64,000 nucleotides of DNA from Eledone cirrhosa (taxonomy: Eukaryota), in NCBI GenBank assembly GCA_964016885.1, contig OZ024743.1, positions 277,512,001-277,576,000 on the forward strand, in the 5' to 3' direction. The notes below the pieces were generated by a model, which was given only the letters and a program-made list of their open reading frames with translations, made no database searches and was not told the DNA's origin. Position numbers and translations under genes: made by a program. Positions 1-64,000 of this stretch are shown piece after piece (position 1 is the stretch's first letter; every line of letters starts with the position of its first letter).

Positions 1-9
1 TATATATAG

Positions 10-478
10 TATGGTATGGTGTGCTGTGGTATGGTGTAGCATGGTGTGGTGCGGTGTGGTGTAGCCTGGTTTGGTGTGCTGTGGTGTGGTGTGTTGTGTT
101 GTGGTGTGGTATAGTATGTGTGGTGTGTTGTGGTGTGGTGTGTTGTGGTGTGGTGTAGCATGGTGTGGTGAGTTGTGGTCTGGTTTGGTGTAGTGTGGTG
201 TCGCATGGTGTGGTGTGGTGTAGCCTGGTTTGGTGTGGTGTGGTGTGTTGTGTTGTGGTATGGTATAGTATGTGTGGTGTGTTGTGGTGTGGTGTAGCAT
301 GGTGTGGTGTGGCCTGGTTTGGTGTAGTGTGGTGTCGCATGGTGTTGTGTGGTATAGTGTGGCCTGGTTTGGCATGCTGTGGTGTGGTGCGTTGTTTTTG
401 TGGTGTGGTATAGTATGTGTGGTGTGTTGTGGTGTGGTGTGGTGTAGTGTGGCCTCGTAGTGTGGTGTGGTGTAGTGG
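10..478. repeat. Degenerate (TGTGG)n pentanucleotide repeat
   Basis: Imperfect tandem GTGGT/TGTGG units read directly. Confidence 0.95.
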
Positions 479-743
479 AGATCCTTGCTAGATAATATGA
501 CATGGCTTAGCCTAATGCTGTTGTCTGATTTGATGAGGGGCGGTGTGGATCTGTGTAACCTGGAGAGGGAAGTCAGAGTAAATTGTCTTTGTCGCTTATG
601 TGGTGGACATAGTTTTGTATATATATGTGTCAGTGTGTATGTGCGTTTATGTGTATGTGTTTGTATGTTTTCGTGTGTTCCTACATGCCTATCTGTAACT
701 TTTGTATATATGCACGTATATGTGTGTGGGGGTCAACTGCTGC

Positions 744-744
744 T

Positions 745-812
<68 letters not shown>
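744..812. repeat. (GTA)n microsatellite
   Basis: Direct reading. Confidence 0.97.
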
Positions 813-813
<1 letters not shown>

Positions 814-1303
814 TTGGTGGTGGTAGTAGTATTTGTTGTTATTATTTTTGTTATTATTAGTATCAAGTCGCCTATTATTTATTTAATGGTTTCTCCGGTG
901 TCAGACTGTTGAGCATGATAGCGACAATAGGGTTACAATTATACCCAATTGGGTACATGGTGTGGTGTGACATAGTGACGAGTAGCTGGGACATATACTT
1001 ACAGACACACCATAAACATACACATAATGATTATAAATATACGTACTTACATACAAATGCATACACATAATAATTATATATATATACATATACAATATAT
1101 AAATACATACATGCATAATCATTTCATAGATACATACATACGCACATTTAAGCTAATAAGCTAATATATATTTCCGTGCTATCAAAAAGGCCATGAAAGC
1201 CCTTCCATCAGCTATATGAAACGATTAAAGAATTTCTAGGGTGAAACTCATCCAAGCCATTTGACATCTACCGCCTGGTTTAACACCACTATCTAGCCGT
1301 TAA

Positions 1304-1524
1304 CCCTTTAGCATTTAAACTGGCCATATCCGGCCAGAATTCTCTCACCTCTTTCTATTTAAAGTGGTTCTAACCAGCTGCTCATACTGACGTTAAGGTA
1401 TTGTTCTCAAAATAAATAATATCAAAATGTCGTACATTCAATATTATGTGAGATAATTATGTGAGGTAAAGCCTTTATTGTGAAAATACAATAGTATATA
1501 TAGAGTAATGTAAATCCTAAAGGG
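1304..1524. mobile_element. piggyBac-type MITE
   Basis: TTAA at 1300-1303 and 1525-1528; terminal inverted repeats CCCTTTAGCATTTA / TAAATCCTAAAGGG (1 mismatch). TTAA target duplication with CCC...GGG ends is the piggyBac signature. Confidence 0.8.
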
Positions 1525-2168
1525 TTAAATGCCTTTAGCGGAGCCCACACTGTTGCAAATATTCGGGATAGCTCATCTCTCTGTGAATAACTTCCTCAAT
1601 TTCTTCTACAAGGGTCATGAGTGTAGCCCTTCGAACTCCGACTAAGACCATAAGCTGTCGTAAAAAAACAACAACAACACACAAAAACGACACCAACAAC
1701 AAAAATCTACTTCACAGCTCAGCAGCTTTGCCGGCAGTTATGTTTCGCTACACTTAAAACGACTGCCCTGGATAGAAATCGCTTTTCTTGAAGACATCCA
1801 AACTTACTGAAAAGCTGTCATAGACGAAAGTGATAGATATGTAAACAAATCGCCGACTTCATCCCCACCATTCAACACTCATACATCTTTGTATAAAACC
1901 AATCCGACAGGGATGACTGTAAAATATATACAACATAATAAACAATTTGCAATCAGAGGATGAAGAGAATTTTAAAAAATTCTTGAAATTGTCTCTAGAC
2001 AACAAACGTTTATTTTCGCGAGAGTTAAGGAACAAAACAAAGCACTTCTAAGTTAAAAGATATCGAATATATTGCTAGGAATAAATATGAAAACACACCA
2101 CTCTAAAACAATATAGTCGCAGCACATGTAATAGACTTAGAAATATATTTTATTGTCTTTACTTTCTC

Positions 2169-2363
2169 AAGGGCGGTGTATTGGCAGTATCGGTAGAGAG
2201 ACGGACACCATGCTTTACGGTCTGAGTTCAAATCCCGCCGAGGTTAACTTTGCCTTTCATCCTTACGGGGTCGATAAAATAAAGTACCAGTAACGTTCTG
2301 GGGTCGATTTAATCGACCTTCCTCTCCTTCCAAATTACAGGCCTTGTGCCTATACTAGGAATC
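2169..2363 (+). mobile_element. tRNA-derived SINE (Nin/Deu-like central domain) with target-site duplication
   Basis: A-box-like TGGCAGTATCGG, B-box GAGTTCAAATCC, core TTTGCCTTTCATCCTTACGGGGTCGATAAAATAAAGTACCAG, tail GGCCTTGTGCC...GAATC; 17-bp flanking direct repeat ATTGTCTTT(A/T)CTTTCTC at 2152-2168 and 2364-2380. Confidence 0.9.
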
Positions 2364-2478
2364 ATTGTCTTTTCTTTCTCTGTGCTGATTCATTTAATTC
2401 ACCATTATAGTGGAAGTTGTTTTTCTGGCAGGTAAGATATCTTATGTTGAATGTAAACAGGATAAGATTATTTGGGGT

Positions 2479-2699
2479 AAAGGGCGGTGGATTGGCAGTA
2501 TTGGTAGGGCGTCGGACATCCTGTTTGCGGTAGAGGGTTATGGCTCTTTACGTCCTGAGTTCAAATCCCGCTGAGGTAGCTTTGCCTTTCATCTTTACGG
2601 GGTCGATAAAATAAAGCACCAGTAAGTACTGGGTTCGATTTAATCGACTTTACCCTCCCAAAATTGCTGGCCTTGTGCCTAAAGCAGAAATCATTATTT
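2479..2699 (+). mobile_element. tRNA-derived SINE, same family
   Basis: Same head and core; tail GGCCTTGTGCCTAAAGCAGAAATCATTATT. Confidence 0.9.
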
Positions 2700-2990
2700 T
2701 CATAATGTTTAGCAATGACAAGCCTTGTTTTGCCCAATGTATAAAGGAGAAAGAGGTCTAAAGAATGAAACGAGGGTTCCTCAAAACCCCCCAAAACAAC
2801 AACAAAAAACATATTAAATAAATAAATATATATATGGAACCATGGTTATGTAATCAATATACATAAAATATCGTTGTATTTTGAACTATGATCTTCTCAA
2901 CTTCCTCGGCATCGGAATAAGAGCGGTGGAGTTCAGTACCCACTCTTAACACCCAAATGCCAAATAGATTTTGTAAACAAATTATTCTAA

Positions 2991-3371
2991 GCAGCCGAAA
3001 TGGGATTTCTTCGATGGGTCTTTGGAGTAACGTTACTCGATACAGCGCGTAGCTCGGAGATCAGTGTTGCTCTAGGTAGAATCGCTACTTTTACGAATTG
3101 AGAAACCATACCTCCGATACTCCGGACATGTAGTTAGAATGTCCAAGTAAAAAAATCCGTAGAGAGATTTTACGGGCAAAACCAACCGACAGGTGGCCCA
3201 GGGGCTGACTCCGTGCAAGATAGTTGGATAACATCCATGTGCTCGGCAGGTCTCGCCTGGGGTTACAGCGAGATCAATTAGAGACGGTTGCTTCTGACAG
3301 GACCCGTTGGAAAGCGTGCTTGATGACTCTGCCCCACGACCCTCCCAGGAATAAGTGGGTGAAGAAGAAGT
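2991..3371 (+). mobile_element. RTE-like LINE 3' fragment with (GAA)n tail
   Basis: Homologous to 22500-22860 (GCCGAAATGGG...GGAGTAACGTTACTCGATA...CTCTGCCCCACGACC); ends GAAGAAGAAG. Confidence 0.75.
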
Positions 3372-3424
3372 ATTATTCTAAAAGTATATTTATATAGAGA
3401 GAAAACAGTGTCGAATTGACATCG

Positions 3425-3581
3425 TAATTAGGACATTGGATAGAATGCTTCGCGACATTCGTTCTGTCTATCTCATCACTGAATTCAAATCCCACCGAGG
3501 ACAAATTTGCCTTCCATTCTTTCGAGGTCGATAAATAAAATACCAGCACTGGATCGATTCTTCCGATATATCTTTCTAACT

Positions 3582-3643
<62 letters not shown>

Positions 3644-3790
3644 CACACACGCTCTCTCTCTTCTATTCTCTGGAAGAAATCGATAGCGCTCAGACGAGGA
3701 GAGGATGGATATAAATACTTAAGGGACGCCGTATATTAATAGGGCGCGCCCACGATTCCATCAGGAGTTAAGGGCCAACGTAAAATGAAT
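3425..3790 (+). mobile_element. Diverged SINE variant: core, (CT)n and an alternative tail
   Basis: TTCAAATCCCACCGAGG...GGTCGATAAATAAAATACCAG followed by (CT)n and CTCTGGAAGAAAT..., also seen at 30765-31100. Confidence 0.6.
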
Positions 3791-4283
3791 ATAGAGAGCA
3801 AGCTAGAAATATAAGAAGTATATATAGTTAAATACCTCAAGCTCTACCGTTCCTGCCACCTGTATTACTGTGTATAACTTATAAAAGATATAACAAAAAG
3901 CAATGTGGCCATTCCCACGCTCATCATCAATGTAATACTTGAGCCCTGTTCAGTTTCGTTTCTGTGTACACTAACAACTAACAATGAGATCCTCACTATA
4001 GAACTATTCTAAGGAAATAATGTTAATAACCTACTTAGTTAAGCGTTGAGCTTCTGTAGTCCTTTTACATAATAGTAATATATATATATATATATATATA
4101 TTTTATTCAGAATAATAATAAATGAAGACGGGGACGTACTGAAAAAAACAGTACAGTACCTTCGAAATATATATAATAAAACATATATTTTGTAGAGTGT
4201 TTTTAATCTATTGTAAAACTATATTCATTGAGTAATCAATGAACCTTATTAATCTTTGGTTATATATATATATATATAACCAA

Positions 4284-4352
<69 letters not shown>

Positions 4353-4489
4353 GGAGGTGATTTTTATTGTAGTACAATAAAGCAATGCAGATATCGGATA
4401 AGAAGCACTGTACAGTTTGTAGGACTGGAGTATACATAATATATAAGATCAAAAGATGGTTAAAAGAACTCTTTTAACCATATTTTGAT

Positions 4490-4556
<67 letters not shown>

Positions 4557-5011
4557 ATTTATATATATATATATATATGTTGTTCTATTTAGCTGCTAAT
4601 TTTAGTGGCGAGGTAGACAATGCGTCTGTTTACTTCCGCTTCTACTATGGGCTGGTTTATGCATAGGTCAAATTTTCGGCCCCATTCGATCCTGTGCTAG
4701 CTGGCAGATGGCAATATATTTTGCCGTTCCTGGGACTTTTTGTCCTAGGAAAGGAAAATGCTTTCTGATGATCTAAACTTTTCCATTGGAAGTTCCTAGG
4801 GATCTCCAATCTTTTGTGAAGTGAAACCGTCGATAAAAGCAATTGGAATAGGTAAATATTTAAATTATATTTTTTAATTTATTTAAAAAAATTGTTTGAA
4901 TCTTGCTTGCTCCGCTTATCTCAATTTTATATATATATATTTCTGGACTCATAGTCTAGAAATAGCCGTCGAAACGGCTTGAGCTCTGCCGTCGGGGTCT
5001 TGAACATTTTC

Positions 5012-5079
<68 letters not shown>

Positions 5080-5436
5080 CACAAATTTAAATTTTGAAGA
5101 CCAAAACAATGGTAAGATAACACAGGATAACACAAGAATCTTACCTTAGCATACTCACCATACTCATATCATACTTTTCACAACGCGCACGTTCGAAATG
5201 TTAACGTCATTTTATTTCATTTCACTTAAATGTGCAGCCATACAAACAAGTTTATCAAATCAATTTTAAGTCTCTTAAGGAGTTACTCCCTTGATAATGG
5301 GTTTTAAATTTGCTAAGATGAGATTCTTTTGTTATCTTGGCAATTTAACAATCTTCATAACGCATTGTTTTGGTCTTCAAAATTTAAATTTGTGTCTCCT
5401 AATAAACAATGCTTCAAGCAAGCTACAAAACTCTGT

Positions 5437-5476
<40 letters not shown>

Positions 5477-5740
5477 GAAAAAAGGAAAAGAATGACTTCA
5501 CGTGTAGTGCTAAATAATTTGATTTAATTTTATAATATTATGAGTTGGTAGATCTATTTATATATATATATTAGTTTTTTCGTTGTTTTAGTATTGTATG
5601 GTTGGGTTTTGTCAAGCTATCTAAACGTAATGTTATTACTCTAAGGACCTACCCTTATTGAGTGCTTTGCTACTCATTCCTAATTGTAGGTCGACTTTGC
5701 TTGGCCGCAGCCAAAGCTTCGATTTTACTTAGCTTCCACT

Positions 5741-5793
<53 letters not shown>

Positions 5794-5955
5794 GTGAGTT
5801 GATAATATAACTATATAAAAGCAAACAACTTTTTTAGAGCTCAATGAGATTTATTTTTTAGGAGTTTATTCTAACTGAAATGAAATATTCTTGTTAAACG
5901 AAATGGTCGTAAATCAATTAAATGCTCTAGTTTAAATCCTACGTAATCTTTGTTC

Positions 5956-6077
<122 letters not shown>

Positions 6078-6253
6078 TAAGAGAGAGATGAGTGGCGTAT
6101 TTCTGTCAGGGACACTGCTCAGCGCCAGACAACAGCAGATTTTTGTCGCTGGCCTGTTGTTAGTTTGACTACACATTAATGGGCGACCCAGATGCAGCTT
6201 TCGCATGCAGCGATATAAAAAAGAAACGGTAGTAAAGTGACTTCTCTCCCCAC

Positions 6254-6356
<103 letters not shown>

Positions 6357-6522
6357 GGGAGAGAGAGAGACAGGGTGAGTGAAAGAGTGATAAAAAGAGG
6401 GACAGAGTGAATGAGAGAGAACTATAGGGGAGAGGGATAGAGAGATATGAGTGAGAGAATACATAGCAGAGATGTGAGGAAAGAGATTGTACAAGAGAGT
6501 CATAAAAATTACAACGAGAAAG

Positions 6523-6603
<81 letters not shown>

Positions 6604-6689
6604 CGGGGAGATGTGGGAGAGAGAGAGAGAGAGAGAGAGAAACATTGAGTCATGAAAGAAAACTAGAAAGAAAAAGCAATAAAATATAG

Positions 6690-6846
6690 AATGGTTTCTA
6701 ATTTAGGCACAAGGTCAACAATTTGTTATGTGTGTGTGTGTGTGTGTGTGGTGATACGTCGATTACATCGGCCCCAATGTTTAACTGGTACTTTATATCA
6801 TCGATCCCTGAAGGATGAAAGGCAAAGTTGACTTTGGTGTGATTTG
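6690..6846 (-). mobile_element. SINE 3' two-thirds
   Basis: Reverse complement of core (GAAGGATGAAAGGCAAAGTTGAC) and tail (TGGTTTCTAATTTAGGCACAAGG). Confidence 0.8.
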
Positions 6847-6861
6847 GTATTGGTCTCGCTG

Positions 6862-6985
6862 TCTGTATTTTATATATAGTTTATTGTTATTTATTAATAT
6901 TAAAGTTATATGATTTTTATGTAAAACCCCCTCCATCACCTCTTGTAATATCCCATTTCTTGTACGCCCTTTTGGCAAATAGTGA
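6862..6985 (+). mobile_element. Tx1-like element, 3'UTR-only fragment
   Basis: TTTTATGTAAAACCCC...TCTTGTAATATCCCATTTCTTGTACGCCCTTTTGGCAAATA closely matches 13905-13980; followed by (TATC)n. Confidence 0.8.
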
Positions 6986-7060
<75 letters not shown>

Positions 7061-7090
7061 ATATCTATCTATCTATCTATTAAATCTAGC
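6986..7090. repeat. (TATC)n tetranucleotide array between Tx1 copies
   Basis: Direct reading. Confidence 0.97.
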
Positions 7091-7323
7091 TGTCGTCTGT
7101 TCTACAGTGTGGATGTAATTCACTTCGCGCAGAAGTTTTGTTCAAATTTATTGCGGAAATTTTGTAAGTCCAAATTTAATTTTGATACTATTGTGTAGCT
7201 TGACCCCCCCCCCCCCCGTCTGAACTGTCAGGCGGTGGGTCAGCTCATCTTTACCCCTCCTAGAGGTGAAAAACCTGTTTTTAAAAATTTTGTGGCAAAA
7301 AAAATTTCAATCGTCTGACAGAA

Positions 7324-9231
7324 ATGTTAAACGAAGCGAACGAAAATAGTGGTGGGGGGGACAGCGGTAAGAGTTGTAAGCTCGCACGCTTTAGTCCCCA
7401 CTTCCTTCACAACTAACGTCATAGAGAAGGAAGGAAAACATAAAATAAAAACAGACGAATCTGTGGAGAAAAATGACGAAAACACAAATCTGGACATGGA
7501 TTCCAACAACGAAAAAAAAAATTTGAAAAATTGCATGACAATAATAATACCACAAACAAAGACACACACAACAAACACAAAAATAACATTTGAAAACAAC
7601 ATCATAACAGAAAGCAAAGCAGACGACAAAGTCAACAAGATTTCATTTGCACAAACAACAAAGAAATCTTTGACATATATACCTGAAAATATTTCAGATG
7701 TAGCACGAAGAATCACAGACGCCAAACAATACATAAGTGAAGGAGAGAATGGTATTTTATCGGTAAAAATGCCTCAAGAACTCACCAAAGACATTGAAAG
7801 TCGAACGGTCGTGTTCCGCACCATCTACAACACTTCAAAAAAACCTGAACAGCCAACTCAAGCAGATATCAAAACAGTACTCACAGAAGTACTTAATGAA
7901 ACCACTTTCATAAGAAAAGACAGACTGTATGGAAGCCTAGCAATTATTATGAAGAACGAATCGGCGGCAAAAAAATGTGCTTTGTCACCGATTCGCTCGA
8001 AAAATTTTACCTTTTATCCATCTTATATGGGTAAAAAACTCAACGCATATGGCTGGATGCAATGATGCCAGATGTTGACTACTGCTGGCTCATAGCTGGC
8101 TTCATCGATCCAGTGAATGACAACGTGATTTCCATTGGGAAAACCACAGGCAATGCGTTCAGTGGAACAGGTATAGAGCTGGTAGTGCAAATGAAGCCTG
8201 AACACATCACCCAAATACCCGACAGAATCCTATTAGAGGGCCACGGGTATATAAACATTAGCGTGGAGGGGAGAAGGCCGTCCTGTCATATCTGTGCAGG
8301 CAGAGGGCACCTGAAGGCCGCTTGTCCCCAACTCAACAAAAAGAAAACCCTGCTACCAACACCAGCTCCACCACCACCACCACAACAGATAAACAAACAA
8401 CAAAACTCAGTCCCACCCAACCCGTCCCTCAGTAAAACTACACCACCACCACAACACAAACAGTCACAACACATTGCCCCAAAACAAAATACAGGCCCAC
8501 CCAACCCCTCACTCAATAAAACAACACAACCACCGCAGACACAACACACAACACAGTCTAACATAGTGACATCCATCTCCCCCACAAAGAAAACCAACAC
8601 GGAAACATTACCAGCAAACATACCTCTTCCCTCCAACACTGAAGATAACCCAACGAATTCGGAGGAAGAAACGGAGTCCTTCAGACAGATTAAAAGGAAA
8701 AAAAGAAAACATGTGCAAAACACACAAGGCCAAACAACCCCCACCCAAATGTCAACACAATCCAACAAAACAGAAAACGCCCCTCCAGCAACAAACAAAA
8801 CCAAACCTGCCCCCCCCCTCTTCGAAACACTCACACCATCCGAAAAAAAAACATTACACTATACTTACATCAACAGAAACAATAATAAATTAAATGAACT
8901 CATATACAATAATCCTTCGGTACAAACCGAAGGTGTAAACTTTGTTTCTTCAGAAAACTACCCACATTTAAAATTAATAAAGATCCCAATGAACCTCTAC
9001 CAAAAACTAAAAAAGGATTTTAAGGAGGACGTAGGACCACCCTCTGTCAAACCCATAAACCGCGTCCTACTAAAAAGCTTTCCCCCTCCCCTTCCCCTCC
9101 CCAACACAACTCCAAACACCCCAACCCCACTACACACTGACGACCCCACACCACCACAAGACACCCCTTCACCCAACACCCCCGACCCCATGGAAGTCGT
9201 GCGACCCGAACCCCGGGAAGCGGAAAGGTAG
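7324..9231 (+). pseudogene. Tx1 copy A ORF1 (gag-like nucleic-acid-binding protein), frameshifted
   Basis: ORF pieces 7349-8065 and 8062-9231; CHICAGRGHLKAAC zinc knuckle; Pro/Thr-rich tail; probable ATG at 7324 with an indel shortly after it. Confidence 0.8.
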
Positions 9232-9264
9232 GTCTCTACACTCTCCTTTGGCTCTGCCGCCCAC

Positions 9265-12200
9265 ATGGATGTGTTAAGAGTAGGATGTTTGAATGCACGT
9301 GGCCTGGGCTCAACTTGGAAGCAAGCAAAGCTTCTAAATGACCTCAGGTCATGTGGTATAAATGTAATGGTTATCTGTGAGACTCGGATCAGCGTCGTGC
9401 GACAGCTGGCCCCTACCTTCGATGACTTTGAGGTGCATGCATCTCTCTGTCAACCTGGAGGTGGGAGTGGGGTTGTCGTACTGCTGCAAAAACACCTGGG
9501 TCTTGCCGTACAGGTTGTGCACTCGGACTCGGAGGGTCGTTTGTTGGTACTAGACGTTGGCAGTAGTGAAGGTGCGGCCTTAAGACTGGTCGCCGTCTAC
9601 TCCCCTTTCGGAGCTGAACGGCCCGACTTCTTCCAGCGTTTGGAGACTTTTCTGGGAACGTCGCGTTCCCTGCTTCTAGCGGGGGATTGGAATGACATCC
9701 TAGATGCACGTTGGGACTATGCAGGAGCATGTCCTAATAGAGGGAGGTGTAACAGCCTCAAGGGGTTACTCGACCGTTTTAACTTGGTCGATAGATATCG
9801 ACTAGATTTTCCAACTGTGCCTACCTGGACTTGGAGAAACCACAGTGGTCAATCTAGATCGTATTTAGATAGATTCTTAGTTAGAAGTAAGGATAGGGAC
9901 ATATTAAGCTGTCCAGAAATGCGCACGGTTGGCTACACGGATCACAAATTAGTGACTTGCGTAGTCAATCTCGAGAAAACACATAAACAGGGTCCCGGTT
10001 ACTGGAAACTTAATTTGTCTTTACCGGCAAAAGAGACTTACAGAAACCGGATTAGCAGATTAGTTAAGGAGAGGTTGACGGGTGCAATCGTCAACAACCG
10101 ATGGTGGGCATCTCTCAAAAGAGAGATTAGAACAGAATCAATAAGTTATAGCAAGATGTTAGCTGCCGATAGGAAAAGAAACGAGAAAGAATTAACAGGT
10201 AAATTAGAAGAGGCAATCAAGAGCGAAGATGTGGCCAGAGTGCTGGCATTGAGGACGGCCTTGAACCAGTTTTTCGATGCAAAGCACGAAGGCTACGTCA
10301 TTCGAAGTAAAATACGTGCTCTAGGTAATGAGGGGGCCAAAGCCGTTGGCTGGGCCCGCGTGACAGAAGCTAAGAGTGGAAATCGATCCACCATCCGGTC
10401 GTTGCAAGGCGAAGATGGACGGGTGATCCGGGAGCCTAAGAAGATGTGCGAGGCCTTTCAAAGGCACTTTGCCCGATTGTTCGGGGGAGGCGAGGGTCCG
10501 GGCGGGAGCGTGGATTTCGGTCCATACCTCGACGGCCTGCCGCGTCTCTCGAGCGAAGAGGCAGAGTCCTGCGAGGGACCAATCTCGGCTGATGAGATCG
10601 GAGATGCGCTGAGCCAATGCAGCAGACGCAAATCTCCAGGTCTCGATGGTATACCTTACGAACTTTATTTAGCAATGCCGGTCTTCTTCTCCGAACTCCT
10701 CGAAGCGGTCTACTGCAATTGGCAGCAGAACGGGAGAATTCCTTGTTCTGTAGCCAAGGGCGTAGTCACGCTGGTGAGGAAGGACGAGAACAAGGGAGAT
10801 AGTATAAATAATTTTCGGCCCATAACCCTGCTAAACACAGAGTTAAAGATGTTGGCCAAGGTGTTAGCAAAGAGGTTGGCGCTTGTCGTGGGTGGCCTGG
10901 TGGGAGATGCGCAGACATGTGCTATCCCATCCAGGTCCATTCACGATAACCTCCACCTCATGCGATACATCATAGAGAGGGTTGGCAACAAACCCGACTT
11001 CGGTGGGGCCCTGATCAACTTGGATCAGTCTAAGGCCTTCGATAGGGTCGACCATGGTTACCTGGATGCGGTGCTAGCGGCGGCTGGGTTCGGTCCTGTT
11101 TTCAGAGGCTGGATCACTGCCTTACATAGCAACCACATCTGTTCTAGGATCAAGGTGAACGGCTACCTTTCGAAGCCGTTCGAAATCCCACGATCCATTC
11201 GACAGGGGTGCCCTCTCTCCTCCCTTCTGTACGTATTGACTCTCGAGCCTTTACTGAGCAAGTTGGAGTTGTTGCAGGGTATCCCCCTGGAACCAGGATA
11301 GAGCAAAGCGGTGTCGGCCTACGCCGATGACGTAACAGTAATGGTATCGACCGACTCGGAGATCGAGGCGATCGGTACCTTACTGGAGGATTACGAAAGG
11401 TTGTCAGGAGCGAAACTGAATCGGGCTGCAACTCGGAACGTGGAGAGGCAGACCGATGCCTCCCGACGGTGTCGTCGGACACTGGACGGAGGGCCCGGTA
11501 AAGTTGCTTGGGGGTCTGGTTTGGACCGGACCTCCAGGTGGAAAAGAACTGGAACGAGGTTACGAACAAGGTGTTTGCACTAACCCAGAAATGGGCCAAG
11601 TGTGAGCTGGCCCTAAAAGACCGGGCGGAGGTGGCGAACATTTACATAGCGGCCGTCACTTACTACCGCCTGACTGTCGTGCCTTGCCCTAAGGAAACAC
11701 TCACCACCATGGAACGCATGCTCTTCCAATTTCTTTGGAAGAAGCGCCCTCCTATGGTGAGAAGATCCATCTGCTGCCAACAACCTTCGAAAGGAGGGCT
11801 GGGGATGCCGTGGTTGATGATGCGTAGGCACGCATTAAGGCTACGGCACCTACAGGTATTCCTCACTTGTCAACCGGTGTGGGCTCCGTTCGTGAAACGA
11901 GCCTTTCCGAGACTCGTCTCGCTCACCGAGCTGCAGTCCTGGGTCAAGCAAAGATCCGGAAAACTGGGAGGCTGGCACACTGAGTGTGCTCAGGCGCTCA
12001 GGGCTCTCTGGCAAGCGGGCCAGGCCGTCGGTGGAGAATCCACCTCATCATTCTATAGAGGGCTGGTGGCTAGCAGGGGCGATGACACCCTTGGAGAGTC
12101 GCTGGACATGGAAGAGGACGAACTGGCCAGCCTGTTTTGTAGGACTTTCGGCCCGGGACCAATGGACAACTTCCAGAAGTCACTAGCCTGGCAGTGCTAC

Positions 12201-12690
12201 CGGGGGGCTCTACCCGTTCGAGAGAGGCTCTACAGACACGGGCGCCCGGGCAGGGATCCCTCAAAAAAGATTTGCCCTAGATGCGTGCGTCACGAAGAAA
12301 CCGTTGCGCACGCATTGGTGCAATGTCCGGGCGTGGCTGATCTGTGGGGCTACGCCGAACGACTACTGTCGTGGGTGGCGCCGATTCAATTGACCGCCGA
12401 GTCCGTGATGACAATCAAACCGCCTCCCCTCTTCACAAAGGAAGCAAAGGCGGTTTTTCTGTGCGTAATAGCCATGTTGAAAGCATGTTGTTTGTTGGAC
12501 ACGATTGAAAGGTCTGAGGTCAGGCAACTTCCTCTCTGGCCATAGTCTGGTCTACTTCTTCCGATATCACTTCGGAAGAAAGATAAGAATGGAGAGAGAG
12601 GTGCTTGGCCACAGGCAGTTTTATGAAAGGTGGGTGATAGTGGCGAGAATGGCTCGTGTAAATGGGCCTTCTCTGTATACCATCCTGTAG
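9265..12690 (+). pseudogene. Tx1 copy A ORF2 (APE endonuclease + reverse transcriptase), disrupted
   Basis: LNARGL, ETR, GDWN, YLDR, TDH (APE); KSPGLDG, FRPITLLN, DQSKAFDRVDH, RQGCPLS, YADD (RT); CPRC..ETVAHALVQC; in-frame stop at 11299-11301 and frameshifts near 11420-11500 and 12490. Confidence 0.93.
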
Positions 12691-12910
12691 GTAAAGAAGT
12701 AAAGGAGAGGGGAGCACCTTCTCCGTGTGCTCCCCGGGCAAAGGATTGCACACTTTTTCGGGGGGGGGGGGTGCAACCCCCATCACGTCCCCTCCCTTTT
12801 GAGGTTATTTTCGATTATTTTCATTTCATACCTTTTTTACTCGATTGTATGTAAACTCCCCCTTTGTATTTGTCCCTTCTTTTTATGCCTTTATGGTAAA
12901 TAAAGAAATA

Positions 12911-13025
12911 TATCTATCTATCTATATATATCCGTCTACCTACCTCCCAATCTACCTATCTAGCTGTCTGACCTGCCTATTTGTCCTGTCTACCTGTAAT
13001 CTACTTGTCTGCCCGTTGTCCCGTA

Positions 13026-13092
<67 letters not shown>

Positions 13093-13096
13093 TTAT

Positions 13097-13148
<52 letters not shown>
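12911..13148. repeat. (TATC)n / degenerate TATC-TGTC array
   Basis: Direct reading. Confidence 0.9.
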
Positions 13149-13287
13149 AAATTTTATTTTTTGTTATATTTTATTTTATTTTTATACATTGTTATTGCCT
13201 CCTCCTTATTGAGGACGCCTTTTTGTGTAAACTGCCCCCTTTGTACTTGTCCCACTTTTGATGCCCTGGTGGCAAATAAAAGAAACA
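13149..13287 (+). mobile_element. Tx1-like 3'UTR-only fragment
   Basis: TGTAAACTGCCCCCTTTGTACTTGTCCC...GCCCTGGTGGCAAATAAAAGAAAC matches the copy A 3' end; followed by TATC units. Confidence 0.8.
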
Positions 13288-13311
13288 TATCTATCTATTT
13301 ATTTATCTATC

Positions 13312-13983
13312 CTGCCAAAAGGACCTGTCCAAGATGCGAGCAGGACATCGAAACCGTTCTGCACGCAATTGTTCAGTGCCCAGGGGTGACTGTCCTGTGG
13401 AATTATGTCAAACAGCTACTGTCACGTGTGAGACGCATCCAATTGTCAGCCGAGTCCATCGTGAGGATCACCCCGCCGCCTTCAATTAATGAAGGAGCGG
13501 CGGTTTTCCTCTGTCTGGTGGCTATGGCGAAAGAGGTAATATGGTAGACGAGGTTAAAAGGACTGAGAGCAAACACCTTTCTCTCCGGACAACAACTCAT
13601 CCCCTTCTTTGAGTGCCACTTCAGAAGGAAGTTGAGAGTGGAGAGAGAGGTTCTACACCCCAGTAAATTCGCTGAAAGGTGGGTGAATGTGGCGAAAATG
13701 GCCTGAGTGAATGGGCCTTCTTTGTATATAAACCTGTAGGTTGAAGAGGATTAACAGAGGGAAGACAGGAACACCTACAAAACGTGTTCCTGGTGTTGAG
13801 GGTTGTTCTATCCATGGGGTGTAAAACAACGCCGCAGTAACGCCCCCTATTGGGGATTTCGATTGTTTTATTTTATATATAATTTATTGTTATTCATTAT
13901 TGTTAAAGATTTTATGTAAAAACCCCGCCGTCACGTCTTGTAATGTCCCATTTTTGTACGCCCCTGTGGCAAATAAAGAAATA
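13312..13983 (+). mobile_element. 5'-truncated Tx1-like copy (ORF2 C-terminus + 3'UTR)
   Basis: RTCPRCEQDIETVLHAIVQCP...LCLVAMAKEVIW homologous to ORF2 ends; ORF2 stop CCTGTAG ending 13739; tail GCAAATAAAGAAATATATCTGTC. Confidence 0.9.
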
Positions 13984-14682
13984 TATCTGTCTGTCCCTCC
14001 TATCTATCTATTCATCTACCTATCTACCAACCTACCTATTTGTCTGTCATCTGTCTGTCTGTGTGTCGCGTCTATATCTACTTAATTGAGTGATTATGTC
14101 TGTCTATTGCTGACTTAAACCAACAGTCAGCTGTTACTTACTCATACCTAGTGTGAAACACACATAACACAAACACACATAGAGACACACACAAACATAT
14201 TCGCTCACAAGTATACACACACACATTCACATACATACATGCGTACACACACACACACACACACACACAGACATACACACAAACACACAAATACACAAAA
14301 CACACACACACACACAACACACACACAGATACACACACATACACATGTTTTAGTTGAACATACCAAAAGATGACATAAAATGCTGTGAAAACAAATGCAT
14401 CAGGTTTAAAATGCGCAGATGGAGGTCATTCGGTGGGGAAATATAATCTTTGATCTCTACAAAGAAGGCGACCCACTGAATATAAGTTCGATCCCTTTCT
14501 AGAGCGGGATTCCTGGGATTCTTATACAAGCATCTGTATCAGTTTAATTAGTAATTTAATGATGTAAAAACATTGTTACTTTCAGGTGTAGCCATTCCGT
14601 CACCAAAGAATGTCTGACATTCATGAGTAGCTAGAGTCATCATCATTGCATTATTTCATAGACTCAAGACTTAATATATATG

Positions 14683-14743
<61 letters not shown>

Positions 14744-15009
14744 TATGATATGTTCGCATGTAAATATGGACGTATGGTTGAATATATATATATATAAATA
14801 CTCTATATAAGTATATATATATATGAATACATATATATACATACACGCACATGTATATATATATATATGTGTGTGTATGTGTGTGTGCGTATGTGTGTGC
14901 ATGTGTGTATGGGGTTGACGACTGAGAGAAAAGAATAGTGTTTGAATATTAATTTTATTAAGCGTGAATAATGAGTCCCGATACTCTGGAGTTTCGCCTG
15001 CTTAGCTTT

Positions 15010-15110
<101 letters not shown>

Positions 15111-15270
15111 AATAGGTAAATATTTATATTATATTTTTTAATTTTGATTAATTTTAATTCTATATTAATTTTGATTTATTTTGAAAAATTGGTTGAATTT
15201 TACTTGTTCTGCTAATCTTGATATATATATATATATAGTTAAAAGAATAGAGGTGTAACACACAAGTTAT

Positions 15271-15773
15271 TATATATTGGTAAACGGAATAGAAAATGCT
15301 GACAAATTGTTCACAGTTGAAAAATGGTTTAATTAGGAATAAAAGAGTATTAGTGATTGTATGGGTTAGTATTCAGTTGTGGTTTTAAGTTTTTAAGTTT
15401 TTACCGGTTGCGCATTTCTAAATGCTTTTCAAAAATAATTTTGAGATAGAGTGTCCGTGCTGTTTGCTCTGATCTGATTAGTTTTGGGAATTCTACCTGT
15501 TTTTATGTTAAAAAAGTGGCTCCAGCGTTATTTTTGTGTTGCAAAAATGCTTGTGGTCAAAACAATTTTGATTGGTCGGTAGAGGTCATGTGAATGTAAA
15601 AAGTTGATTTTGCGCCAAGACTGTTTTTATGTTAAAATGTTAAAAAAGTGGCTCCAGCAAAAATTCTTGGTCAAAACAATTTTGATTGGTCGGTAGAGGT
15701 CATGTGGATAACAAATTGGTTTTGCGCCAAGATTGAGAAATGACTCTTTCACAACAAATATGTGTGTGTGTGT

Positions 15774-15841
<68 letters not shown>

Positions 15842-16057
15842 TAGTAGTAGTAAGGTGTTCGATGCTGCGACAGTGGCCAGCAGCGATGTGTGTCAAATGG
15901 CTATTAAGATAAGTGTGTGTGTGTGTGTGTATATAGCAGAGTCATTCGAAGGTCAAAAGATATTTTTCAGCTTTTGTCTTATACGGAGAAGTGCGTGTGT
16001 GTGTGTGTGTGTATAAGTCTCTTTGTATGTTGATGTACGCGTGTGTATGTGTTTGTG

Positions 16058-16098
<41 letters not shown>

Positions 16099-16250
16099 AC
16101 CAGTATTTTTTTCCCCCTGGTAAAATGGTGTACATTATTCGATTTTTTCAGTAAAATCGGTTCTCTTAATAGAACATCAAAAATCTTAACAATAAAAGGT
16201 GTGAAATGATATTCACCATATATATATATACACACACACACACATATATT

Positions 16251-16299
<49 letters not shown>

Positions 16300-17368
16300 T
16301 ACATACATATATATGCACACATATTTTTTTGTATTGCACCATAGAGCATGTGTGTTTACGTGTGTCATTGTGTTTATATGTGGGTAGAGATGTGTGCTGA
16401 TATAGGTATGTATGTTGACGTGTGTATGTTGTGGGTTCGTCTTAGGGAGAAGTGTTTAGACGGGGTCCGTATTTGTTAATGAAGTAAGATTCCTTGCTGA
16501 TGCGCTGGGTGTGGGTGGCATTATCTTTAAATTTGTAGAGGGGAAAGATTCTGAAGTTGGGATGATTTTGGGCGGCACAGGTATCAATGTGTTCACTCAG
16601 TGGTATTTTCCTGTATTCCCGTATTTTAATTTGGGATCTATGGACAGTCATGCGTTGGCGGAGGCTGTTTTTGGTCTGGCCTATGTATTGTTCTCGACAA
16701 CCTGAACAAGTTAATACATATATTAGATTTTCCGATGCACATGTAAAATTGTGTTTTACTATAAAACGTTGTCCATCTTTGAAATAGAATTCCGAACCCT
16801 CTATTAGGTTGATGCAAATGCCACAGTTGGGTCTATCGCATTTTTTTACTGTGGGTTTCGTTGTTGTGGTTGGCAGTACTTTGGCATGTGTTAAGATGTT
16901 TTTCATTGACTTGGATTGTCTTTTGCTCTTTATGATATCGTGTGTTCGTAGAATCAAAATTGTTTTGACCAAGAATTTTTGCTGGAGCCACTTTTTTAAC
17001 ATTTTAACATAAAAACAGGCTTGGCGCAAAATCAACTTTTTACATTCACATGACCTCTACCGACCAATCAAAATTGTTTTGATCACAAGCATTTTTGCAA
17101 CACAAAAATAACGCTGGAGCCACTTTTTTAACATAAAAACAGGTAGAATTCCCAAAACTAATCAGATCAGAGCAAATAGCACGGACACTCTATCTCAAAA
17201 TTATCTTTGAAAAGCATTTAGAAATGCGCAACCGGTAAAAACTTAAAAACTTAAACCCACAACTGAATACTAACCCATACAATCACTAATACTCTTTTAT
17301 TCCTAATTAAACCATTTTTCAACTGTGAACAATTTGTCAGCATTTTCTATTCCGTTTACCAATATATA
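15271..17368 (-). mobile_element. Penelope-like element (Neptune-type), 5'-truncated, with an inverted terminal segment
   Basis: Minus-strand GIY-YIG ORF end; about 415-bp inverted repeat 15271-15687 / 16952-17368. Confidence 0.8.
16442..16951 (-). pseudogene. GIY-YIG endonuclease domain of a Penelope-like element
   Basis: KCDRPNCGIC Cys motif, then NLIYVLTCSGCREQYIGQTKNSLRQRMTVHRSQI...KESYFINKYGPRLN. Confidence 0.88.
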
Positions 17369-17387
17369 TATATATATATATATAATA

Positions 17388-17501
17388 ATAATAATTCTTT
17401 CTACTTTAAACACAAGGCCAGCAATGACCCAGTGCATTACTGGTACTTTATTTTATCGACCCCGTAAGGATGAAAGGCAAAGTCAACGTCGGCGGGATTT
17501 G
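17388..17501 (-). mobile_element. SINE 3' fragment
   Basis: CCCGTAAGGATGAAAGGCAAAGT core in reverse; (TAA)n adjacent to the tail. Confidence 0.8.
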
Positions 17502-17518
17502 ATATATATATATATATG

Positions 17519-17583
<65 letters not shown>

Positions 17584-17658
17584 ATATATATATAATAATA
17601 ATAAGTTGACGGACCCAGCGTATTTAACAATGCCAGGATGGTTGTATTTCAGTATATA

Positions 17659-17728
<70 letters not shown>

Positions 17729-18064
17729 ATATGGTAGTAACATGTGCTTACGCCGTATTTGACAACATACAATTTGTTAGTTGGATCTTAAAAAACCCTC
17801 TGAATGGACAAAAGGATGAGTATTGACGTACATGGGACACGAACCCACGAGCGTGTGTGCGAGTGCGCAGATGAAATTCCAGAGTAAACGACCCCTGTTT
17901 AGCTCAATGACACAGAGTGCACAGCCGGAATTTGAGAGGTTCAAAATTTGATTCTTTGTAGCGGTTGCAGTCAACTTTTTTCCGCCACTAAAGGTATTTT
18001 AACTGATTTTCTAAAGCTATGCTCACGAATATTTGCATGCGTTCGGGATATTCTACATTTCTAA

Positions 18065-18130
<66 letters not shown>

Positions 18131-18464
18131 GCAAACACATACACACACACACGCAAACACAAACACACACAAATAATTATATATATCATTGACTCCTTAA
18201 ATCATAATGAAGTTGTAATTACCCCATCTTGACACACACCGCCTCTTCGGTTCAGGATATATATATATATTAATAAAAGGAATTCCAACTTTGTCTGATT
18301 TACTCGTTTTATTTACAATCCTTTAAAATGTATAATGGTATTAGAATGAAACAGTATGGAAGAATATTAAATGTTAAGTGTTAATTGAACAAGTACTTTC
18401 ATGCTTTCGCAATCTTCAGGTTCACATTCTGTGGTGACAGTCAAGTTTGCAATTTTCAACTGTC

Positions 18465-18565
<101 letters not shown>

Positions 18566-19508
18566 TATACGTATTTGTGTGTTGTATGGTCTAAAACATA
18601 GCTATCTGGCTAGTTCTTCTTTCTTAAGTCGAGGAAGCATGTATTATTTTAGTAATGGGACTACTTCAGACTTGTCATATGTGATGACAAGTTATTTAGT
18701 ATATTGAATAAAATATAGTTTATTTTCCTTTCAGATGGAAAAAATAAGATAACAATAAGTTGCTTTTATGGCAACAGAGAGCTCTACTAAATTTCTCCGT
18801 TGTATTTTTTTTTTTAACATAAAAAGTAAATACATGTGTGTATGAATGTTTTCGTTATTGTATGTTTTTGACAATGAGTGCATGTTTGCGTCTCTGCTGC
18901 TGTGTGTACTTTCGGGTCCTAAATAATAGCCAGACCTGTCCGACCGTCCGACAGGGAGATCTCCCATCCGCTTTGGGGAGGGTGAGAGATGTCTTCTCTT
19001 GTGTAAATGGGTATGTATAGCTTTCATTATGTAAAATCTCCCCATTTTGCCTCATTCCTCCCCGTTTTGGGGCACCTTTTTTCATGATACTTCCCGTTTG
19101 GGCTTTTAGAGGTTGGCAGATCTGAATGGGTAGGGTGGAATAAACGAGTTTGGGGATGGAAAATCGGTTATTTTTTTAGGTTGTCTCCCTTGATTTCTTT
19201 AGAAACTAGAATTAGTCGGTTAGCTTACATACTGAGACCCCCAACTTATCCTATTTATTTTATGACGTATGGGATTTCTTGTAATGGTCTTTTTTGTCAC
19301 GTATAATGTTTTTAATATCTAAAGAAAATTAATTATCGCAGGAAGGCTACCACTTGAAATAAAATTTCGCCTGAGATGAATTAGCAAAATTAATAAGCGG
19401 GAGGGGGGATCTCAAAAATTAATAAGCTGGGCATTATTCGAGACTCGAGCTGACAGTCAGATGCTTCCACATGCTTAATAAAATTTGTATAGGTGTATAA
19501 TGTATATT

Positions 19509-19571
<63 letters not shown>

Positions 19572-19711
19572 TGTGTTATCGCGTCCTCTTGTTCGTTGAT
19601 TTCATGTTCCCTTGCCTTATATTATATTTGTATATATTTTCGCACACATGCATATGTAAACATACATTGTTTGTGTATATAGGGATCTATCTCTAACTCC
19701 TCTCTCTCTCT

Positions 19712-19780
<69 letters not shown>

Positions 19781-20079
19781 TGTGTTCATGCGAGTGTGCA
19801 GTTGAAACTCCATTAAATGGTATTGAATATATTTTTTACGTTCGTTAGTAATACACAGATATGATATATATATACATATTTCACACAGCTATCCATATAT
19901 ACGTCTATGTATTCACCAATCCATCCATACATATACACATATACATACATACATTCATACACACACATATATATATACACACACACCACACAGATATATA
20001 TATATATATATACCTGTATATATATATATATATATATGCACACACACACACGCACGCACACACACACATATACACACAT

Positions 20080-20151
<72 letters not shown>

Positions 20152-20577
20152 GTATATATATATATATATATGATTACATACGTATATTTTTCGATTTTCC
20201 TTATCCTCCATTGAAAGTCATATTTTCCATTGTTCTGCTCATTAATTAAAAATGATTTTCTCTTCTTTTCTTGATAATTATATTTCCTCAAAATAAGTCT
20301 ATAAAACACTATAAATATCAACTAAGTTTTAAAAAATACCAGTGTATTGAAACACAAATGTTGGCTGATGGATAAAGTTTAAAAATGTCAGATAATGAGT
20401 CAGTCTCGCTTTGCTGTAAATGGCAACACAGCCGTCTGTCATATGGCAAAATTGAATTCGATTCCTACAAGCAATTCTGTTTACTTTCTCGGCCTCTGGA
20501 GGTTTAAATGCCCAACCTGTTCGACTAATATTTAAACCTGCGTTGTACCAACTTACAATAAGCCAACATACTTTGAA

Positions 20578-20902
20578 AATAATAATTGTTTCTACTTTTG
20601 GCACATGGCCAGCAATTAGTCCAGTGCATTACTGGTACTTTATTTTATCGACCCCGTAATGATGAAAGGGAAAGTTAACCTCGGCGATATTTGAACTCAG
20701 AATGTAAAGGGGCGTAACTCTATGCTGCCAACCACCGCCCTTTCAAATAATAATGGTTTCTACTATAGGCACAAGGGCAGTAATTTGGGGACAGGGGAAA
20801 TTCGATTAAATCGATCCAGTACATTACTGGTACTTTATTTTATCAACCCCGTAAGGATGAAAGGCAAAGTTAACCTCGGCGGGATTTGAACTCACACCGT
20901 AA
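20578..20902 (-). mobile_element. Two tandem SINE copies
   Basis: Two reverse-oriented core and tail units (20578-20740, 20746-20902), each starting AATAATAAT on the + strand. Confidence 0.85.
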
Positions 20903-21576
20903 GTCAGAGCTCATCAACGAGGGCATGTACGTTTGTCAAATAGCATTTTAAAGTTTAAATACAAATATTTTCCCCACTTTACTTTAGAAAGTGGTTTTCC
21001 AGATGTAATCCCCTAGAGACATCTCTATTGAATCATGCACATGGTGAGAAATAAAGCCTGTTTCCCCTTAGCTTCAGATAAGAATCGTATTCTTAAGCTA
21101 GATTCAGTTTAGAGTGTGATTTTGATTTAACAGTCGGTGACATCTTACAATATTTCATGGAAGACTGCATCGTTTCGCTATTAAATAATCTTTAAAGATA
21201 CCTTATTCTCAAACACAAGTCTGCCTTATTTTGAGACTTCAGTATCCGAAAACACGTTGGCATGGTTAATGGGTTGCTGTAAGCAGATGGAACTTACGTC
21301 AGATCATACTCAAATATTGAATTACTGGAGCGTTAACAGTGTTTCATTTCAAAGCTACACTGTTATATAGAATATATCGGGAGATTTTTAGGTGAAACTA
21401 TATGTATAGATAGATGTAAACAGTTTGTCAGTCCACAAAGATATTCTATTCTACTATTTTTTACTCGTTTCACTCAGTAGACTGTATCCAGACTGGGGCT
21501 CCACCTTGAAGGTATTTTAGCAGTCATATCAACACTAGTAACTACTTATTTCAAATGTGGTACTTATATATATATA

Positions 21577-21736
<160 letters not shown>

Positions 21737-21824
21737 GTGATTGTAATCGCCATACCATCTGATGTGCAAGCCAAATCTTGTGTCAAGTTGCAAGTTATCG
21801 AATTATGGCGTATGTACTTGTGAC

Positions 21825-22898
21825 TCAGAGCTGTTTATATATGAAGCACGGTTCTGCAGGATAATGGGATCGATGGTCGGCTTCTTGTTGTCCTGATGTC
21901 TTAATATGAATGCCCGAGTATTTATGTTCGTGTAAATGGTGCAAAATCGAAACCATTCAATGTGAAAGTCGGACTCCGTCAAAGGTGCGTACTGACACCT
22001 CTCCTCTTCATTATTTTCATTAACAGGATTAACATGCGCAGCCGGGTTTGAAGTGATATCACGACTGGCAGGTGTAATATCAGCCGGTTGGAATTTGCAG
22101 ACGACATGGTGTTACTTATCTCGACAGAAAGTGATCTCAGACATGCAATTGATAGGTTTGATGCCGAGTGCTGCATGACTGGAATAAAAACCAGTGCTGC
22201 TGAGACACTCGTCCACTCAAGGAAGCCTGCGCAGTGTACTCCACATTTTAATGGAGTTCCACTGAAGTAGGTAGGGAAGTTCGAGTATCTCTGGTTCGTG
22301 TTCACGCGTGATGGAAGGCAGGAGATTGAATTAAGTGCAAGAATTACAGGAGCTGGTGCAGTAATGCGCCTGCTTCAGCATTCAGTAATCAGAAAAGTGT
22401 AAAAGCCAAACTCACTATCTTCAGTTCGGTATTCGTGCCAACCCTTATGTATGATCATGAATCGTGAGTAATGGCGGAAAGAATACGATCTCGAATACAA
22501 GCGACCGAAATGGGGTTCCCCCGAAGGATCTTTGGAGTAACGTTACTCGATATAGTACGTAGCTCGGAGATCAGAGAGTCACTTCAGGTAGAGCCGCTAC
22601 TTCTCCGAATTGAGAGATCACAGTTCTGATACTATGGGCATGTGGTTAGAATGTCTCAGGAAAGAATCACTGGACATATTTTACAGGCAAAACAACCGAC
22701 AGGAGACTCAGGGCTAGACTCCGAACAAGATGGTTGAATAACATCTACGTTTTCCGCTGGCCTCAGTTGAGGATTCAGCCGGATCAGTTGGAGACGGTTT
22801 CTTCTGACAGAACCCGCTGAAAGGAGTGTTTGAGGACTCTGCCCCACGACCATCTCAAGAAGAAGAAGAAGAAGAAGAAGAAGAAGAAGAAGAAGAAG
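21825..22898 (+). mobile_element. RTE-like LINE 3' fragment (degraded RT) with (AAG)n tail
   Basis: GLRQRCVLTPLLFIIF, LEFADDMVL, KFEYL motifs; ends in about 14 AAG units. Confidence 0.85.
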
Positions 22899-23034
22899 AT
22901 TTTCTATCTTTGTGATCAGTGTACAGTCACACGTACAACACACTTCTGTGAGTACTTCTGTATTCACACAACCGTTTCCACCACTCGGACAGATGTAATG
23001 CATGTTAAGTATTAAAAGAAAAAAATCACGATTT

Positions 23035-23270
23035 AAAATTTGAAATGTAGTTGTTCCACAACGTAAGTGACTATAGTAATAGTCAATAACTGTAAATACT
23101 ATTTGAGAAAATCGGGTAAAGTATCTCAGAAGACGTTAAAAAGTGGTCGGGGTGACTACAAAGAATCGAGCCCCGCATCGGTATTTTACTGGATTTTCTC
23201 AAATACGTATTATTTATAGTGATCGATAATTATATTCATCTCGTTTGGGACAAATACATTTAAAATTTTT
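23035..23270. mobile_element. Imperfect foldback / MITE-like element
   Basis: About 95-bp imperfect arms: AAAATTTGAAATGTAGTTGTTCCA...ATTTGAGAAAATC versus GATTTTCTCAAAT...TGGGACAAATACATTTAAAATTTT. Confidence 0.6.
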
Positions 23271-23606
23271 AATTCTCTCAATGTTTCTTAAGTCAACTGA
23301 ATGTTCACATTCTGAATTTAATTTTATTGGCAGAGTTCCTTATCAATTTGCCAGCTAGTACGATGATTTAAAACGAGGGAAAGAATTAATAGAAAACAGA
23401 CCAAAATAGAGAGATGTATCCAACGTTGTTTTTAAAAAGGCTTCCAGTAACATTAGATAACTGTATTAGGCGAGAGAGAGAGACAGAGAGAGAAAGAGAG
23501 AAAAAGAGGACAGGCAGAGATAGAAGCAGAGGACAAGATGTATATGTATATATATATTTATATACACACTCACACACACACAAACACATATATATATACA
23601 TACATG

Positions 23607-23683
<77 letters not shown>

Positions 23684-23752
23684 ATATATATATATATATA
23701 TACACATACATATATATATATATACTATATATACATATAGACGCACACACAA

Positions 23753-23846
<94 letters not shown>

Positions 23847-24498
23847 GAGAGGGGCAGAGTGTTGGCGGTATATAGAACATAGGAGAAAAAGATAAAAATA
23901 GAGAGAGGGAAGGAGAAAGACAGAGAAAACGAGAATGTGAGTGGACAAATCTGGCAGAGTTATATGATATTGTCACAGGATATTGTTGGTGGGCAGTAAA
24001 GTGTTAAGTCATTTATTATGACCAGTTCTTTTACTGCAGGCGTTAATGAACCCGTTCCCTTTCAGTTCAGAATTAATTACTGTTCTGCTTACCCTCAAGA
24101 ACTTCTCCAGCTAACGGCTGGGCAAACTGTCATTCATTCCAGCTTGATTGGATTCATAGAAAGCCATTTTCATTCACCAATCATATGATATGCTTCACTG
24201 AATTTTCCTGCATCTATCTATCTATCTATCTCTAGCTGTCTATCTATCTATCTATCTATATATCTATCTTTCTATTTATCTATTGTATGCTAGTATTTAT
24301 GTACATCCCCTCTACTCTCACTCTAGACACATATATATATATGTGCTTTTGTGTATGTGTATGAGTGTCTGCGTATATGTGTCTGAGTGTGAGTAAGTAT
24401 ATGCGAATATATATATTGATGTAGATACATATATACATATAGTCCAGAAATAGCTGTCGAAACGGCTTGAGCTCTGCCGTCGAGTTCATACTTTTTCC

Positions 24499-24538
<40 letters not shown>

Positions 24539-24583
24539 TACAAACACACACACGCACGCACACACGCACACACACACACACAC

Positions 24584-24740
<157 letters not shown>

Positions 24741-25494
24741 CATTCAGAAAATCTATTCTTCCTCTGAATCTATCTTTCGAGAATGAACTAGTCCGAAACA
24801 TTCAGATACTTTTCCAAGGATATCAAAGCCATTAATCTGACAGAACCTTACATTATATTATTATTGTGTGTTATTTGTTCGTGTTGATTGATATATATAT
24901 ATATAATATATATATATGCAAAAGTTTTATTTAAAATTGTTGGGTAATTGTTTTAACTGTATCTCTCCCACCTCGTATGATAGATATTTACTCGATCTAC
25001 CTCTTTTCTCCCACCACCTATATCTCTCTCTACCTCTCTTTATTTATCTATTTATTTCTCTCCGTATCCTTAACACTATAACTAAATAAATAAATAAATA
25101 AATAATTACAGTACCCCCTTCCCTCCTTAACCTCTCACTGTACGCTGATCATCTGTCCCCAAGCTGCCTACCATTTTTCACTTCCTCAATATATCTCTCT
25201 CTCCCATATCTCCTTCTCTCTCTATCTCGCTCTGTTGTTTTTCTTTACATACATCTCTTCATCTACTTCTCTAACTGTCCTTAGCACTATATACTCTCTT
25301 TCTTCTTCTCTTCGTCCTTAGCACTATACACTTTCCTTCTTTTTTTTCTTTTTTCTCTTCGTTTTTTCTCTTCGTTTTTCTTCGTCTTTCTTTATAACTG
25401 TCCTTAACAGTTTCACTACCAAATCAACTTTTTAAATGGAAGTTGCATTATTTTAAGGTATGTCAAATTTATTTATAAAACGGCTTATATATTG

Positions 25495-25560
25495 TATTTT
25501 GTCTGAGGAAGGCATACCATATTTTTAATATGATATCCCTGAAATATATATAATGAAATA
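25495..25560 (+). ncRNA. Type I hammerhead ribozyme motif (family H1, copy 1)
   Basis: Stem I TATTTTGT/ATGAAATA; CTGAGGA core; stem II AGG-C-ATACCATA...TATGATAT-C-CCT; GAAA; palindromic TATATA stem III; TA cleavage site. Confidence 0.7.
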
Positions 25561-25600
25561 AATATGGTTTTATAAATATAGTTTCCATTTGTTTAATATC

Positions 25601-25664
<64 letters not shown>

Positions 25665-25811
25665 CAAGACAAACTGATTTTCTTATGTAACAATGCCAGA
25701 ATCAAAAGTTTTCCAAGATAGACAGGGTTTTTCTCAAAGCATGTTTTTGGGGGTTTCTGCATCCGCTCACTCTCCTCTACCTTTCTATTTCTTCTTTGAT
25801 TTCTCATTCTA

Positions 25812-25847
25812 TTTTCTGATGAAGGACTAGCGTTCGAAACGTTAAGA
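25812..25847 (+). ncRNA. Minimal type I hammerhead ribozyme motif (Penelope-type)
   Basis: TTTT CTGATGA A GGAC TAGC GTTC GAAA CG TT AAGA; palindromic AACGTT stem III. Confidence 0.65.
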
Positions 25848-25930
25848 CTCTTTTCCTACTATATCTTTTCCTACTATATCAAGGGTAAATCTATAATATA
25901 TTTCATATTTCTTATTTCTTTATTCCAGTG

Positions 25931-26018
25931 TGTCGTTTGATTTGATATTTCGGTTTGCCTTTTGCGTATATATATATATATACGCAAAAGGCAAACCGAA
26001 ATATCAAATCAAACGACA
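25931..26018. repeat. Perfect 88-bp palindrome centred on (TA)8
   Basis: TGTCGTTTGATTTGATATTTCGGTTTGCCTTTTGCG(TA)nCGCAAAAGGCAAACCGAAATATCAAATCAAACGACA. Confidence 0.95.
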
Positions 26019-27187
26019 ATATGGGTAATATTAATATTATCCAATTACCAGTATGAGAATAGCTCGATGTAAAATAACAACTATAATACAGAGCCGGCAT
26101 ACTTTATAAATAACAATTAAACAGTGTTTAATGCCATTTAATTACTAACCATTGTTTCATCCAAGCACAAGGCCGGATTTATCGGAGTACAAATCAAAAG
26201 TTAGAACACACATAACTTTGTTAAAGAACATTCCTGGGTTACCATATATGTGAAGAAAGCTAAAATAATAGATGTTAACATACATTTAAGAGAGGAAGGC
26301 AAGAAGCACACGAAAAGGATGATCATATAAATATGATCAAGATTTAGCAGCAAGAGGCATTAAAAACAGGCTGATATACAAGAAAGAGAAAAGAAAAAAA
26401 GAAAAGCTTTGCTATAAGGAATTAAGCATAAAGTAGACATATCAAGCATTGATAAATGTACATACAATACAAGCAATACAACAGTCTATAAGAGCTAGTG
26501 CATGCATCAAATATTAAATTTGGTCAAGAATCCTTTTGCTAATAAATTCTCCCCCAAATCAAACGTAAAATAAGAGGGTGTGGTAAAATACCAGGTGGAC
26601 CATAACGCACCAGAGTACTCAATACTTAGGGTAGTAGAGTGGATAATATGAACTTTAATTCGGATCTAGCTGTCGATACGGCCGGAGCTCAGCCGTCGGG
26701 GGCCTGACTCTTTTCCTATAAAATATATATATATATATATATACACTACCTCCTCACGTTCTTTGTGGTATTTTATCTGGTGTATTCAGACTCCCTCTGT
26801 GCCCACTTACAACCCAAGGATAGGACTCCAAAGTACCTCAGTCGCTAGACCGTTGCACAATCAACACTCAATTACCGTGCCACGTGTTCCTTCTCATGTC
26901 GCCCATCCGACTCATGTATAGAATACAGCAACCGAAAACACAAAAATGTTCTTGAACCTTCAATTAGTTAGCAGAGTGTTCATATTCATTAAACAATTCT
27001 GTACAACTAATTTACAACTAAACCCCAGCTCCATCTTAACACTGCATTAGATTATCCTACACTAACCTCATACTATAAGATAATACCCTACACTCTCATC
27101 CCATACTACCATCACCATTAATTACATATCACCATCACCACTGCTAGCACCAACTCATCGCCATCGCTATGTCTTACCACCACTGCC

Positions 27188-27204
27188 TACACTACTACTA
27201 CCAA

Positions 27205-27264
<60 letters not shown>
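27188..27264. repeat. (TAC)n microsatellite
   Basis: Direct reading. Confidence 0.95.
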
Positions 27265-27639
27265 AACCATTATCATAACCCGGCTATCAGCATTGTTATT
27301 ATCCCAAGTGCAATTACCATCAACATCAACGGTGAAGACGGAGTCCTTGAACCAATGAGAGTACATCTTTGTGGTCGCTCCACACGCTAGAGATAACCAT
27401 ATCTCGATCCATTTGAAATGAAGAAAGAACATGTTAGATAATGTACTCCTACATACTCTTTAAAAAAGATGATCAGTGTTGACGAGGGACTAAATAACAA
27501 TCCCTTTTCTACTGCTACCGCCATTATCGTATCTATCACAATTCCACTGAAATCAACTTTACTTTGGCCATTGAAATCAAGTTTCAAAATCTTTAAAGCG
27601 TCGGTATTTTTCGGTTCATTATGTTCTTAGCCCGCCAAC

Positions 27640-27935
27640 CATCAAGGTCAACATTGCCTTTCATCCTTCCGCAGTTGATAAAATGAAGTAACGGAGGTCG
27701 ATATAATCGACTGCTCGCTTACGTGAAATTGAAGGATGTATAACTATATAAGAAATGAATATTATTTCAGGTTGGATTGGCAGTATCGGTAGAGGGTTGG
27801 ACGCCATGCTTTGCAGCATAGAGTTACGCCCCTTTCCGGTCTGAGTTCAAATCCCGCCGAGGTAAACTTTGCCTTTCATCCTTACGGATAAAATAAAGTA
27901 CCAGTAATGCACTGGGATAATTGCTGGCCTTGTAA
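27640..27935 (+). mobile_element. SINE fragment plus near-complete SINE
   Basis: TTGCCTTTCATCCTTCCG...; GGATTGGCAGTATCGGTAGAG...GAGTTCAAATCCCGCCGAGG...GGCCTTGT. Confidence 0.8.
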
Positions 27936-28064
27936 TGGAAAAACATTGACGTTTCAAGGAATTAAATTTCAGAAATTATTCAAGTATCTTATAGTTATTG
28001 CGTTGTAGTAGCCCTTGCAAAATCAGAAAATACTACACAAGGGATTAATCATTTACGACAAACA

Positions 28065-28194
28065 CCATCTTTCCGGGCGTCGAAGACGCGTCCTGGAGGC
28101 TGAAGGTTGTTTATTATTTTTTTTTCAAATTTTTGGTTGTCAAAATTATGGTGCTTCCTCGAGGACGAAGCGTCTTCGGCGCCGGGAAATACGG
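28065..28194. mobile_element. Tc1/mariner-pogo (Tc2-like) MITE
   Basis: Inverted termini CCATCTTTCCGGGCGTCGAAGACGC / GCGTCTTCGGCGCCGGGAAATACGG followed by TA. Confidence 0.65.
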
Positions 28195-28283
28195 TAACCT
28201 GTTAGACGTTCGTCTGTTTATCATAAAATTCAAAGTTAGTCAACTCAGTAATTATATTTATTATATTATCATACCTCCACGTA

Positions 28284-28510
28284 ACGGTGGGTTGACAGAA
28301 TCGTTATGGCGTCGGACAACATTCTTACGGCCTTTAAGTTACAGCTCTGTACGTTCAAATCCAGTCGAGGATAACTTTCTGATGTCGATAAATCAAAGTA
28401 GTAGTCTAATACTAGGGTCGATTTAATTGCCTTGCGGTCCAGCCAAAAAAAAAAAAATAAAAAAAAAAAAAGATATACTGGCGTTGTGCCTAAATTAGAA
28501 ACCATTATTA
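28284..28510 (+). mobile_element. Diverged SINE
   Basis: GGTGGGTTGACAGAATCGTTA head, GTTCAAATCC, tail TTGTGCCTAAATTAGAAACCATTATTA. Confidence 0.75.
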
Positions 28511-30236
28511 TGGTTCTATGTATATTTTAATGGCGCTAATGTATCATAGTGCATTCCAGAAACTAGTAGCTAAGCAGCTGACATTTATGACCCATATGAT
28601 AGAATTTATGGACGTTACATTCAGTGTTTATAGATGCGTTGTTCTGTTCTTCCACTGTAAACGTTGTTGCCTCCAGAATTCCACATTGAATCTTTATATG
28701 AATGCAAGTTTGCGTTCTTATTGATATGAAACACAGAAAAACATGATCGACTATTGAAGTATATGATTTCTACTTCCTTTGTTTTTGTAATCAAATTTGC
28801 TATTTTTATGTAGTTTACCTGCGTTTCTACTAGATCTAGATATCAGCAATCGAGAATCTAACCGTAACAAATTCTTACGAGGATTTGATTGCTCCACTCA
28901 TGATCAATTTAATCATGCTTTTCAGGGTGTCATATTTCACGGGAGCAATAGTGGAGAGAATTTTATGTAAATTTGAGACGGCAATATCCCTACATTAGTA
29001 GTTTTGGATACCTTAGTGCTGCGTTTTCAATATCCATTGGGAATAATCAGTTATTATATCTACGTCATTTATATACATATACTCTTACATTTGCGAACAC
29101 ATAACAATAACATGCATAAATTTACTTATATTTATAGTCACTACTCACGCAGTAAAGCAACACATATATAGTACATACGAGTCAATTGGTCAGTTTCAGC
29201 TAGATGGCCCTTATCCAGTATTTTTCTGTGGCAGTCAGCATTTGCAAATGAGTTCCACTTATATTGCTGACATTAACCTTTTCAGAATTATTTTCGCTCG
29301 GCAAAATATGTGTGTGCGTGCGAGTGTGTGTATGTTTTTGTATCTGTATGCGTGCGTGTGTACGCTGTTGAATACCAAAATAGTCGACATTGAAGGATGT
29401 CAACTACAAACTATGTAAATACCACAAATAAACAATTGCTTACATTTGCGCCTGCTCTGTCAGAATAAATTTACACACGTGAACAAATAGGAAGCGAATA
29501 TCCATTGGAAACATGCAAACAGACATGAACATTGTGAATATATTTTAAAACCTTGCCCACATATCAGCTGGGATAATTTAGTCGCTTCGGCCACAAACCC
29601 AAGTACTGCGACCCGCAATGCAGAGGCAAAGAAGACAAAAAAATACCGGGGATTGTCCGGGGGCTTCCTCTTCGCACTGGTCGCCGTCAGTGTACTTGGA
29701 CCTCAGGTGTACTTGGACCTCATATAGCCGAGCTCCTCCGTAAGATTGGAACGTCAGCAGCCCGTCTGTGGGGTGGCTGTTGCAGCGGGTGTCGCAGGCC
29801 ATTCTCCATGGGAATCCTTTTGCAGTCTTGTCCACAGGCCGCAGTCCCAACACTGCCGCGCCCTAGGCCCAGAGCCCGTCACCATCCCTTCCCGCCCCCA
29901 TTCTTCTGTGGACTTAGAACGCTTGCCTTTTCCTTCCGCTTTTTGATATTTGTAGTATTTGTTCATTATGTTCCATATTTGGCATGGTTTCTATGTCTTG
30001 ATACCCTTGCTAAGATCAACCCCTTAATAGGTGTGCTGGGTGCATTTAGTAGCTGTATATAACTAACAAGCACCTTTTGCCTGGAGGTATCATACAGGGG
30101 TAAATAAGAATTGCAGTGGCCTATATGTGTATTTCTATATGTTGTATGATGTCTTCTCCACTCGGCCCGTTTTTATCTAAGTTTGTTTATCTCCCTCACA
30201 CATTTTGAAATCATTTTGTAACTCGTGTGTTGGAAA

Positions 30237-30269
30237 TTCTTCTTCTTCTTCTTCTTCTTCTTCTTCTTC

Positions 30270-30307
<38 letters not shown>

Positions 30308-30383
30308 TGATGGTGATGATGTGATGGTGATGATGACGACGACGATGATGATGATGATGACGAGGATGATGATGATGGTGATA

Positions 30384-30421
<38 letters not shown>
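30237..30421. repeat. (TTC)n followed by (GAT)n compound microsatellite
   Basis: Direct reading. Confidence 0.95.
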
Positions 30422-30654
30422 CCTCATCATCATTTATTTCCAACATTTCCATGTTTCTCTATCACATATACACTCCCTGGATGAATACATCAGCCTCTGT
30501 TCAGAGTGGTGGGGTCGGGGGATGTACTACAACTAGTGTGATTTGCGGTGCAGCTTGTGTTATTTCTTGTATTAAGTCTCATCTTATGTTGTGAAGAATA
30601 TGTGATTTCTGAATTGTGTTATTTTATTGACTGTTGATAGTATTTACATATCTA

Positions 30655-30700
<46 letters not shown>

Positions 30701-30764
30701 TTTTATAGTGTCAGATGTTGATTGTGCCAAATATTTGTTAGTTGCATTGTGTTAATTTACAGGT

Positions 30765-31100
30765 ATTGTGTAGTCGGTAGAGTCGTTAGAATGTCGGGTA
30801 GAATGCTTTGTAGTATTTATTTCGGCTCTCTGCTCTCTGAGTTCAAATCCCGCAGAAGTCAACTTTGCCTTTCATCCATTCATGGTCGATAAAAAAGTAC
30901 CTGTCAAGTAGTGAAGTCGATTCTTCCTCTATATATATTTCTCACTTCCTTTCTCTCACTCTCTGTATCCTTCTCTGGAAGAAATTTCCAGTATTCAGAC
31001 ATGGAGAGGAGATGGGCTCCGCCAGGTGTAAAAAATGCCCTAGAAACACCATATGTCAATATGGCGCCACTACGACTCCTCGGAAATTACAAGTCCATAC
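30765..31100 (+). mobile_element. SINE variant with CT-rich linker and alternative tail
   Basis: GAGTTCAAATCCCGCAGAAGTCAACTTTGCCTTTCATCC core; tail shared with 3665-3790. Confidence 0.65.
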
Positions 31101-33020
31101 TATACCATTGTGTGGCGTATGTGATGTGTGAGTTATGATTTAGTACCGAAAAACGATTGCACAGAGAGTGCACTGCATGAATTGTTCTATTGAATTAAAA
31201 AAGCATTTTTTCATGTTTTTGTTCATGTCATTTATACTACTTAGTGCACATTTTTGTTATCAATATCATTTTTACTCTAATACAATAAATTTTCCCATTT
31301 GAAGGTTGTCGAATATTGATAGTTTTCCGACTTCATTTTCTCACACGATAAAACGAAACATCAATCAAAGTACAAAGATTTTAATCCTCATATTTGCTGC
31401 GATATCTTGGCTTTCACTTTGATCTCCTTCTCAGTCTAATAAGGCGTGTTCCACGTTATCGGAGTCAAGACATTGTTTGAAAAGGTCATTGCTTGTATTA
31501 TATCGTCTCAGTTTTCATGTTGAAGTTCCGGTACTTTGTCCGTTGTCTAATAAATTTACATAGTTGCCTACCTGGTCATGTCTCTTGATATATTCCGTCT
31601 TTGCCCTAACAGGACAACTTAAAGTGAAGCGCTCAATTATTTGTTTGTGTTAATTGTATACTCTGCAGTTGATTTTCAGTTCTTGTTTAGAGCATTTTAT
31701 TTTCATAATGTAGAAAATGACATGTTTAAGAAGGGTAAGAAAATGCAAAATGAACAGTAAAATTAAGGCAACAATAAACTATTTTTTATATTTGAAGTTT
31801 TTATTATAGCTAGGCAATATACCTGTACCACTAAAATCAACTTTCCGCTTTTGCTCTTGAGCTTTTGAGCCGCCAGGATTTGAGTTTTTGAGTCATTGTT
31901 GGATTTCACACGTATACTTTCTCCTTGAGATAGTTTTCCCAATATTTTTCTTTAGTACATTTTGGTGCTCCACTCTTATTCTATTTTGATTTAAAGTTTG
32001 TATAAATTTCTGTTGTTTTGATCTTATTTCATACATTTTTTCGGTGTAGTTAACTTTCAGTTTATGATTTACTGTTTCTTTATATAGATAAAACTATACA
32101 TTTGTTGTTCATGATACCTTGATATACTGATTAGTTTTCTTTGCTTCCTCCACAGTTTTGTTTTCAAGATTAACTAACATTACTTTTTAATAGTTCTTTA
32201 TTTTGATATTTCTTGTTGGCCCAGGAGTAAGTATATATTCTCTGTATACCTGCTTTCGGATTGTAGCTTCACAAAGCAGTAATGCTTAGCTTTTCTATCT
32301 AAACTCATTCTCTCAATTTTCAATTTAATTCTTTAAAGCTTTAGTTTATCCCTGGAATAGCTATTACGTTCATCATTTAATAATAATCTGATTCTGATTT
32401 CTACTTAATTTCTTGTACGAATGGTTTTGTTCTGAATCTCTAAATTCATCATTTGGATTTAGTTTAATGTTCTCCATTTTAATTAATTAGACTATGCTTA
32501 TAGCTGTTTTGACATATTTGTCAATACCCATACTTATTTTAAGATTCCACTTTAATACATGGATAGTTTGTTCTTACTTCTCTTGCAATGCGTTGTTCAT
32601 TGTAAAACGGTATAAACCATCCATATGTCAGAGATTGATGACCTTTAGCAATTTTGTTCAGCAAATTTGTTAATGAATTGTATTAAATATCTATTAAAAA
32701 CTAAACAGAAAAGATTGTGTATTGAAATATATTACAAAGACAAAAATTTACAAATATGTGGACGGTGTTTGTTAGAACTATCTTTTGGATTTCATAGATG
32801 GAAGGTTTACAGGTGTGTTTTCTAGAAACCCTTGAACACCTAGTGCTCTTATCACTTCCGGAATAATATAGGTTTTAAAGTGCCAAATTCTGTTTATTTC
32901 AATTTCAAGATCTTTATACTTTGCAATTTTTCATACTCTTTTGTTGACAAATTTCTATCAGACGGAACAGTCATGTCAATGAGAAAGCAGGTCTTGCTTT
33001 AAAAAATCTTTAATAATAAT

Positions 33021-33205
33021 TGTTTCTACTTTTGGCACAAGGCCAGCAATTATCCCAGTGCATTACTCGTACTTTATTTTATCGACCCCGTAAGGATGAA
33101 AGGCAAAGTTAACCTCGGCGTAATTTGAACTCAGACCGTAAAGGGCCGTAACTCTGTGCTACAAAGCATGGCGCCCGACCCTCTACTGATACTGCCAATC
33201 CGCCG
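33021..33205 (-). mobile_element. Full SINE inserted in the R4-like endonuclease, with TSD
   Basis: Complete head, core and tail in reverse; flanking direct repeat TTAATAATAAT at about 33010-33020 and 33206-33216. Confidence 0.9.
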
Positions 33206-33767
33206 TTAATAATAATGTCAGGGTTGTTTGCATTAATAGTATGATGTGTGGGAGGAAAGTCTTAAAGGATTGTTACTCCTTTAGTTTCAGTTACTGGTTG
33301 TGGTTTGTGTTCATACCAGTTTACTGTATGTTCTGTTTCCATTGTTTCCATATTATCCAGTAGATGTATTGGACTACTCTATCATGACTTTCCTTATATT
33401 CAGTTGGTGCTAGTGTGGGGCACATCCAAATCTTATATGGTCTTTAGTTTCAACCTGTACGTCACATATTCTACATATGGAGTCTTCTCCCATTCTTAGA
33501 ATATTTTTTTGATAATTCCTAGTAAAAAGGCTCTGGTCCGGGACGGCAAAATAAAACGTTCTGTTTCAGCATTTAATCCCAGACGTTGCAACCACTGATG
33601 GGTTTGGGCTTGATCTATATCAGGATCTTGGGTGCGAAGTGGTAATTGACTGTTTTGTTATCGTCTTTTTAAAAATGTTTTTAGACCTTGCCTTTCTTCT
33701 CTGGACTTTTGCTATTTTAGTTGGAATTAAACCTGTTTCATTATTTAAATGTATGTTTAAATGTACG

Positions 33768-34083
33768 ATCTGAGTTCAAATCCTGCTAAGGTTAACTTTG
33801 CCTTTCATCCTTACGGGGTCGATAAAATAAAGTACCAGTAATGCACAGGGATAATTGCTGGCCTTGTGCCAAAAGTAGAAACAATTATTACGGTGGGGGA
33901 TTGGCAGTATCGGTAGAGGGTCTGACACCATGCTTTGCAGCAAAGAGTTACAGCCCTTTATGGTCTGAGTTCAAATCCCACCGAGGTTAACTTTGCCTTT
34001 CATCCTTACGGGATCGATAAAATAAAGTACCAGTAATACACTGGGATAATTGCTGGCCTTGTACCAAAAGTAGAAACAATTAT
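33768..34083 (+). mobile_element. Tandem SINE pair
   Basis: 5'-truncated copy 33768-33890 directly followed by a full copy 33891-34083; both end GTAGAAACAATTATT. Confidence 0.9.
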
Positions 34084-34629
34084 TTAAATGTACGTTTTCA
34101 GTTCTTAATTCTTTCATATACTTTCCTTCCTATTTAATCTATTTTAGTGTATTTTTCTTTGTTTGTGGAGTGGAGTTTCTTTTGTTGTTGTTTTTTTGTG
34201 ATCTCTTACTAACACCATCATTCAGTCATTGGTAGTCTCTCTCTGTATGTCTGTAAGCCTATCGTAGTTGTTTTGCATGACAGTTCCATTTGCATCAGCT
34301 CTCTTCCTTCTACTTGGAAAATCTATGTGATTTACATCTGCGTTAGGGTGATACATTTTGTTGGCTGTAAGATGTTTTCGAGGTTTTTGTGTACATTCTT
34401 TTAAGATCAGCTAAATTCGAATTAATGACAGTATAACTTATTGTACCACTGGTAGAGCTAAGGTGTTTATAGCGTCGAAACGCGTTTTTGGATTTAGTTC
34501 AGTTTTAAGGATCGACCTTACTTTTCTGTAGTATTCAACCCGTATTCTAGTCTTCATTTGACTGTTTAATAACATCACATTATTGTTATTATTATTATTA
34601 CTATTATTATTATTGTTGTTGTGGTTGTT

Positions 34630-34846
34630 AGGGCGCTTGATTGGCAGGATCGGTAGTGGGTCGGACAACATGTTTCGTAGTATAGAGTTACGGCCCTTTA
34701 CGTTCTGGATTCAAATCCCGCCATAGTTAGCTTTGCCTTTCATCCTTACGGATTCGATAAAGCACCAGTAACACACTGGGGTCGATTTAATTGACTTCCC
34801 CTTCCCCTTCAAATTGCTGGCCTTGTGCGTAAAGTAGAACCAATTA
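34630..34846 (+). mobile_element. SINE flanked by (TTA)n
   Basis: Full head, core and tail; TTA-rich arrays at 34580-34615 and 34844-34872. Confidence 0.88.
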
Positions 34847-34872
34847 TTATTATTATTATTGTTATTATTATT

Positions 34873-35130
34873 GTTCTTTGAGTCTCAGTCATTGATGTTA
34901 GTTAACTGGAAAGTTTGTTGAAATGAATATCAAGCCACTACCTGCAGCCTCAGATATTCAGGACGTATCGGAGGGTTCTTGCTGTTCCCAGCAAGCATGC
35001 CTTTGAAGCGTTCCAAAAAGCGTGGCGGGGCCAATTTTCTTTAACCATCCCTGGAAACTTTTTGAGTTAGTACCTAGTGCGTCTATGACAATCGGGACCA
35101 CTTTGACTTCATGGCAGTTCCAAATCCTTT
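34873..35130 (-). mobile_element. R4/Dong-like element 3' end with (TAA)n tail
   Basis: Minus-strand RIWNCHEVKVVPIVIDALG... and (frameshifted) ACLLGTARTLRYVLNI*, then short UTR and AATAATAAT. Confidence 0.75.
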
Positions 35131-35368
35131 TATTATTATTATTATTATTATTGAATGCTATGGTTGACGGAGGCTCGGCTCTGTAAGGTACTGTAAATTT
35201 TGAACGCTATAACAATTGTAAATTGTTTAAAACTTAGACCAACTTGTAGATAAAAACACCCTCCTCCTCGTGAGAGGGGTCTTTCTGCCCGTTATTTGGC
35301 CCTTCGGGGTTAAATAACTGCTTATTGGGGTTTTGTGCCCAATATTTATTTTAAACAAAAAAAACAAC

Positions 35369-37474
35369 ATGGCTACGAAAAAGAATTTTCATAGGTCACT
35401 CCCACTCATTCCGTCTTCTTCTTCCTCAATCATCACTACAGCAGAGAGAAGATTGTCTCTCTCCCTCCCTTCTTTAAATGTGTCTCTCTCCCTCCCTTCT
35501 CTTTCGCAAGCGACGAAAGAAAAGAAAAGTCTCGTGCAAAGCGTGCAAGGTTTCTCCACGACGACGACGACAGCGACGAAACAGGTGTGCGGGAAATACG
35601 AAAACCCAGTTCATTCGTCTGACGTCAGGAATAATAGCAGTAGCAGCCGTAATAACAACAGCAACAGTGACAATGAAAACAACAGTAGCAGCCGCAACAG
35701 CATCACCAGCAGCATAAACAACAACAGCATTAGCAGCAGCAACACCAACAACAACCACAGCAACAGCGGCGAAGGCAGTAGTCGTAGTACCTGCAGCAAC
35801 AACAAAAGTAACAGCAGCTCTGACGACAACAACAACAACAGCAGCAAAGAAAAACCAATCTCATTTGCAGGTATTGCGAAAAACTTGGAAACAATCCTCA
35901 TAACAAATGAGGAATTAGAGGAAGCGAAGAAGATGGTGACAAAGAATGGACACCGAGCAATGTGCAAGGCAGCGGAAACTTTTTTCGAAACCCAACAGCA
36001 CTGTACGGTCACGTACCGTACAGTAAGTACAAAATCCCGTAGGGTGGAAAGAGCCACAGAGGCCCAAATACAAAAAGCCTTGGGGTCTGTGTGGCAGCGG
36101 AAAACGCACATCACCCGAGGCAAAAAATATGCCACCGTAGACGTACTTTTTGCCACACCCCAGGAGGCAAAGGCCCAATCCGTAGTGACCCTAAGGAGCG
36201 AGGAAATGGTGTTGGTGCCATCCTACTGCGGGCAAAAAATTGTGAGGGTCAAACTGACCCACGTCCCCCCCCCCGGAATGGCCCCTTCTTGGCTGGCCGC
36301 GTCTGTCCTCGTCGGAATCGAGGACAAAACAACTGTACTGCAAGTACAGAAAAAAGTAAGAGAAGATTGGGTCGGCACCTCCATTGAGATGCTAATCCAA
36401 ACCAACCAGGAGTGCATCGAAGCTATCCCGGATGTGATAGACTTCGATAACGGCACTCAACTGCCCATAAGTGTTGAGGGCAAACGCCCGAAATGCTTTC
36501 GCTGTGGATCGAAGACTCACCTCAGGGCCTTCTGCAACGAGAAGACCCTGAGAAAGGAGAAAACCCCCCTCCTTCCGAATCCGGCTCCACGGCTACCAGC
36601 AACAGGACAAGCGGCAACCAGGAACGATAGGTCCGTGGCGCCCATACCCACGCCACGGAAATCAAAAACAGCAGCAGCAGTGGAAATATTAACAACAACA
36701 ACAGCAATACCAAATGCAGCTGCAACAGAGACTCCAGTGCAAACATCACCAACAACAACAAGTGAAAGAGTGGAGCTGGTACCCCTCCCCGACCTCACAG
36801 AATCAGACATGGAGTGTGAGGTGGGAGAGGGATGGCAAAAGGTCGTAAGAAGGCAGAAACGCAGAAGCAGCGCATCGTCGCCTTTGAAAAGGGAGGAAAG
36901 AAATGAGAAAAGGGTAAAGTCTACTGCAAAGAGACCCACAGCAGCAACACCACCAACACCATCACCACCCACACTAGCACCACCATCACCACCGGCGACA
37001 ACCCCACCGCCAACAACACCTTCAACACCACCACCACAAGCACCAACATCGCAAACACAACAACAAAACACACACACCCAGCAACAACGACAAGAAAATA
37101 GCAGAACCACACCCCACCCCCAGAAAAACAAATGCACGGCAATAAATACACACAACAAGAAACTAATGACTTACATAATTGAACACACAGACATTTCACA
37201 ACAAGACTACATAATACCAGCACCAATCAAAACGCCAACTAACATAAGACTGCTAAAAATAGCACAGAAACAATACACAAACATTAAAACGAAATTCCCC
37301 AACGCAGTTGGTGATTTCAGGGACCTAGGAGGAACCATCAATCGAAGAGTATATTCAGACATTCTCTTAGAAGAGCCGACGACCAGCCGAAGGGACGATT
37401 CAACGGTCCATTCACCAGACGATCAAGTGAAAAGGGATGTAAAAACCATCCTTCCTCTACCAAAAGTACGGTAA
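35369..37474 (+). CDS. Tx1 copy B ORF1 protein (uninterrupted, about 701 aa)
   Basis: ATG after A-rich leader; Ser/Asn-rich N-terminus; SFAGIAK; VEGKRPKCFRCGSKTHLRAFC CCHC knuckle; GWQKVVRR; Pro/Thr-rich tail. Confidence 0.85.
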   Translation: MATKKNFHRSLPLIPSSSSSIITTAERRLSLSLPSLNVSLSLPSLSQATKEKKSLVQSVQGFSTTTTTATKQVCGKYENPVHSSDVRNNSSSSRNNNSNSDNENNSSSRNSITSSINNNSISSSNTNNNHSNSGEGSSRSTCSNNKSNSSSDDNNNNSSKEKPISFAGIAKNLETILITNEELEEAKKMVTKNGHRAMCKAAETFFETQQHCTVTYRTVSTKSRRVERATEAQIQKALGSVWQRKTHITRGKKYATVDVLFATPQEAKAQSVVTLRSEEMVLVPSYCGQKIVRVKLTHVPPPGMAPSWLAASVLVGIEDKTTVLQVQKKVREDWVGTSIEMLIQTNQECIEAIPDVIDFDNGTQLPISVEGKRPKCFRCGSKTHLRAFCNEKTLRKEKTPLLPNPAPRLPATGQAATRNDRSVAPIPTPRKSKTAAAVEILTTTTAIPNAAATETPVQTSPTTTSERVELVPLPDLTESDMECEVGEGWQKVVRRQKRRSSASSPLKREERNEKRVKSTAKRPTAATPPTPSPPTLAPPSPPATTPPPTTPSTPPPQAPTSQTQQQNTHTQQQRQENSRTTPHPQKNKCTAINTHNKKLMTYIIEHTDISQQDYIIPAPIKTPTNIRLLKIAQKQYTNIKTKFPNAVGDFRDLGGTINRRVYSDILLEEPTTSRRDDSTVHSPDDQVKRDVKTILPLPKVR

Positions 37475-37509
37475 GTGGTCTTTCCCATCTTTTCCACTCT
37501 ATTTTAAAC

Positions 37510-40500
37510 ATGATCTCACTCAGAATAGGCAGCATAAATGCGCGTGGCTTGGGGTCGTCATGGAAGCAGGGTCACCTGCTCAACGACCTCAGGTCACTAA
37601 ACATAGATGTAGTGGCCATCAGCGAGACCAGAATCTCCGAAGCACGGGCCTTCGCACCGATCTTCGGCGGCTACGATGTGTACGCATCTCCCAGCCGTCC
37701 TGGATCGGGGGGAGGAGTTGGTGTGCTTTTTCGGAGAGGTTTGGATCTCGCCATACGGGCCATCTTCCTGGACCCAGAGGGTAAGCTGGTGGTGCTGGAC
37801 GTGACCAGCGGAGACGGGCAAGCTTTCAGGCTAGTGGCCGTCTATGCCCCGACAGGAGCATAGATTTCTTCCGGCGTCTGGAGACCTTTCTTGGAACGTC
37901 CCGCTCTTTAGTGTTAGTGGGCGACTGGAACGGGATCTTAGATGCACGCTGGGACTGTGTGGGATTAGTGGATAGGGGTGGAGGGTGCAAGAGCCTCACC
38001 AACCTGCTCAGGCGTTTTGAACTGTCTGACAGGTACCGATTGGATTTCCCGAATGTGCCAATGTGGACTTGGACAAATCGCATAGGGTCATCCAGATCAT
38101 ATCTAGATAGAGTATTTTGTAGGGAAATAGATAGGTCTAGCATAGGCTGTCCACAATTCAAGATAGTCAGCTACACGGACCACAAATTCGTGATCTGTGT
38201 ACTTGACTTAGATAGGCTTCATAGACGAGGACCCGGCTACTGGAAGCTAAACGCGTCCTTACCAGCGCGCAAGGCCTACAGAGACCGGATTAGCGAACTA
38301 GTTAAGCGGGCGTTGACGGGGGCCATCGTCAACAACAAGTGGTGGTTTGCTCTGAAAAGAGCGATTAGAATAGAATCGATTAGGTTTAGTAAGGCTTTAG
38401 CAATAGAGAAAAATAGAGCAGAGGGAGAACTAGTTAGAAAATTAGACGAGGCGCTTAGCAAAGGCATTGCGACCGACGTGCTTGCGGCGAAATTGGCCCT
38501 TGACCAATTCTTCAATGCAAAGCACGAAGGCTGCGTTGTCAGAGGAAGGGTGCGTGCTCTCGAAACGAGGGGACGAAAGCCGTTCAATGGGCCCGAGTGG
38601 CGGAGGCGCGTCGTGGCAACAAAGCCACGATCCGGTCTTTGGTGGACCACGACGGGCGCATGCTACTCGATCCCGGGCAAATGTGTGAAGCTTTTCAGCG
38701 ACACTTCGCTCAGCTGTTCGGGGGCAGCGGTGGGCCGGGTAGAGGGATGGACTTTAGTGTCTACCTCGACGGACTGCCGCGGCTCTCGGCCACTGAGGCG
38801 AAGTGTTGCGAAAAGCCGATAACAGCCGCTGAAGTAAGGGAGGCAATGACTGGCTGCACAAGGGGTAAATCGCCTGGTTTGGATGGTCTGCCCTATGAAC
38901 TTTACGTACAGATGCCAGACTTGTTCGGAGGCCTCTTGGCGGACGTCTACTGCAACTGGCAACAGAACGGGAGAATTCCCAGTTCTGTGAGCCGAGGAGC
39001 GGTGGCACTGCTGAGAAAGGATCCGAACAAGGGGGATAACATAGATAATTTCCGGCCCATAACTCTGCTAAACACAGAGTTCAAGATTTTGGCTAAGGTG
39101 CTAGCAAAGAGGTTGGCGCTTGTCGTTGGTGGTCTGGTGGGAGAGGCGCAGACATGCGCCATTCCCGACAGATCCATCCACGACAACCTCCACCTCATGC
39201 GATACATCATAGAGAGGGTAGCTAAGGAACCTGGCACGGGTGGGTCCTTGATCAATTTAGATCAGTCGAAAGCTTTCGATAGGGTCGACCATCGTTACCT
39301 AGCGGCAGTCCTGAGGGCGGCTGGTTTTGGGCCCGTCTTCAGCGGCTGGATCGCTGCCATGCACAGCGACATCTGCTCTGTGGTGAGAGTGAACGGTCAC
39401 CTGCGCTCGGTCCGCCAAGGATGTCCCCTCTCGTCCCTCTTGTACGTATTGACTCTCGAGCCATTACTGCACAAACTGGAGACGTTGAGAGGAGTCCCGC
39501 GCGAACTAGGATGCGGAAGATCCGTGTCAGCATAGTGGTGTCACGATGTCACCGTAGTGGTGTCGAACGCCAAACACATCGATGCGATCGGCACTACACT
39601 AAGAGAATACGAAGCGGTGACAGGAGCAATGATCAACCAGGAAAAGTCAGTGGGCCTGCAGCTCGGCACCTGGAGAGGCAGGTCCATGCCGTCCAACAGC
39701 GTCGTCGGACGCTGGACGGACGGACCGGTTAAATTGCTAGGGGTCTGGTTCGGTCCGGACCTCCAGACGGACAAAAACTGGGACGAGGTGACGAGCAGGG
39801 TGGCTTCTCTCACCCAGAAATGGGCGGAGAGGAAGCTATCCCTGAAAGGTCGAGCGGAGGTGGCTAACGCGTACATCGCGTCTGTCATCTGCTACCGCCT
39901 GACCGTCGTACCTTGTCCTAAGCCTCGCCTGACTGCGCTGGAGCGTTTGCTCTTTCGCTTTTTGTGGAAGGGACGTGCTCCGACGGTCAGGCGGTCCATC
40001 TGTTGTCAACACCCGCTACGTGGAGGGCTGGGCATTCCGTGGCTGATGATGCGCAGGCACGCGCTCAGGCTACGACATCTCCACCTCTTCCTCGACGGTG
40101 ATCAGGTGTGGTCGCCGTTTGCTAGACACGTATTTCCCCAGCTCGTTTCCTTGACGGAGCTGCAGTCCTGGGTCACGCGAAGACCGAGAGGGAGCGCCTG
40201 GAGACTGGAATGTCTTCAGGCGCTCACAGCCCTCGACCAATCGGGCAATGTGATCGGTGGAAACTCCACCTCGGCGTTCTATAGAGGATTAGTGGAGGGG
40301 AAGAGCGACGACGTACTTGGGGAAACTCTAGTCGTCGACGAAAATCAACTAGCCAATCTCTTCGGAAGAACTTTCGGGCCAGGGCCTATGGACAACTTCC
40401 AGAAATCTCTGGCCTGGCAGTGCTACCGAGGAGCCTTGCCAGTTCGGGATAAACTCTACAGGCATGGAGGTGCCGTCAGCCGGGCATGTCCGAGATGCGC

Positions 40501-40903
40501 GCAGGGCGACGAAACCGTCCTGCACGCACTCGTCCAGTGTCCGAAAATTGCTGACTTGTGGGTTTATGTCGAACACCTGCTGTCGCGTTTAGGACGGATC
40601 CGGCTATCATCTGAGTCCATCGTGAGGATTTCCCCGCCCTCCTCCTTTAGCCGGGAAGGGCAGGCAGTTTTTATCTGTCTGGTGGCCATGGCGAAAGAGA
40701 TAGTATGGTGGACACGTTTGAAAGGGCTGAAGACGAGCACTTACCTCTTCGGTGATGCTCTGATTGACTTTTTCAAATTTCATTTGAAAAGGAATATCAG
40801 AGTAGAGAGGGAAGTGCTCTCTTCCCAGCATTTTGTTGAAAGATGGGTGAGAGAAGCAAGAATGGCCCGAGTGAATGGGCCTACTCTGAGTATATATCTG
40901 TAA
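37510..40903 (+). pseudogene. Tx1 copy B ORF2 (APE + RT), disrupted
   Basis: Pieces 37510-37863, 37911-38570, 38597-39535, 39557-40903; small deletions near 37860 and 39403; YADD motif destroyed near 39533. Confidence 0.93.
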
Positions 40904-41386
40904 ATTAAAGGTGGAAAACTGGGAGAGGGCACTTGCCTTGGTGGTCAGGGTCATTGTGGCTTTTTACTGGGCTTTCTCCACAAATGTCCCTCCGAAGTCT
41001 CCCCCCTATTGGGGAATTTTTCATTGTTATTTTTTGTTACATCCTCTGTTTTTGTTTTTTTACACGCAGAAATGCCTATTTGTACCGTCCTGCATTGTCC
41101 TGCACTGTCCTTAATGTCTACTTTATGTAAACCCTTGTGGTTAATAAAGAAATCATTATTATTATTATTATTATTGACGAAAGTGGATGTACGTTTTTTG
41201 AAGCTCCGTGAGTAAGCAATTTTTTGAGGATTAATTGTGGAGAATTGTTTATTTTTTTGTACCGCTGAAGCATTATAAGACATTCATTTGTATCCTGTGA
41301 AGGAATAACTCATAATATTTGGGCCTTTTGGCCCAAATATTTGAACTTTATTTTGGAAAAATAATAATTTTTTTTCTCAAAAAAAC

Positions 41387-43249
41387 ATGGCGGAGCCACG
41401 CTCCCTAAAGGCGGGTCTGCTGTCGTGCAACGGCGACTTGAGCGTTGAGAGGAGAGGTGGGGCGAGGAGCGCCACCAGCACCAACGGGCCGAGCGGCGCG
41501 GAAGGTGGTAACAGCGACAACACCAACACCAACAAGCCGAACAGCGCAGAAGGTGGTAATAGCGAGAGCACCAACAAAACGAACAGCACAGAGAGTAATA
41601 GTAGCGACAGCAGCAGCACCAACAAGGCCAACAGCACAGAGGGTAACCACGACACAGGGGAGAACAACAACAGCAATAGCAGCAGCAACACCAACAAGAA
41701 CAACAACAGTGACAACACCAACAAGAACACCTTCGCTGCTGTGGCAGCGGCTAAAAGGAGACCATGCTACAGCATCGACTTAACCAACAGAGAGGAAAAG
41801 TTGGCCCAGGCCTGGAAAATCATAAATCAAGAGCAGACCTGGGCAAACTTAACTGTCCCGGCAGAAGCCATTGAGGCAGTGGAAAAAAGAACGGTGCATT
41901 TCAGATGCATCTCAGTAGAGACAAAGAGGGCAGCGATAATCGCCCAAGCTGATGTAGAAGCCACACTGAAATACATCAGAGAGGACACAGACTTCATAGA
42001 GAGGGGCAGGCAATACGGCACCGTTTCGGTGCTGTTCAAGTCTGAAGCCCTCGCTGTGAAGCATTCAATGACCCCTTGCAAAACCAGCAAGGTCATAATG
42101 TACCCCTCCCACATGGGAAAACGAATAGCACGTGTGCGCATTCCCAGGATTCCACCAGGACTTGATATGTGGTGGCTCCTGGGTTGCGTAATCGTGGAAG
42201 GAACGGATACAGTCCCGGTAGAGGCAACGAGAACTGCCAGGGACGACTGGTCCGGGGTTGATCTGGAGATACTGCCCCAAATCAGACCCGAAAACGTAAA
42301 AGCAATCCCGGACCACATCCACCTCCAAAACGGGAGGGTGTTGCATATAATGACTGAGGGCAAAAGGCCGCATTGTTTCCTTTGTGGGGAAACGACACAC
42401 TTGCGAGCCTTCTGCCCTCAACTGCCGAAAAGCGCAAGTGGTCGAAAGATTCCACTGCTGGCGACGCCGGGACAAGGACCACCAGCAACACCGTCAACAA
42501 TGGAACCACCAAAATTGCACACCCGGGGGGGAAACGAGGAAAGCTCTCCCATTCCCCTTCCCCCCCAAAATACACACACGAACAAGAACATAAACACTCA
42601 CTCAGACACAAACACGCTCACAGCCACAGACCCCTCATCCTCCAGCAGTGAAGATGAGGGAAAACCAAAGTCCCCCAAAATACAAAAAACAAAACACAAA
42701 AAAAAAAGAAATCCACAAAAAAAATACACACACCACCCACACAAACATTTTCCCCACAGCATCACCAACACAACCACCAAAATCCCCCAAACGCAAACAA
42801 GCTAAACAGACACAAGAACAAATAGACACACAAACATCAGAAACTACAGACACCCCACCCACAACAAACGCAGACACAATAGAAACAACACTAACAAAGC
42901 TATCACCACCACAATCACACGAACAAAAAAAACCCGAGCAACAAAACATTAAAAACTTCGTGCTTGCCAGAAGGGCCAACAAGGAATTGATGGCCCATGT
43001 AGCACGAAGCACAAACATTGAAAAAGAGGGGAAACATTTGAAGCGAGCACATTTCGCGTACCAGATAATTTGCTTCTGATGCGAATGTCGCTCGCTTCAT
43101 AAAAAGAAATTCGAAAGAGCTTTCCTCGGGATGTGGGAACCCCGAACGTAAAACCCACTTCAAGACTATTAAAGGGGTTCCCAAAAGAAACCCCACAAAC
43201 TATGGAGGTCGAACCACCCGACCTTCACAAGACCCCGGAAGGTAAGTAA
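41387..43249 (+). pseudogene. Tx1 copy C ORF1, frameshifted in its 3' third
   Basis: TFAAVAA; TEGKRPHCFLCGETTHLRAFC knuckle; last frame FPRDVGTPNVKPTSRLLKGFP...MEVEPPDLHKTPEGK* is homologous to the copy A C-terminus. Confidence 0.8.
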
Positions 43250-43278
43250 ACCTTTCCTCTCCCATTCATCCTGCCAGC

Positions 43279-46200
43279 ATGGCCATAAAAGTAGGAAGTT
43301 TAAATGTTCGTGGCCTGGGGTCGCCCTGGAAGCAAGGTCACTTGCTCAACGACCTCAGGTCACTAGGAATGGATGTAATAGCCATCAGCGAGACCAGAAT
43401 TTCCGACACACGCGCACTGGCGCCGATTTTCGACGATTATCAGATCTTTGCATCTGTTAGTCGGCCGGGAATGGGAGGTGGAGTGGCTGTGCTGTTTAGG
43501 AAATGTCTGGATCTCGAGGTAAGGTCAATCTTCCGGGATCCTGACGGAAAGTTGGTGGTCCTGGACGTGAGCAATAGCGAAGGTGGTGCCTTTAGACTGG
43601 TGGCCGTCTACGCCCCTACTGGGGCCGGTCGGCGGGACTTCTTTAGGCGCCTGGAAAACTTTCTGCTTACGTCTCGCCCTTTACTGTTAATAGGGGATTG
43701 GAATGGCATCTTAGAAGCACGCTGGGATTGTGTGGGAGTATCTGATAGGAGCGGGGGGTGCAAAAGCCTCAAGTACCTGATCAGCCAGTTTCAACTGTCT
43801 GACAGGTACCGACTAGATTTCCCTAATGCGCTAGTATGGACCTGGACCAATCGCATAGGGTCATCTAGATCGTACATAGATAGGATTTTCATTAGGAAAA
43901 GAGATAGAAATAGTGTAAGATGTCCACATTTTAAAACGGTTGCCTATTCAGATCACAAGCTTGTGATCTGTATGGTCGACCTAGATAAGACACGTAGGTT
44001 AGGACCTAGCTACTGGAAGCTAAACATGTCGTTTCCGGCACGTAAAGCTTACAGGGACCGGGTCAACAACTTAGTTAAACAAAAGTTGACAGAGGGGGTT
44101 GTCAACAACAGGTGGTGGGGGGCTCTCAAAAGAGAGATTAGAGCAACCTCGATAGGATTTAGCAAAGAAGTAGCAATAGAGAAAAATAGAAAGGAGGAGG
44201 GGCTGATAGCTAAGTTAGACGAGGCTATTTGTAGTGGCATTGCAACAGACGTGCTAGCGGCGAGAATGGCACTAGACCATTTCTTCAATGCGAAACACGA
44301 AGGTTGCATTGTAAGAGCTAAGGCGCGTGCTCTGAGGAACGAGGGAACCAAAGCTGCCCGATGGGCTCGCTTTGCAGAGACGCAGCGTGGAAATAAAACC
44401 GCAATTCGGTCTTTGACGGATCGAGATGGACACGAACTGAGCGATTCCAAGCAGATGTGTGAGGCCTCTCGCCAGCACTTTGCTCGATTGTTCGGGAGGA
44501 TGGGTGAGTCGGAGACGGCGGCGGACTTCAGTCCCTACCTCGACGGCTTGCCACGCCTCTCGACGGCCGACGCTGAGCGCTGCGAAGAGCCGATAACATC
44601 AGTCGAAATTCAGGACGCCCTTGTCGGCTGCTCGAGTCGCAAGTCACCCGGTTTGGATGGTCTGCCCTACGAGCTTTACGTAAATATGCCAGACTTGTTC
44701 TCCGATCTCCTCGAAGCGCTCTACTGCAACTGGCAGCAGAACGGGAGCATTCCCAGTTCTGTGAGCCGTGGCGTAGTGACGCTGATAAGGAAAGACGAGA
44801 ACAAGAGGGACACACTAGATAATTTCAGGCCCATAACCCTGCTCAACACAGAGTTTAAGATTTTGGCCAAGGTGTTAGCGAAAAGGTTGGCGCTTGTCGT
44901 CAAAGATTTGGTAGGGGAGGCGCAAACTTGCGCAATCCCGACCAGGTCCATACACGACAACCTCCACCTCATGCGATACATCATAGAGAGGGTTGGGTGC
45001 AAACCTGGCTTCGGTGGGGCTCTGATCAATTTAGATCAATCGAAAGCATTCGATAGGGTCGACCATCGGTACTTGGAGGCTGTCCTCGAGGCGGCTGGCT
45101 TCGGCCCCGTCTTCAGAAGCTGGATCGCTGCAATGTACAGCGGCATCTGCTCGGTGGTCAAAGCTAATGGCCACCTCTCGGAACCGTTTCAGATCTCTCG
45201 ATCGGTCCGTCAAGGGTGCCCTCTCTCCTCACTTCTGTACGTATTGACTCTTGAGCCTCTACTGCGGAAGCTGGAGTTGTTGCAGGGCATCCCGCTCGAA
45301 CCGGGACGTAGAAAGGCTGCGTCCGCTTATGCGGACGACATCACCGTGATGGTGTCGGACACCTTGGAAATCGAGGTGATCCGCACCCATTTGGAGGAAT
45401 ATGAAAGGTTGGCGGGAGCAAAACTTAACCCGGAAAAGTCGGTGGGCTTGCAGCTCGGCACCTGGAGAGGCAAGTCCATGCCGTCCAACAGCGTCGTTGG
45501 GCGCTGGACAGACGGACCGGTAAAGTTGCTCGGGGTTTGGTTCGGACCAGACCTCCAGGTGGATAAGAATTGGGACGAGGTGACGAGCAGGATAGCCAAC
45601 CTCACCCAGAAATGGGCTGAGAGAAAGCTATCACTGAAAGGGCGGGCGGAGGTGGCGAACGCGTACATCGCGTCCGTCATCTACTACCGCCTGACCGTCG
45701 TGCCTTGCCCCCGTCCACGCCTCGCCAATTTGGAACGGCTCCTTTTCAAATTTTTGTGGAGGGGACGGGTCCCGTTGGTGAGGCGGTCCATCTGCTGCCA
45801 GCACCCTCTTCGTGGAGGGCTGGGCATGCCGTGGCTAATGATGCGCAGACATGCGCTGAGGCTGCGACATCTCCAGATATTTTGCCTAAACGGTGAACAG
45901 GTGTGGTCGCCGTTTGTTAGACGGGCCTTTCCGCAGCTCATCTCTTTGACTGAGCTGCAGTCCTGGGTCAAGAAGAGACCGAGACTGGGCGACTGGCATC
46001 TGGAATGTTGCCAGGCGCTCACTGCACTCTGCAAGGTGGGCAATGCGGTCAGTGGAACTTCCACTCAAGATTTCTATAGAGGATTAGTGGAGGGCAAGTA
46101 CGATGACGTACTAGGAGAGGCTCTAGGCGTCAACGAAGTAGAACTGACCAGTATGTTCCGGAGGACTTTCGAGCCAGGGACGATGGATAACTTCCAGAAA

Positions 46201-46699
46201 TCCCTCGCTTGGCAGTGCTACCGGGGGGCGCTGCCGGTTCGGGATAAACTCTACAGGCACGGAAGTGCTGTCAGACGAACCTGCCCGAGATGCGCGCAGA
46301 GCGACGAAACCGTTCTGCACGCACTCTTCCAGTGTCCGTGCATTGCTGACTTGTGGGGTTATGTCGAACAGCTATTGTCGCGTGTAGAACGGATCCGGCT
46401 ATCGTCCGAGTCCATAGTGAAGATTGACCCGCCCGCCTTCTTTTGGTCAGGAAGGGCAGGCAATTTTCCTCTGCCTGGTGGCAGTAGCGAAAGAGGTTGC
46501 ATGGTGGACCAGGTTGAAAGGACTGAAGACAGACACTTTTCTCTTCGGCCAATCCCTCATCAACTTCTTCAAGTTTCACTTGGAAAGGAAGGTGAGGGTG
46601 GAGAGTGAAGTGCTGCCCCCCAGTACATTTACTGAAAGGTAGGTGAATGTGGCGAGAATGGCCCGCGTGAGTGGGCCTACTCTGATCATGCGCCTGTAG
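43279..46699 (+). pseudogene. Tx1 copy C ORF2 (APE + RT), nearly intact
   Basis: About 1050 uninterrupted codons with all APE and RT motifs including YADD; one frameshift near 46440 and a TGG>TAG at 46640. Confidence 0.93.
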
Positions 46700-47224
46700 G
46701 CTGGTGAATTCGAGAAGGAGAGGGGTGCCCTTCCCGGGTGCCCTAGGAGCGTCGGGTGGCTCAGGACTGGTGGGGTGCTTGAGTCAACCCTGGGTGGTGA
46801 TCCCTCTTATTGGGGAACTTTCATTGTTGTATTTTTATTGTTATTTTGTTTTTTTGTTATTTATACTTACTCGATCTCTATGTAAACCCCCACTGTCCCT
46901 GTCTATTGTGTTGTCCCCTATATGTCGGCCCTTGTGGCCAATAAATGAAATCATTATTATTATTATTATTTAATTATATCGATGATAGTTCAGTAAATAG
47001 ATAATAATCTGAGACAAACAAAGAAAAATACAATAAAATAAATTAAACATGAAATGTAAAGCTTAAGAAAGTTTTGAATGCAATAAAAGAATCTTTTGAA
47101 TGTGGCATTAGTTAATCAGAGAGACTATATTGTCTTTGTTGAAGGGTGGGCTGTTAGGAATTGGTGTGACATTAAAACACCGATGACAAGAAGAACAAAA
47201 AAAAAAATCCAATTGAGAACATGG

Positions 47225-47515
47225 TGAAACACACACACTCATACACACATACATACACGCCCACACATACACATATACACACACGTTCACACAGACACAC
47301 GCACACACACAGACACACATGCACAGACACATGCAAACGCACACATTCACACAGACACACGTTCACACACACATACACTGACACACAGACACACACATAC
47401 ACACACACATGCAAACGCACACGTTCACATAGACACACACAGACATATACAGTGACACACAGACACACACACATACACACACACAAATATAGACACACAC
47501 ACACGCACACATACA
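47225..47515. repeat. Degenerate (CA)n array
   Basis: Direct reading. Confidence 0.9.
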
Positions 47516-47544
47516 ATCATATATATATATATATACATTACTGT

Positions 47545-47874
47545 TGCCGATGATCCTGATGGTGGTAGTGGTCCTGGTGGTGATGGTGGTGGAGGTGGTG
47601 ATGGTAGTGGTGGTAGTAGTGGTGGTGGTGGTGGTGGTGGTGGTGGTGGTAGTGGTGGTAGTAGTGGTGGTGGTGGAGGTGGTGATGGTAGTAGTAGTAG
47701 TAGTAGTGGTGGTGGTGGGGGTGGGGGGTAGTAGTAGTAGTAGTAGTGGTGGTGGTGGTGGTAGTAGTGGTGGTGAAGGTGGTGTTGGTGGTGGTGAAGG
47801 TGACGGTGGTTGTGGTGGTGGTGCAGATGTTGATAATGGTGGTGGTGGTGGGGGGGGGGGATGATGACGACGAC

Positions 47875-47912
<38 letters not shown>

Positions 47913-47990
47913 CAGTGACGATGTTGATGATAATGACGATGCTGGTAGTGGTGGTGATGATGACAAAGACGTTGGTGATGATAATGTTGG

Positions 47991-48025
<35 letters not shown>

Positions 48026-48316
48026 TTGGTGGTGGTGACTTTGAGGATGATGGTGATGATGATGATGATGATGACTATGAAGATGATGGTGATGATGATG
48101 GTGGTGACTTTGAGGATGATGGTGATGATGATGATGATGATAATGATGACTATGAGGATGATGGTGATGATGTTGATGATGATGACAACGAGCCCGACTA
48201 TGACGACGATGTTCACGACAATAAAGTTTATAATGCTGATGACTACCCCTCATGCTGTAGCTGTGTCTATTATCACTATAACGTTTTTATCATTACCATC
48301 AACTACTAACTACTTT

Positions 48317-48350
<34 letters not shown>

Positions 48351-48475
48351 GGTGGTGGTGGTGGTGGTGGTGGTGGTGGTGGTGGTGGTAGTAGTAGTAG
48401 TAGTGGTGGTGGTGGTAGTGGTAGTGGTAGTGGTAGTAGTAGTAGTAGTAACAGCAGCAATAGTAGTAGTAGTAT
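47545..48475. repeat. Compound trinucleotide array (GTG/GTA/GAT)n
   Basis: Direct reading; source of the poly-His/Asp/Pro pseudo-ORFs. Confidence 0.92.
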
Positions 48476-48996
48476 GAAGAAGTCGTGATAGTTCAAAGTA
48501 CTTTACGACGCAGTTTTCTATAACGTCATGCAGAGGTTCACATTTGCAGTTGATGTTGTTTTCAATGATGGAAAAAAAAAAAAAAAATAGAAATAAAAAT
48601 AACATAAGAAACAACAGCAACCCAAACCGTTTGTGCAGTTATGTAGTGAATGCAAGCATCTCAGCAGAACAACATGCTCCGTTGGAGACTGATAACTTTC
48701 TGTATTGTGTTCACTAAAGATCTCTGTTTTTTTCCTCCGTCTAACTAACGCCACCCAGTGCACAAAATAGGCACTGAACTATATTAACTAAGCTAGGCAC
48801 GTCAGCTCAGCCCCGCTCAGAAAAAGTAATGGAGTGAAAGAGAGGTTGAGATAGTGTATGTGTGTGAGAGAGAGAGGGAGAGAGAGGGGGGAGAGAGAGA
48901 GAGACGATGGCAGAAATGGGGACTAAGAGAGGTGTAGGTAGATGAAGAACAGGACCTGACAAAGACTAAAGATTAAAAACTGTGAGACAAAGAGAG

Positions 48997-49185
<189 letters not shown>

Positions 49186-49489
49186 TGTGTGTGTATGTGT
49201 GTGTCTGTCTGTGTGTGTAGAATGATAGAGAGAGGGGGGAGTGCTAAACTATATGCTTTGCAGTATTTAGTTGCATTCCTTTACGTTATGAGTTCTGTTC
49301 TCGCTGGTGTCGATAAAATAAGTACCAGAATTGGAGATGATTTAATCGGCCGTACCTATCTTCAAAATGTCTAGCTGTACGATAATTAGACATAAGTACA
49401 TGTAAGGTAAGCAATAAACCCATTAATTTCTGGAAACATATCGCATGACAAAATAACTCAGTAAAAATCGTTGTTTTATGAAAAACTAA

Positions 49490-49850
49490 ACTTAGAAAAT
49501 GCTGACATTCGAGATGAAATAAGAGAAAAACTATGGGCATCTACAAAATCGAACGCATAAACAACTAAAGTATTCGCACGAAGATCAGGCAACATGTGGG
49601 CAATTACGAAGACGTGGTAACTACAGAAAGGAAAAGAAAAAATGAGATGGCCCAGTCCCGTCACACGATCTGATGAATTGACAAAGACCATCTGCCAAGA
49701 GAATAGTTCAAGGGAAACAAAGTCAAGGATATCGGAATATAAAATGGGCGCATGACATTTCGGAATGAAGCAGCAAGGACTTGTCGACAACCCAAGGCTC
49801 TGGCTTGAAAAATATATCGATGGAGGGAGGTGGCACATTATCCAGCCAAC
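49490..49850 (+). mobile_element. Degraded RTE-like LINE 3' fragment
   Basis: IRQHVGNYEDVVTTERKRKMRWPSPVTRSDELTKTICQ resembles RTE ORF ends (KRKLxWyGHVtR...KTILQG). Confidence 0.55.
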
Positions 49851-49950
49851 CCCTCGCCCCACGTTTCAACAGTACCAATGAAAAAGGGAAGTGAAATAAA
49901 GTTGGTTGAAATTTTGCTATATGAATTCCTCTAAGTTGTCAAAGATGATA

Positions 49951-50023
<73 letters not shown>

Positions 50024-50145
50024 AATCTGAGTTTTTTGAATATTAATAATAATATTCGATTCGTTTGCAATTATGCAAACAGCATTATTATTAATATTCG
50101 AAAAACTCAAATTACATTTATTGTATTCAGCCATGTAGAGCAATA

Positions 50146-50195
<50 letters not shown>

Positions 50196-50378
50196 AAAGT
50201 TCTATTTAAATTGTTGGGATGCAACAAGCAAATATTTTTATAACTGATATAAAGCACTCAACAAATAATTGGAGTAAAAATACGATATTAATAAATGGAA
50301 ACTCCCGGAGCTTCCAACAGTAATGGTTGCATTCTTTAAGTGTATGTCAATATTTATTTATAAAACTGCTCTATATTA

Positions 50379-50443
50379 TATTTTATCTGATGAAAGCACA
50401 CCATAATTTAACTTGGTGTCCTTGAAATATGTATAATGAAATA
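50379..50443 (+). ncRNA. Type I hammerhead ribozyme motif (family H1, copy 2)
   Basis: TATTTTAT CTGATGA AAG-C-ACACCA loop TGGTGT-C-CTT GAAA TATGTA TA ATGAAATA. Confidence 0.72.
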
Positions 50444-50492
50444 AATATGGTTTTATAAATATAGTTTCCATTTGTTAATATCGTATATATAT

Positions 50493-50544
<52 letters not shown>

Positions 50545-51407
50545 AACCAGTAAGACCCCGACGGCTGAGCTCAAGCCGTTTCGACGGCTAAATATATACA
50601 TTGGCGGACTGGATCTAAAAATATTGGTTGCCACGAGGAGACAAAGGGGCCCACCCACAACTACAATACTATCATTTAATTTTCAATTGGCCGTGAAATT
50701 GTAAAGGAAAAATACAGATTATAGAATATATTAAGAATTTCGTACCTTATCCAATAAAAAAAGATCTTGTGAAATATGCACATCCACCAAATAGCAGTAA
50801 TGAACTTCTGTCTTTCACACTCAATATATATATATATATGTGTGTCTTGTGTGTGTGTGTGTGTGAATTTGTGTGTCTTTGTTTATGTGTGTGTGTGTGT
50901 GTGTATTCATATAAATATAATTAAGACCAGTAATACAACGAAGCCATACGTTTCGTTGGTTATGTGTACCAACTTTTCAGCCTATGCCAGGGGAAAGGAA
51001 CCGGAAATAGCTTATATAAAGGAAGGAGATAGGAAAGCGACCAAAGGGCCGGTAATAAAGGGAGAATAGAGAAAGTAATTAAAAACGTCGAAAACTTTTA
51101 AGGAAACCAACTTAGTGGGATAAACCTTGCAGTTAGAACTACTTTGTATATCACCACATGAAATTATACAGCGGGCATAACTTAGGGCTAAAGTAGGAAT
51201 AACAGATATTAGGAATAAGAAATATTGTTTTAGTTAGTTATTATGGAGGTAAGCTCTTTAGAAGGTGCTTCGTGGCGTCGGGAAAGTGAGGGAAGAACTC
51301 GAATCGTGTAAATGTTTTTGGTGTAAAGATTATTAGTTATCAACCACCACTCACCTTTGCATAATCTGAAAACGTTGAGACCGTTTACATATGGTCGATA
51401 TATATAT

Positions 51408-51466
51408 AAGAAGATCTTAACGGTTCAAGTTTTTCCTGGAAAAACTTGAACCGTTAAGATCTTCTT
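51408..51466. repeat. Perfect palindrome, 29-bp arms, 1-nt spacer
   Basis: AAGAAGATCTTAACGGTTCAAGTTTTTCC T GGAAAAACTTGAACCGTTAAGATCTTCTT. Confidence 0.95.
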
Positions 51467-51500
51467 CCTGGTTATGTCAATATTTATAAAACAAACTTTG

Positions 51501-51561
51501 TATTTTATCTGATGAGAACGTACTAAAGTTTTGGTACCTTTGAAATATATATAATAGAATA
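51501..51561 (+). ncRNA. Type I hammerhead ribozyme motif (family H1, copy 3)
   Basis: TATTTTAT CTGATGA GAA-C-GTACTAA AGTT TTGGTAC-C-TTT GAAA TATATA TA ATAGAATA. Confidence 0.72.
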
Positions 51562-51987
51562 AATATGGTTTTATGAATATAGTTTACATTTATTTAATAT
51601 CATTGTGTATATATATATATATTTATATATATATATATATATATGGTGGTGGCTGCCAACTCGTTTTCGAGTACGCCACTACTTTATATCCATGTAGGAG
51701 AACCCCTACCAATGCGCTGAACGAGTATGACTTTTTAGTCCAGCCAGCGACTTGAAAACTCTGGTACAAACACTACACCTGTGACAATTATTGACACATA
51801 GTGCTGGGCCCATGGTACCATGTGACGACAAGTGCAGAGAGATCTCCAGATATAAAACAATGCCTGTGCCGTGAAGCTTTTATAGTGACAAAGGCACTGC
51901 ACAAAGCCAGTCCCACTCTCTTAACCAAGATGATATTTACCAAAAAGAAGAACAAGTCAACATCATTGGATACCATCAGGGTTGCAG

Positions 51988-52347
<360 letters not shown>

Positions 52348-52351
<4 letters not shown>

Positions 52352-52466
52352 TTTATTTCACGTTGCTCCTTCTACCTGGAGTTGCGACCGATAGATAGTA
52401 TTAGCAATTGGAAAGACCAACGGAAACATAGTTTCCTCGGTCCGATTTGATGAAAGTCGATCGACT
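52348..52466 (+). mobile_element. 3' part of a second SINE family
   Basis: Near-identical to 59612-59732. Confidence 0.7.
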
Positions 52467-52467
52467 A

Positions 52468-52506
<39 letters not shown>

Positions 52507-52762
52507 GGCATATATTAATTAATCAATTGCGAATCGTTTGTAAATCATGTAAATATGAATCCATTGAAATGTTAAATGTATCTATTTGAAATTTTAAATT
52601 ATGAAACTTTTCCCTTGTCCGGAACTAGATATTAATAGTTCATTTCACAAGCACAGAATCCTATTGAAATTTATCTTACGGTAACGGAAGTTGCAACCAA
52701 AAAGGAAGACTCCAGTTCAGCTACTGCTATCGCTCATGTTATCGCAAACGAGTGCATGATAA

Positions 52763-52794
<32 letters not shown>

Positions 52795-53002
52795 TACTAC
52801 TACCACTACTACTACTACTACTTGCTTATTTACTTACGTCATTTGTGCCTCAAATATGTAAAGATTTTGGAACGGATCGGTCACCATTTAATCTTGTCGC
52901 TGCGACTACAGCAGTTCTTACGATATACATATATTCACTTATACTCTTTTATCTGTTCCAGATGACTGGCTGAGGCCATATATATATATATATAGAGAGG
53001 CC

Positions 53003-53084
<82 letters not shown>

Positions 53085-53589
53085 GAGTATAAATATCTAA
53101 TATAGAAATTGCTTCTACAGGACTAGAACTCTTTTCATTCGGGAGAAATCATCAGGAAGCCGACTGTCCAAGTAATATGGTGGTACTTTTACCTTTTCTG
53201 GTGGAAGGAGAGGGTGGCGATTGGGATGGGAGGAGGTAATTGGTTGATGGATTTAAAGAAAAGGGAATTCTTTAAAAACTATATTTCGAGTAACAAAAGC
53301 AGAACAAATTCAAGCTAGGTGTCTGTAGACAGTTTCACACTGAAGGAGGGGGGGGGGGGGGGGTACTCATGATTTTTAAGGTTCGTTTAAACATATAAAT
53401 AGATACTATTACCCCAGTGCACCAAATCCACCAGTGCACCAAATCCATCCATTGCTGTCACTAACAAGCAAACACAAACCCCCCGAAACCAGCCACTACT
53501 CTAGCCTCCACATTTCTACTCAGTGTATAAGGTGTCAGCCCTTTCATCAATACATAAAAATGGAAGGGCCAGTTAATTGAGGATTGGGT

Positions 53590-55605
53590 TGGTAACAATT
53601 CATACAATATACTTAACTGAGACCCATCTCGACAACTCCCTCTTGCAATCCGAAATAAAGGTGAGGAATTTCACAACCATCCGCGCGGATCATGTCAGCA
53701 GAAGGAAGGGTGGAATTGCCATTTTCCTGCATGATTCCTTTGCAGCAGACGGAAATATCATAATCTCCAATAGCTACTGTGAATCAATCACCACGCAAAA
53801 TAAAGTCAATGATTTGATAGTAGTTGGGTTCTATAAGCCACCCTAAACGTCTATACAGCGCTTTAAAGAATGCCTCAACAGCATTAAGTGTTTTATCCAA
53901 CAGTGCCATTCTGGTAACATACTTATGATGGGAGATTTTAATCTACTCTGTGTTGCTGGTCTACAAACAGTTTGAAACCAGGTGCTTCCACCTCAACCGC
54001 TGACAAAGCAGTAATACAGTCATTTCTCGACTTTATGGCTAAGTTTTACTTGTTCCAACTTGTCCTTGCACCAACAAGATATCAGAAAAGATTTTAGATC
54101 TAGTGTTTCGTAACCACACTAACACTACACATACCCCCAAAGATATAACCTCCAACATTGCATGAAGACCATCACCAATAACCAAAGAACAGCTGAGGAG
54201 AAATGGGCCATTGAGACAATTAAACTCAACCCCATAGTGTGCTATTCCTTTGCGACAAAACAAAAGATCACTGTCTCCACTGTTGGCCCTCTGATTGATG
54301 AAAATTGCACTCTCCAAGACAATGCTAAAACCATGGGTGAGATACTGCAGAAACAATACTGCTCTGTGTTCAGGAATCCTGATATAGCTGACCTGGGCTG
54401 TATCTGTGAAGTTAATCCCCAACATTATATCGGACATAACGTTTGGCACCCCTAATGTCTTAGCGGTAATGAACGAAATTAAACATAACTCAGCAGTAGG
54501 CCCCGATAGGTTCCCTGCCAATGTCCTGAAGGTGTGTCGAGACCAACTTGCATCTCCTCTTGCTAATCTGTGAAGGAACTCACTGAATGCTGGCTATATA
54601 TATATACACATTTTCTGTCCCAGTCTGTCGTCCAAGTTTTCAAAAACACCTCTCATATCATTAAGGTATTTGAGAGCGTGTTGAGATCACGAATAACGCA
54701 CTTTTGTGAAAGCAACAATCTGCTGAGCTCCAACCAACTTGGGTTCCGTAATGAAAGGGACTGCCTAACGCAGCTCCTGCATCACTTTGAGGACATTTTA
54801 AGAGCTTTGGGAGAGGGCTCCAACACTGATGAAATCTACCTTGAGTTCAGCAAGGCCTTTGACAAGGTTGATCACAACATTCTACTGAAAAGACTATCCA
54901 GCATTCGTGTCTCTGGAAAGTTACTGAAATCTATCAAGTGTTTCCTGGCAAACAGAGCCCAATATGTGGTCGAAGGAGTACAACAAAGCCCAGCCAAAAT
55001 CAGTAATGACATTCCACATGGCACTGTGTTGGGCCGACTTCTTTTCATTATCTATATCAATGATATTATTGACGTCGTCAAGCAAAGCAACATCAGAATC
55101 TTTGTAGTTGATTCCAAATTCCCCAAGGTCACCAATGGTGTAGGTGACCGAACATGTTTTCAATAATATCTACATGCTGTTATCCAATGGGCGAAAAACA
55201 ACAACAATAAGCTGATGAACGATGACAAATTCGAATTAATATACTTTGGAAAAGAGGATGCACTAAAACTCTCCTATTTCCTTCCCTCAGGCGAAACCCT
55301 CGTGGCATCTAACATCACAGACCTGTGAGTAATTGTTGATAACACCATAAGCTGGACTACTCATATAAACAGCAGAATTTATACGAGAGATATCAACACC
55401 ATTATTCTTCTCTTCTCTACTATACACGACCCCACCTTCAATACCGTTGTCTACTGTGGTTTCCTCACACAAAGCAAAGTATTTTTGAAACTGAAGCACC
55501 TCAATGGTCAATATCAAAGATAGACGGCATGACAGGCCTTGACTATTGGGAACGACTAGAAAAGCTCAAACTCGACTCTCTCCATGCTGCCGCGAGCGCT
55601 ACATT
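53590..55605 (+). mobile_element. Degraded CR1-like LINE (APE + RT relic)
   Basis: LTETHL, RKGGIAIF, MGDFN, QLGFR, YLEFSKAFDKVDH, PHGTVLGRLLFIIYIND, YWERLEKLKL; truncated by the Penelope insertion. Confidence 0.82.
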
Positions 55606-57031
55606 AGTCCATCGTCACGGTATATTCCCGTGTGGAAGTCCGGGAATCTAACACGTAATATGTCTAAAATAAATAGGCCAACCAGTGTCGCATACGTCAG
55701 CACTGCCAAACGATCTCATGGAGACATCGAATAGGTCTGAAGTAGTTGACTTCTTTGCCCAGGCTACTCCGAGCAGAGCTACTAGCCTGGGCAAAGAAGT
55801 CAATAACTTCAGACCTATTCGACGTCTCCATGGGATCGTTTGACAGTGCTGACGTATGCGACTTGGTTGGCCTATTTATTTTAGATATATTACGTGTTAG
55901 ATTCCCGGACTTCCACACGGGAATATACCGCGACGATGGACTGACCTTATCGAGCCATAAAAGTGGTCACGACCTCGACCGGTTTAAAAAAGACTTAGCT
56001 TCTACCTTCAATGAGTTAGAACTTAGGACAACAGTAGCTACCAACCTCTCTAGCGTAGATTTCTTAGACATTAATTTAGACCTTGGCACACACACCTACA
56101 AACCCTTCCATAAGCTAAACGAAACACTCAATTACATTCACAAGGACTCATGCCACCCTCCCACTGTTTTTAGAAACTTCGTAAATAATATTAGTACTAG
56201 AATCTCAAACCTCTCCTCTAAGACAGGGCGGCACCATACTATAACACGGCGTTAGCTAACAGCGGCTTCTCGCAACCTATCACTTACTCTCCCACTATCA
56301 ACAACAGTAATAAGAAAAGAAAACGTAACAATAGACAAACTATCTGGTTCTCTCCTCCCTTCTCAGTCAACGTTAAAACCAATGTAGGCAAAACATTTCT
56401 AGCCCTCTTAGATAGACACTTTCCCATAAGTCATAAATACCGCTCCATCTTTAACCGACACAAAGTAAAACTAGGATACTCCTGCGCTAAGAACATGAAG
56501 GCCCACATCACCACCAGTAGCTCTACCCGTAGGCCCGAAGCTTGTCCCCTTCAACAGCAATGCAATACACCCGCTGTAGTTTATGAAGCTGTGGTCACTT
56601 CCAACCGACCAAATCAACCACAGGTGGTCAAATCCTATGTGGGTATGGGGGAGGGCCGATTTAAGGAACGTTTCCTGAACCACCAGTCGACCTTTAGGTA
56701 TCCGGACAGACGTCATCCACGAAACTCGCGAGCCACGTATGGTCCCTCAAGGACTCAGGTATAGACTACTCCATTCAATGGAAAGCCATCACTAAGTCCA
56801 AGCCACACGCAAGGAGCAATCCGTCGTGTGGACTATGTATTGATGAACGAATAAATATTCTAAAGAGATTACGCAATAGTGATTGCCTAAACACGAGAAA
56901 TGAATTCTTCATACGTTGTCCACACGTCTGGAAACACCTCTTACATAACTACAAAGCTCCGGATGGAATTACAACAACATCCTAATTTTCTTATCAACTA
57001 GAAACTTTTCGGACTTTCGTACTTATCTCCC
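55606..57031 (+). mobile_element. Penelope-like element, probably Naiad-type, 5'-truncated with an inverted 5' arm
   Basis: MGSFDSADVCDLVGLFIL, GIYRDDGL, VDFLDINLDL (RT); CPLQQQC..VVYEA..YVGMGEGRFKERFLNH..CGLCIDER..LNTRNEFFIRCPH (GIY-YIG), stop at 56985; inverted arms 55606-55766 / 55783-55942. Confidence 0.82.
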
Positions 57032-59010
57032 TTACACCTCTCGCACGCATTTTAGTATTGCCTGTGTGAAGTGATCGTTTCTGCACACGCACGTGTGTGT
57101 GTGGTGTTTAAGCGTGTTGTGGGTGTAGGTGGCGTGTGGGAAAAAAATTATGTTTGGGTGTGTGTGTGGGTGAGTCATAAAGGTGATTCCGTAAGAAGAT
57201 GTAGTGGAATGCTTTGTAAAATCCTTGGATGTGGTGGATTCCGGGATCAAGGTTCACATACGTGTAATCCGTGAAGAGATTGGTCGGAAGAGGGGAGATG
57301 TGGGGTGCGCGCGCAACAGGAAGTGGCCAAGGCAGGAGGAGTGTTGTGTGTCTGTGTGTGCGGGGAGGTGGTCAGAGGGCATAGCAGCAGTAGGGTAGAA
57401 TGGTAAGTGAAGGTGTGTTATGTGTCTGTGTGTGCTGGGAGGTGGTCAGAGGGCATAGCAGCAGTAGGGTAGAATGGTAAAGAGGAGAGGATGGGTAGGT
57501 GTGAAAGTTGGAGTGAGGAGGGGGTGTGTGTCTATAAGTAGAGGTGTTAGTGGGATGAGTGAGTGTTTGAGAAAGGGTGTGAGTGGAGCGGGGAGAGAAG
57601 GGTGTGGGGGTCGATGGAGGGAGTGTGTGTTTGGTGAAGGGGGTGTTAGTGGGTGTTAGTATACAGGAGGTGGAGAAAGGGTTGAATGCGGGTGTGAGTG
57701 GGGGCCAGTGGTGGTAGGGTGTGTAGAGTGGGTGGTGTAAGAGGGTGTGTGTGTACGTGTGCGTAGGGTTGGGGGTGTTAGTGATGTTAGTTGCGTGTAG
57801 GGTGGGTGGTGTAAGTGGGTGTGTGTGTTCGTATGCTTGGGGTCAATGGGTGTTAGTGATGTTAGTTGCGGGGTGGTGGGGTGGATGTGTGGGGGTGAGG
57901 GTTAGTGGTGGTAGTAGGGTGTGTGTTTAGTGTGAGCGCGTGTATATATGTGCCGGTGGGTGTGTGCGTGTGATAAGGAGGGGGAGGGGAAGAAGGGAGG
58001 GATGTTAGAATGTTAGTTGGGGAAGGGTGGTCGGATGTGGGTGAGTGGAGGTGTTAGTATTGTTAGTTGTGGGGTGGGCGGTGAAAAGGAGGGGTGTGTT
58101 AGTGGTGTTAGTGGGGGATATATGTGGGGGGAGGGGGCGGTCGAAGGCTAAAGGAATAAGGGTGGGGTGTTCAGGCCGCGGGGAGTGTGGGTCTGTAAGA
58201 TGAAGATGGTTCGTTGTTCAACTCTTAGGATATTGGCGGGTGTTCCGTGGCATTGGAGTAGGACACAGACTGTGAGATGACGTGCGGAATGTCCAGGGGC
58301 ACCAAAGTGGCGGGCGATGGGGGAACTACCACCGAGACGAATATCCCGGAGGTGCTCAGTAAATCTGTCCGCCAGGCGACGTCCAGTCTGTCCGACGTAA
58401 GTCGCGCTGCACTCCGTGCAGCGAAGTCCGTAGACTAGGTAGGAGGAGGTGCAGCGGAAGGCATGCCGGACAGAGAGTGAGTGGCCGTTGGGACCCTGGA
58501 AGGTGGTGGTGTTGGTGATGTGGGGACAGGTGTTGCAGCGAGGCCTAGAACAGGGAAAGAACCGGGGGGCGTGGGTTGGGGGGTAGGGAGCTGTGGACGA
58601 GGAGGGTGCGGAGATTGGTTGCGCGTTTGAAGGAGGGGAGTGGTGGGGCTGGGAAGATGTGGGAGGTGGAGGGGTCGGACTGGAGGCGTCGGAAGAGGCA
58701 GAGGATGGTGCGGTGGAGGGGTATGGTGGAGGGGTGGTAGGTGATGGGGAAGGGGAGACGGTGGGTGGTTGTGCGGTGGCGTGGGGTGAGGGTGGTGGAG
58801 CGGTGGACAGCACGGGCGCGGGTGAGAGCGGTGTGGACGAGGGGGGGTAACCTCTGCGGATGAAATGGCTGACTAGGGAAAGGGCCTGGGACTCAAAGTC
58901 GGCATCTCGGCTACAGAGGCGGCGGATCCTGAGGAGTTGGGAGTAGGGAATAGTGTTTAGTGTGTGTGGGGTGGGAAGAGGTGAAGTCGAGGTAAGAGTG
59001 GGAGTCGGTG
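57032..59010 (-). mobile_element. Penelope-like element (Neptune-type) 3' part, tail-to-tail with the previous one
   Basis: IPYSQLLRIRRLCS...FIRRGYP; CSRPRCNTC; LVYGLRCTECSATYVGQTGRRLADRFTEH...PRGLN (stop at 58148); C/A-rich 3' region. Confidence 0.85.
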
Positions 59011-59521
59011 GGTTTGACTATCAGTGTAGTATTTACTTAGGTGTACACTTAAACCAAACATACACAAGAATAGGCATACAGTTGCAAATATATTCACAGG
59101 TCTATATACACAATATATTAATTTATATACACGTTTACACAATTCGTTGTCTCTCTGTACTGTATATACTCTCTGTACTATATATACAGATATAAATTTA
59201 TCGAACACTTCGCTGGTTTACCTTACGACTTAGTATATATGAACATTAACTACCAACATGGTCGGTAATAATATGCAAATTAGCTCGTCTATATCGGAAT
59301 ACTTGTGACTAAGTGACAGGATACACGAGTCCCTCATTTACTTTGTGGTTATTTAAATGTTATACATATTTTCTGATTAAAACCAAATTGGTTTAGAAAT
59401 CGGTTAAAGATATTTATCGATTTGTTTTTCAATCTGCTAAGCATATATTTAGTATATTTACATGCCTATATACGCAATGTGTAAATTTATAAGTGCATTT
59501 ACTCAATGGCAGTTACTGCTT

Positions 59522-59735
59522 TCCTGGCTGAGTGGTTAGAGAATTGGATTCAGAATCGGGAGATTATGAGTTCGATTCCTGGACCGGGCGATGCGTTATG
59601 TCCTTGGGCAAGACATTTTATTTCCCGTTGCTCCTTCTACCTGGAGTTGCGACCGATTGATAGTATTAGCAATTGGAAAGACCAACGGAAACATTGTTTC
59701 CTCGGTCTGATTTGACAAATGTCAATCGACTGTCG
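59522..59735 (+). mobile_element. tRNA-derived SINE, second family (CORE-like)
   Basis: TGGCTGAGTGGTTAG A-box, GAGTTCGATTCC B-box, TGTCCTTGGGCAAGACATTT core-like motif. Confidence 0.75.
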
Positions 59736-62332
59736 ATATATGTACACACACACACACGCACAATATATATATATAGGGGTGGGGTGTGTATATTCTTGTT
59801 ATATATATATATATTTATAGGGGTGGGGGGTGTATATTCTTATATATATATATATATACTGTATATATATATATATATATTATAGTGCTTATGATGTGGC
59901 ACCATTTCAATATATAAATGACTTATCATGGCTCTCAATATTGCATAAACTTTGTAACAATGGTGCTTTGGAACTATATTTATCAACCGGTCCCGTTAAT
60001 ATATTAGTCATTACTAAATCATCTTTCGGCAGTATTTGTTCATTCCTTCTGCCAACCCATACTTCGTTTCCTTGATTTACATGAAAAAAAAAAATGTTAC
60101 AGGGTTTTTTTCCCCCTACTACTATTATTATTCACTTTAACGTTAAATGAACTCCAAACGATATGGGTCTCATATTGACTATCGACGTCCAGACACATTT
60201 AACAGAATGAATGATGCAGGTAGTTGAATGAGTTTGATGTATAATCTGATATGTTTATAGGCAACTTTACTGGCCACACTCAATGTTGGCTCGTCGGCCG
60301 AACAAACTGTATTGTTGTTACAGCTTACATCTTTGTAGGTTTCGATGACCGCCTCTGAGGATCATCTCATATGCGACTACTTCGATGTTTTAATGATGAG
60401 GAACACTGTTCTATTATGTCATTATTTCTCTGGTTGGCGGGAGTTGGAATTTGAATTTAGAGCGCACAAACTGGAACAAATACCTCAAGTCATCCTGTCC
60501 ATCACACTAAATATTCCAGTAATTCACCGTTCTGAACTAGTACGTAATTTATCAATCCCGAAAGAATGAAACTTCAAACTGAACACAGCGGGATTTGAAC
60601 GTAGAGCGCAAAGACTTAGAACAATTACCGCATGAAATGTAATCTGTCTCTTTAATGGTTCTGTCAATTCATCGCCTTTCCTCTCGGGTCTTAAATGGTG
60701 AGACTACGAGAAATATTAATATTATGTAATAAACTAAAGTGTAATGATAGAGTTAAAACTGAGAATAAATAGGCTGTCCTGATTTTACCTTTATAGCCAC
60801 GAGTAAAGATGTTATGGCATTCATGTTATTCTCAACAACATTCGTCATGCAAATGAATTGATTCTCTTTCACTTGATAGTCGAAGATACTCATTGGGTTT
60901 TTCTCAATATGAATTTAAGCTTTCTAGGCCTGTTGTCCATGTTCAATATCAATTTGACTTCATCAAAGTGTGCGCCCGCGTGACTTATATGTATGCATGG
61001 GGATGGAAGAGTGAAAAGGGGACAGATAGAGAGAAAGGGAGAGATAGAGAGAGAGAAAGAATGAGGTATAGAGAAAGAGGGAGAGATGGAGATATAGAGA
61101 TAAAGACAGAGTGAGAGAGAGTGAATGTCATTTGAATACGTAACAGTAAATTTTCTGAAGCAGATGATGGGAATGACGGTGGTGATGTTGGTGTTGCGGT
61201 AATTCTCCTAGTTGTCTCTAGACTGTCCTCTAGCCTATTATATCACACACAATTGTAGACATGTAGAAAAAGAAAGAACTAATAAGATCTCATCTTATTG
61301 AGAATACATAGTATTTTTTGTGGCATTCCAATACATCCTTAAATCCAATGTCAACAAAATGAAATTTTAGCTATTCCGGCTTCAGCTAAATTATGAAAGA
61401 TAAGATCGGGTAAACTAACTTAAAATAAGAAATAAATTTAAACATAAAATCAAGGCATGTTCATTCCGAAATGGCTTCCACCCGCCCTCATCTCCGTTTT
61501 GTTTTTCATTTCAAATTTGAACCACTTTTCTCTTGAGTATCAATACGACTTGAATAGTATCATTGTTTTCTCGGCCATTGCTGTGATAAAACAACAACAG
61601 CAACAATAAAAACAACAAACAAACAACCGAACAAAGAAAGCCAATAAAAATCCAACAACTGTTGCAACAACAACGAAAATTCGCCTTTCATTAGTTTAAA
61701 ACCGTAATGGCTGCTCTAAAAGCGCACTGACAATATGGCGGCTCAATAATAACACGCTCGGGGTTTCCAACATATCTCAATGCCCGAAAGTTATTATCGA
61801 TCTTCCAAATTGATCGTCTGAATTGATCACTGTATAGCTTAATTTTGCCCAACACACGCATAGAAAAAAAAACTACTAAAGAACAAAACAAAACAAAACA
61901 AACGAAAACAACACCAAAAAATACATACAAACTACAGCTATAAAATGTATAAAAATATTGAAAACAAAACAAAGCGAAACTCATTTGAAAAGAGGTTTTG
62001 ATGGATGTGATGCAAATATTATTTTGTCTGTAATTCATATAAAAAATGTTGAGGTAATTTTTATTCAATGTAGAAGCAACCATTATTGATTTCTTTTTTC
62101 GCTTAGTGACATTAAGCGCCATTTTGTGTTGTTGTTGTTGTTGTTGTTGTTGTTGCTGTTGTTATTTTATTTGTATAATTGTATGTATACTCCTTTGCAG
62201 TGGTCAATGGTAAAATACTGGTAACATTGCATGTAGCGGAATAAGGAGAATGCTGACGCTTATATACACATATCTCTCATTAACTCTCTATGCTCACGTA
62301 CGCATGTGGAGGTATATGTCTTTGCATGACCG

Positions 62333-62378
<46 letters not shown>

Positions 62379-62451
62379 ATGAAAGATTGAAGAATAAAAT
62401 GGTCGGCTGTACAAAAAGGTTTTATTTCTATATATATGTATATATGTATGC

Positions 62452-62503
<52 letters not shown>

Positions 62504-62547
62504 AAATAAAATAAAAGTCAAATGATTAAAATTTAGCTTCGTTTATT

Positions 62548-62604
62548 ACTGCTATATATATATTTCAGTGTCAGCCATCTTTGGCTGTGACCTCTTCAGG
62601 CAGT
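62548..62604 (-). ncRNA. Type I hammerhead ribozyme motif (family H2)
   Basis: Minus strand: ACTGC CTGAAGA GGT-CA-CAGCCA AAGA TGGCTG-AC-ACT GAAA TATATATA TA GCAGT; all three stems can form. Confidence 0.75.
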
Positions 62605-62870
62605 TTGAATTAGTATGGTATAGACAAGTACATATGTGGTTTAGGTGTATAATATTGTCAATACTCTGATATGCCCAGTTCCCTGTTGGGTTGTTAATTC
62701 ACTGAGGAACTGAAATATATATAGCAGTAATAAACGAAGCTAAATTTTAATCATTTGACTTTTATTTAACTTTATTTTACACTACTCCGGAGTAACCAAA
62801 CCAACCTGCGCACTTCGTCGAGTGCTCCAGGCTGCATACTGAGGTGTTGGTATACAACCAACATAAACTC

Positions 62871-62985
<115 letters not shown>

Positions 62986-63477
62986 ATAGAAAAGTCAACA
63001 AGGAAAAAACACAGAAGAAAAATTCAATATAATGCTGTTATATTACTTTAACGTCGCGTGATACATTTGGAAAAGAATCTGAACGTTTCGGACTGTAGTC
63101 CTTTATTGGAAGATGGAAAGAGAGAGAAAAAGAAAAAGAAAGATAGAATAGAGTAAAAAGGAAAACTTTTTGTAGTGCTTCACACGATTAAACACTAAGG
63201 ACTAACTATATAAGTCTAGAAAAGTGTACAGATTAAGCCATATAAGTATTACAGTATCTATGTGATTATATCCATATCCTGAGTTCGTCCTCCCACCTGG
63301 GCTGATACAATCGATTTCCACTGGATATAATGCAGCACCTGAACATTTCACACTATTCTCTAAGGTTCACAGGTATCCACTGTGTAGAGCTTTAGCTACA
63401 GACGTATCCCCTCACGCAAACACATATGCATACATCATACACTTACACAAGTACACACGCACGCACAGAGAGAGAGG

Positions 63478-63566
<89 letters not shown>

Positions 63567-64000
63567 TCACAGAGTATCTCACATGGATATATGGATATAA
63601 TGTTTCAGCAAAGTTTGAAGACAATTAACGGATGGAAAGTGAAAATAATGAAGGCAACAGAGAAATCCTGGTCATGAGCTGTTTACGATTGTACAGATTG
63701 GCAATTATGGACAGTATTGTATTTTAACTCGATGGAATGCGCCGTACTAAATCTATCATTTCTAGGAAATAGACGAACGAACAAAATCATGAAATAAACG
63801 AACATACAACATGAACAGGACTCTATTTGAGAAACCAAATGAGTAGTTGTGTGAAACATTTCTAACATAAAAGTATTAAAAATGTCAATGAGGCAACTGA
63901 AAATTGAAGCCTTGAGTAGTCGACTCAACGGCAAGACTATCTTGCGCTTCTGCTATACAATATTTGCCTGAGTAGATATGAAATAAAGAAGTAATAAAAC

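What the first reader, a model, noticed from the sequence alone, without database searches (positions are those of the whole stretch)
9222..46710. Tx1 retrotransposons in which the whole ORF2 looks like a removable intron
Seen: the three full-length copies have very divergent ORF1s, yet each has a 5' splice-donor consensus at the ORF1 stop. Copy A has AAG|GTAGGT (9228), B has ACG|GTAAGT (37471) and C has AAG|GTAAGT (43242). In three of four ORF2 ends the stop codon is an acceptor-like CCTGTAG|G (A 12690, truncated copy 13739, C 46699). Joining donor to acceptor gives GAA AGG TAA in A, which is exactly the unspliced ORF1 end (ER*). In C it gives GAA GGC TGG TGA (EGW* versus unspliced EGK*, stop at the same codon) even though the donor phase differs. 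The truncated copy has GTTGA right after its acceptor. Copy B is the exception: its ORF2 ends CTGTAA, and the nearby AAG|G at 40910 would give a long extension. Inference: splicing makes an ORF1-only mRNA that keeps the 3' tail, which could set the ORF1p:ORF2p ratio or act as a host silencing switch. This is analogous to the spliced gag RNA of copia, and a possible route to HAL1-like ORF1-only elements. I am not aware of this being described for Tx1 elements.
Basis: partly seen in the sequence, partly recalled or inferred. Interest (0 to 1): 0.85.

Follow-up and report, generated by a model that had tools for sequence, protein, structure and literature searches.

The report
LINE enzyme gene flanked like intron
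A large family of jumping genes in a likely octopus genome keeps a splice-start signal at the end of its first gene, which would let the cell cut the whole second (enzyme) gene out of the RNA like an intron, but such a cut RNA is predicted, not seen.

Summary
The motifs are at the stated coordinates. The elements are young, microsatellite-targeting L1/Tx1-type LINEs; about 9,800 ORF2 starts lie in this 3-Gb, probably octopod, genome. The donor is the solid part: across 21 subfamilies -1G, +1G, +2T, +6T are 21/21 and +5G 20/21, in three reading phases, while only 16 of 104 fourfold ORF2 sites are invariant. The acceptor is weaker: it scores well among the element's AGs but is no more conserved than Leu plus stop predicts, and B, the commonest family, lacks it (it has a derived acceptor further down its 3'UTR). 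The 'seamless ORF1 end' holds in only 10 of 21 subfamilies (p=0.11); the truncated copy's stop is out of frame for its own family. No spliced retrocopy was found against 340 and 1,427 unspliced copies, so the HAL1 route is unsupported. No run on record as RNA was available. One Octopus sinensis RefSeq ORF1 model ends like a spliced product (lead only). Verdict: conserved U1-type site; ORF2-as-intron splicing about even odds, unproven.

The parts
7081..12910 (+). Element A, degraded full-length LINE between (TATC)n tracts
7331..9231 (+). A ORF1 (two overlapping pieces, 7331-8065 and 8035-9231), CCHC knuckle, ends ER*
9225..9233 (+). A donor-like site, cut 9227|9228, phase 2, overlapping the ORF1 stop
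9265..12690 (+). A ORF2 (APE endonuclease, RT, zf-RVT), broken; its stop codon is the candidate acceptor at 12690
   Evidence: top-scoring AG of 256 in the family representative
12691..12910 (+). A 3'UTR (candidate exon 2): purine-rich start, hairpins, T-rich tract, poly(A) signal at 12899
13309..13985 (+). 5'-truncated copy of family T; ORF2 stop at 13739, poly(A) signal 13972
34873..41152 (+). Element B, full-length, in (ATT)n, head-to-tail with C
35369..37474 (+). B ORF1, ends VR*
37468..37476 (+). B donor-like site, cut 37470|37471, phase 2
37510..40903 (+). B ORF2, frameshifted, ends in TAA (no acceptor at the stop)
41046..41069 (+). B alternative acceptor candidate in the 3'UTR: T-rich tract then CAG, cut 41069|41070; would add 19 residues then stop before the poly(A) signal at 41143
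   Evidence: present in B, B' and E, absent at the homologous place in D and the other families
41177..46970 (+). Element C, young family (about 98-99% identical copies, 340 with exact donor context, tandem arrays of period about 5840), in (ATT)n
41387..43249 (+). C ORF1 (frameshifted here; 636 aa in intact copies), ends EGK*
43239..43247 (+). C donor-like site, cut 43241|43242, phase 1, one codon and a half before the ORF1 stop
43250..43278 (+). pyrimidine-rich inter-ORF spacer (69-82% C+T in 14 families)
43279..46699 (+). C ORF2 (1139 aa when intact); stop codon is the candidate acceptor at 46699
   Evidence: rank 2 of 264 AGs
46660..46677 (+). small conserved hairpin in the last codons of ORF2, inside the would-be intron
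   Evidence: no change on both sides in its six pairs; also explained by the protein
46700..46970 (+). C 3'UTR (candidate exon 2), poly(A) signal at 46940, (ATT)n tail

Best explanation
These LINEs keep a conserved 5' splice-site sequence at the end of ORF1 that likely binds U1 and would, in part of the transcripts, be spliced to an acceptor at or behind the ORF2 stop, giving a predicted ORF1-only mRNA that is not copied back into the genome. Shown: the site, its conservation over three reading phases, a well-scoring AG at the ORF2 stop, and the lack of spliced genomic copies. Inferred: U1 binding, the splice itself, and its use. The likely benefit is more ORF1 protein per ORF2 protein from a short mRNA whose stop lies at or after the last junction (so it should escape nonsense-mediated decay; established knowledge, untested here), while unspliced RNA serves as ORF2 template and genome. 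The exact ORF1 C-terminus is not preserved in half of the subfamilies, so a short extension must be tolerated. The element, not the host, appears to maintain the site.
For: Donor invariance in 21 subfamilies (-1G, +1G, +2T, +6T 21/21; +5G 20/21; +3 and +4 vary only A to G) against 16 of 104 invariant fourfold and 9 of 34 twofold sites, with flanking positions variable. It persists in phase 2 (15 subfamilies), phase 1 (5) and phase 0 (A4, where ORF1 reads 12 codons past it). It is the only or the best match to the donor consensus in each of 14 elements scanned. The ORF2-terminal AG ranks 1st-16th of 246-269 AGs in 10 full-length representatives and 7th of 120 in E on a crude score of my own, and is followed by a purine-rich stretch (57-83%). 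The lineage that lost that AG (B, B') carries a derived T-rich CAG acceptor in its 3'UTR (one event). All 5 phase-1 subfamilies stop within one codon after the join. ORF1 proteins from other sources end in residues compatible with the donor (P0133 Argonauta hians, P0136); P0134, a RefSeq model of Octopus sinensis closest to B/D, runs five residues past the donor position with a tail like the D-family 3'UTR read-out and unlike any spacer read-out; a lead only, its DNA was not seen.
Against: No spliced RNA was observed. Acceptor conservation is not above background and is largely forced by Leu plus stop. Own-frame stop within 3 codons in 10 of 21 versus 12 of 42 other frames, p=0.11; within 1 codon 9 of 21 versus 8 of 42, p=0.046, post hoc and with related tips. 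Only 4 of 15 phase-2 subfamilies stop at once; A5 and E would have no stop before the poly(A) signal. B/B', about 40 of the first 100 listed ORF2 starts, have no AG at the stop. Zero spliced retrocopies although such an RNA would keep the whole 3'UTR; this needs very strict cis preference or a rare transcript. The ORF1 C-terminal peptide is itself partly conserved, so some donor positions may be protein-constrained.
Confidence: 0.5

Rival explanations
1. The site binds U1 snRNP but is seldom spliced; it protects or promotes the full-length transcript (suppression of premature polyadenylation, transcription or export), and the AG at the ORF2 end is only a stop codon.
For: Donor conserved, acceptor not above background; donor kept in B without the terminal AG; no spliced retrocopies; 12 of 14 representatives have AATAAA or ATTAAA within 500 nt upstream of or about 1 kb around the donor region in ORF1 or early ORF2 at non-conserved places. 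U1 has this second role in Arabidopsis EVD (PMC5580714, passages).
Against: Cryptic poly(A) hexamers are not positionally conserved and ORF2 is poor in them; a consensus donor followed by a good acceptor is normally used (established knowledge); the P0134 tail and B's second acceptor point to splicing.
Confidence: 0.22
2. The motif is not a splice signal: it is an inherited stop-codon context (Arg codon, stop, a second stop in another frame) and part of a termination/re-initiation signal with the pyrimidine spacer and the conserved context of the ORF2 start codon.
For: Variation at +2 to +4 equals the three stop codons in phase-2 families; frame changes are simple slips onto a second stop; spacer of 30-52 nt is always pyrimidine-rich; frame match after the join is not significant.
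Against: +1, +5 and +6 are free of protein or stop constraint in most families yet nearly invariant; the motif survives inside coding sequence in A4, where the ORF1 stop moved 36 nt away; none of the distant two-ORF relatives inspected has it at the ORF1 stop (24 of 70 metagenomic loci read).
Confidence: 0.18
3. The donor is used, but with another acceptor: a 47-59 nt mini-intron fusing ORF1 to ORF2, a cryptic site inside ORF2, or an exon of the next tandem copy or of the host.
For: AGs in both phases lie 10-18 nt behind the ORF2 start codon in most families; tandem arrays are common.
Against: A fused RNA would keep ORF2 and be copied in cis, yet the patterns, which would catch it, found none against 340 and 1,427 unspliced copies; 22 internal deletion rows examined show microhomology, not GT-AG ends.
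Confidence: 0.1

Closest known systems
Ty1/copia spliced GAG RNA (Arabidopsis EVD shGAG; Drosophila copia ~3-kb intron), PMC5580714, passages read
   Same: A donor at the end of the structural-protein ORF, splicing predicted to give a structural-protein-only mRNA, unspliced RNA as genome; U1 has a double role.
   Different: Those are LTR elements with one polyprotein ORF, where splicing creates the stop and (in EVD) is tied to early polyadenylation; here ORF1 already has its stop, the element is a bicistronic LINE, and no spliced RNA is shown.
Human L1 spliced RNAs and SpIREs, PMC5860796, passages read
   Same: Functional splice sites inside an L1-group LINE RNA.
   Different: SpIREs remove 5'UTR or 5'UTR/ORF1 sequence, keep ORF2, are found as genomic copies (about 1.8% for the commonest class) and are dead ends; here the would-be intron is ORF2, the donor is conserved as if useful, and no spliced copy was found.
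HAL1 (half-L1), PMC5753468, passages read
   Same: ORF1-only product with the element's ends.
   Different: HAL1 are genomic non-autonomous families; no precisely ORF2-less copy was found here.
Tx1-clade sequence-specific LINEs; L1-Tx1 families of Octopus vulgaris (13 recently active families, 421 insertions; PMC13282606, first third of the text read)
   Same: Two ORFs, APE-RT-zinc-finger ORF2, CCHC ORF1, insertion into microsatellites with tandem arrays.
   Different: No splice signal or spliced RNA is mentioned in what I read; identity with those families was not tested.

Membership tests
L1/Tx1-group LINE | ORF2 with APE endonuclease, RT and C-terminal zinc-binding domain | tested here: met
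   Pfam PF03372, PF00078, PF13966; best solved relative human L1 ORF2p, E 2.6e-57
L1/Tx1-group LINE | separate ORF1 with CCHC zinc knuckle | tested here: met
   CCHC motif visible in A, B, C; no Pfam hit; homologs named CCHC-type by UniRef
Tx1 clade | insertion into a specific target such as a microsatellite | tested here: met
   5' flank is (ATT)n in 24 of 24 C and 6 of 6 B ends listed, (TATC)n-like in 6 of 6 A ends; that this marks Tx1 is recalled
Tx1 clade | RT tree placement with named Tx1 elements rather than L1 | not tested
   no named Tx1 reference set was at hand
copia-type spliced structural-protein mRNA | conserved donor at the end of the structural ORF | tested here: met
copia-type spliced structural-protein mRNA | conserved acceptor beyond coding need | tested here: inconclusive
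   scores well but not above background, absent in B/B'
copia-type spliced structural-protein mRNA | spliced RNA exists and is translated | not testable with these tools
   no holder on record as RNA
HAL1 / SpIRE | genomic copies lacking ORF2 precisely at the splice sites | tested here: not met
   families D, A4, A6-A8, T, T3, C2, E not tested

The most novel reading that the evidence does not exclude
Octopod Tx1-type LINEs are built as two-exon genes whose single intron is the whole ORF2: the element uses the host spliceosome to make an ORF1-only mRNA, has kept the donor through three reading phases, re-evolved an acceptor when the old one was lost, and excludes the spliced RNA from retrotransposition.
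Probability: 0.4. Interest if true: 0.8.

Novelty: new variant of a known kind. Interest (0 to 1): 0.58.

Why it matters
How bicistronic LINEs set the large excess of ORF1 protein over ORF2 protein is usually put down to inefficient re-initiation (recalled). A LINE clade that splices ORF2 out would use the copia solution in a non-LTR element, would give host splicing factors or piRNA pathways a direct handle on mobility, and would put about 10,000 consensus donors into this genome. The test is cheap: public octopus RNA-seq and the exon structure of one RefSeq model. Even if no splicing occurs, a U1-type site conserved at a LINE ORF1 stop is unexplained. Nine literature searches (open-access library only) listed nothing describing this for Tx1 or other LINEs.

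Tried and rejected
No RNA holder listed. Logan contigs of four runs of unrecorded kind were laid on C and one of them, X4, on B plus C: no joint at the donors or acceptors among the rows shown (15 of 1,979; 9), and single X4 contigs run unbroken across both donors and the C acceptor; contigs show presence, not absence, and X4 is not on record as RNA, so this is not counted as evidence. Prediction that family T has a phase-1 donor: failed. Covariation of donor phase and exon-2 stop: not significant. Internal deletions as splice products: microhomology ends; two deletions that start at the donor (L182; L237) end at 3-nt microhomologies, not at an AG. Word-based searches for ORF1 homologs found none; the HMMER search did. 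A family close to P0134 is not in this genome (best 38%), so its tail could not be checked in DNA. Distant metagenomic relatives lack the donor; the 37-45% relatives have no DNA context available. Earlier scan notes: nothing. The spliced-copy test for family D and the unspliced count for family B remain open.
Full report
Observation. The window holds three full-length but damaged LINEs (A 7081-12910, B 34873-41152, C 41177-46970; B and C head-to-tail through an (ATT)n tract) and a 5'-truncated copy T. ORF2 has APE, RT and zf-RVT domains and is closest to human L1 ORF2p among solved structures. The ORF1s are 28-39% identical between deep lineages in their conserved core. Named ORF1 homologs come from Argonauta and three Octopus species (one repetitive plant zinc-knuckle protein also scored), so the 3-Gb host is probably an octopod; I went no further.

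Family context. A degenerate ORF2-start motif has 9,807 matches, control 3. Family C has 340 copies with the exact donor context, intact members with 636-aa ORF1 and 1139-aa ORF2 and tandem arrays. Insertions are in (ATT)n for B and C and (TATC)n for A. From 100 fetched stretches I chose one representative for each of 21 subfamilies with both ORF2 ends; several rest on a single copy (A6, E, A7, A8, T3), and family D2, with no 5' end found, was left out. Their ORF2 tree splits into A-group, T-like, C-group and D/E/B lineages, with fourfold-site identity of 0.48-0.69 between lineages.

The donor is under selection. Over 21 subfamilies -1G, +1G, +2T and +6T are invariant, +5G is 20/21, -2A 19/21, and +3 and +4 change only from A to G; neighbouring positions vary freely; only 16 of 104 fourfold and 9 of 34 twofold ORF2 sites are invariant over the 20 subfamilies with a whole ORF2. 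The motif sits in phase 2 in 15 subfamilies, in phase 1 in C, C2, C3, D and T2a, and in phase 0 in A4, whose ORF1 stop lies 12 codons further on. Three positions free of protein or stop constraint in most families (+1, +5, +6) give a joint chance near 0.01 on these backgrounds (my product of fractions). It is the best donor match in each of 14 elements scanned. In 24 of 70 distant metagenomic loci that I read, the ORF1 stop has no such motif. Caveat: the last ORF1 residues are partly conserved too.

The acceptor is plausible but not independently conserved. The terminal AG ranks 1st-16th of about 250-270 AGs on a crude pyrimidine score (T's representative has a point change and was not ranked) and is followed by purine-rich sequence, but Leu plus TAG and a following G are no more conserved than background sites. 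B and B', about 40 of the first 100 listed ORF2 starts, end in TAA; their nearby AG ranks about 60th and gives 66-92 extra residues. They and E have instead a T-rich tract ending in CAG about 165 nt into the 3'UTR, where D and the other families have no AG; joining there adds 19 residues and stops before the poly(A) signal. This is one evolutionary event and only suggestive.

The seamless C-terminus is not general. The joined frame stops within three codons in 10 of 21 subfamilies (A, A2, A4, A7, A8, T2a, C, C2, C3, D) and runs 18-105 codons in 11; other frames stop as early in 12 of 42 cases, p=0.11; with a one-codon limit p=0.046, post hoc, tips related. All five phase-1 donors match, but only 4 of 15 phase-2 donors.

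No spliced copies in the genome. Patterns made of the ORF1 end followed by anything unlike the unspliced continuation gave: C 0 against 340; A2/A3/A5 1 hit, a one-base insertion, against 1,427; A 0 (no control count); C plus C3 2 hits, one-base deletions; B/B' 1 and 7 hits, being small indels, one microhomology deletion and two unrelated matches (no control count); T2a 11 hits, none the spliced form. A spliced RNA would need to be copied for only about 300 nt to be caught, and 8,713 ORF2 ends match one A/T-type pattern alone, so spliced RNA contributes next to nothing to insertions. This removes support for the HAL1 route and for an ORF1-ORF2 fusing mini-intron; it is compatible with splicing only under strong cis preference (known for human L1, PMC5860796, passages) or loss of a cis signal inside ORF2, such as the small hairpin in its last codons (speculative).

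RNA. No run on record as RNA was offered; the contig results are listed under Tried and rejected and not weighed. An indirect lead: among full-length ORF1 homologs, P0133 (Argonauta hians) ends EGKS and P0136 ends QGK, both compatible with an unspliced donor, whereas P0134 (Octopus sinensis RefSeq XP_036364761.1, nearest to B and D) continues after the matching GK with KWKQN, which cannot be read from an intact donor plus pyrimidine spacer and resembles the D 3'UTR read-out ERWKN. The resemblance was noticed after the fact, the lineage is absent from this genome and the DNA was not seen.

Mechanism. Most likely (0.5) the site recruits U1 and part of the RNA is spliced to an acceptor at or behind the ORF2 stop, giving an ORF1-only mRNA that tolerates a variable tail and is not retrotransposed. 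Rivals are U1 binding without much splicing (0.22), a stop and re-initiation context with no splicing role (0.18) and other acceptors (0.1).

Known systems and novelty. It would work like the spliced GAG RNA of Ty1/copia elements (PMC5580714, passages), is not a SpIRE (PMC5860796, passages) or HAL1 (PMC5753468, passages), and belongs to the L1/Tx1 group, with Tx1 membership resting on domain layout and target specificity, not on a tree. PMC13282606 (first third of the text) lists L1-Tx1 families in Octopus vulgaris without mention of splicing; its supplements were not read. Nine searches of the open library (listings and abstract starts only, apart from the four papers named) showed no report of ORF2 as an intron in a LINE; subscription papers and Repbase entries are not covered. 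Verdict: new variant of a known kind, interest 0.58.

Noticed in passing
L194, L195, L204, L209 (family A4): ORF2 has no ATG at the usual start (ATA instead) in 4 of 4 copies and ORF1 reads through the spacer to a stop overlapping that position; ORF2 translation must start differently in this family.
   Followed up: partly
L192, L193, L202, L211 versus L199, L203, L208 (family T2): A one-base difference just before the donor splits the family into phase-1 and phase-2 variants that share one 3' end; only the phase-1 variant would stop at once after splicing. A natural pair for testing.
   Followed up: partly
window 42092-43227: In run X4 (kind not on record) two contigs over the 3' half of C ORF1 have depth about 195 against about 21 on either side; the first begins right after an AG at 42090-42091 and the second ends 14 nt before the donor. 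Contig depth cannot rank parts; unexplained.
   Followed up: partly
window 12700-12790, 46720-46790 and homologous 3'UTRs: Two stem-loops in the 3'UTR are kept across families with changes on both sides in 9 of 15 pairs; candidates for the RT recognition signal.
   Followed up: partly
G000:C1:423365592-423418125 and other places: Head-to-tail arrays of at least ten family-C copies, and mixed arrays of different families, apparently from repeated insertion into the microsatellite tail of the previous copy.
   Followed up: partly
window 12691, L083, L088, L195, L206: In A-group and C3 families the bases right after the ORF2 stop themselves resemble a donor (AG then GT then purines), as at a recursive-splicing point.
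   Followed up: no
window 15271-15687 and 16952-17368: A 417-bp inverted repeat pair, 98.8% identical, about 1.3 kb apart, possibly the ends of a young DNA transposon.
   Followed up: no
window 2169-2706, 17382-17502, 20578-20902, 27773-27933, 33011-34084, 34630-34856: Many copies of a 90-230 bp dispersed repeat on both strands, probably a SINE.
   Followed up: no
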